Below, in pieces: positions 1 through 64,000 of a DNA stretch of 64,000 bases. The position numbers and the translations under genes are program-made. The stretch is from Heptranchias perlo (lineage: Eukaryota): contig NC_090363.1 in NCBI RefSeq assembly GCF_035084215.1, positions 11,346,001 through 11,410,000 on the forward strand, written 5' to 3'. The notes under the pieces were generated by a model, which had not been told where the DNA came from, searched no databases, and worked only from the letters and a program-made list of their open reading frames with translations. How positions within the stretch are numbered: position 1 is the stretch's first letter; each line of letters starts with the position of its first letter.

Positions 1-230
1 AAACATTTCGGTGCAGCATTGGTGGAGGTGCCATTTTTCACACAAGACGTTAAATCGAAGCCTCATCTGCTTTTTCAGAGGGATGTAAGAATTCTCATGG
101 AACTATTTCAGCAGGGAGCTTTGAGAGAGCCCCGGCCCACAGTTTTCCCTTTATAAGCAGCACAGATTATCTGGCCATTTATCGCATTCCTGTTGTGTGA
201 CCTTTGATCTGCCCAATTTGCGGCTGGATT
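1..230 (+). mobile_element. 3' part of a degraded Deu-domain (SacSINE1-like) SINE
   Basis: Similar to the bodies of the SINEs at 18628-19055 and 24232-24673 (GAGACGTTAAA..., GATGTAAGAATTCTCATGG, CAGATTATCTGGCCATTTATCGCATT). Confidence 0.55.
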
Positions 231-364
231 CGTTTGGGTAAAAATAGTGACCACAACACAAAACATTCCATTGGAACTGATGCTGTGAGGGAAATTCTGA
301 GTACCTCTTCCTGTCTCTTTCACTCTCCATCTTTTTCTCCCTCTGCAGCCCCCCACCCCGACCT

Positions 365-660
365 CTTTTTAAATTCATTCTCGGGATGTGGGCGTTGCAA
401 GCAAGGCTGTTATTCATTGCCCATCCATAGTTGTCCTTGAGAAGGTGGTGCGCTTTCTTCTTGAACTGTTGCAGTGGTTTGATACAACTGGCTCACTGCT
501 GAGCAGTTACGAGTCAACCACGTTGATGGTTACGCATAAGCCAGACTGGGTGAGAACGGCAGGTTTCCTTCCCTAAATGAAATTAATGAACGAGTTGGGA
601 TTTTATTACAATCCAATGACTTCATGGACAATTTTACTGGTACCAGCTTTTCAGTTCCAC
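365..660 (-). mobile_element. Short retroposon (SINE-like) carrying the 3' tail of the L2/CR1-group LINE family seen at 21105-22110
   Basis: 365-450 matches the reverse complement of that LINE tail (GGGATGTGGGCGTTGC...ATTGCCCATCC...CCTTGAGAAGGTGGTG). Confidence 0.5.
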
Positions 661-1850
661 AAGCGTGGCCCCAGACGAACAATTGGGTTAAATGAATCAC
701 TGTAAAGTTTATTTGTTTGATATAACAAGGGTAAATGTGAAAAAAAAAACAGTAAAAAGGTCGCGTGCCTTCAGAAGAGTGAATTTTAGAAAAAGAGCCA
801 GAGCACTCAGAGAGGAGAAAGTTAACACTGGAACCGGAAAATAAATAACAGAAGGAATGGATTGGCTGAAGACCATTTTTCTTCCAGAGAAATGGAAATA
901 AATCCTTGCATAAAGAATCAGAAACATAACAACATTGAGAATAAAATGAACAAACAAGGCAGAAAATAAGCAAAGGCGAAGCAGGAATATCACAACAAGG
1001 ACATTGATGACTGATTCCTCCCATTTAGTCAATTGCAGAAACCATTTAAGGTGCAGTGAGGTATTTATTTTATATCCAGATAATTAATGTCTCTTCTCGA
1101 GCACAACTTTGCAGGACTTTCAGAATGGTAAAAAAATGTATTATGATTGTGATTATTATTGTTATTCTCAAATATCATGTCCGTATTTAATATGATAGTT
1201 GATCAAAAAGGAAACACTGGTTATTCTGTTTTAGAGCTCCTCTTATTTGTTAATTTGAATCCCTCAGTAGGAGTGGGTTCAGCGTAGACTGTTTGATTTA
1301 TTTTACGCCACTAAGTTAAGTGTAGATTTTTTATTTTGATGAGATAACCATTCAGGGTATGACGGTGACCGTTGGTCACTCAATCGCTGACCATGTTGAG
1401 CTGCTAAAAATGTGTTAATCGCCCTGGTACTTGAATGAAAGATACAGACGGATGATGACCCATTTTATATTCCTCTCCCAACTTCGATATTGCATCTCAT
1501 GAAGTCAATGCGGTTTACCCTACCACTCTCATAGCTTTTGGATATAATATACACTTTGACTGTTATGTGCTACCGGACTGGTCACATTCAATTCCCCTTC
1601 TTCTACATTTAATCTTTCATTTTTATAACTGGAGCGATGGAGCCTTCGCAGAATTAATTAAAGCACCGTGTTACCAAAAGCAAAATGACGCGATCAAGAT
1701 GCTGCAACGTCGTAACAGTTTCAGAGCGGGGGATTAGTTAGCCTGAGAATGCCCAGTGGAGCCTCGATTTTCGCACTGCCTCATTAAGTGATCGTGCTTT
1801 AGTCATTTATTACTTTATTCATTGATTTGGAAAATAAATATGTTCTAATA

Positions 1851-1930
1851 TGTTTGTTCGAAGGCCCGTTGCTAATGCCAGGTCTTATGTAAAACCACTG
1901 TCTCCCTGTGGGATTGGCTGGTGTATAAAA
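1851..1930 (+). promoter_or_regulatory. Core promoter of GPCR-A: forkhead-like TGTTTGTT, TAAT, D-box-like TTATGTAA, reverse CCAAT and TATA box
   Basis: TGTTTGTT 1851-1858, TAAT 1873-1876, TTATGTAA 1885-1892, ATTGG 1913-1917, TATAAAA 1924-1930. Same spacing upstream of GPCR-B and GPCR-C. Confidence 0.65.
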
Positions 1931-2004
1931 CAGCTCCTGTTTCGATGCATTGTCTTTGTGTCCAAACCAGACTCTTGTTTCCACGATTGTCTGGTCTACA
2001 GGAA

Positions 2005-3724
2005 ATGGGACGAACAGAAGTTGTGTACGAATCAGTCATTTGCTATCCAATTCTTGCAATTATTGGTGTTCCCGGTAAGCAATAACAAGCATTCATTATT
2101 TGGACCATCATTTCAATGAATTATTGCTTTGACTATGCGCTGTTTGTATCTATATCTTTGTTCCTTATTTGTCCATTTTATGGTAACAGTTTATAGAATA
2201 GAAGTCTCTCACTTCACCTTGTTTACTTTAAAATGACAAATTTGTGGTATTATATAATGTTCCCTAAAAGTATACACCAAAAGCAAGTTCTCCCCTTTGT
2301 TTAACGCCCTGCAATCTGCTGCCTGGTTGAAGTGTGGCCATCAGGTCGAACGTGAGGGTCCGCATGCGAAACATTAACCTATCTTTCTCTTCCATGCCTG
2401 TTGCTCATCTCTAAGATCTAGTTTTTCTGAATCACGTGTATGAATTGGCAACAAATCAATGGCTATTTTACATAACTCTGTTCATTACCTTGCCAGAATG
2501 AAAAGCCTTCTGATCAGTGATGTATCTCCTAAAAGATAATTGACATAATTGTAAAACTGTCTCGGTTAATCAGATGTATCAAACGCGGGGCCAATTCTCA
2601 CCAATTCGTATGCTGTACAATGTATGTTCTGGACTGAGGTCAGTTAATTCAGCAGAGAGCAGGGTGTGAATTTGGCACCATCCAGTTCCGGTTGTCTCAA
2701 GTACCGCTTCCACTGAGAATGAAAGGGTGCCATTTCCCTAACAAGCCTCTGTTCTTACAATTGCGAGATTTTATATCGCCGATCTATTTCTTCATTAATT
2801 CTCTTGTTTTTGCAATTTCTGACAGCGAATCTGATGTCAGTTGTGATCCTGTCCCGGGGAAAGTGCGTTCTCTCCAAAGGAATCACTCGTTACATGGTGG
2901 CCATGGCAATAGCAGATCTATTGGTCTGTATCTTTAATGTATCTGTAGAAAGCATCTTTAGGTATCATTTCCCAAATACATTCTTGAACTACACTTACAC
3001 GTGTCGCTTTAGTGCCATTATACAAGTAGTTAGCCCTCGACTCTCTATCTGGTTCACACTGGCATTCACCTTTGACCGCTTCATAACCATTTGTTGCCAG
3101 AAACTGAAATTAAAATATTGCACTGAAAGAAATGCTGCTATAGTTATCACTGTAGTGTGTGTGCTCAGTATATTGATCAATATTCCTGTTTATTTCCGTT
3201 ATGAGCCCTACTATATTGTTGACGATATACAGTGGGGCTGCCGTACAGCAACAGGTTATTTTTATTTACCGGCATGGATAACTTACAAATGGATTAGCAC
3301 TCTCTCATCCCCATTACTTCCATTCCTATTGTTGTTGGTATTAAATATCCTCACTGCCAGGCACATCTTAGTGGCCAGTAGATCTCGCAGAGCCCTGAAG
3401 AGCCAAAGCATCGGGGAGAACAAAAGTGATCCTGAGATGAAGAGCAGAAGAAGGTCCATCATTCTACTCTTCTCTGTCTCAGGTAGTTTAATTTTGTTGT
3501 CGGCTCCAATTACTGTAATACACATCTCTGTCGGTGTCACGGAAACAGCTAATTTCCAAGGTTCAAGCTCATTTTATTCAGCAATTAGAATCACACTTCT
3601 GTTGTATTATTTGAGCTCCTGCACAAACACGTGCATTTATGCATTGACCCAGAGGAGATTCCGGGAGGAAATGAAGAATACGGTGAAATATCCGTTTACT
3701 CTCATTCTTACATTATTTAAGTAA
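2005..3724 (+). CDS. GPCR-A: class A GPCR, GPR139/GPR142-like, 2 exons (2005-2074, 2826-3724), 322 aa
   Basis: Exon 1 MGRTEVVYESVICYPILAIIGVP ends at a G|GTAAGC donor. Acceptor TTTCTGACAG|CG gives a phase-1 join to ANLMSVVIL. Seven hydrophobic segments, TM2 AIADLL, TM3 FTFDRF, ECL2 WGC, TM7 SCTNTCIY, helix 8 RRFREE. No internal stops. Confidence 0.9.
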
Positions 3725-3929
3725 TGTAAATAACTAAATTGAAATTAAACTCATTTTACCGGTATCTAGCTTCTCTGTTGCCGGTTGATCGGTTCGGCTG
3801 AAGCAGGGGTTCCGCCCATTACTTCTTATCTTTCCAGAACATCAGTTGTCCCACTTTCCAATTTCGCAAGGAGATGGTACTTGTGCTGCTGTTGTGAAAC
3901 TCGCCATGGCGACGTCACAAAACTTCTCT

Positions 3930-5400
3930 CCTGAATGACTTGGCTCTGTTTTTAAGGTTATATCCCTTTCTCCTAGACTCCACTACCAGCGGAAAAAAAT
4001 CATCTTTATCCACCCTATCAATTCTTTTCAAAGTCCTAAAAAGCTCATCAAATCACCCCTTAACCTTCGATATTCCAGGGTGTAAAATCCTAGTTTATGC
4101 AAACTCGTTTAAATAATCAAACCCTTAGTACCATGGTAACATTCTGGCGAATCTGCGCTGCACTTCAATCAAGGCCAATATATCCTTTCTAAGATGCAGT
4201 GCCCGGAACTGTGCACAGTACTCCGGATTTAGTCTGACCGGGACTTTGTATGGCTGCAGCAAATCTTCCTCCTCTACATAGTTTAACCCTCTGGTTATAA
4301 ACGCTAACATTCCATTAGACTTCCTGATTTTTTTTTACCTGACTGCTACGTTTTATTGATCTGTGTACATGGACACCTAAATCTCTTTGGACCACCACTG
4401 TTCCTAGCTTTTTACCATTGAAAGAATATTCGGATGGTTGATCTTTATTTTAACTCCATCTACCCGTCTTTGCTATATATCACTTGATACTTCTACCTGA
4501 TCAAACTATATCTATCTCAGTCTTGAAAGCTCCAATTGCGCCAGCATCCGTAACATTTTGGGTGAGCGCGTTCCATATTTCGTGTGAAAAAGTGCTTTAT
4601 GATTTTGCTCCTGGATGGCCAAGATCTAATTTTAAGATTATGTCCCTTTGTTCTTGATTCCTCCACCAGAGGAAATGATTTCTCTGTATCGACGCTATCA
4701 AATCCCTTTAACGTTATAAATACGTTGATCAGATCACCGTCAATCCCTACACTTAAGGGAATTCAAACCAACTTTATGGAACCTGACTGCATAATTTAGC
4801 CCTTGAAGCCCCATCAGGAGTATCAATGAGGAGGGCATTCAGACCCTCGAGCCTGTTCCACCATTCAAATAGATCATGGCTATTCGGTATCTCAACTCCA
4901 CGAACCGCCTTTGTACAAAATCCCTTAATACCCTAAGCAGAAAATAATCTATCAATCTCAGCTTTAAATTGTCAATAGACACCCAGCCTCAGTAGCTTTT
5001 TGGGGAGACAGTTCTAGATTTCCACTAACCTCGGTGTCAAAAAAGGTTTCCCGGCAACACCTCCGAACGGCCTAGCTCCAATTTTAAGGTTGTGCCCTTG
5101 CACTGGATCCCCCCCCCAACCCCCCCCCCCCCCCCCGCCCAGAAGAAATAGTTGATCTCTATCTATCCTATAATATCCTTTAATCATCTTAAACACTTCA
5201 ATTCGATCGCGCCTGAGTGTTCTATACTCAAGGAAGCACAAGCCGAGTCTATGCAACCTATCCACGTAATTTAACACTTTTAGCCCCGGAATCATTCTGG
5301 TGAATCTGTGCTATACCCACTCGAAGGCCAATATATCCATTCCTTCTTGAGGTGTGGTGCCCAAAAGTGAAGGCAATACTCCTGATGGGATTGGATCAAG
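3930..5400 (-). mobile_element. Stack of old 5'-truncated CR1 LINE 3' fragments
   Basis: Minus-strand translations resemble the CR1 ORF2 C-terminus (LNPEYCAQF...VQRRFARMLP; MIPGLKVLNYVDRLHRLGL...IEVFKMIKG). Confidence 0.75.
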
Positions 5401-5401
5401 A

Positions 5402-6862
5402 ATAGAACCATAGAAGCATAGAAAAGATACAGCACAGAAAGGGGGCCATTCGACCCATTGTGTCCGCGCCGGCTCGTAGAACAACCAGGTGCCCATTCTA
5501 ATCCACCTTCCAGCACCCGGTCCGTAGCCCTGCAGCTTACAGCACTTTAGGTGCAGGTCAAGATACTTTTTAAAAGATTTGAGGGTCCGCGCCTTGACCA
5601 CCAATTCGGGCAGTGAATTCCATACCCCCACCACTCTCTGGGTAAAAAAAAGTTTTTCCTAATGTCCCCTCTCATCCTTCCGCCAATCAGCTTAAATCTA
5701 TGTCCTCTAGTTCTTAAAGTCTCCGCTAGGGGAAACAGGTACTTCCTGTCGACTCAATCTGGGCCCCTCATGATTTTGTACACCTCAATCAAGTCACCCC
5801 TCAGCCTCCTCTGCTCCAAGGTAAACAACCCCAGCCTATCCAATCTCTCCTCGTAGCTGCAATTTTCAAGCCCTGGCAACATTCTTGTAAATCTTCTCCG
5901 CACTCTCTCTCCAGAGTAATTCCGTCCTTCCTGTAATGTGCTGACCAGAACTGCGCACAATACTCCAGATGTGGCGTATCAGCCTTTTCTATAGTTCCAT
6001 CATTACATCCCTACTTTTGTATTCCACAACTCGGCTAGTAACAGAGAGCATTCTGTATGCATTCTTCACACCCTTATCTACCTGTATTGCCACCTTCACG
6101 GACCTGTGCACATGCACTCCAAGGTCCTCACTTCCTCTAACCCTCTCAATATATTCCCGTTTACTGCGTATTCGCTTTTACTGTTTGCCCTCGCTAACTG
6201 CATGACCTCACACTTGTCCGGGCCCACTCCACCAATCCATTGATATCTTCTTGAAGTCTACAGCTATCCTCTTCACTATCAACTACACGACCAGTTTTTG
6301 AGTAGTCTGCAAATTTGCCAATCATGCCCCTTACATTCAAGTCTAAATCATTAATATAAACCACAAACAGCAAGGGACCCAACACTGAGTCCTGTGGCAC
6401 ACCACTGGAAAAGAATTTCAATTCGCAAAGACATCCATCGACTTTTACTCTTTGTTTCCTGTTACTGAGACAATTTTGGATCCAATTCGCCACATTTCCC
6501 TGTATCCCATAGGCTTTTACCTTTTTGTCCAGTCTGCCATGAGGGACCTTGTCAAATGCCTTACTAAAATCCATGTAGCCAACATCCACTGCATTACCCT
6601 CATCAATCCGCCTCATCACTTCCTCAAAGAATTTAGTCAGATTTGTAATGCATCACCTTCACTGAACAAATCCATGCTGACCATCCTTGATCAAACCATG
6701 CCTTTCCAAGTTACAGTTTATCTTATCTCAGTATTGATTCGAATAGTTTGCCCACCACCGAGGTAAGACTGACCGGCCTAAAATTTTTCGGCCTTTCCCT
6801 CGTACCCTTTTAAAACAATGGTACTACGTTTGCAGTCTTCCAGTCCTCCGGTACCTCCCCTG
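5402..6862 (-). mobile_element. Younger CR1 LINE (RT to 3' tail, internally deleted), apparently nested in an older CR1
   Basis: YMDFSKAFDKVPHGRL, SGVPQDSVLGPLLFVVYINDL, KFAD motifs; (CATAGAA)n tail at 5402-5425. The older CR1 sequence resumes after about 6865. Confidence 0.85.
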
Positions 6863-6864
6863 AG

Positions 6865-7420
6865 CTTCAATCTATTCTACTGAATCTATTCAACTGAAGC
6901 ATAACTTCCTCCCCTTTGTAATCCAGCCCCCTTAAGATAAAGACTAACATTCTATTAGCCTTTTTGAATGCTTTTGTACCTGTCAACTAGCTTCTAATGA
7001 TTTATGTGCTTAGACTCTCAGATCTCTTTGCCCACATTGAAATCTATTTGCCAGAGTTTTGACACTCAATTAGCTTTCTATGTCCCTTTGCAAGTTCCTG
7101 CTAGCAACTGCACTATTTACCGGCCCTACTAACTGAGTGTCAACTGCAAACTTGGATTTACAACTCTATTACTTCATCCAAGTCATTAATAAATATGGGG
7201 GAAATGTTGAGGTTCCAGAACAGATCCCCATGGAACACCACTTGTCACATCTCGTCAATTAGAGTGTGCCCCCTTTAGTACCATTCTCTGTTTCCTTTAT
7301 AACCACTTTGCCTTGGGTACATGCCTCTCTGATCTCCATATTTATGCATCGCGCTGCTGCATCATTGCTGTCAGTGGGTCTGTCGACGAATCCAACCAGA
7401 GTCTTAAAGTCCTTTGTTTA
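6865..7420 (-). mobile_element. Old degraded CR1 RT fragment
   Basis: Degenerate GVPWGSVL / INDLDE / KFAVD-like motifs on the minus strand. Confidence 0.6.
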
Positions 7421-8028
7421 TAAAAAGCACACGGGGTCCTGGGCTATATAAATAAAGGCATAGAGTAGAAAAGCAAAGACTAGATGCTAAACCTTCATAA
7501 AGCATTGGTTCGGCCTCAGTTGGAGTGTTGTGTCCAATTCTGGGCACCATGCTGTAGGAAGGATGTGAATGCTTTGGAGAGGGTGAAGATGAGACTTCCC
7601 ACAATGGTACCAGGTTGTGGGACCTCAGTTATGTGGAGAGAATTAGAGAACATAGGATTGTTCCCCTTGGAGCAGAGAAAGTTTATGGAAGATTTTAGAA
7701 GGTGTTCAAAATTATGAATGGTTTTGAAGGAGAAATTGTTTCCACTGGAAGGAGGATCGGTAACCAGAGGACAGAGATTTAAGATATTTGGCAAAAGTAC
7801 GAAGGGGGAGATGAGGAGAAATTATTTTATACAGTGAGTAGTGATGATCTGGAAAATATTGCTTGAAAGGGCGGTGGTAGCAGGATAAATACTTGAAAAG
7901 GAAAAGAATTACAGGGCTTTGGGGAAAGACGTGGGCAGTGGCACTAATGGGATAGCTTTTTCAAAAAGACGGCACAGGCACAATGGGCTGAATGGCCTAC
8001 TTCAGCGCTGTAACGTTCTATGATTCTT
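7420..8028 (+). mobile_element. CR1 LINE 3' fragment
   Basis: MLNLHKALVRPQLECCVQFWAP...; 3' UTR GGGCTGAATGGCCT and TTCTATGATTC tail. Confidence 0.8.
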
Positions 8029-8885
8029 TGTGTTTCTTAATTCTACCAGAGTGTATCCACAGTTTGCTCACCCATACTGATATGCTTCCTTTCAACTGCA
8101 GCAATATTGACTTGTAGCAATATTGCTAATCCTCCTCTTTTCCCTATTTCCCTGTTATTTGTAAAGTCCTTATAGCCTGAATATTAAGTTCCCATTCTTT
8201 TATTGTCAACTGAGGAGTTCCGTTACTCCGTTCATTTCCCATATCAATTATTTATTCATCCATCATCCAATCTTCCCTAACTTTCTCTTGATATCCCCGC
8301 AATGAAATCTCCTTTTCAATTTTAATTCGCCAAGGTTTCCTGCCAAAGTTTATCATTACTGGTTCATTGCATTTTGAATGAAGTCATTGGCACATCGAAT
8401 GTTGCTCATGTCCTTATTGAGTGGCCTTCGACTCATTCGAACATGAGAAATCTACGCATTCAGATTGCAAGGGAAATTATTTCTGCAGACTTGTTCAACT
8501 GAACCTTTGACAAGATCCAACAAGGTTACCATAATTTGTACTTAGCATCCTGAGCAAATCGCAAATTAAGTCATGGAAGAAAGAACCGAATGAATTTGAT
8601 GTCGTTTTCCTTTTCAAGTTACAATCAGTTTTGAAACTGAATTTACAATGTTATTTTTCTTGGAAATACATAAATAAATACACTTGCTGCACCATCGCAT
8701 GGCTTCCTGCAGCTAAATCAAACCAACGAGTATTCAAAAGTGACTGATAGGCCAAGGGAAATGCGGGCTTTATTATCACCAATTGGATCTGAATTCCCCC
8801 TTTACTCTGCTCCTCAGCTGAACTTCGATTCCAGGGCAAACGCTCAGCCACTGACGCCATTCTTCACCTGTGTGGGGACACAATG

Positions 8886-9042
8886 GGGTAATTTTAAATT
8901 AGCTCACCGGGCAGGAAACCCATGGGATCGGGTGGAATGCCGGCTTTACACTCCGCCCAATATTACTGTGCACTGACTTCAATAGAGAGTAAAATCAGGC
9001 GGGGTGATCAAGTGGGTTTAGGGCGGGTTAGGTTAAAATTGC
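8886..9042. mobile_element. Palindromic MITE (non-autonomous DNA transposon)
   Basis: Ends GGGGTAATTTTAA... and ...GGTTAAAATTGC. Related copies at about 9240-9400, 9485-9615, 26157-26337 and 30740-30983. Confidence 0.55.
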
Positions 9043-10087
9043 TATTGGCGGCCAGTTATACATCTCTCCTGATTCATCGACTTCAATGTTATTAAAAATG
9101 GGGAGGTATGTAAAATGAGCTGTTGTCTCGTTATCACGGGTTTTACACTCTCGCAAAAAGTCAAGATCTCCACCAATATCTTTCCATTGTTTGCCTGATA
9201 TCTTCTCCCATCGAGATCAGAGGGAATATTTGCACGAACCTGAATTTTAATTTGAACTTTCGGCCAAGGTGCAAAACAGATGATATCGGATTGGCCGTCC
9301 ATCATCCATTATTCTTTCTACTGATTTGAGTGAAAGGAAAAAGCGGCGGGTGTATAATGTCCGCCCAACCCGATATCGCCGAAAGTTAAAATTGCCCCGG
9401 TCCGACAGTGTTGAACAACAGGTGATACCGTTCAGCCGCCCGCTATAAACACCGTCCAATCTTCCTCTCGGATGAAGTCCGATGGGATAATTTTAACCGA
9501 ACACACAGTTCGGGAAGTCAATGCAGAATAATAATTGAAGAGGGGTATAAAAACGGTTTTCCTCCTTTTATGCTGTGTGTCTCCCGCCTGATTAGTTAGT
9601 TGAAAATTACCCTCGCGGTTTTACACCCGGCACAGTATACTCGACATATTAATCGCTCCGGGTGCAAAAATAGCATGGCCCCCGATCCCGTCAGTTTCCC
9701 GACGGGCGGGTTAGGTTATAATTGCTACACTATGGAAAGAAAAACCAGGCGGGCTGTTCAATGGTCAGCCTGTTCGATATTGTCTGTTATACACTCCCGC
9801 TGAAATTGAACTTTTGGCCTTGTGTTTTGGTCCCAAAAATCAACAATAGTGAAAAGTTGAGATGTTTCACTTACTATCAGCAATATGTTTTGTTATTAAA
9901 CCTGAAAAGGTGAGTTTCAGAAAAACGGTATTAATACCGTCTCCTTCCGCTAATGGAAAGATGGGAGGAGCTGATTCTGGGAAAGGATGAGATGCGATGG
10001 ACGGGAAGACCTGCCTCATCGAACTGATCAGATGGCAACGGTGAACTGAGATACCGGGCAATGAACTCTGACTGAATCCGGTTGTTT

Positions 10088-11736
10088 TCATTGCTTCAAT
10101 AATTTAATAATGAGAGTAAATGGATATTTAACCATATTCTTCATCTCCTCTCGGAATCTCCTCTGGGTCAATGCATAAATGTACGTATTTGTGCAAGAAC
10201 TCAAATACATCAACAGAAGGCAGAATCTAATTGCCAAATAAAGTGAGTTTGGACCTTTCAAAGTAATTGTCTCCGTGAGGTCCAAACAGAGGTCAAGTAC
10301 CACAACTGGCGTCCACAACACAATAAAACTCCCCGAGATAGCGAAGAGCAGAATGATGGATGTTCTTCGGTTCTTTATCTCAGGATCACTGCTGTTCTCC
10401 GCATTGTTGCGGCTCTTCAGGGCTCTCCGAGATCTACTGGCCACTAAGATGTGCCTAACAGTCAGAGAATTTAACAGCAATAACAAGGGCAGTGGTATTA
10501 ATGGGACTGAGAGATTAGCGATCCATTTGTAAGCTCCCCATGCCAGTGAAGAATAATATCCTGATACTGTACGGCAGCCCCACGGTATATCGTCAATAAT
10601 AGAGTAGGGCTCGTAACGGAAATAAACAGGAATATTCATCAAAAAGCTAAGCGCACACACGATCGTTAAAACCATGGTGGCGGTCCTTTCGGTGCAATAT
10701 TTTAATTTTAGTTTCTGACAACAAATGGCTACGAAGCGGTCAAAGGTGAACGACACTGTGGACCAGACAGAGAATTGGATGCTCGATACTTGTATAACGG
10801 TATTAAGACTACAAACGTAAGTGTGGCTCAAGAATGAATCCAGGAAATGATACCGAAAGACGTTTTCCACAGTTACATTAAAGATACAGACCATTAGATC
10901 TGCTATTGCCATGGTTACCATGTAACGAGTGATTCCTTTGGAGAGGCCGCACTTTCCCCGGGAGAGGATCACAATTGACATCAAGTTCGCTGTAAGAAAT
11001 TAGAAAACAAGAAAATTAGCAAAGAAATAGATCAGCGATGTGAACGGAATTGAGCGGGTATGAACAACCAGACCGAGGAGACTTGTTCCGTGATTCGATG
11101 GGTGTTACAGGTCCCTCCCAGTCTCACTGGATACGGCCCTTCCTGCCGATGCCGCATACAACCTTCTGTGAAACAGACGTTGGTTTATTTCAGAATCTGA
11201 CACGATGACAATTAACACAGTGTCCGATACATTCGACACATCGGAGTCTGAAACACAGAATCTTGTAAATGCACAAATGTGTCAACACCTGGAAGAGAAA
11301 AACTCGGTGTTCGGGCCCGCCCGTGTTCGCTCTGATGGTGACACAGGGGCAATTTTGAAGGCGGATGAGCCAATTCTTAAATTAGCCAATGATGACCACA
11401 ACCTGCAACCCGTGACGCAGCCACAGCACAGAACAAGTCATTGAAAGAGCAAGAAAAGTTCCGATAACCGACGGCCGATGATGATAACGGTCATAACACA
11501 AAAGTTGTCATTTTCAAGTAAATAAGGAAACGTGAGAGACTTCTATTCAATAAATTGTCACCAGAAACAGGACAGTCACGGGAGAAAGAGATGGAGACAA
11601 ACAGCAGGTTAAAAAAAACAACAATGCATTGAAAGAATGGCCTTCCAAAATTAATAATCGGTTATTATTGCTTACCAGGAATACCGATACTTGCAACAAT
11701 CGGATAACAAATCACTGTGCTGTCTGCTCCTCCCAT
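10088..11736 (-). CDS. GPCR-B: class A GPCR, GPR139/GPR142-like, 2 exons (11736-11676, 10989-10088), 320 aa
   Basis: Exon 1 MGGADSTVICYPIVASIGIP ends at a G|GTAAGC donor. Acceptor TTTCTTACAG|CG joins to ANLMSIVIL. 7TM with FTFDRF, WGC and SCTNTYIY. Close inverted paralog of GPCR-A, including intron and promoter similarity. Confidence 0.9.
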
Positions 11737-11817
11737 TTTACACGAAAACAAATTTCGAAATGTTGGGCGAAAGGATCCGGCTGGTGCACTGAGGCCATGC
11801 ATTGAAAGCAGCCCTGA

Positions 11818-11896
11818 TTTATACAGGAGCCAGATCTCCATTGAGACACTGAAGTTACATAACACCTCTCATTAACGGCAGGCAATTCAACAAACA
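11818..11896 (-). promoter_or_regulatory. Core promoter of GPCR-B (same module as GPCR-A)
   Basis: On the minus strand: TGTTTGTT 11896-11889, TAAT 11874-11871, TTATGTAA 11862-11855, TATAAA 11823-11818. Confidence 0.65.
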
Positions 11897-12394
11897 CTAC
11901 TAAGATAGTTCTTTCCAAATCAATGAGCAAAGTGAACTCCACAGTCACTAATTGGGGATTGTGATAAACCAGGTAGCACTTGGCTCACTAATCCCCTAGA
12001 CCTGAATCTATTGACTTGTCATAATATCCTGATTCATTGGCGGCTCTTGGTAGGAATGTGCTTTATTAGTCCTTCGATTACAATCCACTTTAACCTACTG
12101 ATTGTCTTTCTAATAGGTCCGATATGTACTAACGTGACCGGCGGGTACGGACCGGATTCAGGTCTGACATTCGTTTCACACTCGGTCGGATTTTACTATC
12201 TATTAACTTCAATAGAAAGTAAAAGCGGACCGGGTGTAAATCAGGCATTACAACGAAACCGAGTGATATGGAGAGACACTGGCAGGAGGAGATATATAGA
12301 GCTGTGACTAAGTACTGCGGGTGATAAATGGACACCCGAAAAGACGTTTATACAAAAAGGGTTGACTCTATGCAGTTTGTGATACAGGAGTTGA

Positions 12395-12755
12395 TCAAGG
12401 AAGTGGGCTTGGCTCAATTATCTTCCACTGCTTCCTCAATAACCTTTCAACCCTCATAAGGTCAGAAATGGGGCTGGTCGCTGATGATTGCTCAGTTTGC
12501 AGCTCCATTCACAATTCCTCAGATAATGAAACGGTCCATGCCCACATGCAGCAAGAGCTGACTAATATCTGGCCTTGGGCTGCTACTTCCACGCCACACA
12601 AGGCGGTGACCATCTCTATCAAGGGAAAAACTAACCACCTCCCCGTGACATTGAATGGCATTACCATCGTTGAATGCCCCACCACAAACATCTTGAAGGG
12701 GGGTCACCATTGACCAAAACTCAACTCGATCAGCCACATAAATGCGGTGGCCATG
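12395..12755 (+). mobile_element. L2/CR1-group LINE RT fragment (family of 21105-22110)
   Basis: Translation ADDCSVCSSIHNSSDNETVHAHMQQEL...LTLNGITIVECPT matches the minus-strand copy at 21.8-22.1 kb. Confidence 0.65.
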
Positions 12756-12781
12756 TGAAATGAGATGAGAAGTTTCACTAC

Positions 12782-13615
12782 AGGAGCCGAGCCGAGCGGA
12801 GGGAGCGTCCGATAAAAGGCGGGATTTCAGAGCGCTGAGAGGAGCCGAGCCGAGCGGAGGGAGCGTCCGATAAAAGGCGGGATTTCAGAGCGCTGAGAAC
12901 AGCTGAGAGGAGCGGAGGGAGCGTCCCATAAAAGGCGGGATTTCAGAGCGCTGAGAACAGCTGAGAGGAGCCGAGCCGAGCGGAGGGAGTGTCCGATAAA
13001 AGGCGGGATTTCAGAGCGCTGAGAACAGCTGAGAGGAGCCGAGCCGAGCGGAGGGAGCGTCCGATAAAAGGCGGGATTTCAGAGCGCTGAGAGGAGCCGA
13101 GCGGAGCGGAGGGAGCGTCCGATAAAAGGCGGGATTTCAGAGCGCTGAGAACAGCTGAGAGGAGCCGAGCCGAGCGGAGGGAGCGTCCGATAAAAGGCGG
13201 GATTTCAGAGCGCTGAGAACAGCTGAGAGGAGCGGAGCGGAGGGAGCGTCCGATAAAAGGCGGGATTTCAGAGCGCTGAGAACAGCTGAGAGGAGCGGAG
13301 CGGAGGGAGCGTCCGATAAAAGGCGGGATTTCAGAGCGCTGAGAACAGCTGAGAGGAGCCGAGCCGAGCGGAGGGAGCGTCCGATAAAAGGCGGGATTTC
13401 AGAGCGCTGAGAACAGCTGAGCCGAGCGGAGGGAGCGTCCGATAAAAGGCGGGATTTCAGAGCGCTGAGAACAGCTGAGAGGAGCCGAGCCGAGCGGAGG
13501 GAGCGTCCGATAAAAGGCGGGATTTCAGAGCGCTGAGAACAGCTGAGAGGAGCGGAGCGGAGGGAGCGTCCGATAAAAGGCGGGATTTCAGAGCGCTGAG
13601 AGGAGCCGAGCGGAG
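12782..13615 (+). repeat. CR1 5' UTR tandem monomer array (13 units, about 59-70 bp)
   Basis: Repeating GAGCGGAGGGAGCGTCCGATAAAAGGCGGGATTTCAGAGCGCTGAGA(ACAGCTGAGA)GGAGCC. Confidence 0.9.
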
Positions 13616-13934
13616 CTGCGACCGAGTTCGAAGTGACGTCAGGAATCAGATCGGGACGCGACACAGGGGAGGCACCTGATTGGTGAGTAGGTTCAGGTGA
13701 GTATTTCTCCTTCTCTGCAGTAACTGAAGTAAAAGGAAAGGGAAGGTCTGCAGGTCTTATAGGAAGTAGCGTTTATTTTTTAGTGAATCAAGGTCCCTAG
13801 TGTAGTTAACATTCTCTAAATTGAGAACAATTTAAAGGAGTAAACTCCTTAAAGGGAGTGGTAAGTAGTTTTTCTTTCCTTTTTTTTTTCTCTTGACATT
13901 GTAGTTGTTCTTAAGCTAATTTAAGGGTTAAGTC

Positions 13935-14882
13935 ATGGCAGGAGATCCCAGCGCCGTGTCATGTTCCTCTTGTGGGATGTGGGAATTCAGGGCTCCTTCC
14001 TGTATCCCTGATTCCTTCACCTGCGGGAAGTGTGTCCAGCTGCAGCTATTGTTTGACCGCTTGACGGCTCTGGAGCTGCGGATGGACTCACTTTGGAGCA
14101 TCCGCGATGCTGAGAAAGTCGTGGATAGCACGTTCAGTGAGTTGGTCACACCGCAGATAAAAATTACTGAGGGAGATAGTGAATGGGTGACCAACAGACA
14201 GAGGAAGAGTAGGAAGGCAGTGCAGGGGTCCCCTGCGGTCATCTCCCTCCAAAACAGGTATACCGTTTTGGATACTGTTGGCGGAGATGGCTCACCAGGG
14301 GAAGGTGGCAGTGGCCAGGTTCATGGCACCGTGGCTGGCTCTGCTGCACAGGAGGGCAGGAAAAAGAGTGGCAGAGCTATAGTGATAGGGGACTCGATTG
14401 TAAGGGGAATAGACAGGCGTTTCTGCGGACGCAACCGAGACTCCAGGATGGTATGTTGCCTCCCTGGTGCAAGGGTCAAGGATGTCTCGGAGCGGCTGCA
14501 GGACATTCTGGAGGGGGAGGGTGAACAGCCAGTTGTCGTGGTGCATATAGGCACCAACGATATAGGTAAAAAACAGGATGAGGTCCTACAAGCTGAATTT
14601 AGGGAGTTAGGAGTTAAACTAAAGAGTAGGACCTCAAAGGTAGTAATCTCAGGATTGCTACCAGTGCCACGGGCTAGTCAGAGTAGGAATGACAGGATAG
14701 CTAAGATGAATACGTGGCTTGAGAGATGGTGCAAGAGGGAGGGATTCAAATTCCTGGGCCATTGGAACCGGTTCTGGGGGAGGTGGGACCAGTACAAATT
14801 GGACGGTCTGCATCTGGGCAGGACTGGAACCAATGTCCTAGGGGGAGTGTTTGCTAGTGCTGTTGGGGAGGGTTTAAACTAA
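13935..14882 (+). CDS. CR1 ORF1p: N-terminal zinc finger, coiled coil, SGNH/GDSL esterase domain
   Basis: CSSC...CGKC zinc finger; SGNH blocks IVIGDS, PGARV, HIGTND, DGLHL. Intact, 315 aa. Confidence 0.9.
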   Translation: MAGDPSAVSCSSCGMWEFRAPSCIPDSFTCGKCVQLQLLFDRLTALELRMDSLWSIRDAEKVVDSTFSELVTPQIKITEGDSEWVTNRQRKSRKAVQGSPAVISLQNRYTVLDTVGGDGSPGEGGSGQVHGTVAGSAAQEGRKKSGRAIVIGDSIVRGIDRRFCGRNRDSRMVCCLPGARVKDVSERLQDILEGEGEQPVVVVHIGTNDIGKKQDEVLQAEFRELGVKLKSRTSKVVISGLLPVPRASQSRNDRIAKMNTWLERWCKREGFKFLGHWNRFWGRWDQYKLDGLHLGRTGTNVLGGVFASAVGEGLN

Positions 14883-17830
14883 TGTGGCAGGGGGATGGGA
14901 ACCGATGCAGGAAGTCAGTGGGAAATAAAGTGGTGACAGAAACAAAAGGCAGTAAGGGAGAGTGTACAGAACATGACCGGACAGATGGTCTGAGAAAGCA
15001 GGGCAAAGACCAAGGGAAGACTAGATTAAACTGCATTTATTTCAATGCATGAAGTCTGATGGGCAAGGCAGATGAACTCAGGGCATGGATGGGTACATGG
15101 GACTGGGATGTTATAGCTATTACTGAAACATGGCTAAGGGAGGGGCAGGACTGGCAGCTCAATGTTCCAGGGTACAGATGCTATAGGAAAGATAGAGCAG
15201 GAGGTAAGAGAGGAGGGGGAGTTGCGTTCTTGATTAGGGAGAACATCACGGCAGTAGTGAGAGGGGATATATCCGAGGGTTCGCCCACTGAGTCCATATG
15301 GGTAGAACTGAAAAATAAGAAGGGAGAGATCACTTTGATAGGATTGTACTACAGACCCCCAAATAGTCAACGGGAAATTGAGGAGCAAATATGTAAGGAG
15401 ATTACAGACAGCTGCAAGAAAAATAGGGTGGTAATAGTAGGGGACTTTAACTTTCCCAACATTGACTGGGACAGCCATAGCATTAGGGGCTTGGATGGAG
15501 AGAAATTTGTTGAGTGTATTGAGGAGGAATTTCTCATTCAGTATGTGGATGGCCCGACTAGAGAGGGGGCAAAACTTGACCTCCTCTTGGGAAATAAGGA
15601 AGGGCAGGTAACAGAAGTGTTAGTGAGGGATCACTTTGGGACCAGTGATCATAATTCCATTAGTTTTAAGATAGCTATGGAGAAGGATAGGTCTGGCCCA
15701 AAAGTTAAAATTCTAAATTGGGGAAAGGCCAATTTTGATGGTATTAGACAGGAACTTTCAGAAGTTGATTGGGAGAGTCTGTTGGCAGGCAAAGGGACGT
15801 CTGGTAAGTGGGAGGCTTTCAAAAGTGTGTTAACCAGGGTTCAGTGTAAGCACATTCCTTATAAAGTGAAGGGTAAGGCTGGTAGAAGTAGGGAACCTTG
15901 GATGACTCGGGAGATTGAGGCACTAGTCAAAAATAAGAAGGAGGCATATGACATGCATAGCCAGCTGGGATCAAGTGGATCCCTTGAAGAGTATAGAGAT
16001 TGCCGGAGTAGAGTTAAGAGAGAAATCAGGAGGGCAGAAAGGGGATATGAGATTGCTTTGGCAGATCAGGCAAAGGTGAATCCAAAGAGCTTCTACAAAT
16101 ACATAAAGGGCAAAAGGGTAACTAGGGAGAGAGTAGGGCCTCTTAAGGATCAACAAGGTCATCTATGTGCGGAACCACAAGAGATGGGTGAGATCCTGAA
16201 TGAATATTTCACATCGGTATTTACGGTTGAGAAAGGCATGGATGTTAGGGAACTTGGGGAAATAAATAGTGATGTCTTGAGGAGTGTACATATTACAGAG
16301 AGGGAGGTGCTGGAAGTCTTAACGCGCATCAAGGTAGATAAATCTCCGGGACCTGATGAAATGTATCCCAGGACGTTATGGGAGGTTAGGGAGGAAATTG
16401 CGGGTCCCCTAGCAGAGATATTTGAATCATCCACCGCTACAGGTGAGGTGCCTGAAGATTGGAGGGTAGCAAATGTTGTGCCTTTGTTTAAGAAGGGCGG
16501 CAGGGAAAAGCCTGGGAACTACAGACCAGTGAGCCTGACATCTGTAGTGGGTAAGTTGTTAGAGGGTATTCTGAGGGACAGAATCTACAGGCATTTGGAG
16601 AGGCAGGGACTAATTAGGAACAGTCAGCATGGTTTTGTGAGAGGAAAATCATGTCTCACGAATTTGATTGAGTTTTTTGAAGGGGTAACCAAGAAGATAG
16701 ATGAGGGCTGTGCAGTAGACGTGGTCTACATGGACTTCAGCAAAGCATTTGACAAGGTACCGCATGGTAGGTTGTTACATAAGGTTAAATCTCATGGGAT
16801 CCAAGGTGAGGTAGCCAATTGGATACAAAATTGGCTTGACGACAGAAAACAGAGGGTGGTTGTCGAGGGTTGTTTTTCAAACTGGATGCCTGTGTCCAGC
16901 GGTGTGCCTCAGGGATCGGTGCTGGGTCCGCTGTTATTTGTTATTTATATTAATGATTTGGATGAGAATTTAGGAGGCATGGTTAGTAAGTTTGCAGATG
17001 ACACCAAGATTGGTGGCATTGTGGACAGTGAAGAAGGTTATCTAGGATTGCAACGGGATCTTGATAAATTGGGCCAGTGGGCCGATGAATGGCAGATGGA
17101 GTTTAATTTAGATAAATGTGAGGTGATGCATTTTGGTAGATCGAATCGGGCCAGGACCTACTCCGTTAATGGTAGGGCGTTGGGGAGAGTTATAGAACAA
17201 AGAGATCTAGGAGTACAGATTCATAGCTCCTTGAAAGTGGAGTCACAGGTGGATAGGGTGGTGAAGAAGGCATTCAGCATGTTTGGTTTCATTGGTCAGA
17301 ACATTGAATGCAGGAGTTGGGATGTCTTGTTGAAGTTGTACAGGGCATTGGTGAGGCCACACTTGGAGTACTGTGTACAGTTCTGGTCACCCTATTATAG
17401 AAAGGATATTATTAAACTAGAAAGCGTGCAGAAAAGATTTACTAGGATGCTACCGGGACTTGATGGTTTGACTTACAGGGAGAGGTTAGACAGACTGGGA
17501 CTTTATTCCCTGGAGATTAGGAGGTTAAGGGGTGATCTGATAGAAGTCTATAAAATAATGAGGGGCATAGATAAGGTCGATAGTCAAAATCTTTTCCCAA
17601 AGGTAGGGGAGTCTATAACGAGGGGGCACAGATTTAAGGTGAGAGGGGAGAGATACAAAAGGATCCAGAGGGGCAATTTTTTCACTCAAAGGGTGGTGAG
17701 TGTCTGGAACGAGCTGCCAGAGGCAGTAGTAGAGGCGGGTACAATTTTGTCTTTTAAAAAGCATTTGGACAGTTACATGGGGAAGATGGGTATCGAGGGA
17801 TATGGGCCAAGTGCAGGCAATTGGGACTAG
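14882..17830 (+). pseudogene. CR1 ORF2p (APE endonuclease + reverse transcriptase) with one in-frame TGA at 15050-15052; 923-aa open frame from 15059
   Basis: ATG at 14882 overlaps the ORF1 stop (TAATG) and is in frame with 15059, reading LNCIYFNA*SLMGK. Motifs AITETW, GDFN, SDH, YRPVSLTS, DFSKAFD, GVPQGSVLGP, FADD. Confidence 0.85.
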
Positions 17831-18627
17831 CTTAGTGGTATAAACTGGGCGACATGGACATGTTGGGCCGAAGGGCCTGTTTCCATGTTGTAACTTCTAT
17901 GATTCTATGATTCTATGTGCTCCCTAAAATTGTAACGATAGGATAAATCCTTCCCAAACGCACCACGCTCAGAGATTCTCAAGTGGACGACGACAGTATT
18001 TGCAACACAACTGGAAACCGACATAATTGGGTTCTTGGGTTCCGGAAATTGTTAGAGAGCGTGATTCCGCTTCCGAACCCACCACACCCACTCCCCACCT
18101 CTCCAAGTTCCATCCTCAACTTCTCATTTCAAGATATATTCATATTAGGAAGCTTTATGGCTCCTTGTCATGAAGCAGTGTGATCTGTAGAAGTCTCCAA
18201 GCTTCTGTCATCAAGGGAAATCGGGGAATTCTATCCCGCAGAAAGAACATCGCGGGATGTACTCGGGTGGAATGTGAAATGATGGTGAGCTCTGTCCATC
18301 CGCTAATTAATGGCGAGCGACACTCTGCAAATTGCCAACATCCTGTCAATCTCACTCAGGCTGTTTGGGGAAAGATAACGAAAACTCCTAGCAGTTCAGT
18401 AGTTGCTGAGGAATCTTCTTGTTCCAGAATAGAGAGAGCTTTACTCTGCATTCACCGTGTGCTTTATTTGCAATGATTCATGTGGATGTTGGAATATAAT
18501 CTGCTCCATTGCCTTTAATTTTTCGCATCTCACCTTGTACATAAAACATTCTCATATTTCCGATGAGAAATAACTACTTGATCGCTTTTTTTGCACTGGT
18601 GAGCCACGTTTTTTATGACCTCGGAAG

Positions 18628-19055
18628 CTGTGGTTCAGTGTGTAGTACACTCGCCTCTGAGTCAGAAGACCTTGGGTCCATTGATCCACTTGAGGGACCA
18701 TCAGTGCACAATCTACGCTGACAGTTCCAGTACAGTACTGCGAGGACGCTGCACTGTCCGAGGTGCTGTCTTTCCAATGAGACGTTAAACCGAATCTTGG
18801 CACAGTTTCGAAGAGTTGAGGAATTCTCCGTATTGCCCTGGACAGTATTTACCCCTCAACCAACACCACTAGAAACAGATTAGCTGGTCATTATTACACT
18901 GCTGTTCGTGGATTTGCTGTGTACAAATTGGCTGCTGTCTTTCCTACACAATAACAGTGACTGCACATCAAAAGTGCTCAATGGGCTTTAAAGCACTTTG
19001 AGAGGCACTGAGGTCGAGAAAGGCGCTATTTTAATTCAAATCCTATCTTTTCTTT
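18628..19055 (+). mobile_element. tRNA-headed Deu-domain SINE (SacSINE1-like)
   Basis: tRNA-like head (TGGTTCAGTG...GCCTCTGAGTCAGAAG), central CAGTACTG/GCACTGTC core, GAAAGGCGCTAT tail. Confidence 0.75.
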
Positions 19056-19059
19056 TAAA

Positions 19060-19700
19060 TTACTTTCGTTGATCAACCCAGTGCAGCACTCTCCATTTTG
19101 ATTATGCCCTGTCTTGAAGACAAGTGCCTATTGTTATTAACATTAACATTTTCTGCTTTCCCAAAGTTTAGCAGGATATTGTGAACCCCATTTTAAGGCC
19201 ACTATCGCCTCTTCCTTTTTTCATTTGCTTGCTGCTCCTCAGAACCACCATCTCCTGCCATAGCACTAGTTTCCACGTGTATGATGATAAAAGTCCACAG
19301 TGCCATTCATTTGATTCCAAAAGCACTTCGGTTTTTCGACTTCCTATCTGAAATCAAGTCATGGATGAGCCAGAAGTGCATCCAATCAATGATGACAAAA
19401 CCAAATCCACCCACTGCGCTCCCATCAAAAATTCTGTCCCCTTGTCCCTAACTTCCAGGTTGCTTGCTCAGGCTGAACCAGATCATGTGCAAGAAAAATG
19501 CCCTTGTTGACTCCAGCTGAATTTCAAACCACATGCCCTGCACAAAAAATAGCCTAGCTCCATCAAAACAATATCGCCCACTTCCGTCCGACCTCATCCT
19601 CTCTACCAATAAAGTCAGATCCTTACGCATATCAATTGATTGCAGTTCGCAATCTCTTGAGTTCCAAACCGTGTCCTTGTATTGCACTTCCTTACCCTAC
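19060..19700 (+). mobile_element. Highly degraded L2-like LINE fragment
   Basis: 19350-19405 reads IKSWMSQ...NDDKTK, resembling L2 RT post-ADD motifs. Confidence 0.35.
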
Positions 19701-19705
19701 CCTGT

Positions 19706-20990
19706 GTAGGATAGTGTGTAATCGAATAGGTCAAAAGATTGGCATCGGTAAAGGGTATCATGGGATAGTTAGCATTGTAAAGGAGAAAGTGTCAAAACCA
19801 TTGGCGTAATATGGGCGTGATTAATTGGGCAGAAGGTGTAGAATATCCGATGCAAAATTAGGAAAAATGGCTTCACGATACAGGTCAATACTAACATGAA
19901 CATGAATTTATTCTGTGTGACACAGGATAACACGTGATTTAGATTAGGTCGTTAAGATTCTGTAGGATTCTTTCCGAGGAAAGACAGGATGTGTTGTAAA
20001 CGTTATGGCAATTTAAGAAAATCGGGTTTCATTAAAGGCTCCGTGTAAAGAATCGTGGCCTAGTTTGGAGATAACATTCTCGTTTAGATTACTGCTATCC
20101 TGGGAAAAGTGTGAATGTTTATAACTGTTCAAAATTGTCTTATCTTCTCCTGAGAAGAGGCGAAGACCTCCACAGTCTAGTGAGCACGAAGTGGTCAAAC
20201 ATTGGCACATACAGGTGCAAGAACGTATAATACATAAGGATCACATGAGAATAATCTCAGAATTGACAGGTTTCCTCATCCGTTGCCTATTCCTGTCCCA
20301 AAACCAGTATCTTTCTACTGGAGGCGTGTTCCACTGACCCTTCCGTGACCTTCGGCTGAGGGGAGGGGTATTAATGATTCATCTACTGCCCTGTTATTGC
20401 GGAGGGGGCGGCAATGCCTCATCAGGCAATAAATGCTGGCCTTGCCAGCGACGCCAACATCCCATAATTGAATAAAAATAAAAGGTGGGAGGATTGGGGG
20501 GTAACTGTGCCACATCTGACGTCGTGTTATCGGGCATGATAACGAAATCCCCGACACGCACGCGTGGACAGAGGGAGGGCAATAGGGGTATAATCGCATC
20601 CCAACTAACAGGAGTCCAGAAATCTCATTTTAGGATTGTCTATTCGTTTACCTTGGAATTCGTGAACAAATTAATCTTCAAGAGGAAAATGCGGTATAAG
20701 TGTATTCCCTATAAATGATACAGCTACCAGTCATAAAACAAGACACTTAACGATTTCCTTTGAGCAGATTGAAACGGTAGTTCGATAGTTTTCCTTAGGA
20801 ACGTCTCTGCTGTGACTGTGAGATGCTGAGAATTGGTCAGTCCCACACGCCCCATGTTACATTCCCCACGATGGTTCAGTGCCTCTTTTGACTGAAAGTC
20901 GCAGCTGACTCATGGCCGATGCTGATTATTCACCTTTGGTTTTGAAGTGTCATTTCATAAAATCAGTGCGATGTGCCGCACTACCCCTAC
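19706..20990 (+). mobile_element. Possible solo LTR or unclassified insertion
   Basis: Ends (T)GTAGGATAG...CTACCCCTAC form an imperfect inverted repeat, flanked by TGT on both sides. Internal TATAAAT at about 20710. Contains a nested LINE tail at about 20390-20482. Confidence 0.3.
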
Positions 20991-21104
20991 TGTTTGTAGA
21001 TATTATCCATAAGTTGACTGCATTGTGGTGAAAAATCGGCTCGCATTTTATTCCTGCTCTATCATGCAGCACTACTTTGTAATCGAAACACCGTTTATTT
21101 TTAT

Positions 21105-22110
21105 TCAATTATGGGATGTTGGCATCGCCGGCAAGGCCAGCATTTATTGCCCCTCCCTAATTGCCCTTGGGAAAGTGGTGGAGAGCCGCCTTCTTGAACC
21201 GCTGCAGTCCGTATGGTGAAGCAACTCCCACAGTGCTGTCAGGTAGGGAGTTCCAGGATTTTGACCAAGCGACAGTGAAGGAACGGCGATATATTTCCAA
21301 GTCAGAATTGTGCATGACTTGGAGGGGAACGTGCAGGCGGTGATGTTCCCATGTGCCTGCTGCCCTTGTCCTTCTAGGTGGTAGAGGTCTCGGGTTTGGA
21401 AGGTGCTGTTGAAGAAGCCTTGGCGAGTTACTGCAGTGCATCTTGTAGATGGTACACACTGCAGCCACTGTGCGCCGGTGGTGGAGGGAATGATTGTTTC
21501 GGGTAGTGGATGGGGTGCCAATCAAGCGGACTGCTTTGTCCTGGACGGTGTCGAGCTTCTTGAGTGTTGATGGAGCTGCTGTCATCCAGGCAAGTGGAGA
21601 GTATTCCATCACACTCCTGACTTGTGCCTTGTAGATGGTGGAAAGGCTTTGGGGAATCAGGAGGTGAGTCACTCGCTGCAGAATACCCAGCCTCTGACCT
21701 GCTCTTGTAGCCACGGTAATTATGTGGCTAGTCCAGTTATGTTTCTGGACAATGGTGACCCCCACCCACCCCCCCAGATGTTTATGGTGGGGGATTCGGC
21801 GATGGTAATGCCATTGAATGTCAAGGGAGGTAGTTAGACTCTCCCTTGTTGGGGATGGTCATTGCCTGGAACTTGTCCAGCGAATGTTACTTGCCACTTA
21901 TCAGCCGAGGCCTGGCTGTTGACCAGGTCTTGATGCATGCGGGCATGAGCTGCTTCGTTATCTGAGGGGTTGCGAATGGAACTGAACACAGCGCAATCAT
22001 CAACGAACTTCCCCATTTCTGACCTTATGATGGAGGGAAGATCATTGGTGAAGCAGCTGAAAGTAGTTGGGCCTAGCACACTGCCCTGAGCAACTCCTGC
22101 AGCAATGACA
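21105..22110 (-). mobile_element. 5'-truncated L2/CR1-group LINE (RT C-terminus + 3' tail)
   Basis: GVAQGSVLGPTTFSCFTNDLP, FVDD, YKAQVRSVMEY, HRRTVAAVCTIYKMH; tail GGGCAATAAATGCTGGCC...CATCCCATAATTGAATAAAA. Confidence 0.85.
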
Positions 22111-22287
22111 TTCTTTCCCAAGAAAAGTTCAGCTCATTGCATGCAGTCAGGATGCGGTAACTTAGCAACAGATTGAGAGGTGGAGAGATAAATCAGCTGG
22201 AAATTTCTCGTATATTCTGCACCGTGCATTCCTCCACTGAGAGATCAGTGAGGTCACTATATTTTTGCAGAGAGAATTGTTGTAATG

Positions 22288-22370
22288 TGTTTGTTAAAAC
22301 GCCTGTAACTAATATCAGTTGTTATGTAACTCCCACTGCCCCACTGGAGAATTCTCTCAGATATTAATAA
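22288..22370 (+). promoter_or_regulatory. Core promoter of GPCR-C (same module as A and B)
   Basis: TGTTTGTT 22288-22295, TAAT 22310-22313, TTATGTAA 22322-22329, TATA-like ATATTAATAA 22361-22370. Confidence 0.6.
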
Positions 22371-22444
22371 GGATCTGTGTCCCATTCATTGCCTCACTGT
22401 GTCAGTCGGACCTGTCATTCACATGAGCTTTCCTCTTTCTGAAA

Positions 22445-25400
22445 ATGGGACGGGCTCCAATACTGTACTTAAAAGAAATCAGCTATCCGATTCTGGCAGT
22501 GTTCGGTGTTCCTGGTAAGTGATAATTATACTTTTAATTTTGTGTGTTATTGCTCTTTCCCAATGTGTTGGAAATGCAGCCGATTTATCTGGGGGTCTTT
22601 GTTGCTGAGTTGCCTGTATTCTGATATAATTTTCATGAACTGCTTCCTCTATCTCTGTGATATTTGTATTGGATGATCTTTTATTGAAGTTATATTTTTT
22701 CGTGTTCTATTACCTTGAAATAAGGATCTAGACTGCGGCTCAGCGGTAGTATTCCCGCCTCTGAGTCAGGAGGTGAAGGGTTGGAGTCACACTCTGGATA
22801 GCCTAGGCAAGTGGAGGCTAGAATAAGGTCTCCAATAATGGATTGCATCCAGCGGGGTACTCCGGATTGGAAGGAGTGGTCGAATGCCCGCCTCTGAGCC
22901 AGAAGGGTTGGGTTCGGGTCCCACTCCTGATTGCTCGGTCAAGCAGTGACCAGAGTGTAGGCTCTGAATTGATGTCCAGCAGGGATACATGATATGGATG
23001 GGCGTTGTAGCAGATTCAGACGTGACACTAAATGGTAATCAATGTCTCATTTATTAATATATAAATCAAACGTGTAAAGGTATCAAAGATCAAAACAACA
23101 TTATCCCATTTTGATCTCTGGGCAGAGGTCGTAATTAAGTTGGCAACATGGTCGTTTCAGGCTTTCCGACAGTGAGGTAGTCTTCTGATGGTCAGGTGTT
23201 CTTCTGACAGTAAGGTGTCATCTTCAGACAACTAGGTGTGCTTCAGACAGCAAGGTGTTCTTCTGAGAGCTAGGTTTCCTTCTGATCGCCAGGTGTGCTT
23301 CTGATAGCTAGATGTTCTTCTGATCGCTCGGTGTGCTTCTGATAGCGAGTTGTGCTTCTGATAGCTAGCTGTGCTTCTGATAGCCAGCTGTGTTTCTGAT
23401 AGCGAGTTGTGCTTCTGATAGCTAGCTGTGCTTCTGATAGCGAGTTGTGCTTCTGATAGCGAGTTGTGCTTCTGATAGCCAGCTGTGCTTCTGATAGCTA
23501 GCTGTGCTTCTGATAGCGAGTTGTGCTTCTGATCGCTCGGTGTGCTTCTGATAGCTAGGTGTGCACCTGATAGCGAGTTGTGCTTCTGAGAGCTAAGTGT
23601 GCTTCTGATAGCTACCTGTGCTTCTGTTAGCTAGCTATGCTTCTAACAGTTCGGTAGCCTTCTGACAGCTGGGCGGGCTTTGCTGAATCCTCTGACCCGA
23701 GCTCAAAATACGTTGGGTTTATATGTCTCCCTTGGCAGGAACCTCCCACCATATATGGAACAATATTCACAAGATCCTTATCGAGTAACAAAGTTGTGTT
23801 TCAAAGAATTCAAGATAGTCAGCTTGTTTTAACATTACTCATTTAACCACAAGACTCTTTGCAATGTTATTTTTCAAGGTGACCAGTTTGTTTGTCCCTG
23901 TCGTCTCGCTATCTCGTCATGGTCCTGGTCTTATCGATATCTTTGGGTTATTGTTCCGCTTTTTGGGTCATTGTTCCTCTTTTGCTACATATCTGCCTTG
24001 CTGCATAGTGAGGGCAACAAGGGTCAGTCACGAGTCAAAGGTTAACTATTTATAATTCAGCAAATTAAGTTACACACTCGGCAAAATACACAGCACAGTC
24101 TGCAGAGCAAGATGGTTAGTAGCATTGGAAATACGTCAATTTTTCTCTATTTCCAATATTTTTACAGTGCCGGTGCACCCCCTCCTCCCATTGTAAAGGA
24201 TATGTGGGGCTCTTTAGTTTAGTTTAGTGTTAGCCTTGGCTCAGTGGTAACACTCTCCCCGCTAAGTCAAAAGGTTGCGGGTTCAGGTCCCACTCCAGAG
24301 ACTTTGAGCGCATAATCTAGGTTATCTCTTCAGTGCAGCACTGAGGGAGTACTGCGCTGTCTTTCAGATAAGAAGGTAAACTGAGGCCCTGTTTGCCCTC
24401 TTAGCTGGACATAAAGGATCCCATTGCACTTTTCGAAGAAGTGCAGGCAAGTTCGCCCCAGTATCCTGCCCAATATTTATCCCTCAACCAATATCTAAAT
24501 AACAGATTATCTGGTCTTTATCTCATTGCTGTTTGTGGGTGCTTGCTGCCTTCCATTTCCTGTGTTACAACAGAGACTAAATTTCAAAGGTACTTCATTG
24601 GCTGTAAAGCGTTTCCTGACATCATGAGGTCGTGGAAGGCGCTATATAAATGCAAGTTGCACCTTTCTTTCTTTCGTAATGGATTTTCAAACTCCGACCG
24701 AATCCCTCGCTCCACAGTCGGCATTCAGTGTGGCCGTTCGCATGCATTTAATACAATAACCAATGACTTGTCGGTGGCATGTTCTTCGGTTTACCAGGTC
24801 ATTCTTCCCATTCCCTTCAGTCATTTACCTCCATTAAAGTCACTTCTATCAAAGCAATCAGTTACCTTCCCAGCACAGTGATCTGCTCCGTTTAATTGAC
24901 CATTTCCCTGTTGTTTCGTGTCCTACAGCGAACCTGATGACGGCTGTGATCCTGTCCCGGGGAAAGTGCGGTCTCTCCAGGGGAATCACGCGTTACATGG
25001 TGGCCATGGCAATCTCAGACCTACTCGTGCTGACCTTTCATGTACTGCTTCAACACATCTTTACTTATCATTTCCCCAAGTCATTCCTGTTCCACACTGC
25101 AGTCTGCCCTTCATACACCTACATGAAAATCATTATTCTGGATTGCTCCGTCTGGTTAACAGTGTCGTTCACCTTTGACCGTTTTGTCAGCATTTGCTGT
25201 CAGAAGCTGAAACTCAGATATTGCACGGAGAGAACTGCTGCTGTGGTTATTCTGACCATGTGGGTACTGAGCTGTTTAAAGTACGTCCCGTTTCACTTCA
25301 TGTATGAGCCCCGCTTTGTCATTGACAACGTACCATGGGGCTGCCGGCCCAAAGCGGTCTTCTTCACTTATCCAGCCTGGGTGGCTTTCTCCTGGATCTG

Positions 25401-25848
25401 CAGTCTCTCCACCTCACTGCTCCCGTTCTTTCTCATCTTGCTGTTCAACGGCCTCACGATCAGACACATCCTAGCGGCCAGCAAAGTCCGCAGGGCTCTG
25501 AAGGGACTGAGCGGCGGGCAGAACCACGGCGACAGCGAGACGGAGAACAGGCATAAATCCATCGTCTTACTCTTCTCTGTGACCGGCAGTTATATACTGT
25601 TGTGGATGACAGCAACGGTGACTTACATGTTCACGAAGATCACAACGAATGTTTTGGACCAGAATCACACAAGCCCCGCATACATCGCCAATCATGTTGG
25701 AGTTGTGCTCATGCTCACTAGTTCTTGTGCAAACACGTGTATTTATGGAATGACCCAATGCAAGTTCAGAGAGGAGGTGAAGAACGCGGTTACATATCTG
25801 CCAGTTCGAGTTATTAAATTAATAAAATTAAAACTACAATCGGGCTAG
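22445..25848 (+). CDS. GPCR-C: class A GPCR, GPR139/GPR142-like, 2 exons (22445-22514, 24929-25848), 329 aa
   Basis: Exon 1 MGRAPILYLKEISYPILAVFGVP ends at a G|GTAAGT donor. Acceptor GTCCTACAG|CG joins to ANLMTAVIL. 7TM with FTFDRF, WGC and SCANTCIY. Same phase-1 intron position as A and B. Confidence 0.88.
23006..24167 (-). mobile_element. Probable solo LTR (ERV/gypsy-like), antisense within the GPCR-C intron
   Basis: TGTA...TACA ends. On the minus strand, TATAAA at about 23723-23718 precedes AATAAA at about 23055-23050 (U3-R-U5 order). No clean TSD recognised. Confidence 0.4.
23180..23670. repeat. 19-bp minisatellite (TGTGCTTCTGATAGCTAGC consensus)
   Basis: About 25 tandem units, more degenerate at both edges. 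Confidence 0.85.
24232..24673 (+). mobile_element. tRNA-headed Deu-domain SINE (SacSINE1-like)
   Basis: A-box TGGCTCAGTGG, B-box-like GGTTCAGGTCC, Deu core, AAGGCGCTATATAAATGCAAG tail. Confidence 0.8.
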
Positions 25849-26156
25849 AGCTCACATCTGAATATAACGGGTCCATTCTCTCCTATTCCTTCCCATCACT
25901 TCACCATCTGGTTCCTTCAATACGAACCAGAGTACATTCCTTGAATAGGGTTCTCGCTGTGCGTTGTACTGAGATAAAACACTGACTGTATGTAATGGTA
26001 ATGTTTATGCTGAAAACACACTGCTGTAAAGGACTGGTGAAAACGACAAGAGTCACAGGTTACTGTTTCTTTAATGTTTCCTTGCATCAGAACGGACAAA
26101 TTTTGTAACAACCGTCCCCATAACGAGTGGTAAATAAGGATAGAAAAGTAGCATAT

Positions 26157-26337
26157 TGGGGCAATTTTAACCTAACCTACCGGTCGGGAAACTGACGGAA
26201 TCAGTTGCAAAACTCGTTTTACAACCCGCCTGATTTTACTCTCCAATGAAGTCAGTGGACAGTAATATTGGGCGAGGTGTAAAACTAGGGTCACACCCGA
26301 TCCCGTGGGATTCCCGTCTGGCGCGTTAGGTTACCCC
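26157..26337. mobile_element. Palindromic MITE
   Basis: GGGGCAATTTTAACCTAAC...GTTAGGTTACCCC ends; same family as 8886-9042. Confidence 0.6.
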
Positions 26338-27169
26338 ATAAGCTACCAGATTTCTTCTACATTCCCTTTCCGAGAGTTTGAGGAGCTATTTGGCCTGAAC
26401 TTGCTCAACTTGAAAGGTAACATATTGGGGTAATTCAATAGTTAGATATGGGACTGTTGCGAGACTTTTCAGCAACTTGTCAGGGCCCCTGGATTCGAGC
26501 CCGAGCATTAAGGCCTTCCCCACGTTGGTCCCTCTTCCCCCGCACAACTGTGTTGTAGGTAAGTGGGTGAAGATTATAGGGGATCCGGCCTTGCTCCAAG
26601 ACCAGAGTCAAAGCAGTGCCGTGCTATCTGGCAGGAGGCCCAAAGAAAGCCTTGATTCCCTCACTGCGTTTCTTGGCTCCTTGAATACGCTTCTAGTAAA
26701 GTGGGTGAAATTGGGGAGAATCAGTCGAGTGAAGGGTTAGGACGTAGACCAGATCCTGAGATCGGTGACGCTGCGCGCAGTGGGATCCATTCGCACATTA
26801 TCCTCAGCCTGTGCCTTCACGTTTTATACAGTGCGCACATCAAGCACCAAGTGCCAGGTACCTCGTGGGTTGAACGTAGGATGATACGTTATGTTACCTT
26901 CTCTCCACTGTCCACCCAGTATCAACATCTGTACGACACAAGAGAACTTCCTTAATGTCACTATTATCATATCGGTCAAATGTATGGAGTGATGTGACAG
27001 GTACAGGAATGTTCAAAATAGTGTTTGCATGCAGCCGTATGAGAATTAGGGTACAGGGCAGTTGAACCGCGATGGGTCCAGGAGCATTTCCCATCCCTGA
27101 TTATTTCCTGCTCATCTGCACTGTTGCGTGTCTCCACTCTAACACCAATCAGTAACACCTGACAACGAA

Positions 27170-28142
27170 ACCATTTCATGAAAGAAAGAGTTGTTTGAGG
27201 GATAAATATCGGCCTGGACACTGGGGAAAACGCCCCGAGTCTTTGAATTTTGTCAAGGGATCTTTTATGTCCATCTGAGTGGGCAGACAGTGCCTCAGTT
27301 TAGCTTCTTATCCGAAAGACGACACCTCCGACAGTGTCGCACTCTCTCTGTACTGCCCCTCTGACAGTGCAGCTCCCCTTCAGTACTGACCCTCCAACAG
27401 TGCTGCGCCCCTTCAGTACCGATCCTCCGACAGTGCAGCGCCCCCTCAGTCCTGACCCTCCAACAGTGCAGCACTCTCTCAGTCCTGACCCTCCAACAGT
27501 GCAGCGCCCCTTCAGTACTGACCCTCCGACAGTGCAGCGCCCCCTCAGTCCTGACCTTCCAACAGTGCAGCACTCCCTCAGTCCTGACCCTCCAACAGTG
27601 CAGCACTCTCTCAGTCCTGACCCTCCAACAGTGCAGCGCCCCTTCAGTACTGACCCTCCGACAGTGCAGCGCCCCCTCAGTCCTGACCTTCCAACAGTGC
27701 AGCACTCCCTCAGTCCTGACCCTCCAACAGTGCAGCACTCCCTCAGTCCTGACCCTCCAACAGTGCAGCGCCCCTTCAGTACTGACCCTCCGACAGTGCA
27801 GCACTCCCTCAGTCCTGACCCTGCAACAGTGCAGCGCCCCCTCAGTCCTGACCCTCCAACAGTGCAGTACTCCCTCAGTCCTGACCCTCCAACAGTGTAG
27901 CACCCCCTCAATACTGCCCCTCCGACAGTGCAGCGCCCCCTCAGTACTGACCCTCCAACAGTGAAGCACTCCCTCAGTACTGACCCTCCGACAGTGAAGC
28001 AATCCTTCAGTCCTGACCCACCAACAGTGTAGCACTCCCTCAGCACTGCACTTAAGTACCAGGTTAGATTATGTGGTCTGGAATGGGGCTTGAACCCACA
28101 ACCTTCTGACTCAGGTGAGAATGCGACTGACTGAGCCACGAC
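27170..28142 (-). mobile_element. Deu-domain SINE with an internally amplified 33-bp minisatellite
   Basis: SINE head at about 28050-28142 and SINE body at about 27170-27330 flank the tandem array. Confidence 0.75.
27325..28045. repeat. 33-bp minisatellite (CAGTCCTGACCCTCCAACAGTGCAGCACTCCCT)n
   Basis: About 21 tandem units; produces spurious repetitive ORFs on both strands. Confidence 0.9.
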
Positions 28143-28234
28143 TGACATAGTAACATGGAAACCGTTTATAAAATATACCAATACAATAAATCTCTTCCTT
28201 AATGTGTGGAGCGCCGCCTCACTCCCCAAATGGC

Positions 28235-28665
28235 AAGGAGACCAAAACTGCACACAGTATTCTAGATGTGGTCTCACCAATGCCCTGTACAACTGTAGCA
28301 AAACATCTCTACTTTTATATTCCATTCCCCTTGCAATAAATGACAACATTCCATTTGCCTTCCTAATCACTTGCTGTACCTGCATACTAACTTTTTGTGA
28401 ATCATGTACGAGGACACCCAAATACGTCTGTACCTCCGAGTTCTGCAATCTCTCTCCATTTAAATAATGTACTGCTTTTCTATTCCTCCTGCCAAAATTG
28501 ACAAGTTCACATTTTCCCACATTGTACTCCATCTGCCAAATTTTTGCCCACTCACTTAACCTATCTATACACCTTTGCCGACTCCTTATGTCCTCTTCAC
28601 AATTTACTTTCCTACCTGCCTTCGTGTTATCGGCAAATTTAGCAACCATACATTCGATCCCTTGA
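28235..28665 (-). mobile_element. CR1 RT fragment
   Basis: KFADNTKAGRKV...WQMEYNVGKCE...LYRALVRPHLEYCVQFWSP. Confidence 0.85.
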
Positions 28666-28799
28666 ATGTTATTCTTAACAAATAAAAGCAAACAAATAAT
28701 AACAACAACAACTGCAGATGCCGGAAATCTGAAACAATAATTACTATACAGGCCCTGGGAGCCCTCAATATTGACTGTCTTGGCTTTAAGTGATTTAAG

Positions 28800-29085
28800 G
28801 TCGAGGAAATAGCCTGCTGATCACCACCTACCCCTAACTGACGAATCTGTGCACCTCCATATTGAGCATCACTTGGATGAAGCTCTGAGGGAAGCAAGGC
28901 CACAGAATGTACACTGTGAAGGAACATCAATGACCACCCCACAGAGTGGCTTGACAGTGCCATCAATGACCACACTGGCTGAGTCCCAAATGGCATGGCG
29001 GTCAGACTGGGCTTCCATCAGTTCATGAGGGAATCAATTCGAGGCAGTAACTTAATTGACTTCATCGTCATCAACCTACCTGCTT
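28800..29085 (+). mobile_element. Degraded LINE endonuclease fragment
   Basis: Degenerate version of GDFNVHHQEWL...LGLHQ..REPTRG.NL.DL...NLP endonuclease motifs. Confidence 0.45.
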
Positions 29086-29249
29086 CCAGGAGCAGCATCG
29101 ACAAATGGAGAATTCACCGCTTCGCTCAGTGGTCGCACTGCAATCTCTGAATCAGTAGATCGTTGTTCTAAAAGCTTGACCGCATAAATTGCCAGAAATG
29201 AAGCACAGATACAAGGTGAAAATGAAAACCAGAAATTGCCTAATTTAAA

Positions 29250-30193
29250 ACACAGGTACCAGGGTCTTTTTATGGTTTCCAGCTCAACAGGCCAGCCAGA
29301 TTGACAGGCTGATTGACAGGCTGATTGACAGGCAAATTGACAGGCTGATTGACAGTCAGATTGACAGGTTGGCCTCAGTCAGACGGGAGAAGAGGAAGGA
29401 AGAGGACGTGAAAAGGTAAGTGATAGATGGGGGGAGGGTCAGTGGATATCAGGGACGGCTCAGTCATCAGGGGTCATCTGGCAGGATAGGGGGTCGCCAG
29501 GGGGAGTCAGGGGTCACTGGGGTGGGCTCAGTCATCGGAGGGCTGTCAGTCACCAGGGGGCTGTCAGTTATCGAGGGGGGTCTCAGTCATCGGGGGCGGG
29601 GGGTGGGGGTTGCTCAGTCATCGTGGAGGGCTCAATCATCGGGTGGAGGGGTCGTCAGTCATTGGGGGGGGCAGTCATCGGGCGGAGCTCAGTCATCGGA
29701 GGGGGCTCAGTCATCAGGGGTCATTGGGTGGTCAGTCATTGGAAACTCTCAGCCATCGGGGAGTCAGAGATTGTGAGGGGGGAGTCAGAGATCATGAGGG
29801 GGGAGTCGGAGATCGTGAGGGTGGTCGCTGCAGGACGGTTTGTTCGGCCTGGGGAAAGCACTCCTGCTCCTCCGGGCCCACAAGCTGTGCTATAAAGGCA
29901 TTTACCTGCAGTTTCAGGCCTTCTCGCCTCCTCTCAAGTGACGTGAAGTAGAAGGAGCGGGAATCCCGCCCCCAGTGGTTAAAAACAAAAAATCTGTATT
30001 TATGGAGGCCCGCAGCCTCCGTGAAAGCTTTTAATGACCAACCCACCTATTGAGAGTTGGTCGCCTGTCCCTGGTCCCGCCTCTGTTAAAACCGGAACTG
30101 GGGGGTGCGGTTGGAGGCGGGATGGGGGCGGATTTTGGATTTTAAATCTTTTTACTGCCAGCAACCCGTTTTCCCCATTTAAAATCATGGCCA
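29250..30193. mobile_element. Non-autonomous Harbinger-like element with a G-rich low-complexity core
   Basis: Right terminus ...CCCGTTTTCCCCATTTAAAATCATGGCC. Shares the GAAAGCACTCCTGCTCCTCCGGGCCCACAA block with the element at 34022-35045. Left boundary is approximate. Confidence 0.5.
29298..29370. repeat. 12-bp tandem repeat (TGATTGACAGGC)n, 6 units
   Basis: Directly visible in the sequence. Confidence 0.85.
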
Positions 30194-30199
30194 ATATTT

Positions 30200-30373
30200 T
30201 TCAAAGGTCCAAACTCACCTTATTTGGCAAAGAGAATCACCCTTCCGTTGGCGTATTTGAGGTCCTGTACAAACACGTGTATTTATGCATTGACCCAGAG
30301 GCGATTCCGAGTGGAGATGAAGAATATGGTGAAATATCCATTTACTCTCATTATTAAATTATTTAAGCAATGA
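30200..30373 (+). pseudogene. 3' remnant (ECL3-TM7-helix 8-stop) of a fourth GPR139-like GPCR, closest to GPCR-B
   Basis: Reads FKGPNSPYLAKRITLPLAYLRSCTNTCIYALTQRRFRVEMKNMVKYPFTLIIKLFKQ*. Followed by about 400 bp similar to the GPCR-B 3' flank. 5' part absent. Confidence 0.85.
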
Positions 30374-30994
30374 AAACAACCGGATTCAGTGAGAGTTCAT
30401 TGCCCGGTATCTCGGTTCACTGTCGCCATCTGATCAGTTCGCTGAGGCAGGTCTTCCCGTCCATCGCATCTCATCCTTTCCCAGAATCAGCTCCTCCCGT
30501 CTTCCCATTAGGAAGGAGACGGTATTAATACTGCTGTTCTGAACTTCACCATATCGACTTCAATAACAAAACACATTGCTGATAGCAAGTGAAACATCAC
30601 AACTTTTCACGACTGTTGATTTTTTTGGGAACAAAACACAAGGCGTAACTGTCAATTTCAGCGGGAGTGCATAACAGAAAATATCGGACGGGCTGACCGT
30701 TTAACAGCCCGTCCGATTTTTCATCCCATTCTGCAGCGATTTTAACCTAATCTATCCATCGAGAGACTGACAGGATCAGGTGCTTCGCTGGTTTTGCACG
30801 CCGTCCGATGTCACTCTCCATTTAAGTCAGTGGAGAGTATCATTGGGCGAGGTGTGAAGAGGTCATTTTAATCTAAATAGCCAGGTGGGAATCCCACGGG
30901 ATTGGGTGAAACGCCGGTTTTGCACACCGCCCAATATTACACTCTACTGACTGCCGACCAGTGAGTTAGATTAAAATTGCCCAGACATCAGTGG

Positions 30995-31315
30995 TGAGGA
31001 AGATTGGAGGGTGTGTTTTGCAGGCTCACCTGTTTGCAGTTGAAAGAAAGGATATCAGTAAAGGTGAGCAGGCAGTGGAAACACTCTGGGTAGAATTAAG
31101 ATACAGTAAAGGATGCAAGACTCTGGTGGGAATTGTCTCCAGACATCCTGACAGCAATGATGTAGTAATGAGGTGCATAAATACGGAGATAAGAAAAGCA
31201 AGTGGCAAAGGCAAATTGCTTATAATGGGTCTTTTAATTTTCACAAAGGCTGGGAAATGCAAAACAGCTCAAGTAGGAAAGGCAATTAATTTCTATGTTT
31301 CTAGGACAGTTTTCT
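30995..31315 (+). mobile_element. Degraded CR1 endonuclease fragment
   Basis: VETLWVELRYSKGCKTLVGIVSRHPDS resembles ESIWVELKNKKG...LIGLYYRPPNS in the intact CR1. Confidence 0.6.
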
Positions 31316-31984
31316 GAAACAACAGCCCAGAAATAGCTTTTAAAATAACAATAAGCCCAATAGCACTCGCCGTTATTAGTGGTGAAATCGAAGAGCATGT
31401 TCGGGCGATCACACATGCGCAGTTAAATGCAGAAATCAGGGAATTGCTCTTCCTGGTTCGCCGGTGATGTCACAGTTTCACCTTTTTGGGATATCATCGG
31501 CTGCAATCAATGGAATCAACAGACCAGCGCCAACTTGCTCTCCTGCCCAGCTAGAAACTAACTAATCTCGCCACAAAACAAGCACACTCAGTTGTTTAAG
31601 TCTAAGCTAGGTTTTAACAGCGTGGTAAGTCTTAATGGATGCCAAGCAATCTCTCATGCACTAAAAATTAACTTTAAAAAATGTGAAATCTCATTACTCC
31701 TGATTTTGATACTTTTTGGACATGTGAACAAAATGTTAAAAAATTAAAACATTGCCTTTTTTACTTTTTCCTTCTGTCTCTTTTATCTCAGTCTTTTAAT
31801 CTTATCATCTCTTTGTTTTGCTTTGTCTATGTCATTTTATAACATCTTCTCAGGCACATCCAACTTTTTAGTTTGCTCTGTTTCTCTATGAACTGCACTT
31901 CCTGGATCTCACAGTGTGGCTTGCTTCAAGCTGATTGCTTGAGGGGGCTTAGAGATTCTTTAACCACTCGCACAGCCCGGGAAA

Positions 31985-32300
31985 GAGATATCCAATTAGT
32001 CCCACTCCCCTGTTCTTTCCCCATAGCCCAGCAAATTTTTGCCCTGCAAGTATTTATCCAATTCCTTTTCAGGCATCGCATTCCAGATCATAACAACTTG
32101 CTGCATAAAAAAAATTCTCCTCATGTTGCCTCTGAATCGTTTGCCAATTACGTTAAATCTGTGTCCTCTGGTTACCCTCCTGCCACTGGAAATAGTTTCT
32201 CCTTATTTACTCTGTCAAAACACTTCATGATTTTGAACACCTCTATTAAATCTCCCCTTAACCTTCTCTACTCTAAGAAGAACAACTCCAGTTTCTGTAA
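31985..32300 (-). mobile_element. CR1 3' fragment
   Basis: Reverse complement of RLRGDLIEVFKIMK... and CR1 3' UTR. Confidence 0.7.
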
Positions 32301-33048
32301 ATGTACACATGACCCTGATTAACATTTTTTTTTGACTGAACTGGGCAGAGCGTGTAGCAGGCACACTCCGAGCACTATCAGCTGGCAGCCAGGCCAAAGT
32401 GGATCCCAAAGCAAAGTTCCCCTTCATTACTGTGGGACCGGGAGCAGCAGGTGCGCTCCTCCGGACTTCCCAAAACCAGCCTTTGCTACAGCCGCTCTAT
32501 TTGCCCCCTCAAGATATCGGGTAGTTCAACATCCTATTAACTTATTGATTGCTGCTCTGCATTGATTGGCCATAATTAACATTGCGTTTACTCTCCTCGG
32601 TCTCTTTCAGCTTTCTCCTCAGCTATTTCAGCACCATTCACGGAGTGTGCCTTGACTCACTGACAGCCTTCACTCAGTGGGAACACTCCTGCCTCTCTTC
32701 CATTCCACAGACTTGAGCACATAATCCAGGCTGACACTTCAGAGCAGTACTGAGGGAGCACTGCCCATGTTTTAATTCTCCTCTGTCTCTGCGCCCCGAT
32801 GATTCTCGATGTTCTTGAGGTTTTTTTATTTAATTTTACAGGAGTGTCTGGAGCAGTTGCCATGAGTTTGTTGCACTGCACCGATTAAACAAAGAAATAT
32901 AACCAATAAGATAATGTCACTCGGTTGTACCCGCCCTGACCTCAGGTGACATTTGGACCATCCACACCACCTGTGACTGAGAGCGACGCCCAGCAGTTTG
33001 CAGCTGGCAGGAGGCAGGTGGGTGGAGAGGAAATATGGGATGGACCTA

Positions 33049-36000
33049 TTAGTGACCTTTAACCCCGCAGATTGTCAGTGGCGCTGAGTTTTCCCCGCCG
33101 TCACTCCATCCCGGATGGAAGATCGGAAAGATTCTCTCAGTGAAAGTGTGGGTGAAAGTGTGGAGATGGGACATGTTGTCCGCATTGTAAAATGACACCT
33201 GTCCACCCTCATAGTCCAGGTACACCCCGATCATCCGGAGCTTTACACTCGGGGTGAGGGGTGTGTCATAGGGGGAGGTGGCGGCAAAATAACCACTTCC
33301 AGGCTCCAGCCACACAATCCAGTATCCGGACTCAGGTCTCGGGTCGATGTTCCCTTTCCTGTTAACAGACTCTCGGGCCACTCCCACACTCCAAGTCTGG
33401 TTCCCCACCTCCACCTCCCAGTAGTGTCTCCCTGATGTGAATCCCTCCGATCCCAGGACACAGGCCCAGCGATCAAACCTCTCCGGGGTGTTAGGGAGCG
33501 GCTGCCGTTTCTCTCCGAGTCTCACACTGGTCCGGTCCTCAGACACAATGAGCCGGGGATTCGCTGTGTTCGGATCCAGAGTCAGAGAGGCTGGAGCTGG
33601 GGGAAGGTTAAAATAACACAGTCAGTGAGTTAGTTTCTTGCTGTGATTTATTCAAACACTTTCCTGTTTAAAGTGCCCACTCGGGGGACTCCCAGTACCT
33701 CTGGTGATTTTAAAGGGCTCCAGGTTCTGTTATTGGAATCTGCTCCCACACGGGGGTTTACGCTCCTGGGGCCGCTCTGACTTCCCAACCCGGTCAGAGC
33801 TGAGCGGGGACCGGGCGCACATTGTATTTTATTTTTGTCTTTCTTCAGCCCCTGGCGCCCTGCTTCGACACCGACCCGCCACAAGAAACCCTACGGCTCC
33901 CCGAGGCCCCTGTGGTTCTCAGCCCCTGCAGAGTGACCCACGGTCCTATAGAAATAAACAAGGAACCGGCACCAAGAGGCTCCGATATGATTTGGAGGCA
34001 CAATCTCGGCCCGGAGACGTTGGGCATAACTTTTACTCTGTGCCGGGTACTCAGTGCTCCCGCAGTTATTTGCGTGGGGAACCCAGAAGCGAATTGAGTG
34101 CATCGCAATCTGCGATCACAACTCAACTGAAGGTGAGTGTTTGAGCTTTTGGGTTTCACACACACTGGGCAGCCAGAATGACAGGCTGGGGGCCAGTGGG
34201 CAGTGAAAGGAGATGCAAACCAGAGAGGGGCGCGGGAAGGATAGAGAGGTCATTGAAACTGCAAGAAAGCGGGGTGGAGGGGGTGCGATGGACGGCATGG
34301 GGGAGGGTCCAGCATCGGGGATCGGGGGTCAGCAAGCAACGGTGATGGCGGGGTCCAACATCGTGGAATGGGGATCGGCCGATCGCAGGGGTCCTATTGG
34401 CCAACTGAGCTTGTTGGGCCTGGATGAAGCACTCCTGCACCTCCGGGCCCACAAACATTGCAATAAAGGCACACATCTCATGGATCCGGTCCTTCCCGCC
34501 TGCTTTCACCTGACGTGAATCAGAAGCGATGAGAAACGGGAGCAAATAGGGGTAAATTCATTTTAACTGTCCAATACACCAAATATTAAGTACTCAAGTA
34601 TCTCAATTAGATACACTGCCCCTTTAAGTATCCGCCCACCGGCTTTAAGTGGGGGTGGGACTTCCTGGTGCCTGTTCTGCAAAGGCACACAAACCTGCCT
34701 GGGTTAATATATCCTACATAGAATTACATAGAATTTACAGCCTGAGAAAGGCCATTCGGCCCAGCAGGTCTAGGCCAGTCTTTATGCTCCACATGAGCCT
34801 CCTCCCTCCTTACTTCATCTCACCCTGTCAGCAGATCCTTCTATTCCTTTCTCCCTCATGTGTTTATCTAGCTTTCCCTTCAATGCTAATGTGGTGTTCG
34901 CCTCAGCCACTCCTTTTGGCAGCGAGTTCCACATTCTAATTGCTTTCTGAGTAAAGAAGTTTCTCCTGAATTCCCGATTGGATTTATGAGTGACCATCTT
35001 ATACTTAACTTTGGACTCCCGTTCTTAAGGGTTAAAATTTATCCCGTTAGCTCTGATATCCCCCACATCACCAAACAGCGCGATCAATGAGGGGAGAGGG
35101 GGGGATACAGACATCAGGGGGAAAGAAAGTAGTGAAGAAAAGAGGAAAAGAAAGGAGGGGAACAGCTGTAGAAGGGAAGAGAGAGCCAAGAGAGAGCGGG
35201 GGTGGGTAGGGGGACTGAACTCATCAGAGGGAATGGGATCAAGAACAGATCTCGCAGAGGGAGGGAGGGAAAGAGCTAAGGCGCGGCAAACAGTGGGGAA
35301 GGGAGAGAGTAAAGAGTTCAAGGGGAAAAGCAGAAAAGCAACGGGATAAAGAAGCTGCGGCCCACAACTCAATGTGTCCAACAGCCTGACCCGGAACTCG
35401 AGATAAACTGGAACAACCGGGCAGTCCCCAGATTCAGAGAAAACCGCCCCCTAACAGAAAAAACACCCTGCACATAACAAACCGACATCACCCTGAATAC
35501 AGCCCATCAAAAAAAATATATTCAGGAAACTCAACAGACTCCAACATATAATCAGGCAAAAAAAAACAGATGTACATAAAAGGAGAGGTGGAAGTGGCAT
35601 TTCTACAAGTGACCCTTCTCTCCACCCTCAGAACACACCAGGTTTATGAGTGAGTGGGTGGGACAAATGCTGGCAGCCTTCTACTCAGCCAAGAGCAGAG
35701 GGTAGTCACACCAATCAACAGGAACCTCCCTATTACTCTGGCGATACACATTCCTGGAGGCCGCTCCATCCTAATGGACTTCGAATAACAGGAGAACCCA
35801 AAGTGATGCTTCAATTCTGTGTCCCGAATGAGGAGTCTCCGCATTCTCCACATCAACATTCCTCACACTCGCCCCACGTATGGACAGCACAGTAACCATG
35901 AATGGAGACCTGAACTGTGCTCTTCACTCCCAATGGGAAAAACTCCCAGTGGACACAGGGCATGAGGACAAGCAGCCGGAGTAATTTGGGGACGAAGTAG

Positions 36001-39000
36001 TCACCTGGTCCCACACCAACTAATAGCTCCCCAAGCGAGTTTTACAAGGACCTAATCGTGGAGTTTACTCTCCTCCTACTGAAACACCTACACCGTGTGC
36101 TTGAGACAAGGACAAAGACACACTTGACTGAGTCACGATCATGTTAATCCATTTGAACAGAAAGATCGTCTCCCCGTGCTCATTGTCGAAAACTAAATTC
36201 CTCCTCAATGCTGACTAGAAAATATCGGTCAAGATCTTAACCGCCAGACATCTCCGGCCAGGTCCATGCAAACAAATAGGCTTCACACTAGGCCGCATGT
36301 GGAGGTATAACACCAGCGGCTATTCAATGTGCTGCCCCACTGTCATATCTCTACCCTGATACTCTCCCTGGATGCATAAAAGACATTCGTCTAGGGCGAG
36401 TGGAATATTTCCTCAAGAGAAATGAATGAATAAGGCTTGGTGATACTTTCAGGCAGTGGATTGCAATCCAGTGCCTGCTCCCCATGTTCACAGTGATTAC
36501 CAGCTGACTCCATACCCCTCAACCGTCCTCCTCCCTGAACGGGCAGACAAAGCCTCGTTCCCAGGCTTCCTCAGACTTCCTGTCCCGACCATGTTCATGA
36601 ACATGAATGTGGCACACAAGGTGGAGATACATCAGGAGGATGCCTTATTGGAGAGGAGGATAGGTTCTGCTGGGAAGGAGGGGAGTTGCCTCTTGCTGAA
36701 GTTTGCAAGGTATTGCTGTTTTCCGAGGGTCCCTGTATTGGTCATGTTGGGAGAGCTGAAATTTTCAGCTGACTGGTTGAAAGCGATGCTTTTTAGAAGG
36801 TGGATTTGGTGCATGAAAAACACTTTAATTCCACTCAGGGCCGGTTCTAACCGCGATGCTTTGCATCTACTTAGTACTAAAAGATACTCTAACATAAGGA
36901 AAATAAAAAATAGGAGCAGGAGTAGACCATACAGCCCCTCGAGCCTGCTCCACCATTCAATAAGATCATGGCCTATCTTCCACCTCAACTCCACTTTCCT
37001 GCCCGATCCCCATATCCCTTGATTCTTTTAGAGTCCAAAAATCTATCGATCTCAGCCTTGAATGTACTCAACGACTGAGCATCCACAGCCCTCTGGGGTG
37101 GAGAATTCCAAAGATTTACTACCCACTGATTGAAGAAATTTCTCCTCATCTCAGTCCTAAATGGCCGACCCCTTATCCTGAGACTATGCCCCCTCGCTCT
37201 AGACTCTCCAGCTAAAGGAAACAGCTTCTCAGCATCTACCCTGCCAAGCCCTGTCAAAATCTTATATCTTACAATGAGAGCACCTCTCATTCTTCTGAAC
37301 TCTATAGATTATAGGTCCATTTTACTCAATCTCTCCAGTTTGACATAATCTGATATACTATACGAAGAAATGAGCGAGAAATCGGAAGAAATGATCCTAT
37401 ATGAGTTTTACCGGGTTTGATGGCATCAATCATTTCTCTCCATACTGTGTACTGCAAAGGGCCGTTGAATTTTTCGATAGGCAGTGCGGCTTCTGCTAAA
37501 GACTGGATACGAAAGCCCTCGCTAATCCTGCAAATATTAAACAGTTGGTTATAAATTGACCAGAAACACCTTTCTGAGTTATTTTCCCAAACTGTGCAGA
37601 GTTTCAGTAAAGAGCATATCCTACCTCCTCTTCAGAAAACTTTTCTCCTGAAATAAATAAAACACAAATCTGAGTTGACAGACACTGACCGTCTATATCC
37701 GGACAGCAGAAATTGCACCCAGATTGTTCAAAGCTGCTGATAATACCGAATTCTCACTGCTGCCGCTGCACAAATGGAAAGAGACTATTACAAAAAGGTA
37801 CAGAAGCTTTGGAGAAGGTGGAAAAAAATGTTAAGGAATTATACCAGAATGAACAGGGTACAACTATCAGGAAAGACTAAACAGGCTGGGGCTCTCTTCT
37901 TTGGAAACGAGAAGACTGAGGGGTGACCTGATAGACGTCTTTAAAATTATGGCGGCGTGGATAGGGTGGATGTAGAGGAGATGTTTCCACTTGTGGCGGA
38001 GTCCAAAGCTAGGCGCCATAAATATAAGATAGTCACTAATAAAATCCAATCAGGTATTGAGGCGAAACTTCTTTACTCAGAGAGTGGTTAGAATGTGGAA
38101 CTCACGAGCACGTGGGGTGGTTGAGGCGAACAGCACAGATGTATTTAAGGGGAACCAGATAAGTACAAGAGGAAGAAAGGAATAGAAGGATATTCTGTTA
38201 GGGTTAGAAGAAGCAAAGTGGGAACAGGCTTGTGCGGAGCATAAACACCGGCATGGACCTGTGGGGCTGAACGGCCTGTTTCTGTGCTGCACATTCTTTG
38301 TAATTCTATGTGGGATATATTTGAAAACCAGACAGCAGAAATTACACCAAAATTATTAACAGCAGCTGATAGAAACAGGATATAGTTGATAAAATTTGAT
38401 TTGTGTCAGATTATGGAAGTCAACATCAGTCCCGCTCACAGACAAATAATGCCTCACCTTCAGAAATATCACACCGTCTTTTTCCTCCATCTGTTTTTGC
38501 AACTTTGAAAGCTTCTCCTGAATAGAATTTAAATTCTTTTGAATTTCTCGAAGATTTTCCTCCATTGGTTCTAGAATCCTCTCCTCTTCTTCCCTGAGAT
38601 CTCTGATTAAACGCTGCTCTTTCTCAGTGAGAATCTGGTGCATTTTAGCGAACTCGGATATGATGCGGGTCTGCAGACTGCTCGACTGTTCCTACAAAAT
38701 GAAATGTGAAAAATAATAATGTACCGCGATAAAGGAACAAAACTAACCGAGATCGCAGAGAATCAGCACAGGGAGACCTCACCCTAACTTTGGAAATCTG
38801 TTGCTTCTGTTTCAGTTCAGTTTCGAGAACCGCCGTTTTCTTCTCTGTGAGAGAATCTAAGGAAGATTTCAGCTGATCCTGGGATTGGGAGAAAAAATCA
38901 CAGAATGAAAGTGTTCGACCATGAAAAAGATTTAATAATCAGATGATCAAATATGTTCCCTTTTACCTTGTACATTTCAACAGCTTCTTTAATCGGCATG

Positions 39001-39377
39001 AAGCGGTGGTCTCTGTGTTCCCGCGCATCTCGACAAATCATACAGATCAGTTTCTTGTCAGTTTCACAAAACAGCTTCACTTCTTCCTGATGTTCCTCAC
39101 AGTGAAGTTTACTTTCCTTCTCTTCCGGATTCAGCTTTAATTTTCGAACTTTCTCGGCCAGATTTGCTAAGGCCCGATTGGCCCTGAAGTTTCTTTCCGA
39201 AAACTCCTCTCTGCATTCCGGGCAGGAGTTTGTTTCCTTCGGTTCCCAACACTGTGTGATACAGGAGCGGCAGAAGTTGTGCCCACACTCCAGTATAACC
39301 GGAGCAGTGAACAAATCAAGACAGATGGGACAAATTGCCTCCTCGGACAAACTCTCTGCCTGCCGTCTGGAAGCCAT
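33049..39377 (-). CDS. TRIM-1: RING-Bbox2-coiled coil-PRY/SPRY (B30.2) E3 ligase, class IV TRIM (TRIM39/A33/NF7-like). Exons 39377-38967, 38878-38783, 38691-38458, 37647-37625, 37527-37412, 33596-33049; 475 aa
   Basis: C3HC4 RING (CPIC...CGHNFCRSC...CPEC), B-box CEEH...C..C....[27 protein letters not shown]. All introns GT-AG with compatible phases. Exon sizes 411/96/234/23/116/548 fit the typical TRIM-B30.2 layout. Confidence 0.9.
34022..35045. mobile_element. Non-autonomous PIF/Harbinger-type element with 3-bp TSD (GTT); nested CR1 tail at about 34717-35015
   Basis: Imperfect TIRs GGGCATAACTTTTA / TAAAATTTATCCC. GTT at 34019-34021 and 35046-35048. Empty site with a single GTT at 46486-46488 in the TRIM-2 paralog. 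Confidence 0.8.
35350..36560 (+). mobile_element. Degraded L1-clade LINE ORF2 (endonuclease to RT) in TRIM-1 intron 5
   Basis: Degenerate ERVEVAFLQ, EWVGQ...SKSRG, NGDLN, PGHEDK-like, LLNAD*KISVKIL and SLDA*KTF motifs. Confidence 0.5.
36890..37335 (-). mobile_element. CR1 3' fragment
   Basis: [41 protein letters not shown]...; CATAAG tail. Confidence 0.85.
37780..38310 (+). mobile_element. CR1 3' fragment in TRIM-1 intron 3
   Basis: [14 protein letters not shown]; 3' UTR GGGCTGAACGGCCTGTTTCTGTGCTG. Only the first about 50 bp remain in the TRIM-2 intron (about 50975-51025). Confidence 0.8.
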
Positions 39378-39859
39378 GTTCACACTCAGCACTTCCTGAT
39401 TCAAACTGATTTTACCTTCGATGTTACTGGGCTCCCGAACACCTTCAGACTACAAACCCTCCGGTGAATCACCGTGTAAGATATAGATCCATAAACTGAA
39501 TTGTGTTAATGATTGTAGCCGCTCACCCTAAAAGACAAAGTGCCATAAATGTCAAGCAGCTGCCTGGAAGCTGTGATCAGTTTCAGTCCTTCCGGATTGA
39601 AACTGCTGATGTCATGTTTCTGTGGGTGGATCCAGCCCCGGTTCCCAGTCTGAGATCACTCCAGAGTCCCTGGAAGTGCTGTTCACATCTGGATGAAATT
39701 GTATCACATTTACAAAGAGGAAAGACGTTCGATGAAGTTTGGGTGTGCACACGTCATCAGACTGAGAGACAAACGGGTATTTTACTCAGGCTGGGAAAAC
39801 GGAGAGGGGAAAAGGGAGGAGGGGAGAGGAGAGATCAACGCTGATTTGAAAGAAATTGT

Positions 39860-40560
39860 TCGGTTGCATGGATCGCAGGCTCGGCCTCAGGATTGGTGTC
39901 AGCCTTGCCCACCTTGTTTGTTTTGCCGGCCTGGGATGCGGGCAGTTGCTGCGGACGAGCCCCATCTCCTTACAGGCGGGGGCACCGAACACCCTCCGAT
40001 GTCCAGAGGACGCGGTGGGCCGTCCCCTGGTGACTCACATAAAAGCCACCCTGGGTTTCCTCCTCCCGGGCCGGCTGGGCGTCGGTCTGGTGCCGGAAGG
40101 ATTGGACCTGACGGAGGTTCGTCTCCCTGAGGCCGAGCGGGATCGGTGCAAAATCTGTCCTCACCTCTCCCAGTTGAATTCGAGGGAGGAGGAGCTCGTT
40201 GGGGATCAATGGCGGGACGTTTGATAAAACGATCCTCTGCCTCCCGGCCGGGAGAGGATCCACCAGCAGGAATCTCTCGCCCACCGTGAGCCCCTTATTG
40301 AGGGCCAGGAACACAGCCCGCTCCGACCTCAGGAAGAACACGGCCTTCCCGGACATTTCAGAGGCGGCGACAATGACTGAGGGGCCGACAACCCCAGACA
40401 TGGTCTTCACACAAGCTTCAATGGGCATGTTGGGCTGAGTGTAGCTCTTGACCCCATTACGTTTCGTAAAGAGGCGAAAAGGTGCAGGGGAAGCAGGAGC
40501 AGCTGCGGAGGCCAAGCCCGTGTCCGTCCGGCTTGTACCGGGCACCGACGAAGGTGGAGT
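39860..40560 (-). pseudogene. Tx1-clade LINE ORF1 fragment (RRM-like region + degenerate CCHC knuckle), frameshifted
   Basis: GVVGPSVIVAAS.MSGKAVFFL, RIVLSNVPPLIPNELL, LGEV, IPLGLR; knuckle C..CKEMGLVRSNCP reached after a frameshift. Confidence 0.75.
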
Positions 40561-40904
40561 CGCCCGATGAAAATTGGGAACTGCACTTCACCCAAAGAGA
40601 GAGAGAGAGGGAAGGAAAGGGTGGAAGGAGGGTGAGAAAGAGAGGGAGAGAGAGGGAAGGAACGGCGGAAAGGAGGAGGGAAAGAGGGAAGGAGGGAGAG
40701 CGAGAGAGGGAAGGAGACAAGGAGGCAGGCTGTAGAAGTGGGGGAAACGGTGAGTTGGGTGGGGTGCACTCGACTGGTGTTTTTCCTCCTCTTCTTGGTT
40801 GGGGGACAGAGACGTCTTCACCCAGACAGCTGAAACTGCCGAGGCTCACTGCTCCACAAGATGTTCATTGCTGGACAAGCCCTTGTTCCGGACTTGTCCA
40901 GCAC

Positions 40905-41515
40905 CTCAGTCTGATTGACAGTCCCCGGGCTCCCTCATTCTCGGCCCCGCCCCTTCAGTCTGATTGACAGTCCCCGGGCTCCCTCACTCCCAGCCCCGCC
41001 CCCTCGTCTGATTGACAGTCCCCGAGCTCCTTCACTCCCAGCCCCGCCCCCTCGTCTGATTGACAGTCCCCGAGCTCCTTCACTCCCAGCCCCGCCCCCT
41101 CAGTCTGATTGACAGTCCCCGGGCCCCCACAATCCCAGCCCCGCCCCCTCGTCTGATTGACAGTCCCCGGGCTCTCTCACTCCCAGCCCCGCCCCCTCAG
41201 TCTGATTGACAGTCCCCGAGCTCCTTCACTCCCAGCCCCGCCCCCTCAGTCTGATTGACAGTCCCCGGGCTTCCTCACTCCCAGCCCCGCCCACTCAGTC
41301 TGATTGACAGTCCCCGGGCTCCCACAATCCCAGCCCCGCCCCCTCAGTCTGATTGACAGTCCCCGGGCTCCCACAATCCCAGCCCCGCCCCCTCAGTCTG
41401 ATTGACAGTCCCCGGGCTCCCTCACTCCCAGCTCCGCCCCCTCACTTTTATTGACAGTCCCCGGGCATCCTGACTCCGAGCCCCGCCCGCTCAGCCTGAT
41501 AGACAGTCCCCGAGT
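40905..41515. repeat. 48-49-bp minisatellite, 13 units, each with TGATTGACAG and a GC box
   Basis: Unit CAGTCTGATTGACAGTCCCCGGGCTCCCTCACTCCCAGCCCCGCCCCCT. Eleven exact TGATTGACAG copies from 40912 to 41408. Confidence 0.9.
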
Positions 41516-41532
41516 ATCGAAGCCGGTGTCTC

Positions 41533-41975
41533 ACCCGTGCTGTACCTTCCCTGGGAGTGTTTGATGGGACAGTGTAGAGGGAGCTTTACTCTGTATCTAA
41601 CCCGTGCTGCACCTGCCCTGGGAGTGTTTGATGGGACAGTGTAGAGGGAGCTTTACTCTGTATCTAACCCGTGCTGCACCTGCCCTGGGAGTGTTTGATG
41701 GGACAGTGTAGAGGGAGCTTTACTCTGTATCTAACCCGTGCTGTACCTGCCCTGGGAGTGTTTGATGGGACAGTGTAGAGGGAGCTTTACTCTGTATCTA
41801 ACCCGTGCTGTACCTGCCCTGGGAGTGTTTGATGGGACAGTGTCGAGCGAGCTTTCCTCTTTATCTAACCCGTGCTGCACCTGCCCTGGGAGTGTTTGAT
41901 GGGACAGTGTAGAGGGAGCTTTACTCTGTAGTTAACCCGTACTCGACCTGACCTGGGACTGTTTTTTGGAGCAGT
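41533..41975. repeat. 67-bp tandem repeat, about 6.5 units
   Basis: Unit CCCGTGCTGTACCTGCCCTGGGAGTGTTTGATGGGACAGTGTAGAGGGAGCTTTACTCTGTATCTAA. Confidence 0.9.
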
Positions 41976-42449
41976 GTTGGCAGATGTCTGGGGGCCGATT
42001 GCCTGAGTGCCCTGTGACTGGGAAGTGATGTGTGTTTTGGGATGTGATCAAATAAATGCAAAGAAAATGAAGGAAATAAAGAAACGAGTAAACAAGTTAG
42101 GTACCGTTGAAGAAGGCATTTAATCTCCTGAAAAAGAAAATGGAAGAAAACATAACTTTAACATTGCGCCATCACAGTGCGGTCAGTGAGCATATCTGCA
42201 TTGTCACTTGCTAATTAAATGTATAATTTCAATGTGGTGTTCGGCCAGAGAACAGGGAGTTTTATTCTGAATTTAGCACGTGGTGTAATTCACCTGGGAC
42301 TACTTCATGTACAACGTGAAAATGTTTTTCAGTTCCCAGCACCGAGAACCTTATTCTCAGTGGATACTGAGAGACACCTGCAGAGAGAGATGGATGAAGG
42401 TGAGACTGAGTACAGTGATACTGAGATACACCTGATAAGGTGTGAGGTG

Positions 42450-43610
42450 TTTGAGGTGTTGGTCGAGGTGGTCCATGTCTGGCCCATTCCCCGATGCTCC
42501 GCTGCCACAATCACCCGATCTTCCACTTTGTCTGGAGGTCCAAGATAGACCGCGTCCAGTGGGGCACCATGTACAAGCCCCCAGACAAAAGGGTGGAAGG
42601 GCATCCCCAAAGGTGCCCTGATCCTGATGGCCACATTTCTGCGTGGCTGCCTCAGGATTTGTGTAGGGCCCCATTATGCAAACACTAAGTGTCACTACGT
42701 GCTGAGCTTCTACCTCTCCACCATACTGAGAAGGTTGGGTTTGGCCATGCTGGCCGAACAAATGAAGAACGTCCCGTCCAGCTGGACCGTAACCCTCCAC
42801 CGGTCCCAGGTGGAGAAGTTCCTGAAGAGGAACCTTTTCGACCACAAGGCTGTCAGTCAGTGGTCTGGACAGTGGGGTGTTCTGGGGGTCCTGCAGGGAA
42901 AGGAGAGGGTGGATCCGATCGAGCAGTTCCACGACCAGACAGTCGAAACCATTTGGCAGAACGTCTTTCGCTGGAACTGACCAACAGGCACCAGGATGTA
43001 GCTTGGATGGTGGCGAGAAGGGCCCTCCCTCGTGTGGTCTTTCCTGCATGCTCAGAATCTCAGCACCACTGCGAGCTGCCGTCGAAGCTGCAGTGGGAAT
43101 GTGACTGTTGCCCATCTTGGACTGCCCTATCACGCAGAGGGCGTGGAGAGAAATGATTTGGTATTTGTCCTGGTTCATTCCCAACCGCTCAATAACACAG
43201 GAATCTGTGCTCTACGGGCTGTTCCCTGGGCCCACACCGAGACAGATTTCAACTCAGTGAAGGAGGCCTTTGGTCTGCCCAAAACCTGCTGGTCTTCCAG
43301 CTCAGGTAGCTGTCCACGACCGAGTACTGCCGACTGGAACACCCCAAGGTCCAGGAGTACGTGCTGTGAGACGCACTGAAGTGACGTACGCATTATGCAA
43401 AGGCTCCATGGGGAAAGATCACTGTATCAGCCCATCCCACCTTCTATTGTACACCATGTATTAGGAGATATGTGCTGTGTTTGAATTGTAATATTGGGAT
43501 TGTTTGTGTACGTATGTATTGTATTGTTTTGAATTGTATTGCTTTGGAATTGTGTTTTTTACATTCAACTGTGTGTACCTTTAAATTCTACGATATAAAG
43601 TATATCTTGA
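42450..43610 (+). mobile_element. Tx1-clade LINE ORF2 C-terminus and 3' UTR, frameshifted
   Basis: IFHFVWRSKIDRV, NTKCHYVLSFYLS, ELTNRHQDVAWMVARRALP, Cys/His zf-RVT-like remnants; TG/T-rich 3' UTR. Confidence 0.7.
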
Positions 43611-43824
43611 TTTTTTCAAATTAAAGAGTGTCTCTGTACCTTTAAAAACTCTGTCTCACTGCACAGATATTTAAAATGTATTGTAGGACGGTGTGATTGT
43701 TTCTGTACCTTTAACCTCTCGACTCACTGAACAGTTATTTAAAGTGTATTGTAGGATGATGTGTGTGGGAGGAGAGTCTGTGAGGTGAGGTAGGAGCAGC
43801 GCCTTTGTGCAGGGTGAGAATTAC

Positions 43825-44178
43825 ACTTTTTATTTTCTCTCTCCCCTCTGTCTTTCTCTTCCTCTCCTCTCCTTCCTTTCACTCTCTTCTCATTCCTCTT
43901 ATTTATTTCTCTTTCTTTCTGCCTCCAGCTCCACTGTCTGTATCTTTTTTAATGCGTTTCATTCCCTCATCCTATTTCCCTTGCCTTTCCCCTTTCTCGT
44001 TCCTTTTTCCATCTCTCTCTTTACACTTTCTCGCTCTTTTTTCTTTCTTTCCTCTTTCTCTCTCTTTTTTTGCTTCACTCTTTCATTCTCTTCTTTTTCT
44101 CTCATTCACTTTTCTCTCTCTTTAAACTTCCTCTCTCCTTTCTTTTTTTCTCTCTCTTTCCTTTCTCTCCTCTTTATC
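43825..44178. repeat. CT-rich low-complexity tract
   Basis: Polypyrimidine sequence. Confidence 0.8.
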
Positions 44179-45419
44179 CGGCGAGAATAGTAAGGGAGAG
44201 GGCTCCCACCACGGTCCAGGAATCGCAAGCCCCCGGGGTAAATCTCCCTCACTGTGACCTGACCCCCATGGTGTAATTCCACCCCGCCCGCTCCCTGTCA
44301 TCACCCCTGCAGTGCACTGGACATTGCAACGGACAGGAATTCGCAATGCACCAGATGTTACTTCACTGATGGTGTTCAGGGTGCTTCAAGAAACCAAACT
44401 TCTGGCCCTTGTGGAGAAATGTAAACATATTTTTGAATATTTGGCATTTAAAGTTTTATTTCCCAAGCTCTGACAAAGGGCAGACTATTGACAACATATA
44501 GTCATTGCCACCAACTTTATTAACGTGACGTAGTTGGTATCACAAAATGGGAATATTAACATCATTTATTGAGTTACAGAAAACTTAAGCAAAGAGCATG
44601 CATTACCTCGTGTTCTGATCAGCTGCCTTCTATTCCAATAAACTCAGAGCTTCGCTCACACTGAGAGTGTTCTGTGCGGAATAGATTGTCAGGCTCGTAG
44701 TAGCAAGATCAGTCATATCAAAGTGATTGCAAAAGTATCAACTCCTCGATATTCTCGCTCGGACAATGACAGAAACTAAATACACCTGGAAAGTCAAATT
44801 TCTGTGACGTTATGGACATTGACATGAAATTACTCCCACTGACACTTGGAAACACCCAATTGAACGAAAACAAGATTTCAAGATAATTACAGGTGAGGAA
44901 GGCCATTCTGCCCATCTTGATCCATCCATCCAGACAGATCTTAACATCCCACCATTGTAGCATCAAATTCTTTCTGCAATGACTCCAGGGTTCTTGTCTC
45001 CATCACTCTATCTGGAACCTCACTCCACATGATGATGATACTTTGGGGTGGAATCAAGGTGGTTGTGCCCCCAAAAATGGTGGGCAGTAAGAGAGGAGAA
45101 TTAAAACAGGGGCAATGCTCCCTCAGTACTGCACTGAAGTGTCAGCCTGGATTATGTGCTCAAATCTGTGGAGTAGAAGAGAGACAGGAGGGGTCCATGG
45201 GAGTGGGAATAATTGGACGGCTCTTTCAAAGAGCCGCCACAGGCACGATGGATTGAATGGCCTCCTGCGCTGTCTGATTCTATATGAGGCTGGTTACCAC
45301 CTAAATGCGATTACCACCTGACTCGGGACCATCCGCACCACCTGTGACTGAGAGCGACGCCCAGCAGTTTGCAGCTGGCAGGAGGCAGGTCGGCGGTGTG
45401 GAATTATGGGATGGACCTG

Positions 45420-48400
45420 TTAGTGACCTTTAACCCCGCGGATTGTCAGCGGTGCTGAGTTTTTCCCGTCGTCATTCAGTCCCGGACTGAAGATCGGAAG
45501 GAGTCCCTCAGTGAAAGTGTGGGTGAAAGTGTGGAGATGGGACATGTTGTCCGCATTGTAAAATGACACCTGTCCGCCCTCATAGTCCAGGTACACCCCG
45601 ATCATCCGGGGCTTCACACTCGGGGTGAGGGGGGTCCATGAGGGGTAGGTGGCGGCAAGATAACCACTTCCAGATTTCAGCCGCACAATCCAGTATCCGG
45701 TCTCAGGTCTTGCGTTAATCTCCTGTTTCCTGTTAATAGACTCTCGGGCCACTCCCACACTCCACCAAGTCTTGTTCCCCACCTCCACCTCCCAGTAGTG
45801 TCTCCCTGATGTGAATCCCTCCGATCCCAGGACACAGGCCCAGCGATCAGGGAGCGGCTGCCGTATGGTTGCGATTCTCACACGTGTCCGGTCCTCACAC
45901 ACAATGAGCTGGGGATTAAACCTCTCCGGGGTGTCAGGGAGCGGCTGCGGATTCCCTCCGTCTCTCACACTGGTCCGGTCCTCAGACACGATGAGCCGTG
46001 GATACGCTGTGTTCGTATCCAGAGTCAGAGAGGCTGGAGCTGGGGGAAGGTTAAAATAACACAGTCAGTGAGTGAGTTTCTTGCTGTGATTTATTCAAAC
46101 ATTTTCCTGTTTAAAGTGTCCACTCGGGGGATTCCCGGGACCTCGGGTGTTTTTAAAGGACTCCAGGTTCTGTTATTGGAATCTGCTCCCACCCGGGGGT
46201 TTACGCTCCTGGGGCCGCTCTGACTTCCTAACCCGGTCAGAGCTGAGCGGGGACCGGGCGCACATTGTGTTTTATTTTTGTCTTTCTTCAGCCCCTGGCG
46301 CCCTGATTCGACACCGACCCGCCACAAGGAACCCAGCGCCCCCTCGCCCTCCCCACTCCACCCCATCCAGAATCCCATGTGGTTCTCAGCCCCTGCAGAG
46401 TGACCCACGGGCCTGTAGAAATACACAAGGAACCGGCATCAAGAGGCTCCGATGTGACTTGGAGGCACAATCTCGGCCCGGAGACGTTACCCCTGAAATC
46501 CCACATCACCAATCAGCTCGATTGATGAGGGGAGATGGGGGAGGGGGAGGCGGAAATAAGAAACCAGAGGGAAAGAAAGGAAGAAAAGGTGAAAGAAGTA
46601 AAAAGTAAGGAGGGAACTGCTGCAGAAGAGAAGAAAGAACCGAGAGAGAGTGGAGGGGAACTAAACTCATCAGAGGGAATGGGATCAAGAACAGATCCCG
46701 CAGAGAGAGGGAGGGAAAGAGCTAACGCGGGGCAAACAGTGGGAAAGGGAGAGAATAAAGAGTTCAAGGGGAAAAGTAGAAAAGCAAGGGGATAAAGAAG
46801 CTGCGGCCCACAACTCAATGTGTTCAACAGCCTATCCCGGAACACGAGATAAACTGGAACAACCGGGCAGCCCCCAGATTCAGAGAAACCCGCCCCCCAA
46901 CAGAAAAATCACACTGGACACAACAAACCGACATCACCCTGAATACAGTCCATCAACAAAATTATATCCAGGAATCTCACAGACTCCAACACAAAATCAG
47001 CCAAAACAAAACGGATCTCCATAAAAGGAGAGGTGGGAGTGTCATTTCTACAGGAGACCCTCCTCACCATTTGTGAACTGCTGCAGCCACAACTGCAGCC
47101 TCAGAGCAGGGCTCGGACATCATTGCTTGTGGATGTCAATGTAACCGTGGCACTGAACTTTTATGGCTTTGGATCATTTCAGGCCTCTGCTGGCGATATT
47201 CTTGACAGAGAGAAGCAGAATGAGCGAGCACGAGTGTGTGCCGCATTGCAGGCTTCCCCATGGTGCAGGGTGTCATTGACTGCACGCATGCAGCCATGTG
47301 TGTTCCATATCTCAACTCAGCCATCTTTATTAACAGAAGGGGTTCCACTCCCCCAATGTGCAGCTGGTGTGCGACCACACGCAGTGCATCATGCAGCTCA
47401 GTGCCTGCTACCCTGGCAGCAGTCATGATGCGTTCGTTATGCGGCAGTCCAACGTCCCAACTATCTTTGAACCGGCTCTGCTAGTCAATGGCTGGCTACT
47501 GGGTGACAAGGGCTATCCCCTCATGAGCTGGCTCATTTCTCCAGTCAGGCACACATGCACACGCACAGAGCAGGCCTATAATGGGAGCCATGCAGCCACA
47601 TGAAACGTCATCGAGCACACCATTGGCATCTTAAAGCAACGCTTCCGCCGCCTGGACCGTTCTGATGGGGACCTGCGTTACTCAGCTGAGCAGGTGTCTC
47701 GATTCGTTATGGAATGTTGCCTACTGCAGATCCTCGCCCTTATGAAGGAACAGCCCTTGCCACCACCAATCTGGCAAGACCCTGAGGCAGAGGCAGAGGG
47801 GGAGGAGGACGTGGAAGAAGTGGAGGAAAAGGATGAGGAGGAAGAGGAAGAGGCAAGGAGGCAACAAGATGCACTGGCCCTGTCTGCCAGGGCTCTGCAT
47901 GCTCACCTTATTCATGAGCGATATCTGTAACCTCATTGACACCTCCCAACTCACCAACAGTCTTACACTCCTCACCTTTCCACTCCCTCTTGACCATCAA
48001 ATCGCCCTTCATACAATTACACATTGGTTCCTCCCGCAGCTTATCACATAAATAAAAACCAACACCAACTGTGACTTCAAATACAAATTCATAACGTTAC
48101 ACATTAACTCAAGTATAAAACATTACATTGTTCACCCTTGTGAATTCCATAAGTGCCTGTCGTTCATCTGCCTTTGCCCTTCCTGGTGCTCCTCCGAGGT
48201 GCATCCCCTGTGGTTGGAGCATGGGTGGTGGAAGGCTGCTGACCTTCAATTGAGGTGTGTGCAGATGGACTTGGAGGACAAACACAAGCAGCTGTGGGCC
48301 AGAAGAGTCCGGCTTCAGCCTGCACCATGGGCTGCAGCAGTCTGGCCTGGCTGGCTGACAGGCAACAGCAAGGGTACTGACAGAGTGGCAGGGGTGTGAG

Positions 48401-51400
48401 CAGCAAAGCTGTCATCCAGACAGAGGGCAGCAGGTTCAACTGCCATGGCGCCACAGCCACTCGAATGGGGCAAGAGCAGCAGGCACATGGGAACAACACC
48501 ACCTGCACGTTCCCCTCCAAGTCACACACCATCCCGACTTGGAAATATATCGCCGTTCCTTCATTGTCGCTGGGTCAAAATCCTGGAACTCCCTTCCTAA
48601 CAGCACTGTGGGAGAACCGTCACCACACGGACTGCAGCGGTTCAAGAAGGCGGCTCACCACCACCTTCTCAAGGGCAATTAGGGATGGGCAATAAATGCT
48701 GGCCTCGCCAGCGACGACCACATCCCGTGAACGAATAAAAAAAAAGCTACTCACCAATCCTGGTGTTCAACTGAAGGGCAGATGGATGGAGTGCTCTGAC
48801 GCCTTGGAAGCCAAATTCCACAGTAGTGCCAACAGCCACGATAGCAGCAGTCTGCACTTCTAAAGCAGCAATCCGAGCTTCAATTGAAGCATGAAGAGCT
48901 TTGATGACATCGGATGGTGCTGCAGTGGAAGTCGTGGTATCGGCCATCCGGAGTTGCATCTTATGGGTTCCTCAGGTGTGCTGATGGAGGTGATCACCCA
49001 TTCCATGTGGGTAAGGATGGGCTCCCAGCTCTGCGCAAAGCCCTGTGCCAAGTTTGAGGTGACTCCTCCATGCCCCTTGACATTGCATGCAGGCTTTCTG
49101 GCAGGCTTTCCAGTGTGTCAAGCATTTGGTAGTGTAGGCCCATCAGCAGTCCTCTGTAGCCTGGCCCATCAAAGTCATCATCTGACAGCAGAAACATTGT
49201 GCGACCTTGCACACCGGTGGAGCTGGCATCTGTGGTATCTGCTCACCCCGCACCGGCTGCTGTGCACTTGTGCCCGATGTCTCACCACATGCAGATCCCT
49301 ACTCTAACCGAGCCTCAACAATATGTGTAGCATCAGTATCCGAGCTGTTGGCTGTGAGTGTCAGAACAAGTGATGGTGTGGCTTCATTGTCATTGTCTTC
49401 CTCCTCCACCTTGGATGGTGCCAGCTCCAGTCTTGGGTATCTGCAATGACAAAAGGAGATGGGTTGAGTTGTTGAGCCGGGAGAGGAGCAACTATGATGT
49501 GCGTGCTGACACCATCTACAGCACGTGAGTCAGAAAAGATTGTGGGATGTGGGAGATAAGATGCAGAATTAGGTTTGTAAAGACACCCTGCATTGTGACC
49601 TCCAGCGCCACCAGTGGCCACGGCCGCAGCGACAGCCTGTCCAATTATAAGAAGCACGGTCTCCTCCAGGGGAGTGCAGATGTGTCGGTGCGCCCATCCT
49701 CCCTCAGGTCTTTCATGCTACCAGCTCTTATGTGCCACCTCCTCCGGTAAGACAGAGGGAAGTGTACCAGTGAGTGTCCTGCAAGATGTTTGGATGATGT
49801 GCCTGTTGTGGGCGAAGAGCTGCCAGTGTGTGTGACCTGTGGGTGGTGGGTCAGTGGGTTGCAAGTGTGGTAATATTTGAGGGTGAGATGCAGCCTGCAA
49901 AGTGCTGCATTGCATACAGATGGGCAGCGTTTGTTGGTCGATGGGTGACTGGGTGTGTCATGGTGAAGTCATGTTGTGGTTGGTAGAACGTGTCACTTGA
50001 CACTTGCATTCACTCACCTTGACCACTCGCGTCAAATCATTGAACTTGTTCCAGCACTGCACCCACGTGCGTGGTGCAATGCTCCTGACATTCACCTCCA
50101 TGGCAACTTCCTCCCACTGCCTCCGCAGCTCGTGTCTGGAGGGTCTTCTGCCACCCTGTGGGTACAGGATGGCTCTCTGTTCATCCGCTGCCCCCACCAG
50201 GGCCTCCGCTGAGCTGTCGGAGAACCTCGATGCACGCTCTCTTGCCGGTCCAGCCATTTTACTTGTTAACCTCCACTGTTTGCATTTGCAGTGCACTTCC
50301 CCTTTAAGAAGTGCAGGCTGCCTTTAACTAGTCCGGGCCACGCCCCATATCGAGCCTCCTGGTGGGTGCAGTCTCTCGCCAAGGATAGCTCTGGCTGCAG
50401 GTACAAATAATGGAAATGAGCCTGAAGCACGAATCTCGCCTCCTGCCTGCACCGGAAACACCGGGCGCGGGTTATTCGCACACCGCGACCCTCGCGTCCG
50501 AATTTGCGCGTTTGCGAATTTAACCCCCACTCTCTTTGCTTTAATCTGATTCGTTATAATAAGAAATGAGTTATAAATCAGGACAAAGAAACATATAGGA
50601 CGTTTACCGGGTTTGATGGCATCAATCATTTCTCTCCACACGGTGTACTGTAAAGGGCCGTTGAATTTTTCGATAGACAGGGCGCCATCTGCTAATGACA
50701 GTAAATTATCTTCCTCGCTCATCCTGCAAATATTCAACAATTGGTTATAAATTGACCATAAACACCTTTCTGAGTGATTTTCCCAAACTGTGCAGAGTTT
50801 CAGTAAAGAACATGTCCTACCTCCTCTTCTGACAAGTTTTCTCCTGAAATAAATAAAACACAAATCTGAGTTGACAGAAACTGACCATTTATATCCAGAC
50901 AGCAGAATTACTCCAATTTGTGACAATCTGTTGATAATTCTGAATTCTCACTGCTGCCGACACGCAGATACAGAGATGACATTACAAAAAGGTACAGAAG
51001 CATCGGAGAAAGTGCAAAAAGTTCGATGTAGGATATATTTGAAAGCCGGACAGCAGAAATTACACCCAAATTATTAAATGCTTCTCATAGAAACAGGATA
51101 TGGCTGAAAAATCTTAATTGTGTCAGACGATGGAAATCAACATCAGTCCCCCTCACAGACACAGTGACTCTCACACCCACCGGACCAGACACACCCACAC
51201 ACTCACTCAATGTAACTGTAACTGCATTGCAATGTGAGTTTCAGGAGAATATTAAACTCTTGGGCGACACGAAAATAATTACAAGCTAAGTATCAAGATC
51301 AGGGCAATTCATTCCCGGGATGGTTGCTGGTATTCCCGGGATTCTGTAGACATTGTGTGAGGCCCATTAGTTCGGTGACAATAAAAGATCCGCCTCGGAA

Positions 51401-52451
51401 TAGACAAAAAAATCGATCGATTTAAAACAGTCCCGAATTATCTGGAAATTCAGCATTTACTTCAAAATTTTTGCTCATCATTTTGTGACTGTGAACATTC
51501 ACTGAACTAAACTGAAATATAATCATCACCTTCAGAAATATCACACCGACTTTTTCCTCCATCTGTTTTTGAAACTTTGAGAGCTTCGCCTGAATAGAAT
51601 TTAAATTCTTTTGAATTTCTCGAAGATTTTCCTCCATTGTTTCGAGAATCCTCTCCTCTTGTTCCCTGAGATCTCCGATTAAACGCTGCTCTTTCTCAGT
51701 GAGAATCTGGTGCATTTTAGCGAACTCGGATGTGATGCGGGTCTGCAGACTGCTCGACTGTTCCTACAAAATGAAATGTGAAAAATAATAATGTACCGCG
51801 ATAAATGAACAAAACTAACCGAGATCGCAGAGAATCAGCACAGGGAGAACTCACCATAACTTTGGAAATCTGCTGCTTCTGTTTCACTTCAGTTTTCAGA
51901 ACCGCCGTTTTCTTCTCTGTGAGAGAATCTAAGGAAGATTTCAGCTGATCCTGGGATTGGGAGAAAAAATCACAGAATGAAAGTGTTCGACCATGAAAAT
52001 GAGATAAAATAATCAGGTGATCAAATCTGTTCCCTTTTACCTTGTACATTTCAACAGCTTCTTTAATCGGCATGAAGCGGTGGTCTCTGTGTTCCCGCGC
52101 ATCTCTACAAATCATACAGATCAGTTTCTTGTCAGTTTCACAAAACAGCTTCACTTCTTCCTGATGTTCCTCACAGTGAAGTTTACTTTCCTTCTCTTCC
52201 GGATTCAGCTTTAATTTTCGAGCTTTCTCGGCCAGATTCGATAAGGCCCGACTCACCCTGAAGTTTCTTTCCGGAAACTCCTCTCTGCATTCCGGGCAGG
52301 AGTTTGTTACCTTCGGTTCCCAACACTGTGCGATACAGGAGCGGCAGAAGTTGTGCCCACACTCCAGTATAACCGGATCAGTGAAGAAATCAAGACAGAT
52401 GGGACAAATTGTCTCCTCGGTCCAACTCTCTGCCTGCGCTCTGGAAGCCAT
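45420..52451 (-). CDS. TRIM-2: RING-Bbox2-coiled coil-PRY/SPRY tandem paralog of TRIM-1. Exons 52451-52041, 51950-51855, 51763-51530, 50843-50821, 50723-50608, 46039-45420; 499 aa
   Basis: Same domains, splice sites and exon sizes as TRIM-1 (411/96/234/23/116). Last exon is 620 nt because of a 69-nt and a 3-nt in-frame insertion. No stops in the joined frame. Confidence 0.9.
47067..47930 (+). pseudogene. Harbinger (HARBI1-like) DDE transposase, frameshifted, with a stop
   Basis: [64 protein letters not shown], spread over several frames. Confidence 0.85.
48465..48745 (+). mobile_element. L2/CR1-group LINE 3' tail inserted in the Harbinger Myb gene
   Basis: Close match to the tail of 21105-22110, ending CATCCCGTGAACGAATAAAAAAAA. 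Confidence 0.85.
50018..50257 (-). pseudogene. Harbinger Myb/SANT-like DNA-binding protein, exon 1 (downstream exons at about 48170-49745 decayed)
   Basis: [21 protein letters not shown]...WEEVAMEVN...[13 protein letters not shown] followed by an AAG|GTGAGT donor; typical trihelix/Myb_DNA-bind_5 pattern. Confidence 0.8.
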
Positions 52452-52464
52452 GTTCACACTCAGC

Positions 52465-52493
52465 ACTTCCTGATTCAAATTGCTTTCACTTTC
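52465..52493 (-). promoter_or_regulatory. IRF element/ISRE (GAAAGTGAAAGC) with an adjacent ETS site (CAGGAAGTG) just upstream of the TRIM-2 ATG
   Basis: Plus-strand GCTTTCACTTTC at 52482-52493 and CACTTCCTG at about 52464-52472. Confidence 0.6.
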
Positions 52494-52637
52494 GATGTTA
52501 CTGGGCTCCCAAACACATTCAGATCAGTGATTTTACAATGCTGGTCACTGCAATACTCAGGGAATTATTATTATATACTCGTCTAACGCCCATCGACTTT
52601 TACAGGGAGAAACAAAACCTAACTTCTATGATTCTAT

Positions 52638-52750
52638 TGCAGGCAATTGGGACTAGCTTCGTGGTATAAACTGGGCGACATGGACATGTTGGGCCGAAGG
52701 GCCTGTTTCCATGTTGTAACTTCTATGATTCTTATGATTCTATGATTCTA
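52638..52750 (+). mobile_element. Very short 5'-truncated copy of the young CR1 family at 12782-17917
   Basis: Nearly identical to about 17812-17917, including the (GATTCTAT)n tail. Confidence 0.9.
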
Positions 52751-53944
52751 AAGCAGGATAAAGGACAGTGCTGGAGGACGGAGAGGCAATAATTGAACCT
52801 AGGCGCGGAGGGCGAAGGTCCAAGGAGTTGGCACTGGCGGAGGGGAGTGGGGGGGGGGGGGGGTGGAGATTGGAGAGAGGGAGGAGGCGGAGATGGGCCG
52901 GCATCGAGATCCCACTGCACTTTTCTCCAGACCGAGTTCGCTGCCGACTACAAACGCTCTGGTGAAACACGGTCTGAGATGTAGATCCATGAACTGAATT
53001 GTGTTAATGATTGTAGCCGCTCACCCTGAAGCACCGAGGGCTCGAAATTGCGCCTTTAAGAGATTTTGAGAGACATGATCCCTTTAAGAGATTCGGGCTC
53101 CCCCTGCTGGTGGAAAGTGCACTTGTCCTTGAATCCTCGTGTCAGGCTCAGTTTCCAACTCTGCTGTCAGCTCAGGAATGAGCCTCACTGCCTGCGCAGG
53201 AAGCACTGGGCATTAACTGATTTGAAATAAATTGTTCTGTTGCATAGATTGTGTTTGCAAAATGTTCCATTTCTGTCATCATGTCCAACATTGAGCAGAT
53301 TTTTGTCGTTAACTATCCGGCATTAGGCAGGAAGCAGAAAGGAAAATCTGGTCGGGCGGATCACAAAATGAATTTCTTTTGAATTGAATGGAAGGGAATT
53401 CAGGCGGGTTCTGTTATCAGCAAACAATCCTCTGCCTCACATTTTCCTTTCAGTGTTCTGCACAAATAGCATTTAACACCCAGGCGATAAAGACTAAAAT
53501 CCACTTCATTGTATTCTGGAACACACTTTCACCAATTGTATATACTGATAGCGAGTGTTGGAGAACATCTGGGAAACATGTGGGCCTAGAAATTCGATGC
53601 TGCCGCGCCTGTCAAGCAGATGTAGAGCGGGCGCTCATTACACGTTGAAAATGTGCTGCCCGCCATATTGGTAAAGGCAGTAAAAGTGGTGTCCAGGACC
53701 CAGGCCTGAAACAGGCATTAGACCCTTTGCATATGGAAATAGGGGGCCTAAAGGCCTGTTTTTAGGCCCCTTTGTAAAATTGGACTGCCCTGAACACAGC
53801 TGGCACCGGGGACAGCTGAGTTCAACCTGGTCTGTAAGTGGCTTAACCAGGGGTCCTAAAAATAACTACCTGAATGTACAGCCGGGTTGTGCAGGAGTGA
53901 TCCGCCCAACTCCGCTGCAGAGACCGTGTCAGCCTCCTCCTGAT

Positions 53945-56735
53945 CACCACTCCCTCTCCCATTACTGCACCCTCCCTCTCCCCATCACTGCTCCCTTCCT
54001 CTCCCCATCACTGCTCCCTCCCTCTCCCCATCACTGCTACATCCCTCTCCCCATCACTGCTCCCTCCCTCTCCCCATCACTGCTCCGTCCTTCTCCCCAT
54101 CACTGCTCCCTCCCTCTCCCCATCACTGACCCCTCCCTCTCCCCATCACTGCTTCCTCCCTCTCCCCATCACTGCTCCCTCCCTCTCCCCATCACTGCTC
54201 CCTCCTTCTCCCCATCACTGCCCCCCCTCTCCCCATCAATGCCCCCTCCCTCTCCCCATCACTGCTCCCTCCCTCTCCCCATCACTGCTCCCTCCTTCTC
54301 CCCATCACTGCCCCCCCTCTCCCCATCAATGCCCCCTCCCTCTCCCCATCACTGCTCCCTTCCTCTCCCCATCACTGCTCCCTTCCTCTCCCCATCACTG
54401 CTCCCTCCCTCTCCCCATCACTGCCCCCTCCCTCTCCCCATCACTGCTCCCTCCCTCTCCCCATCACTGCTCCCTCTCCCCATCACTGCTCCCTCCCTCT
54501 CCCCATCACTGCCCCCCTCTCCCCATCACTGCCCCTCCCTCTCCCCATCACTGCTCCCTCCCTCTCCCCATCACTGCCCCTCCCTCTCCCCATCACTGCC
54601 CCACTCTCCCCATCACTGCCCCACTCTCCACATCGCTGCCCCCTCCCTCTCCACATCACTGCCCATCCCTCTCCCCATCACTGCCACTCCCTCTACCCAT
54701 CACTGCCCCCTCCCTCTCCCCATCACTGCCCAATCACTGCCCCCTCCCTCTCCCCATCGCTGTCCCCACCCTCTACCCATCACTGCCCCCTCACCCACCC
54801 TATCACTGCCCCTCCCCATCACTTCCCCCTCCATGTGCCCATCACTGCCCCCTTCCGCTCCCCATCACTGCTATCTCCCTCTTCCCATCACTGCCCCCTC
54901 CCTCTTCCCATCACTTCCCCCTCCCTCTCCCCATCACCGCCCCCTCCCTCTCCCCATCACTGCCCCCTCCCTCTCCCCATCACTGCCCCCTCCCTCTCCC
55001 CATCACCGCCCCCTCCCTCTCCCCATCACTGTCCCCTCCCTCTCCCCATCACTGCCCCCTCCCTCTCCCCATCACTGCTTCCTCCCTCTCCCCATCACTG
55101 CCCCCTCCCTCTCCCATCACTGCCCCCTCCCTCTCCCATCACTGCCCCCTCCATCTCCCCATCATTGCCCCCTCCCTCTCCCCATCACTGCTCCCTCCCT
55201 CTCCCCATCACTGCTCCCTCGCTCTCCCCATCACCGCCCCCTCCCTCTCCCCATCACCGCCCCCTCCCTCTCCCCATCACTGCCCCCTCCCTCTCCCCAT
55301 CACCGCCCCCTCCCTCTCCCCATCACCGCCCCCTCCCTCTCCCCATCACTGTCCCCTCCCTCTCCCCATCACTGCCCCCTCCCTCTCCCCATCACTGCTT
55401 CCTCCCTCTCCCCATCACTGCCCCCTCCCTCTCCCATCACTGCCCCCTCCCTCTCCCATCACTGCCCCCTCCATCTCCCCATCATTGCCCCCTCCCTCTC
55501 CCCATCACTGCTCCCTCCCTCTCCCCATCACTGCTCCCTCGCTCTCCCCATCACTGCTCCCTCCCTCTCCCATCACTGCTCCCTCCCTCTCCCATCACTG
55601 CTCCCTCCCTCTCCCCATCATTGCCCCCCTCCCTCTCCCCATCACTGATCCCTCCCTCTCCCATCACTGCTCCCTCCCTCTCCCCATCATTGCCCCCCTC
55701 CCTCTCCCCATCACTGCTCCCTCCCTCTCCCCATCACTGCTCCCTCCCTCTCCCCATCACTGCTCCCTCCCTCTCCCCATCACTGCCCCCTCCCGCTCCC
55801 CATCACTGCTCCCTCCCTCTCCCCATCACTGCACCCTTCCTCTCCCCATCACTTCCCCCTCCCTCTCCCCATCACTTCCCCCTCCCTCTCCCCATCACTG
55901 CTCCCTCCCTCTCCCCATCACTGCTCCCTCCCTCTCCCCATCACTGCGCCCTCCCGCTCCCCATCACTGATATCTCCCTCTCCCCATCACTTCCCCCTCC
56001 GTCTCCTCATCATTGCCCCCTCCCTCTCCCCTTCACTGCTCCCTCCCTCTCCCCATCACTGCTCCCTCCCTCTCCCATCACTGCTCCCTCCCTCTTCCCA
56101 TCACTGCTCCCTCCCTCTCCCCATCACTGCTCCCTCCCTCTCCCCATCACTGCTCCCTCCCTCTCCCCATCATTGCCCCCCTCCCTCTCCCCATCACTGC
56201 CCCCTCCCTCTGCACATCACTGATCCATCCCTCTCCCAATCAATGCCCCCTCTCTCTCCCTATCACTGCCCCCTCCATTCCCCCATCACTACCCCTCTCT
56301 CTCCCCATCACTGCCCCCTCCCCCTCCCTCTCCCCATCGCTGCCCCCTCCCTCTCCCCATCACTGCCCCCTTCCTCTCCACATCGCTGCCCACTCCCACT
56401 CCCCATCACTGCCCCCTCCCTCTCCCCATCACTGCCTCTCCCCATCACTGCCCCCTCCCTGTCCCTGTCACTGCCCCCTCCCGCTCCCCATCATTGCTAC
56501 CTCCCTCTTCCTTTCATTGATCCATCCCTCTCCCGATCATTGCCCCCTCCCTCTCCCCATCATTGCCCCCCTCCCTCTCCCCATCACTGATCCCTCCCTC
56601 TCCCCATCACTGCTCCCTGCCTCTCCCAATCACTGCCCACTCCCACTCCCCATCACTGCCCCCTCCCTCTCCCCATCACTGCCCCCTTCCTCTCCTGATC
56701 ACTGACCCCTTCCTCTCCCTATCACTGCCCCCTCC
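53945..56735. repeat. About 2.8-kb C-rich 23-bp minisatellite (CTCCCCATCACTGCCCCCTCCCT)n
   Basis: More than 100 variant units. Preceded by a MITE-like end (GGGCCTAGAAATT at about 53582). Confidence 0.95.
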
Positions 56736-57849
56736 CTCTACTCTTTCACTCTCTTTTCTTTATCTCTATTTTTTCTCATTTTTCTCCGTGCAATCGCCCA
56801 ATGAGCACAAAATGGAGCACAGCTGGAAATCACCAAAATGGCCTCACTTGCAACTATCACTAAACGGCCTCACTTGCACCTAACACAAAATGACCCCCTT
56901 GCACCTAACGCAAAATGGATGTCCTACTATGTAAGTCCCACCACACCTCCCCCGCCCCCCTCCAATGTAATGCTACTCCCAGCTCCCACTAGGAAGCTGC
57001 AATAAAAATTTAAAAATTAGTGACCTGGATTTCTTCTGGCTGTGGATTCATCTTGCCATAAATTTCTCTGGACATGAATTGGACAAAATGGAGCCCAGCT
57101 GGAAATCAACAAAATGGCCTCCTTGCACCTCACACAAAATGGCCCCCTTGCACCTAACACAAAATAGCCCCCTTGCACCTAACACAAAATGGATAATCTC
57201 ACCTAATGCTAAATGACTGTCCAGAATCTAAATGGAGAGTGAGAGAGAAGCCTGGAGATACACCAGTAGGGAGGCAGAGATCAGGGGTTGCAGAGGGAGC
57301 ATAAAAGAGATAAGAACAATAGGTACAGAATTAAAGAGACACACAGAGGCTAACTGGAATTCTAAGCCTTTACACACAGGAGGATCCGAGCCCCAGACAT
57401 ATCCCTCACCGCAGAAAGATGCTCCTCCCATCACCACAGGGAATCACAAACTCAAGCTTGGTATCCCTTATCCCTGAACAGAGAAAGATAAGAGAACAGA
57501 GAGAAGGGAAGAGAGACACAAATATTGGGTGACATAGGAACAGGAGGAGGCCATTCAGCCCCTTGAGCCTGTTCCACTGAACGGTTGGATCATGGCTAAT
57601 CTATACCTCAACTCATCCACAAGAGGGAGAGAGAGAGGGAGAGACGGTGAGGGGAGCAAAGATGAAGAGAGAGGAATAAACATTGGGGTAGGGTTTGACT
57701 TTACGCGATAGTGTAAACTGGGTGATGCTAAATGGGCCACCTGTTTTACATCTCTCCCTATTTTTACCTCAATGGGAAAAAAAACTTGGGCTCCCAATTC
57801 ACTGTCACCCATTTTACACTATCACACAAAGTCAGCATCTACCCCCAGT

Positions 57850-58270
57850 GAGAGGGACTGAGAAACAGAAAACAGGGAGACAGAACAAGCGATGCACAGA
57901 GAATAACAGGGAGGGAGATCACCAGAGAGAGAGAAACTGAGACCAGAAGGCAGAGATATTCAGAGAGAGAGATAAAAAGGACAGAAAGGGATACATAGAT
58001 GCAGAGTAAAAATACAAAGGGATGTAAAGACAGACATAAAGTGATACAGAGACATACAAAGAGATACAGAGATATAAAGGGAAAGATACATATAAAGAGA
58101 GAGGTACAGAGATAAATAGAGAGATACAGAGATTTATAGAGAGAGAGAAACAGATAAAGAGAGAGCATATAAAGAGAGAGCAATACAGAAATATAAAGAG
58201 AGACAGGGGAGATACAGAGGTATAAAGAGGGAGAAAAGGAGATATAAAGAAATGTCGAGATAGAGGTATG
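57850..58270. repeat. GA-rich low-complexity tract
   Basis: Polypurine sequence. Confidence 0.7.
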
Positions 58271-58939
58271 AATGGACCACCCTCGCCCCCTGGTGTAATT
58301 ACCCCCTCTTTGTAATTCCCCTGCCCCAGTATAATTGCCCCCCAATGTAATTTCTCCCCCCCCCCCCCCCCCCCCAGGTGTAATTCTCCCCTGGTGTAAT
58401 TTAGACTCAGGTTTCATTCCAGTTCTACGCCACATTAAGTAAGTCAGCAGCATTCTCGTCTCTGAGTCAGAAGGTCATGGGTTCACAAGGGAGGAAATTA
58501 TCCCCTTACTTTTCTGCTTTTCTCCCTTGAATTCTTTATTCTCTCCCTTCCTTACTGTTTGCCCCATGTTAGCTCTTTCCCTCCCTCTGTGGATCTGTTC
58601 TTCTTCCCATTTCCTCTGCTGAGTTTTTTCAAATTTGGTTTCCCTCCTCTCTCTCTTGGTTCTCTCTTCCCTCCTGCAGCAAGTCCCCTTCTTGCTTAGT
58701 CTCTTCTTTCACACCTTTTCTTCCCTTCTTTCTTTCCCTCTGGTGCCTGTATCTCTCCCCTCATCAATCGCATTGATTGGTGATGTGTGCGTATCAGGGG
58801 TGATGATTCTGTCATACCTAGTAATGTTCGATTTGATAGAAAAAAGTGTCACAAATATCACATATGAGGGACATGTGTCACTGACTGTTCAAAGTGTGTG
58901 TGTCTCAGTGTCACTGGTCGCAAAATGTAACCCAGGTGC

Positions 58940-59562
58940 AGGTGGTGTTATTCCAATGTGCCTGCTGCCCTTGTCCTTCTAGGTGGTAGAGATCGCGGGT
59001 TTGGGAGGTGCTGTCGAAGAAGCCTTGGCGAGTTGCTGCAGTGCATCCTGTGGATGGTACACACCGCAGCCATTGTGCGCCGGTGGTGTAGGGAGTGAAT
59101 GTTTAGGGTGGTGGATGGGGCGCCAATCAAGTGGGCTGCTTTGTCCTGGATGGTGTCGAGCTTCTTGAGTGTTGTTGGAGCTGCACTCATCCAGGCAAGT
59201 GGAGAGTATTCCATCACACTCCTGACTTGTGCCTTGTAGATGGTGGAAAGGCTTTGGGGAGTCAGGAGGTGAGTCCCTCGCCACAGAATACCCAGCCTCT
59301 GACCTGCTCTTGTAGCCACAGTATTTTGTGGCTGGTCCGTTTAAGTTTCTGGTCAATGGTGACCCCCAGGATGTTGATGGTGGGGGATTCGGCGATGGTA
59401 ATGCTGTTGAATGTCAAGGGGAGGTGGTTAGATTCTCTCTTGTTGGAGATGTTCATTGCCTGGCACTTGTCTGGTGCGAATGTTACTTGCCACTTATCAG
59501 CCCAAGATTTTGTTCAGGTCTTGCTGCTTGATTGCACGGACTGCTTCTTTATCTGAGGGGTT
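58940..59562 (-). mobile_element. L2/CR1-group LINE RT C-terminal fragment
   Basis: ATRAGQRLGILWR...YKAQVRSVMEYSPLAW...HRRTMAAVCTIHRMH. Confidence 0.85.
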
Positions 59563-59619
59563 GTTATTATAAACAGCGAGACTGAAATATTTCAGCGTGC
59601 TTTTCAATCAAGAAAAATT

Positions 59620-60320
59620 CAGACAGACAACAGAGAGGGAGAGTGAATGAGAGAGGGAGAGAGACAGGGTGAGATATAGGAGCAGAGAGAGGGGGCCAGG
59701 GATAGGGACAGGGAGAAATAGAGAGAGAGAGAAAGACAAACAGTGACTCAGGTTCAGCTCCTGCACATGTACAGCACACGGCGGGTAAAAGGGAACGATT
59801 CACTCCCTTCTCGTACTGTACGGCTTGTGTGTGTCTCAGTGTCAGGTCCTGTACAGGTACAGCACACAGATAGAATGAGATAGAGAGAGAGACAGAGAAA
59901 ATGAAACAGAGAGATAGACAGAGAAAGAGAATGAGACAAAGAGAGAAAGAGACAGGCAGAGAGAATGAGAGACAGAAAGAGAGAATAAGACAGAAAAAGA
60001 ATGAGACAGAGAAACAGATGGAGAGAAAATGGGAGAGAGGGAGAGTCAAAGAGAGAGACAATGAGACATAATGTGAGACAAAGTGAGACAGAGATACAGA
60101 GCAAGAAACACAAAGTGAGAAGGACAGAGACTGATGATGGCAGAGGGTGAGAGAGAGAGAGAAAAGGAGAAAGGGAGACAAAGAGTTGAGGAAAAGAGAG
60201 AAAGAGAAAGGAAGTCAGAGGGAGAAAGAGAGAGAGAGAGAGAAACAGTGGGAAACAGAGCAGTACTGAATGAGACAGAGGGTGTGTGAGAGAAAGACTG
60301 AAACAGAGAAAAGGACTGGT
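59620..60320. repeat. GA-rich low-complexity tract
   Basis: Polypurine (GA/GACA)n sequence. Confidence 0.75.
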
Positions 60321-60474
60321 ACAAACTCAGATTGACAGATTGGTCGGGTCTGGGGCGCAGGTTGGAGGATGTGGGATGTAGTTTTTAGAAACCTTTATTC
60401 AATATTTTTTTTTAAACACCAATTTTTAAACATAACGACGCTATCTGCACCTGTGTTTTACTTGTTCAATTTCT

Positions 60475-60720
60475 GATCAGATGCTATTTAATGCGGACAA
60501 GTGTGAAGTTATGCACTTTGAGAGGAACAACATTGAGAGGCAGTTTAATCTAAATGGTACTGTTTTGAGGGTGGCGGAAGAGCAGAGGGACCTGAATATT
60601 CACAAATCTTCAAAGATGGCAGATTGATAAGACGGTTAAGAAAGCGTGTGGGATACTTGGCTTTGTAAATAGGGGCACTGAATGGCCTCCTTCTATGCTG
60701 TAATAGTCTATGATTCTGTA
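60475..60720 (+). mobile_element. Internally deleted CR1 fragment
   Basis: QMLFNADKCEVMHF...; tail CTATGATTCT. Confidence 0.65.
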
Positions 60721-61114
60721 ACTGTGTTTCACTTTGTATTTTGTGTCCCTCTGTACAGTGCGAGTCTTTCTCAGTGAGGAGTGGTACTCTGTAACAAATG
60801 TCCCAGTTCTGTGTTAACACAAAATGGTGGCCCTGAACCAACACAAAATTGAGGCCTGTACTTGAATCAAAATCACTGCCTTTTCATTTAACAAAAATGT
60901 CTCCCTCCGTCTGTATCTCCTTCTCTGTACTGAATGGCCTGTGTGGGACTAATTGGATAACTCTTTCAAAGAGCGGCACAGGCACGATGGGCCAAATGGC
61001 CACCTCCTGTGCTGTACCCACTATGATACCATGCATGTCTCAGTGTCATTTACGGTATATGTACAGTACACAGTGGGTAAAAGGAAACGATTCACTCCTG
61101 TCTGGGACATATTG

Positions 61115-61447
61115 AAGGGTGACCGAACCCCGACATGGACCGGAGGGTGACCGAACCCCGACACGTACCAGAGGGTGATCGAACCCCATGATTCGGAGGG
61201 TGACCGAACCCCGGCATGGACCGGAGGCTGACCGAACCCCGGCATGTACCGGAGGCTGACCGAACCCCGGCATGTACCGGAGGCTGACCGAACCCCGGCA
61301 TGTACCGGAGGCTGACTGAACCCCGGCATGTACCGGAGGCTGACCGAACCCCGGCACGTACCGGAGGCTGACCGAAGCCCGGCACGTACCGGAGGCTGAC
61401 CGAACCCCGACACGTACCGGAGGCTGACCGAACCCCGACACGTATCG
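61115..61447. repeat. 28-bp minisatellite (TGACCGAACCCCGGCATGTACCGGAGGC)n, about 12 units
   Basis: Directly visible; CpG-rich. Confidence 0.9.
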
Positions 61448-61629
61448 GTAAGTGATTGAACAAGTTACCTCCTTCAATACTGAAGGGGGAATATAACTAA
61501 ACACGAGGCGCAAGATCATTACTCCCACACCCCCGAGGCACCTGGGCTCATTCCTATGTGATGACAAATTTTGGCTGTCTACCTATATCGTGTTTCACCA
61601 GCTTCACTGCCCTTCTGATGAGGGCTTGC

Positions 61630-62240
61630 ACGGGTTGGAATACAAAGAGCTGAAGTTATGCTAAAGTTTATGAAGCTCGGGTTAGACCCTATCACGAAAA
61701 CTGTGTTCAGTTCTGGGCACCTCACCTCAGGAAGGATGTACTGGCCTTGGAGGGGGTGCAGCGTAGATTCACCAGAATGATAGCGGGGCTAAAAGGGTTA
61801 AATTAGGAGCAGAGGTTGCATAGACTAGGCTTGTATTCCCTCAAGTATAGAAGATTAAGGGGTGATCTAATTAAGGTGATTAAAAGGAGTTGATAGGGTA
61901 GATAGAGAGAAACTATTTCCTCTGGAGGGGGGAGTGCAGAACAAGGGGGCATAACCTTAAAATTAGAGCTCGGCCATTCAGGGGTGATGTCAGGAAGCGT
62001 TTCTTCACACAAAGGGGAGTGGAAATCTGGGACTCTCTCCCCCAAAAAGCTGTCAAGGCTGGGGGTCAATTGAAAATGTCAAAACGGAGATTGATAGATT
62101 TTTGTTAGGCGAGGGTATTAAGGGTTACGGAACCAAGGCGGGAAGATGGAGTTAAGATACAGATCAGCCATAATCAAAATGAACGGGGGAACAGGCTCGG
62201 GGTGGGGGGTTGAATGGCCTGCTGCCGTTCCTACATAACA
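61630..62240 (+). mobile_element. CR1 3' fragment
   Basis: CVQFWAPHLRKDVLALEGVQRRFTRMIAGLKGL...RLRGDLI. Confidence 0.8.
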
Positions 62241-62879
62241 GGCTGGAAGGACTGAACGGCCTCCTGTTCCGAACGCACGAGCTGCCTTCGCGTCACGCTG
62301 GAAGAGAGTTTTGAAAGGAGGAACACAGGGGACACCAGGTGCTTTGGAAGTCTTTACATTTGAAGAAGAAAGTGCTTTAGGCAAAAAAACAGGGAAAGAT
62401 TTCTCAACATTCCAAAGCCGTCCAGTACAAGAACAGAAGCATTAGCTTACAAAGAAAAAAAAACTCCTTCATTTTCCAAAATACAAAATAAATTTTACAC
62501 AAACAAAAAAAAAACAACTTTATTTTTATATAATATATATATTTATATATATGTAGAATTTTTTAATTACAGAATAGCAAAATAAACTCTTCTCCCAAAA
62601 GACCCCAAGCATCTTGAAAGGAGTCCGACTCCCATCTTGCTGAGTTAACCCTTTCCTGTCGGCATTGGGTTTACGTTCAATTAAACAAGCGATACAGAAA
62701 CAGGGAGCACGGGCAGGGAAATCTTACAACAGATTCATATTTCTATGTCTGGAAAAAGAAATCTGAATGACAGACAGGCAGCCCCACAAACCCCACTTTC
62801 ACCCTACTTCTCAACAGACCCTTCCCCCCCCCCCCACATTACACCACCCCCTAAGCATTCCTGGGTCTAACTAAACCCT

Positions 62880-63035
62880 GGAACTTCCCACCTAACAGAA
62901 ACTGCGGGAGCACCTTCACCACACAGGACTGCAGCGGTTCAAGAATGCGCCACCTTTCTCAAGGGGCAATCGGGGGACGGGCAATAAATGCCAGCCTTGC
63001 CCGCGACGATCACATACCCAGAGTGGATTTTTTTC
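62880..63035 (+). mobile_element. L2/CR1-group LINE 3' tail
   Basis: GGACTGCAGCGGTTCAAG...GGGCAATAAATGCCAGCCTTGCC. Confidence 0.7.
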
Positions 63036-63175
63036 TAAACTCAGACTCGTTGTGGTGGGGACGAGATCTTTGTACCACCCAGACCCCCCCACCCTCACCC
63101 CCCCCGGGCAGGGCTTCTCTTGTCCGTAACAGCAGTTCACACACAGCGCTACACTGCCACCTCCTGGTGGGTGGG

Positions 63176-63340
63176 ATAGTCCTACAGGGGATGGGGAAGG
63201 AACTTGTGATAGTCCTACAAGGGACGGGGAAGGAACTTGCGATAGTCCTACAAGGGACGGGGAAGGAGCTTGCGATAGTCCTACAAGGGACGGGGAAGGA
63301 GCTTGCGATAGTCCTACAAGGGACGGGGAAGGAACTTGGG
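63176..63340. repeat. 33-bp minisatellite (GATAGTCCTACAAGGGACGGGGAAGGAACTTGC)n, 5 units
   Basis: Directly visible. Confidence 0.85.
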
Positions 63341-63701
63341 GTTCTCCTCCTCCTCTGTAACAGGGAGGGGGGGGCAACTTAGTTTCCCGAACCCAAGTCT
63401 AGCATCTTCCAAAAGACAAGGAGGGAGGGGAGAGTGGGGAAATAAAGACTGCAAACGTGTAGCACAAGATTGCGGCTGAATGAGTTTACAGCGAACAGCT
63501 ATTGGGACCCTGCGAGACAGGCTCGCTGGCAGGAAATGGCCGACTGCAGTATCACAATGGAAAGCAACAGGCGGGTGATGTCAACTTGCGATCGAGGCTT
63601 CATCGGCGCCCAATAGCGAATGGCCGACGGTGACATCGTTCGTGGGTCAAGAGGATTGACTGGAGTCTGGATTCTCACTCTGTTTAAGGGGCCTTGTAGT
63701 G

Positions 63702-63930
63702 GGGGGCGATTTTTAAACCCCAAGAACGGGCGGGTTGGGAGTTGAAAATAGTTGTTTTTTTGGGTCGCGACCGCAACCCGGCTTTATTTCCGGGTTTAAC
63801 CTCGGCACGGAGAAGTCCAGGCTTCACACTGGGGAATGCAAAGTCCCAAAATTTCGCGGCCCAAAGAAACCAACTATTTTCAACGCCCACCCGCCCCACA
63901 ACCCGCCCGTTCTTGGGGTTTAAAAATGGT
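63702..63930. mobile_element. Hairpin MITE
   Basis: Long TIRs ATTTTAAACCCCAAGAACGGGCGGGTTG / CAACCCGCCCGTTCTTGGGGTTTAAAAT and inner GTTGAAAATAGTTG / CAACTATTTTCAAC. Confidence 0.8.
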
Positions 63931-64000
63931 GTGGGAATGGGTTTTAACTCTTTATGGTGGCACTGGCTCTCGCTGTCACCTAGGGCGACTGTTCCACTTG

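Follow-up and report, generated by a model that had tools for sequence, protein, structure and literature searches.

The closest described systems are the mouse V1R genes, for which Stewart and Lane (2007; PMC1955453) recognised "promoter subfamilies," and the mouse olfactory receptor genes, for which a promoter study cautions that motifs are spuriously enriched among duplicated promoters (PMC3247239). The GPR139/GPR142 group of receptors includes an orphan of fishes and coelacanth named GPR210 (Rinne et al. 2019; PMC6504862), and a paper on the whale shark describes cartilaginous fishes as relatively poor in GPCRs (PMC8455134). Our literature searches, several of which were swamped by general shark papers, returned no description of the promoter module or of the receptor family treated below.

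The present analysis covers a 64-kb stretch of the Heptranchias perlo genome (the window), which contains three intact two-exon GPR139-related receptor genes, A, B, and C, the last of which matches a Heptranchias perlo protein. An Rfam search of the window for structured RNA gave no matches. The receptor features are as follows:

2005..2074, + strand: receptor A, coding exon 1 (spliced frame open, 322 aa)
2826..3724, + strand: receptor A, coding exon 2 (7tm_1)
11676..11736, − strand: receptor B, coding exon 1 (spliced frame open, 320 aa)
10088..10989, − strand: receptor B, coding exon 2 (7tm_1)
22445..22514, + strand: receptor C, coding exon 1 (spliced frame open, 329 aa; start and length as in P0001)
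24929..25848, + strand: receptor C, coding exon 2 (7tm_1)
30194..31025, + strand: receptor remnant D, B-like, 3' end and flank only, without the promoter module

A profile of 45 family members searched against the PDB returned human GPR139 as the best solved relative (E 5.5e-28, 101 bits; next receptor, 81.5), whereas receptor C alone matched GPR139 weakly (E 8e-8), below the ghrelin receptor. By the profile search GPR139 is the closest characterised receptor of the family, the single-sequence search not being decisive, and one-to-one orthology to GPR139 with high identity was rejected in view of the weak single-sequence match and the many paralogs per species. Sharks and rays carry the family in multiple copies, with at least 50 H. 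perlo-named clusters among 214 listed (hand count), and six further A/B-type genes (P0122–P0127) lie on the same H. perlo contig as the window. The closest named relatives in bony vertebrates (amphibians, sturgeon) show only ~27–33% identity. The promoters compared are those of three genes from two old, co-clustered subfamilies, A/B and C, which are sisters (SH-aLRT 79.7); of the 65 near-full-length representatives (50% identity) of the shark-type clade, 2 fall in their clades, the term "shark-type" resting for most of the unnamed representatives on similarity. Other subfamilies have MGYPVI-, MERPTI-, or MHAPP-type starts. The A/B–C split is deep, near the base of one large family branch; synonymous distances between C and A/B are ~1.0–1.2, and sharks and rays are present in both subfamilies. 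Judged from these sequences, the split is older than that between sharks and rays.

An earlier reading of the same DNA (the sequence-only reading) had claimed that each gene carries an identically spaced module, TGTTTGTT-N14-TAAT-N8-TTATGTAA-N31-TATA. The part from TGTTTGTT through TTATGTAA is present as claimed at 1851 (+), 11896 (−), and 22288 (+), and, in register, the three genes agree at 20 of 20 motif columns. A pattern search of the 64 kb with up to three mismatches gave 3 matches against 0.01 expected from shuffles, an expectation that ignores common descent. The N31-TATA part held for A (1924) and B (11823), where the D-box start is followed 39 nt later by TATAAA, and failed for C, where TATTAATAA begins at 22362, at 40 nt on the same measure and one base later than in A and B, giving N32 and no TATA match; apart from this single 1-nt indel, none falls in the interval from the forkhead-like site to the TATA box. 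The ATG, placed by the same reading at 120–126 nt, was measured at 120 (A), 126 (B), and 123 (C) nt from the D-box start. The elements are:

1851..1858, + strand: A, TGTTTGTT, forkhead-like invariant 8-mer
1873..1876, + strand: A, TAAT, invariant, not beyond chance
1885..1892, + strand: A, TTATGTAA D-box, context CTTATGTAAA
1924..1930, + strand: A, TATAAAA box, 81 nt before the ATG
1821..1826, + strand: A, ATTGAT, common to B, absent from C
1731..1736, + strand: A, GGATTA, common to B, absent from C
11889..11896, − strand: B, TGTTTGTT
11871..11874, − strand: B, TAAT
11855..11862, − strand: B, TTATGTAA D-box, context GTTATGTAAC
11817..11823, − strand: B, TATAAAT box, 87 nt before the ATG
22288..22295, + strand: C, TGTTTGTT
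22310..22313, + strand: C, TAAT
22322..22329, + strand: C, TTATGTAA D-box, context GTTATGTAAC
22362..22370, + strand: C, TATTAATAA, degenerate TATA-like site, 83 nt before the ATG

ATTGAT and GGATTA, which we take to be Onecut/Cux-like and Otx/Pitx-like, respectively, were left uncounted because they are missing from C and because the A–B introns hold identical runs equally long.

The motifs are no independently recurring module; by alignment, the whole ~340 bp before each ATG is homologous by duplication:

1665..2004, + strand: upstream region of A, putative proximal promoter and 5' UTR (three-way alignment with B and C)
11737..12076, − strand: upstream region of B, homologous to A and C
22105..22444, + strand: upstream region of C, distal part weakly aligned (A–C z 5.3, B–C z 0.0)

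Over the last 170 nt before the ATG all three pairs align (~70%, local alignment z 19–23), whereas intron ends and 3' flank are alignable between A and B only (A–C and B–C, z −0.6 to 2.8). Upstream homology between A/B and C thus persists where intron and flank homology is gone, which is the V1R pattern. The claim that the spacer bases had diverged was borne out in part: 8 of the 22 spacer columns are invariant and the pairs share 11, 12, and 11 of 22, identity outside the motifs being 56–59% in every pair. LINE fragments lie directly upstream in B and C; since the C copy is 87% identical to another copy and the B copy only 73%, the insertions are probably independent, and they were used neither as a shared insertion nor as a neutral clock.

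We read these regions, with a probability of about 0.6, as the proximal RNA polymerase II promoter of an ancestral gene related to GPR139, which would have been copied in tandem while purifying selection kept two factor-binding sites. The alignments over the last 170 nt, their loss in intron and flank, the synonymous distances, and the presence of sharks and rays in both subfamilies all count in favour of this explanation, as do two results on the 8-mers themselves. TGTTTGTT and TTATGTAA, two of the four motifs claimed, are invariant beyond the local background and under apparent constraint across the subfamilies (column permutation, P 0.002–0.009): given the overall identity observed, on which this permutation conditions, the P for at least two invariant runs of 8 was 0.0016–0.0094 over nine of nine alignments, and permutation within base class gave 0.0058 for the same two runs. 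Counting against the explanation, the tests rest on three sequences and a region picked post hoc. Neutral simulation at C distances of 1.0 to 0.62 gave P 0.001–0.034 over 170 nt and 0.003–0.10 over 300 nt; the values at the lowest distance calibration (0.034–0.10) also count against it, as do those of 0.28–0.57 reached if C were only 0.40 away, that is, if the promoters were younger than the coding regions.

Two other elements of the proposed code fared differently. TAAT, offered as a homeodomain core, is at chance level, with 1 invariant run of at least 4 outside the 8-mers against 2.65 expected; each upstream region holds 4–5 TAAT/ATTA words, and the bases after TAAT differ among the genes. 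The fixed spacing is likewise uninformative as a code, for a gap-free 42-column span has P ~0.30 (6 internal gap events, 211 columns) and equal spacing is what common descent leads one to expect; of the actual 42-column windows, only 5% are without gaps.

The D-box label is backed by a match to a validated D-box as well as by conservation beyond the local background, although the site is unclear in one ray model: TTATGTAA, present in all three genes and extended to the fuller GTTATGTAAC in B and C, is D-box#2, a functional DBP/E4BP4 site in mouse liver (PMC6687812). The chance that a random 8-mer is on the functional D-box list is ~0.001, and that one invariant run is exactly listed favours the ancestral promoter; the word alone says little, since 33 D-box-list 8-mers occur in the 64 kb. 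A closely related palindrome, TTACGTAA, is bound by C/EBPalpha, C/EBPbeta, and NFIL3 (PMC10941009), and the D-box ROS response has been lost in cavefish and mammals (PMC6123470). The 340-nt upstream regions hold no CACGTG-type E-box, and the proposed light/ROS induction and co-expression would have the motif name as their sole basis, light/ROS control being without support here. TGTTTGTT, presumably forkhead-like, contains TGTTTGT at −154 (A), −160 (B), and −157 (C), fitting the forkhead core RYAAAYA; a forkhead identity is probable, and a Sox-like reading of AACAAA less likely.

The best reading is therefore of a TATA promoter with a putative PAR-bZIP/NFIL3/C/EBP site and a probable forkhead site, common to the co-clustered subfamilies. 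TBP would bind the TATA 81–87 nt before the ATG, which would place the transcription start ~50–58 nt before the ATG, without a 5' UTR intron. TTATGTAA, 39–40 bp upstream of the TATA, would be the site of a PAR/NFIL3/C/EBP-group bZIP dimer that drives or gates transcription, and a forkhead (less likely Sox) protein on TGTTTGTT, 34 bp further up, may restrict expression to one cell type. Given their common candidate sites, the two subfamilies would probably share their expressing cells or be active in related ones. The spacing would be a legacy of descent rather than a demonstrated requirement, and TAAT probably has no role. Taken as a whole, this is ordinary promoter conservation, an inherited promoter in which two short candidate protein-binding words are unchanged.

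Ray gene models bear on the age of the C copy. The sawfish C-type model P0037 is co-linear with C over 25 codons, from the D-box end through the TATA-like site, with 10 of 25 residues identical, and its best window fits 30 of 36 attainable bases against a null maximum of 27 in 300 shuffles, which favours the ancestral promoter. Against it, the two P0037 residues over the first six D-box bases fit 3 of 6, which means either loss of the site or a splice of the model at this point, and of seven ray C-type extensions compared with C three were above chance, with the D-box cleanly covered in none. Three ray extensions fit C slightly better than A/B (30 vs 26/28, 28 vs 24/25, and 27 vs 26/25). Among 359 proteins, 133 with a recognisable exon 1 and 25 with an extension, none matched peptide patterns spanning both 8-mers. 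A coding N-terminal extension was also considered: in each of the three genes the D-box shares the reading frame of the ATG, and in A and B that frame has no stop. The extension was rejected on account of a stop in the C frame and of TAAT being an in-frame stop.

It is unlikely that the upstream DNA was simply duplicated, or later gene-converted between the subfamilies, with the invariant words as lucky survivors noticed post hoc. Such a history would suit the promoter tree, which is star-like (AB:AC:BC 21:22:26), unlike exon 2 third positions (99:23:26, P 9e-7), so that old promoter exchange is possible and the coding distance may overstate promoter age; this discordance counts against an ancestral promoter under selection, as does an A–B promoter identity (118/192) below that of the A–B introns (136/178). 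The even 56–59% non-motif identity and the neutral P at a C distance of 0.40 point the same way, and conversion of paralogous promoters has been proposed for mouse V1R (PMC1955453). Even so, the column permutation stays below 0.01 given the observed identity, one invariant run is an exact D-box, and the slightly closer fit of the ray extensions to C suggests that the C copy is old.

The sequence-only reading had gone further and seen a family-wide code of forkhead, homeodomain, D-box, and TATA elements in fixed geometry for a co-expressed repertoire; control by light, ROS, or the clock might be part of such a code. The invariance of all 20 motif columns, the depth of the A/B–C split, and the single 1-nt indel are what such a code would produce, but it is rather improbable: TAAT and the spacing are at chance level, the subfamilies are co-clustered sisters with 2 of 65 representatives, and V1R promoter homology was confined to subfamilies or co-clustered pairs (PMC1955453). 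The absence of an E-box and of an O/E-like site also counts against it. The accompanying analogy with the olfactory HD + O/E code has no support here: an O/E (EBF) pattern had 0 matches in the 340 nt upstream of any of the three genes, and TAAT is at chance.

Quite improbable, too, is a transcription start at an upstream exon, which would make the conserved words an intronic enhancer or 5' UTR element. The NCBI model of A (P0121) splices an exon at 475–549 to position 2002, a number of further models come in at "E-M" immediately ahead of the start, the ATG-TAA within the D-box could be a start-stop, and C lacks a canonical TATA; P0121, the missing TATA, and an out-of-frame ATG at −22 in C are counted against the ancestral promoter. 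The extra exon of P0121, however, adjoins a repeat (363–475) and may be a prediction artefact, and the canonical TATA boxes of A and B stand at equal offset. With no AG in the last 40 nt before the B ATG and the nearest in C at −19, a splice acceptor is not common to the genes, and the ATGs found further upstream, at −60 in A and at −66 and −62 in B, lie just 5' of the start predicted for the ancestral promoter. Capture of a transposable-element remnant by the ancestral gene is highly improbable, for despite the LINE fragments near B and C, the A upstream region matched only that of B in a self-comparison of the window and the pattern is absent elsewhere in it with 3 mismatches allowed.

If the inherited promoter was indeed kept by selection, it is a phylogenetic footprint of two candidate sites that would have lasted >270 million years, the age of elasmobranchs (PMC11979771), in orphan receptor promoters. 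Promoter conservation among tandem receptor paralogs is already known from V1R genes, and the larger interest lies in the receptor family, apparently little studied; should both sites prove common to the whole family, they would indicate in which cell type it is expressed and open its function to testing. The ligands of GPR139 are amino acids. From these ligands and the forkhead, D-box, and Onecut-like (A/B) labels we would tentatively guess, with considerable doubt, at endoderm-derived epithelial sensory or endocrine cells as the expressing tissue. Bolder and improbable is the idea that forkhead-like site and D-box form the ancestral promoter core of a large undescribed shark and ray GPR139-related expansion, which would limit receptors numbering from dozens to hundreds to a single cell type, chemosensory or nutrient-sensing, with uniformity maintained partly by promoter exchange. 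If true, it would add a further chemoreceptor repertoire in animals thought poor in class A chemoreceptors, and a sequence handle on its cells.

Compared with known systems, the locus resembles mouse V1R (PMC1955453) in that tandem GPCR genes retain upstream homology as an island amid non-coding DNA whose homology is gone, and in that co-clustered subfamilies (V1R AB, JK) share an island, with gene conversion suspected. V1R islands, however, are 0.5–1 kb long and lie kilobases upstream behind a 5' UTR intron, with RACE-mapped starts, whereas the shark region is ~340 nt, adjoins the coding exon, and has a predicted start, and the receptor family is unrelated. With mouse olfactory receptor promoters (Young et al. 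2011; PMC3247239) it has in common short transcription factor sites, often a TATA, and tandem receptor clusters, but that code was an enrichment in 314 promoters after removal of recent duplicates, while here n = 3 and the sequences are alignable. With the DBP and E4BP4/NFIL3 D-box systems (PMC6687812) it shares the exact word, the shark site being known from sequence alone. Relative to the GPR139/GPR142 group, the family profile lies nearest GPR139, which C by itself matches weakly.

Three intact receptor genes (A, B, and C) and one remnant (D) lie in the window amid mobile elements and two TRIM genes.

Features of the window
2005-2074 and 2826-3724, plus strand: receptor A, intact two-exon class A GPCR, 322 aa
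11736-11676 and 10989-10088, minus strand: receptor B, intact two-exon class A GPCR, 320 aa
22445-22514 and 24929-25848, plus strand: receptor C, intact two-exon class A GPCR, 329 aa
~30194-31025: receptor remnant D, 3' part only (last 59 codons and 3' flank)
12385-12751: LINE reverse-transcriptase fragment near B, directed away from the gene
21094-22107: LINE reverse-transcriptase fragment near C, directed away from the gene
13935-17830: near full-length LINE between B and C
8884-9006, 12175-12240, 26157-26333, and 30736-30952: short palindromic (MITE-like) repeat family near receptor genes
38898-39377 and 51717-52451, minus strand: a pair of closely related TRIM genes, first exon of each (RING and B-box)

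The exon 2 products of A, B, and C all matched Pfam 7tm_1 (3/3), and exon 2 of C and of A was 100% identical to Heptranchias perlo NCBI proteins labeled "probable G-protein coupled receptor 139". GPR139 is a loose name: C as a single query matched human GPR139 at E 8e-8, ranked under the ghrelin receptor, a profile from 45 sequences had GPR139 as its clear top match (E 5.5e-28), and the closest named bony-vertebrate relatives were amphibian and sturgeon orphans at about 27–33% identity. This orphan receptor, conserved across amphibians and present in sturgeon (proteins P0311 and P0360-P0379), also carries the GPR139 label. A, B, and C are members of a very large GPR139-related family of sharks and rays, within which database names differ wildly (melatonin, opioid, C5a, and cephalotocin receptor-like). 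GPR210 is the name given to a fish and coelacanth orphan close to GPR139/142 (PMC6504862). Remnant D is B-like (501/639 identical in the flank) and is without the 5' part or promoter.

Upstream of each start codon, the sequence-only reading had described a module of forkhead-like, TAAT, D-box, and TATA sites with a common spacing. The arrangement TGTTTGTT-N14-TAAT-N8-TTATGTAA begins at 1851 (A), 11896 on the minus strand (B), and 22288 (C), with no fourth match in the 64-kb window at up to 3 mismatches, and the D-box start does lie 120–126 nt from the ATG (A 120, B 126, C 123). The shared TATA position holds for A and B, with TATAAA 39 nt past the D-box start, but not for C, which has TATTAATAA at 40 nt in its place. 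In register, 20/20 motif columns and 8/22 spacer columns were invariant, a contrast that is no test because the motif columns were picked for being invariant. The intron of A (2468-2487, minus strand) contains a further, equally spaced TAAT-N8-TTATGTAA that lacks TGTTTGTT and has no counterpart in B or C. The words GGATTA and ATTGAT, which we take to be Otx/Pitx-like and Onecut-like, are common to A (1731-1736, 1821-1826) and B (11919-11924, 11989-11994) upstream of the module and missing in C. The two TRIM genes have ~50 nt before the ATG in common, where the receptor module is absent.

The upstream regions of A, B, and C are homologous and constrained. They align three ways over about 340 nt; thus, the proper null is duplicated rather than shuffled DNA. 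In the final 170 nt before the ATG all three pairs align at about 70% identity (z 19–23), whereas at both intron ends and the 3' flank only A-B aligns (A-C and B-C, z −0.6 to 2.8), so this proximal region has outlasted the other non-coding DNA. Coding divergence was 0.27–0.36 (dS) for A-B and about 1.0–1.2 for C against either; four-fold sites agreed at 63/84 (A-B), 40/69 (A-C), and 39/68 (B-C), and 28/55 were invariant across all three. The ends of the LINE fragments of B and C coincide to about 10 nt, immediately upstream of the promoter, and the identities of these fragments to a third copy (B 73%, C 87%) suggest independent insertions. The LINE at 13935-17830, presumably of CR1 type, carries an esterase-type ORF1, open over 315 aa, and an endonuclease/reverse-transcriptase ORF2 of 923 aa.

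Within this homologous DNA the footprint is real but less extensive than claimed: the signal comes from two of the four motifs. The longest invariant runs were 8, 8, 4, 3, and 3 in 9/9 alignments, and two runs of 8 were improbable under column permutation (P 0.0016–0.0094), including permutation within base class (P 0.0058; A/T columns invariant at 50/90, G/C at 23/86). Neutral simulation with C at distances of 1.0, 0.8, and 0.62 gave P values of 0.001, 0.006, and 0.034 over 170 nt and 0.003, 0.019, and 0.10 over 300 nt, rising to 0.28–0.57 with C at a mere 0.40. One run, TGTTTGTT, matches RYAAAYA, the forkhead core. The other is an exact match to D-box#2 of the DBP/E4BP4 list in PMC6687812, on which a random 8-mer would fall with a probability of about 0.001. 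The TAAT homeodomain motif did not stand out, being the sole further invariant run of at least 4 against 2.65 expected, and neither did fixed spacing, since a gap-free 42-column span is unremarkable given six gap events in 211 columns (P about 0.30). Only 5% of actual 42-column windows lack gaps, and between the forkhead-like site and the TATA box the genes differ by a single 1-nt indel; a mild length constraint is possible, the spacing itself being inherited.

The promoters have a star-like genealogy (1851-2004, 11737-11896, 22288-22444), whereas in exon 2 A and B group strongly. Over the stretch that begins at the forkhead-like site and ends at the ATG, the AB:AC:BC site patterns were 21:22:26; third positions of exon 2 gave 99:23:26 (Fisher P 9e-7). 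Counted only as far as the TATA box, where gaps are nearly absent, the promoter patterns were 10:9:12 (P 5e-4), and non-motif identity was 58, 56, and 59% across the three pairs. In this three-sequence comparison, the cause may be an ancient promoter exchange between the A/B and C subfamilies, later homogenization of the A and B coding regions, or strongly uneven constraint. The star-like genealogy weakens the simulation P values and leaves the permutation P values unaffected.

A FastTree analysis of all 214 listed hits plus A, B, and C recovered one clade of 57 leaves with A and B (support 0.999) and another of 44 leaves with C (1.0). B clusters with sequences of Narcine (a ray), houndshark, and sawshark (0.978), and sawfish, skates, and stingrays are in the C clade, so both splits appear older than the shark-ray divergence, given as over 270 My (PMC11979771). 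In a quick IQ-TREE analysis of 94 sequences (A, B, C, and 91 chosen from 307 near-full-length among 383), the two clades were sisters (SH-aLRT 79.7); by hand count, they hold 2/65 50%-identity representatives of an 82-leaf shark-type clade, and at least 50 clusters among the 214 listed are named as H. perlo, representing 23 different contig sizes. Nothing here shows a family-wide promoter code. Other species offer a partial view of the promoter through mispredicted N-termini of protein models. The sawfish C-type model P0037 is co-linear with C over 25 codons, from the D-box end through the TATA-like site (10/25 residues; best window 30/36 bases, null maximum 27), and its two residues across the first six D-box bases fit at 3/6 bases only, so its D-box is lost or the model splices there. 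Of seven ray extensions in all, four did not rise above chance and two besides P0037 did (P 0.003 and 0.013); a peptide pattern across both 8-mers was found in 0/359 proteins.

Our main reading, to which we assign a probability of roughly 0.6, is a TATA-type proximal promoter starting about 50–58 nt before the ATG. In this promoter, TTATGTAA would hold a PAR-bZIP/NFIL3 or C/EBP dimer and TGTTTGTT a forkhead factor, the two together driving cell-type expression common to both subfamilies; we infer start site, binding factors, and tissue alike. In A and B the upstream ATGs are located directly 5' of this predicted start, in agreement with it, and in C one ATG, at −22, is out of frame. For A, the NCBI model (P0121, 397 aa) joins an exon at 475-549 to position 2002, probably a misprediction, and B has no AG in its final 40 nt before the ATG. 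That exon adjoins a repeat, and the model extends further upstream, outside the window. The suggested light or ROS control is unsupported; such control was demonstrated in zebrafish clock genes, cavefish and mammals have lost it (PMC6123470), and C/EBPs bind a related palindrome (PMC10941009). No CACGTG-type E-box is present in the 340 nt upstream of A, B, or C.

No published description of the module or receptor expansion was found in a search whose scope was literature outside subscription journals, and look-ups of terms in the catshark atlas, a GPR139 review, and the whale shark and catshark chemoreceptor papers gave no mention of either. Cartilaginous fishes are reported to have very few OR, TAAR, and V1R genes (PMC10116579). 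It is unlikely that the element is the common promoter core of an unrecognized chemoreceptor repertoire, and the receptor family may merit more attention than the module. The proposed analogy with the olfactory HD + O/E code fails: the upstream regions of A, B, and C hold no O/E-like site and the homeodomain site is not significant; an olfactory receptor promoter paper itself cautions against counting duplicated promoters (PMC3247239). The closer likeness is to the V1R "promoter subfamilies", in which, as in these shark receptors, upstream homology is common to co-clustered subfamilies and gene conversion has been suspected for the V1R promoters (PMC1955453), and the element is a fresh instance of an already known phenomenon, a conserved promoter among duplicated receptors.

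Follow-up and report, generated by a model that had tools for sequence, protein, structure and literature searches.

Genes of a 64,000-nt window of the Heptranchias perlo genome (the whole stretch of DNA analysed here) represent a large, multi-locus expansion of class A GPCRs in sharks and rays, with gene birth and death. In this family the intracellular face is under purifying selection, and the pocket is more variable than the remaining extracellular half. By sequence, these are distant GPR139/142-superfamily receptors and not duplicates or orthologues of GPR139. We propose that they would serve environmental or luminal chemosensation and so join OR, TAAR, V1R, V2R, T1R and T2R as one more chemoreceptor family, a reading to which we assign a probability of about 0.5.

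Three intact receptor genes and one remnant

The window contains three intact genes of two exons each and one 3' remnant in mixed orientation, just as the preliminary description had claimed (Table 1). The introns of A, B and C are all GT-AG, phase 1, and interrupt the same GxP|AN codon. Protein identity is 68% between A and B and 52% for A/C and B/C. Pfam searches placed 7tm_1 above the cut-off in 3/3 proteins and Srx below the cut-off in 1/3, and returned no other family at E ≤ 0.01 among the A, B and C proteins. The gene A protein gave a 7TM model with a pLDDT of 82 and matched an H. perlo database record at 100%, and in the database model of gene B (P0018) exon 1 is missing, the start having been placed at an internal Met. 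A database form of gene A with a 75-aa longer N-terminus (P0001) was not adopted; the short form was preferred because in all of A, B and C its ATG is preceded at matching distances by a TATA box and a motif block. An AG stands before this ATG in gene A, so an upstream exon may exist. The N-terminus had been described as free of sequons, and indeed A, B and C had none, nor did any of the 45 family models whose short N-terminus is complete (0/45). Loop sequons are present in ECL1 of A and ECL3 of C, and in 33 of 76 named relatives.

Remnant D was the only further significant tblastn match (next E 0.01). It is a 5'-truncated copy closest to gene B, with 155/175 identical coding bases and 79% identity across 844 nt when the 3' flank is counted in. 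LINEs and tandem repeats abound in the receptor region, and no tRNA genes were found in the 64,000-nt window.

Table 1 Receptor genes, promoters and neighbouring genes in the H. perlo window
Feature	Position	Strand	Description
Gene A proximal promoter	1851..1930	+	TGTTTGTT, TAAT, TTATGTAA block, TATA box ~-81
Gene A	2005-2074 + 2826-3724	+	322 aa
Gene A exon 1	2005..2074	+	23 codons + 1 nt; covers the short N-terminus and TM1 up to its middle
Gene A exon 2	2826..3724	+	remaining 7TM domain up to stop; Pfam 7tm_1
Gene B	11736-11676 + 10989-10088	-	320 aa
Gene B exon 2	10088..10989	-	Pfam 7tm_1
Gene B exon 1	11676..11736	-	3 codons fewer than exon 1 of A and C
Gene B proximal promoter	11817..11896	-	motif block as in A; TATA ~-87
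Gene C proximal promoter	22288..22370	+	motif block as in A; TATA-like ~-83
Gene C	22445-22514 + 24929-25848	+	329 aa
Gene C exon 1	22445..22514	+	spliced product at distance 0 from database protein P0066
Gene C exon 2	24929..25848	+	Pfam 7tm_1; subfamily other than A/B
Remnant D	30194..31025	+	last ~59 codons (30194-30373, TM7 to stop at 30373) and ~650 nt of 3' flank
Two tandem TRIM genes	33052..52451	-	RING-Bbox-coiled-coil-PRY/SPRY; adjoin receptor cluster

A large family in sharks and rays

The family search yielded 1,374 clusters at E ≤ 1e-20 (90% identity clustering, 4,150 candidates), and all 118 named clusters among the 120 listed belong to sharks or rays. This elasmobranch scope refers to named clusters; the unnamed basal representatives carry no species and may include holocephalan or other non-elasmobranch members. 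By hand tally among the same 120 clusters, H. perlo has at least 29 clusters with at least 92 member sequences on at least 14 scaffolds, at least 10 of these clusters being on the scaffold of this window, and Heterodontus has at least 25 clusters on at least 13 scaffolds. The lineage-expanded family postulated earlier is thus borne out: its copies are not restricted to a few genome-wide, and none of the other sequence-level observations named beforehand as evidence against it was made. The tree contained species-specific clades of Mustelus, Narcine and H. perlo, which together with remnant D indicate turnover of gene copies, as well as subfamilies common to sharks and rays. An exon-1-like part was found in only 59 of the 120 database models listed, which might fit, as a weak inference, low transcript support in routinely sampled tissues.

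Other receptor names are attached to 14 of the 120 listed entries. The names C5a, mu-opioid, melatonin and P2Y6 receptor on close relatives were rejected as artefacts, because these proteins share 58-74% identity with gene A and, where included in the tree, cluster within the family. In the literature searched we found no description of the elasmobranch family, and 'receptor 139' was absent from the supplements of PMC8455134 (12 of 24 files), PMC4362833 and PMC13188829. Cartilaginous fishes have been described as GPCR-poor (PMC8455134). The 29 or more distinct clusters of a single shark would alter this count whichever tissue uses them, and the misleading automatic database name hides the family.

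Relation to GPR139, GPR142 and sister genes

The label 'GPR139-like' was right in that GPR139 is the nearest human receptor by profile, but it does not extend to orthology. Among PDB entries, i.e. receptors with solved structures only, the family profile matched GPR139 best (85.9 bits, E 2e-23; next 59.8), which accounts for the automatic database name. True GPR139/142 orthology was rejected on 21% identity in the structural alignment with GPR139 (7vug_R), a rank of ~47 in the single-sequence search (E 1.6e-4) and absent agonist residues. The GPR139 agonist pocket comprises E3.32, F3.33, H5.42/5x43, W6.48, R6.51 and N7.39/7x38 (PMC8807744). These occur, in this order, in 2, 7, 6, 57, 2 and 3 of 78 family sequences, with at most one of the six in 61/78; gene A has none, and B and C have W6.48 only. 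Foldseek did not tell class A receptors apart (GPR139 at rank 3), and the ESM Atlas returned only 'probable GPR139' and FMRFamide/Srw-like clusters.

The family resembles GPR139 in its alignment over TM1-H8, in Asn at 5.58, in the absence of the canonical NPxxY proline and in having two exons, as stated for GPR139 in PMC7318219. It differs in keeping C3.25 and the ECL2 Cys, whereas GPR139 has Asp in the C3.25 column, and in being multi-copy, whereas GPR139 is one highly conserved orthologue (70% identity between human and zebrafish, PMC7318219).

Trees of the family contained neither GPR139 nor GPR142. The family's best-supported sister in these trees is an unnamed amphibian/sturgeon gene, group X (support 98/99), which appears as a single cluster per species in 20 amphibians and one sturgeon, under the database label 'probable GPR139'. 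It shares 32-33% identity with the family (profile E 1.7e-53), and its pocket is near-invariant and GPR139-like, with F3.33, K6.51 and N7.39 in 8/8. Group X is thus a low-copy gene with a conserved pocket, in contrast to the shark family with many copies and no consensus pocket, and the pair offers a natural experiment for the orphan GPR139 group. Group Y is pan-gnathostome and stands apart as a clade that contains shark orthologues of its own (100/99). It appears to share the P|AN intron site, as judged from 11 of 119 models starting exactly there, and both X and Y keep the disulfide cysteines as the family does. Topology tests rejected an X+Y clade (p 0.015) but not a family+Y clade (p 0.078). 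Group Y is probably part of GPR210A/B, orphans near GPR139/142 in coelacanth, gar and fishes, to which it was likened by species range with Ensembl ids unmatched; sharks are nowhere mentioned in that report (Rinne et al. 2019, PMC6504862).

Constrained intracellular face and variable pocket

The ratio of extracellular to intracellular divergence was 1.78 for 78 named family sequences, 1.99 for 17 from H. perlo and 1.63 for 49 unnamed representatives, against 0.81 in group X (n = 8) and 1.08 in group Y (n = 15). These values support the divergent outside and constrained inside noted in the preliminary description. The view that such a pattern is generic to GPCR sets was rejected, as it is absent in groups X and Y. 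Four of the five intracellular motifs quoted earlier are present in A, B and C, but RFREE reads KFREE in C, and 'nearly invariant' is too strong family-wide (mean identity 0.65 inside vs 0.37 outside). D3.49, R3.50, N5.58 and N7.49 are invariant in 78/78 sequences, and C3.25 is kept in 75/78.

Diversification is focused on the pocket, the lack of which had been named as evidence against a sensory repertoire: family identity was 0.28 at 29 pocket positions vs 0.40 at other extracellular TM positions (p 0.014, with alignment columns taken as independent in all pocket p-values). For the pocket and the TM limits we used generic Ballesteros-Weinstein positions, which we assume to apply here, and not measurements on the 7TM model. 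The corresponding identities were 0.91 vs 0.71 in group X and 0.78 vs 0.59 in group Y. At an intracellular identity of 0.65-0.75, pocket identity was 0.28 in the family, 0.97 in X and 0.79 in Y. Eight reciprocal-best cross-species pairs kept the pocket (mean 0.79, range 0.55-0.93).

Intracellular dN/dS was 0.21-0.24 in A-B, A-C and B-C, and for A-B it was 0.95 outside vs 0.24 inside. Over the 29 pocket codons, from three genes only, dN/dS was 1.14 for A-B and 0.57-0.71 for the other pairs; it is not convincingly above 1, which leaves room for relaxed constraint.

Proximal promoters

The proximal 180 nt were alignable among paralogues (z ~12, tile test vs flanks), compared with z -0.6 to 4.1 for introns and distal flanks of A/C and B/C. 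Against a simple null, two invariant 8-nt runs reached only marginal significance (P 0.02-0.07), and the three-way promoter identity of 0.47 was not above that of 4-fold sites (0.51); the tile test is stronger evidence for a shared promoter than motif significance. The TTATGTAA element presumably resembles C/EBP or PAR-bZIP/NFIL3 sites, and the promoter has what we take to be a Forkhead-type site. An O/E palindrome and homeodomain sites are hallmarks of OR promoters. The 400-nt upstream regions of A, B and C contained the O/E palindrome in 0/3 promoters and no consistent homeodomain hexamer, and no PU.1-type hexamer was common to the three promoters.

MHC linkage and a possible immune role

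Sawfish MHC chromosome 34 carries 13 'probable GPR139' genes: a tandem row of ten flanked by B2M/MHC-Ib on one side and TRIM39-like/MHC-Ib genes on the other, two interleaved with C4 and one between TRIMs (PMC10751288 and its supplement). Receptors stand beside TRIMs there as in the H. perlo window. A sawfish relative of A/B is on a 19,913,265-nt record (last gene of chromosome 34 ending at 19.83 Mb), and white-shark relatives of A/B and C are on a 115,848,844-nt record (last gene of MHC chromosome 19 ending at 115.61 Mb). Close relatives thus appear to be on the MHC chromosomes of both species, as assigned by matching record lengths. The elasmobranch MHC would thereby gain a gene cluster not reported before.

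This linkage favours the foremost alternative, an innate-immune sensor or chemoattractant repertoire of FPR/MRGPR type on leukocytes or barrier epithelium, whose paralogues would detect varied microbial or damage-derived peptides and metabolites via one G protein. The adjoining TRIM genes, the rapid species-specific turnover and the conserved TTATGTAA element, presumably C/EBP or PAR-bZIP/NFIL3-like, are also in its favour. FPRs and MRGPRs are likewise lineage-specific class A expansions with divergent extracellular halves, but they belong to another class A branch and neither is among 44 PDB matches at E ≤ 1e-10. Mammalian extended MHCs hold olfactory-receptor clusters beside TRIM and BTN genes, so MHC linkage cannot separate an immune from a sensory role. 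Since the family occupies at least 14 H. perlo scaffolds, the linkage concerns only part of it, the chromosome assignments depend on agreement of record lengths, and the three promoters have no PU.1-type hexamer in common. We regard an immune role as a credible but less probable explanation than chemosensation.

A proposed chemosensory repertoire as the best explanation

Most likely, the family originated from one conserved GPR139/GPR142-superfamily gene that survives in low copy in amphibians and sturgeon. Very probably each paralogue would bind its own small extracellular ligand, deep within the 7TM bundle, with all feeding one G-protein pathway. GPR139 itself couples to Gq/11 and is activated by Trp and Phe. 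Amino-acid-like molecules or short peptides are the probable ligands of the shark receptors, given their likely descent from receptors with a preference for aromatic residues: GPR139 responds to Trp, Phe and peptides (PMC8807744), and aromatic-terminal peptides activate the wider GPR139 group (PMC8557429). Chemosensation would take place in sparse cells, whether in the olfactory organ, among taste or solitary chemosensory cells, or in the gut. The missing O/E palindrome speaks against this role, and an immune role would account just as well for the MHC linkage and the TTATGTAA element. In catshark, no GPCR was among the 50 top brain/olfactory-epithelium genes (PMC11979771), a weak negative as V2Rs were also missed there, and nearly all olfactory neurons are Go/TRPC2 microvillous cells, explained by V2Rs (PMC10116579).

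Receptors for diversified endogenous signals (neuro-, gut- or reproductive peptides, or species cues on gametes) would extend the neuromodulatory and endocrine role of GPR139/GPR142. GPR139 is expressed in brain and GPR142 in pancreas and gut (PMC7318219), protostome sister receptors bind neuropeptides (PMC8557429), and some cross-species pairs keep their pocket. The presumed Forkhead-type promoter site is also in line with this. Dozens to hundreds of paralogues, species-specific clades and pseudogenes nevertheless misfit one-ligand endocrine receptors, whose look is that of low-copy X and Y with pocket identities of 0.8-0.9, and this makes an endogenous role improbable. Mostly neutral copy-number drift in duplication-prone regions, with no adaptive copy number and a pocket freed to vary by relaxed ligand binding (signalling being constitutive or ligand-independent), would suit the A-B extracellular dN/dS, the LINE- and tandem-repeat-rich region and remnant D, but is unlikely given the low intracellular dN/dS, the motif residues kept in 78/78 (C3.25 in 75/78), promoters alignable far above introns and flanks, pockets kept across species and subfamilies common to sharks and rays.

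A stronger form of the chemosensory reading, which we hold only tentatively, is that an independently evolved chemoreceptor family arose from a GPR139-like amino-acid/peptide sensor, would exceed OR+TAAR+V1R+V2R in size in many sharks and would be expressed as one receptor per olfactory or chemosensory cell. Its MHC cluster would be a convergent counterpart of mammalian MHC-linked ORs, possibly reading peptide cues. Cartilaginous fishes have a mean of 43.8 olfactory receptor genes of all types (20-62), the smallest vertebrate olfactory repertoire (PMC10869828). If true, the paradox of a keen shark smell with ~44 known receptors would be resolved.

Like OR, TAAR and V1R families, the shark receptors form a clustered birth-and-death family with a short N-terminus and a pocket that is variable in paralogues and kept across species, and an MHC-linked cluster beside TRIMs has its mammalian parallel among the ORs. 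They differ from these families in matching Pfam 7tm_1 only, in the intron within TM1 and in the absence of the O/E site from their promoters.

Receptor genes and other features in the window

Within 1-31 kb of the window, a six-frame scan and tblastn recovered a short fragment besides three long exons that encode 7TM sequence. The three genes plus one remnant of the preliminary description were thus found as three open two-exon genes (A, B and C) and fragment D. Each long exon is preceded by a mini-exon; the phase-1 intron between them has GT-AG ends and interrupts TM1 at the GxP|AN codon. Proteins A and B are 68% identical, C is 52% identical to each, and all three matched Pfam 7tm_1; a 7TM bundle was predicted for exon 2 of gene A (pLDDT 82). 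Four of the five motifs quoted earlier occur in all three genes, but the fifth reads KFREE in gene C. The N-terminus was rightly described as lacking a sequon, none being present in A-C or in 45/45 complete N-termini of the elasmobranch-expanded family to which these genes belong. The database model of gene A joins an upstream exon at the acceptor-like site before its ATG, which makes the N-terminus 75 aa longer.

Features of the window (positions in nt)
Feature	Position	Strand	Remarks
Acceptor-like AG site	1990-2004		directly before gene A ATG
Gene A	2005-2074/2826-3724	+	322 aa, two exons
Gene B	11736-11676/10989-10088	-	320 aa, two exons
Gene C	22445-22514/24929-25848	+	329 aa, two exons
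Fragment D	30194-30373		3' end of B-like gene plus ~650 nt of its flank
CR1-like LINE	13932-17917	+	between B and C, apparently full-length; ORF1 SGNH/GDSL, 316 aa open; ORF2 APE-RT, 925 aa open after in-frame stop near its start; 3' end a short tandem repeat
Copy of LINE 3' end	52638-52744		107 nt, 98% identical
Tandem TRIM genes	33052-39377 and 45423-52451	-	RING/B-box 91% identical; PRY region of second gene with in-frame internal duplication of ~24 aa
Long open frames	42360-43211 and 46943-50323		possibly decayed Harbinger/Myb-SANT-type transposon pieces (impression)
Minisatellite	53950-56739		2.8 kb, C-rich, 23-nt unit, 122 copies, extreme GC skew
Other minisatellites	12782-13621, 23182-23644, 27325-28048, 40904-41964, 61116-61448

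Size and species range of the family

Exon 2 of gene A is 100% identical to an H. perlo record on a 21,079,719-nt scaffold. Among the 4,150 candidates from the search with this exon, 1,374 clusters (90% identity) had E<=1e-20, and the 1,254 beyond the best 120 listed may include non-family proteins. All 118 named rows among the 120 came from 16 shark and ray species, and another row was gene B; a skate member was also found in a separate search for group X, a low-copy amphibian/sturgeon gene that is probably sister to the family. By hand tally, H. perlo supplied 29/120 listed clusters on 14 scaffolds (10 on the window's own), Heterodontus 25/120 and Pristiophorus 18/120. The 29 H. perlo clusters hold 92 member sequences, possibly including isoforms or near-identical proteins of other species. 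An exhaustive profile search returned 140 representatives at 50% identity (E<=1e-30). Because 14/120 listed clusters bear unrelated receptor names, counts by name undercount the family.

Diversification is concentrated in the ligand pocket

The earlier claim of a constrained intracellular face and a diverging extracellular half was borne out: among 78 named members, mean column identity was 0.37 in the extracellular and 0.65 in the intracellular half. The outside/inside divergence ratio was 1.78 for these members, 1.99 for 17 H. perlo sequences and 1.63 for 49 further representatives, whereas this asymmetry was missing in group X (0.81, 8 rows) and in the low-copy gnathostome gene, group Y (1.08, 15 rows). 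For all pocket figures we assumed 29 generic positions. Pocket identity in the family was 0.28, against 0.40 at 69 other extracellular TM positions (p 0.014), while in the controls the pocket was the more conserved part (X, 0.91 vs 0.71; Y, 0.78 vs 0.59). At matched intracellular identity (0.65-0.75), pocket identity was 0.28 in the family, 0.97 in X and 0.79 in Y. Eight reciprocal-best cross-species pairs had a mean pocket identity of 0.79 vs 0.77 elsewhere outside. Pairwise dN/dS of the window genes was 0.21-0.24 in the intracellular half, while the extracellular half gave 0.95, 0.40 and 0.39 for the three pairs; at the pocket it ranged over 0.57-1.14, which falls short of proving positive selection.

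A common proximal promoter

Above a TATA box ~81-87 nt before the ATG, genes A, B and C carry TGTTTGTT, TAAT and TTATGTAA in register, motifs that we take to be similar to Forkhead sites and to C/EBP or PAR-bZIP sites. A count of the gapped pattern gave 3 instances in the window and none in 100 shuffles, which is evidence of common descent rather than selection; promoter run statistics taken alone were marginal. Over the proximal 180 nt every gene pair aligns at z ~12, against only -0.6 to 4.1 for introns and distal flanks of A/C and B/C. No O/E palindrome was found in the three promoters. The promoters suggest one cell-type programme common to the genes.

Relation to GPR139 and to two low-copy receptors

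The GPR139-like reading held insofar as human GPR139 was the top solved structure for a 52-sequence profile (85.9 bits; next 59.8). Membership in GPR139 was rejected: identity is 21%, and the agonist residues of GPR139 (PMC8807744) are not kept except W6.48 (57/78). The family has C3.25 and an ECL2 Cys (75/78 each), whereas GPR139 has Asp at 3.25. Its receptors are much closer to X and Y. In a tree built with IQ-TREE from 44 selected rows without GPR139 and GPR142, and with invertebrate-like receptors as the root, support was 96/94 for the family, 98/99 for its grouping with X and 100/99 for Y; AU tests rejected X+Y (p 0.015) and kept family+Y (p 0.078). Sharks and rays both fall within single subfamilies of this tree, so expansion started before the shark-ray split, and a 160-row FastTree tree shows that it went on within single species.

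To group X, 20 amphibians contribute a single cluster apiece, 66-74% identical to the newt query, and sturgeon contributes a further one; identity between X and the shark family is 32-33%. Amniotes and teleosts were not among the matches returned. Like GPR139 it keeps F3.33 and N7.39, with Lys replacing R6.51. Strongly conserved, similar to GPR139 in its pocket and non-canonical at two positions, S1.50 and N2.50, it is a good deorphanisation target. Group Y, likewise a conserved receptor, spans coelacanth, ray-finned fishes, amphibians, reptiles and three sharks among matches listed, with no bird or mammal among the best 120 of 145. It apparently has the intron site in common, as the first residue of 11/119 models is the Ala directly behind that site. 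TMEM183A isoforms are the names given to two of its records, which suggests that Y adjoins TMEM183A or that annotation fuses them. Y probably belongs to GPR210A/B; the accessible part of Rinne et al. 2019 (PMC6504862) names these near GPR139/142 in bony fishes, with sharks unmentioned.

A probable MHC neighbourhood

In the window, two TRIM genes follow the receptor cluster. The supplement of PMC10751288 lists 13 'probable GPR139' genes on the sawfish MHC chromosome. Ten form a tandem array at 13.38-13.68 Mb, flanked by B2M/MHC-Ib and by TRIM39-like/MHC-Ib genes; of the other three, two are interspersed with C4 copies and one has TRIMs on both sides. All 13 name matches come from the sawfish sheet; a name column is missing from those for white shark, catshark, lungfish chr9 and holocephalan, and GPR or G-protein has 0 occurrences in the text of the paper. 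A sawfish relative of A/B lies on a 19.91 Mb record (last gene of the MHC chromosome, 19.83 Mb), and in white shark the relatives of C as well as those of A/B are on a 115.85 Mb record (last gene, 115.61 Mb), sizes that fit the MHC chromosomes. From these relatives' records, rather than direct synteny, we infer that the window is located in the H. perlo MHC chromosome.

Discussion

The family has expanded and turned over, and joins a constrained intracellular face to a diversified pocket and a conserved promoter. We consider it highly probable (about 0.85) that its paralogues bind different ligands and feed them all into one transduction pathway. Amino-acid-like molecules or short peptides are the likely ligands, because Trp and Phe activate GPR139/142 (for GPR139, PMC8807744) and aromatic-terminal peptides the wider receptor group (PMC8557429).

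The family may be chemosensory, to which we give even odds. What speaks against an olfactory role is that the catshark nose is reported to be V2R-dominated, with Go/TRPC2 cells making up nearly all of its olfactory neurons (PMC10116579), and that the 50 top catshark olfactory-library genes given in PMC11979771 include no GPCR; the OR promoter motifs missing from A, B and C also count against it. A putative immune role is less likely, and an endocrine or reproductive one, like neutral drift, is improbable.

A description of the family was sought in the open-access literature, and none was found; the emphasis there is instead that GPCRs (PMC8455134) and likewise chemoreceptors (PMC10869828) are scarce in cartilaginous fishes. 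The family is a real and apparently undescribed variant of the OR/TAAR/FPR-type repertoire, which would work like one while belonging to none of the three.

Follow-up and report, generated by a model that had tools for sequence, protein, structure and literature searches.

A diverged in-frame copy of a PRY segment in the B30.2 domain of a sevengill shark TRIM gene

Results

The window, a stretch of 64,000 nucleotides from Heptranchias perlo, a sevengill shark, carries two TRIM genes arranged head to tail on the minus strand, here called TRIM-1 and TRIM-2 (Table 1). When the six coding exons of TRIM-2, whose internal ends are all AG/GT, were joined, the reading frame gave exactly the 499-aa NCBI model P0014, and six coding exons of the same plan in TRIM-1 gave the 475-aa P0050. 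The products of both genes are named 'zinc-binding protein A33-like' in the database (XP_067830181.1 and XP_067830182.1). Pfam recognised the RING (zf-RING_UBOX, 6.4e-12) and the B-box (zf-B_box, 2.8e-09) of TRIM-2, and PRY and SPRY were both above the cut-off, with PRY matched in two stretches as against one in TRIM-1. Between the B-box and the B30.2 domain, exons 2 to 5 aligned to the paralogs without gaps. TRIM-2 is a class IV TRIM (RBCC-B30.2) by its N-terminal RING and B-box and its C-terminal B30.2 fold, and it belongs to the shark A33-like/TRIM39-like expansion. A tree was built from 31 selected rows, of which 16 were from the same species and 15 from other sharks; in it, P0014 fell inside a ten-member same-species clade with a support of 100/98. 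The shark class IV TRIMs listed as 'zinc-binding protein A33-like', 'TRIM39-like' or 'nuclear factor 7-like' have, as TRIM-2 does, a RING, a B-box, a putative coiled-coil region, PRY and SPRY. They are about 476 aa long and occur as tandem paralogs, and the single-domain ones are 68-83% identical to TRIM-2. Among the listed members of the expansion, TRIM-2 alone has gained 23 aa by the repetition of a PRY segment.

The other elements of the window are also given in Table 1. The three intronless GPCR frames were about 52% alike, and no solved relatives of them were found at E 1e-15. The transposon remnant in intron 5 of TRIM-2 had no counterpart in TRIM-1; its terminal repeats were looked for and none was found.

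Table 1. Coordinates of the TRIM genes, the repeated PRY segment and other elements of the window
Feature	Position	Strand	Splice ends	Remarks
TRIM-2 first coding exon	52041..52451	-		411 nt from ATG; RING and B-box
TRIM-2 exon 2	51855..51950	-	AG/GT	96 nt
TRIM-2 exon 3	51530..51763	-	AG/GT	234 nt; putative coiled-coil region
TRIM-2 exon 4	50821..50843	-	AG/GT	23 nt
TRIM-2 exon 5	50608..50723	-	AG/GT	116 nt
TRIM-2 exon 6	45420..46039	-	AG acceptor	620 nt; whole PRY-SPRY (B30.2) domain and stop codon
Copy A, native PRY segment	45936..46004	-		69 nt; residues 306-328
Spacer (DTPERF)	45918..45935	-		18 nt; conserved Arg-Phe anchor, present once
Copy B, in-frame insert	45849..45917	-		69 nt, 23 aa; residues 335-357 of the 499-aa protein
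TRIM-1	33049..39377	-		Intact neighbouring paralog without the insert; last exon 33596-33049
Harbinger-like transposon remnant	about 47100-50500			TRIM-2 intron 5
Myb/SANT frame of the remnant	49961-50323	-
DDE_Tnp_4 piece of the remnant	47604-47927	+		Weak, below cut-off
Rhodopsin-class GPCR frame	2723-3724	+		Intronless
Rhodopsin-class GPCR frame	10088-10999	-		Intronless
Rhodopsin-class GPCR frame	24838-25848	+		Intronless
Fourth GPCR fragment	near 30203-30367			Broken
LINE	12782-17917	+		Near-complete; tandem repeats at 5' end
LINE first frame	13932-14882			Esterase-type
LINE endonuclease/reverse-transcriptase frame	15053-17830
LINE-like piece	52638-52744			107 nt, 98% like the LINE 3' end; just upstream of the TRIM-2 start
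Minisatellite	53950-56739			23-nt unit repeated 122 times; lies 1.5 kb upstream of where TRIM-2 starts

The original prediction described a 23-aa in-frame internal duplication in TRIM-2, and the frame at 46064-45420 (minus strand) translated exactly as it had claimed. Its further claim that the 69-nt insert is missing from TRIM-1 was borne out by the exon alignment, which contained one 69-nt gap at this place and, besides it, one 3-nt gap further on. TRIM-1 itself (33049-33596, minus strand) shows an in-frame loss of 3 nt, one codon in the loop after YWEV that is still present in TRIM-2 and in 14 further same-species paralogs of the alignment. The native segment (copy A) and the insert (copy B) share 53 of their 69 nt. 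When 69-nt stretches of an exon were matched to each other without gaps, the best match reached 54 of 69 in the TRIM-2 exon and 32 in the TRIM-1 exon, and 500 codon shuffles of the exon gave at most 40 (mean 33); the likeness of the two copies is therefore above chance. Copy B contains four K/R, two D/E and one new Cys. Since the copies are offset by 87 nt and DTPERF is present once, the insert is not a head-to-tail repeat; Tandem Repeats Finder likewise reported nothing at the insert. The single set of DTPERF codons implies either a templated insertion or a duplication of the full 87 nt followed by the loss of 18. The insert was also considered as a hidden intron and this was rejected: the GT at 45921 and the AGs downstream of it, which lack a pyrimidine tract, would excise 64 or 103 nt, and either length would break the frame. 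What TRIM-2 presents is a 69-nt PRY sequence copied in frame to a point 87 nt downstream in an intact gene.

It is extremely unlikely that the insert is an assembly artefact, whether through false duplication or through the joining of two paralogs into a chimera. The cluster is dense, its paralogs are 85-95% identical and the NCBI model itself depends on an assembly, all of which would favour such an error. However, false duplications are near-identical, whereas 16 of the 69 nt distinguish copy A from copy B. In addition, copy B matched none of 21 other same-species domains above 16 of 23 residues, and the frame is kept at both junctions of the insert.

In order to place the insert within the family, we surveyed the distance from the start of PRY to the VLG strand in 446 proteins. 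These came from overlapping lists of best matches only (120 of 3605, 120 of 1052, 120 of 5935 and 150 of 4965) and six cluster members. The survey yielded 595 domain instances in 444 of the 446 proteins, and 565 were measured after 30 without a usable PRY anchor had been dropped. Among these listed matches, the spacing was 41-45 residues in 557 of 565 B30.2 domains and exactly 43 in 522; four domains were shorter and four longer (51, 53, 66 and 83). P0014, with a spacing of 66, was the only one of the 565 measured domains with two PRY anchors. Three other proteins showed extra residues that may be annotation errors: P0351 has a lengthened domain in which the VLG-to-FEV segment is repeated, P0311 from a catshark carries eight extra, unrelated residues in the loop of the insert, and P0396 has ten extra residues after the VLG strand. 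The insert was absent from 21 other domains of 19 same-species proteins. The named matches included no other hexanchiform shark, so the insert could be common to that order unseen; its best reading is as a lineage-specific one.

We then considered the insert relative to the ligand pocket. In the AlphaFold2 model it lies between strands 32-35 and 78-80, at the end of the predicted loop between the second and third PRY strands. We take the v1 region of TRIM5alpha to end at about the same point as this loop. The assignment of the insert to the V1 region by the original prediction agrees with this position, as papers on fish TRIMs treat the beta2-beta3 loop as the counterpart of the hypervariable region of TRIM5alpha; the equivalence was taken through the accessible part of one such paper (PMC3137616) and the model strands. 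As reported there, positively selected sites of fish btr and trim35 fall in the beta2-beta3 loop and match the TRIM5alpha region (PMC3137616).

The closest solved relatives listed were TRIM21, pyrin and BTN3; TRIM5alpha was not among the matches listed (the best 60 of 94 by sequence and 50 by structure). The PRYSPRY domains of TRIM21, pyrin (TRIM20) and BTN3A1 are the closest solved folds (Z 26-29 among the 50 matches listed) and have a short V1-type loop, without a counterpart of the 23-aa insert; their ligands, such as IgG Fc and phosphoantigen, are specific to those proteins. Across the insert region, the TRIM-1 domain aligned with TRIM21 without gaps. Y328 and M330 of TRIM21, which have been reported among the residues near pocket-bound ligands in the part of the source available (PMC12647892), correspond to W360 and C362 of TRIM-2 by a hand derivation from structural chain numbering, three and five residues past the insert. 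R359, which adjoins the insert junction, is among the eight SPRY-region sites with five or more residues in 16 same-species paralogs. Because Y328 and M330 map just after the insert, the latter would sit at the rim of the pocket and could there either enlarge the binding surface or shield it. On this modelled position, the insert probably alters ligand access of the B30.2 domain.

The two copies were not equivalent. Among 369 distinct family segments, copy A outscored 166, copy B 28 and the TRIM-1 segment 302. The Arg and Phe of TPERF are 98% conserved in the family and copy B lacks TPERF altogether; in addition, it has Cys in place of a 99% conserved Ser and Ala in place of a 78% conserved Gly. 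The original prediction had also stressed that the copies diverge at their tips. The tips do differ, but part of this is ordinary paralog variation, since the DGG tip of copy A is common to paralogs (DGG in 3 of 21 same-species paralog domains, a D-G start in 8 of 21). AlphaFold2 of the B30.2 domain with an 85-row alignment gave a mean pLDDT of 84, with 136 of 214 residues at 90 or more, and the modelled core superimposed on TRIM21 with Z 29.2 and rmsd 1.5 over 181 residues. The AlphaFold check proposed with the original prediction thus indicates a fold that would tolerate the insert. In the best of five models, copy A supplies strands 24-26 and 32-35, and domain residues 50-69, in copy B, have a pLDDT under 50 and no predicted strands. 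This alignment is biased: none of its 84 partners carries the insert and all were aligned on copy A, so the model could hardly have placed copy B in the core. A single-sequence AlphaFold run, which is free of that bias, produced no usable fold (mean pLDDT 32.4). The sequence argument for copy A in the core is stronger than the model argument.

These data run against the last claim of the original prediction, that the domain offers 'two distinct V1-like surfaces': copy B is without TPERF, carries Cys at the conserved Ser and is predicted to be unstructured. Such surfaces would arise if copies A and B alternated in the core, or swapped across a dimer, so that either tip was displayed. Copy B does keep 14 of the 23 residues of copy A, among them L, I, V and V at hydrophobic positions of the strands. 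However, the B register would have neither TPERF nor the conserved Ser and Gly, and the best of the five models, within the bias of its alignment, uses copy A. We consider an alternation of this kind very unlikely.

The history of the copies was then approached through their distances. Over the 69-nt segment, copies A and B differ at 16 nt, copy A and TRIM-1 at 8, and copy B and TRIM-1 at 10, so that copy B is nearer to TRIM-1 than to copy A. Eight sites are private to copy B and six to copy A, and there is no site at which A and B agree against TRIM-1. The whole-gene synonymous distance between TRIM-1 and TRIM-2 is 0.08, and their non-coding segments diverge by 2% to 29%, or by 11% when all 1744 columns are taken together. 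For a copy that arose after TRIM-1 and TRIM-2 had split, 16 differences would have P = 0.0001 at 8.2% divergence and P = 0.047 at 15%. A young duplication under an even clock was rejected, as 16 differences are too many and no site unites A and B against TRIM-1. On these distances, either the copy would be old, or its template would be a TRIM-1-like paralog, or both copies would have sped up. The age of the insert is loose, at 4.3 synonymous differences over 18.9 sites.

The first position of the copy B tip is one base from the Leu codon of TRIM-1, and the comparison of the tips leans towards a paralog donor or a later gene conversion of copy A. The same-species paralogs are visibly mosaic. 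The SPRY of TRIM-2 (45420-45848, minus strand) is an example, its first half being nearest to P0046 (8 differences) and its second half to P0043/P0242 (9), and this mosaic suggests gene conversion within the TRIM cluster. No exact donor was found among the known paralogs (21 other same-species domains), the best reaching 16 of 23 residues. A separate template for the copy B tip was sought and rejected, the one match being of 10 nt, at 28642, and taken as chance. At the 3' junction, a TGA triplet stands at both ends of the 18-nt spacer, and ATC is shared near the 5' junction, provided that a single transition occurred afterwards. We infer a template switch during repair or replication, aided by these 3-nt microhomologies, which are common by chance; the template would have been either TRIM-2 itself, at an early date, or a paralog resembling TRIM-1.

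With regard to gene integrity, no pseudogenising damage was seen in frame: the reading frame, the splice sites and the RING and B-box motifs of TRIM-2 are intact. At the columns that are at least 90% conserved (n=256), TRIM-2 departs at 9, an ordinary load given a median of 7 (quartiles 5-11.75) in 106 full-length relatives. In neutral simulations at 0.04 changes per site, the frame stayed open in 16 of 1000 runs with frameshifts and 82 of 1000 without; it stayed open in 89 of 1000 at 0.02 and in 319 of 1000 at 0.01. Between TRIM-2 and TRIM-1, dN/dS was 0.88 overall, 1.08 in B30.2 and 1.22 in exon 1, values near 1 that show no net purifying selection. The pairwise dN/dS of copy A and copy B was 1.02, on counts too small to reject neutrality. 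Copy B differs from TRIM-1 by 8.5 non-synonymous and 1.5 synonymous differences (pairwise dN/dS 2.27 on 10 differences). In our reading, the domain has tolerated the insert, which has drifted more quickly than the core.

The insert may instead have harmed the domain or the pocket, and TRIM-2 would then be a silent or decaying duplicate still without a stop codon. The whole-gene dN/dS, the adjoining pocket residues, a family that almost never alters its PRY-VLG spacing, the transposon remnant in intron 5 and the many near-redundant copies in the family are consistent with this. Nevertheless, the intact frame, splice sites and motifs, the ordinary load at conserved columns and the high confidence of the modelled domain core speak against it, and a neutrally evolving frame would seldom have stayed open since the paralog split, should the insert date back that far. 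We regard such damage as quite unlikely.

Discussion

The explanation that fits best, and that we hold to be somewhat more probable than all others together, is a tolerated, lineage-specific loop extruded at the pocket rim of an intact TRIM-2. Copy A and TPERF would build a normal PRY in which copy B cannot replace them, and copy B would loop out as a flexible 23-residue extension that ends the V1-equivalent loop. TRIM-2 would still act as a class IV TRIM, its B30.2 domain binding a target that its RING ubiquitinates, and the copy B loop may shift or partly screen the access of the ligand.

The insert is best compared with the duplication in the B30.2 domain of primate TRIM5alpha, for which Song and Nakayama 2005 are said to be the original papers. 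This precedent, to which the original prediction appealed, is real and causal: in the accessible parts of the sources, African green monkey TRIM5alpha needs its 20-aa v1 duplication in order to restrict SIVmac, and transfer of the duplication is enough to confer this restriction (PMC12230231, PMC3264904, PMC11281341). The same texts describe gain-of-function indels of TRIM5alpha as uncommon and dependent on context, with 3 enriched among 396 library variants (PMC12230231, PMC3264904, PMC11281341). In TRIM-2 as in the monkey gene, a segment of comparable length has been duplicated in frame within the same variable B30.2 loop. However, the v1 loop of TRIM5alpha is long and disordered and often changes in length, whereas the parent loop of TRIM-2 is short and almost fixed. 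The TRIM-2 copy, unlike the TRIM5alpha duplication, is offset by an 18-nt spacer and carries two core strands along. For TRIM5alpha, the ligand (retroviral capsid) and the effect have been shown.

Among teleosts, btr (TRIM39-like), finTRIM and trim35/hltr are class IV TRIM families of many genes in tandem, whose B30.2 loops have diversified and for which the available portions of the papers describe substitutions, recombination and whole-domain gains and do not describe internal loop duplication (PMC2657112, PMC3137616); positive selection has been reported in their beta2-beta3 loop (PMC3137616). A literature search over titles and the starts of abstracts, with few subscription journals covered, found no B30.2 loop insertion of this kind in fish or sharks, and within the same limited coverage of subscription journals no ligand or functional study of the shark A33-like TRIM family.

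Selection could also have kept the insert for a new binding specificity, with copy B folding on binding or as an extra hairpin. The loop is that of the TRIM5alpha duplication and the size is similar, and the sites under positive selection in fish btr and trim35, as far as the accessible text goes, fall in the same beta2-beta3 loop (PMC3137616). The 16 of 69 nt that separate copies A and B exceed the expectation for a copy younger than the paralog split, the differences of copy B from TRIM-1 are mostly non-synonymous (8.5 to 1.5), and survival of an insert is unusual where spacing is almost fixed (557 of 565 measured domains). However, a dN/dS of 1.02 between the copies rests on counts too small to reject neutrality, and their excess distance is equally explained by relaxed structural constraint or by another paralog as donor. 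Moreover, the insert is known from one gene of one species, and no ordered structure is predicted for copy B. An adaptive expansion is therefore, in our judgement, unlikely, though it deserves serious consideration. It is rather unlikely, in turn, that a TRIM of a cartilaginous fish acquired a new target when the PRY/V1 segment of a neighbouring paralog was grafted onto its own pocket rim, which would give one B30.2 domain with the loop sequence of two paralogs. If this were true, it would be an independent, non-mammalian case of the TRIM5alpha-type indel route to antiviral specificity, in a class of loops of near-frozen length.

Indels in v1 of TRIM5alpha can give antiviral specificity in one step, according to the part of the source available (PMC12230231). 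The insert of TRIM-2, with its insert-free close paralogs as controls, offers a test of the indel route outside primates and in a short-loop B30.2 domain of the TRIM21/pyrin type, and it draws attention to a large, fast-changing cluster of shark TRIM genes. Even if the loop is neutral, the insert still marks where a B30.2 domain tolerates a large insertion.
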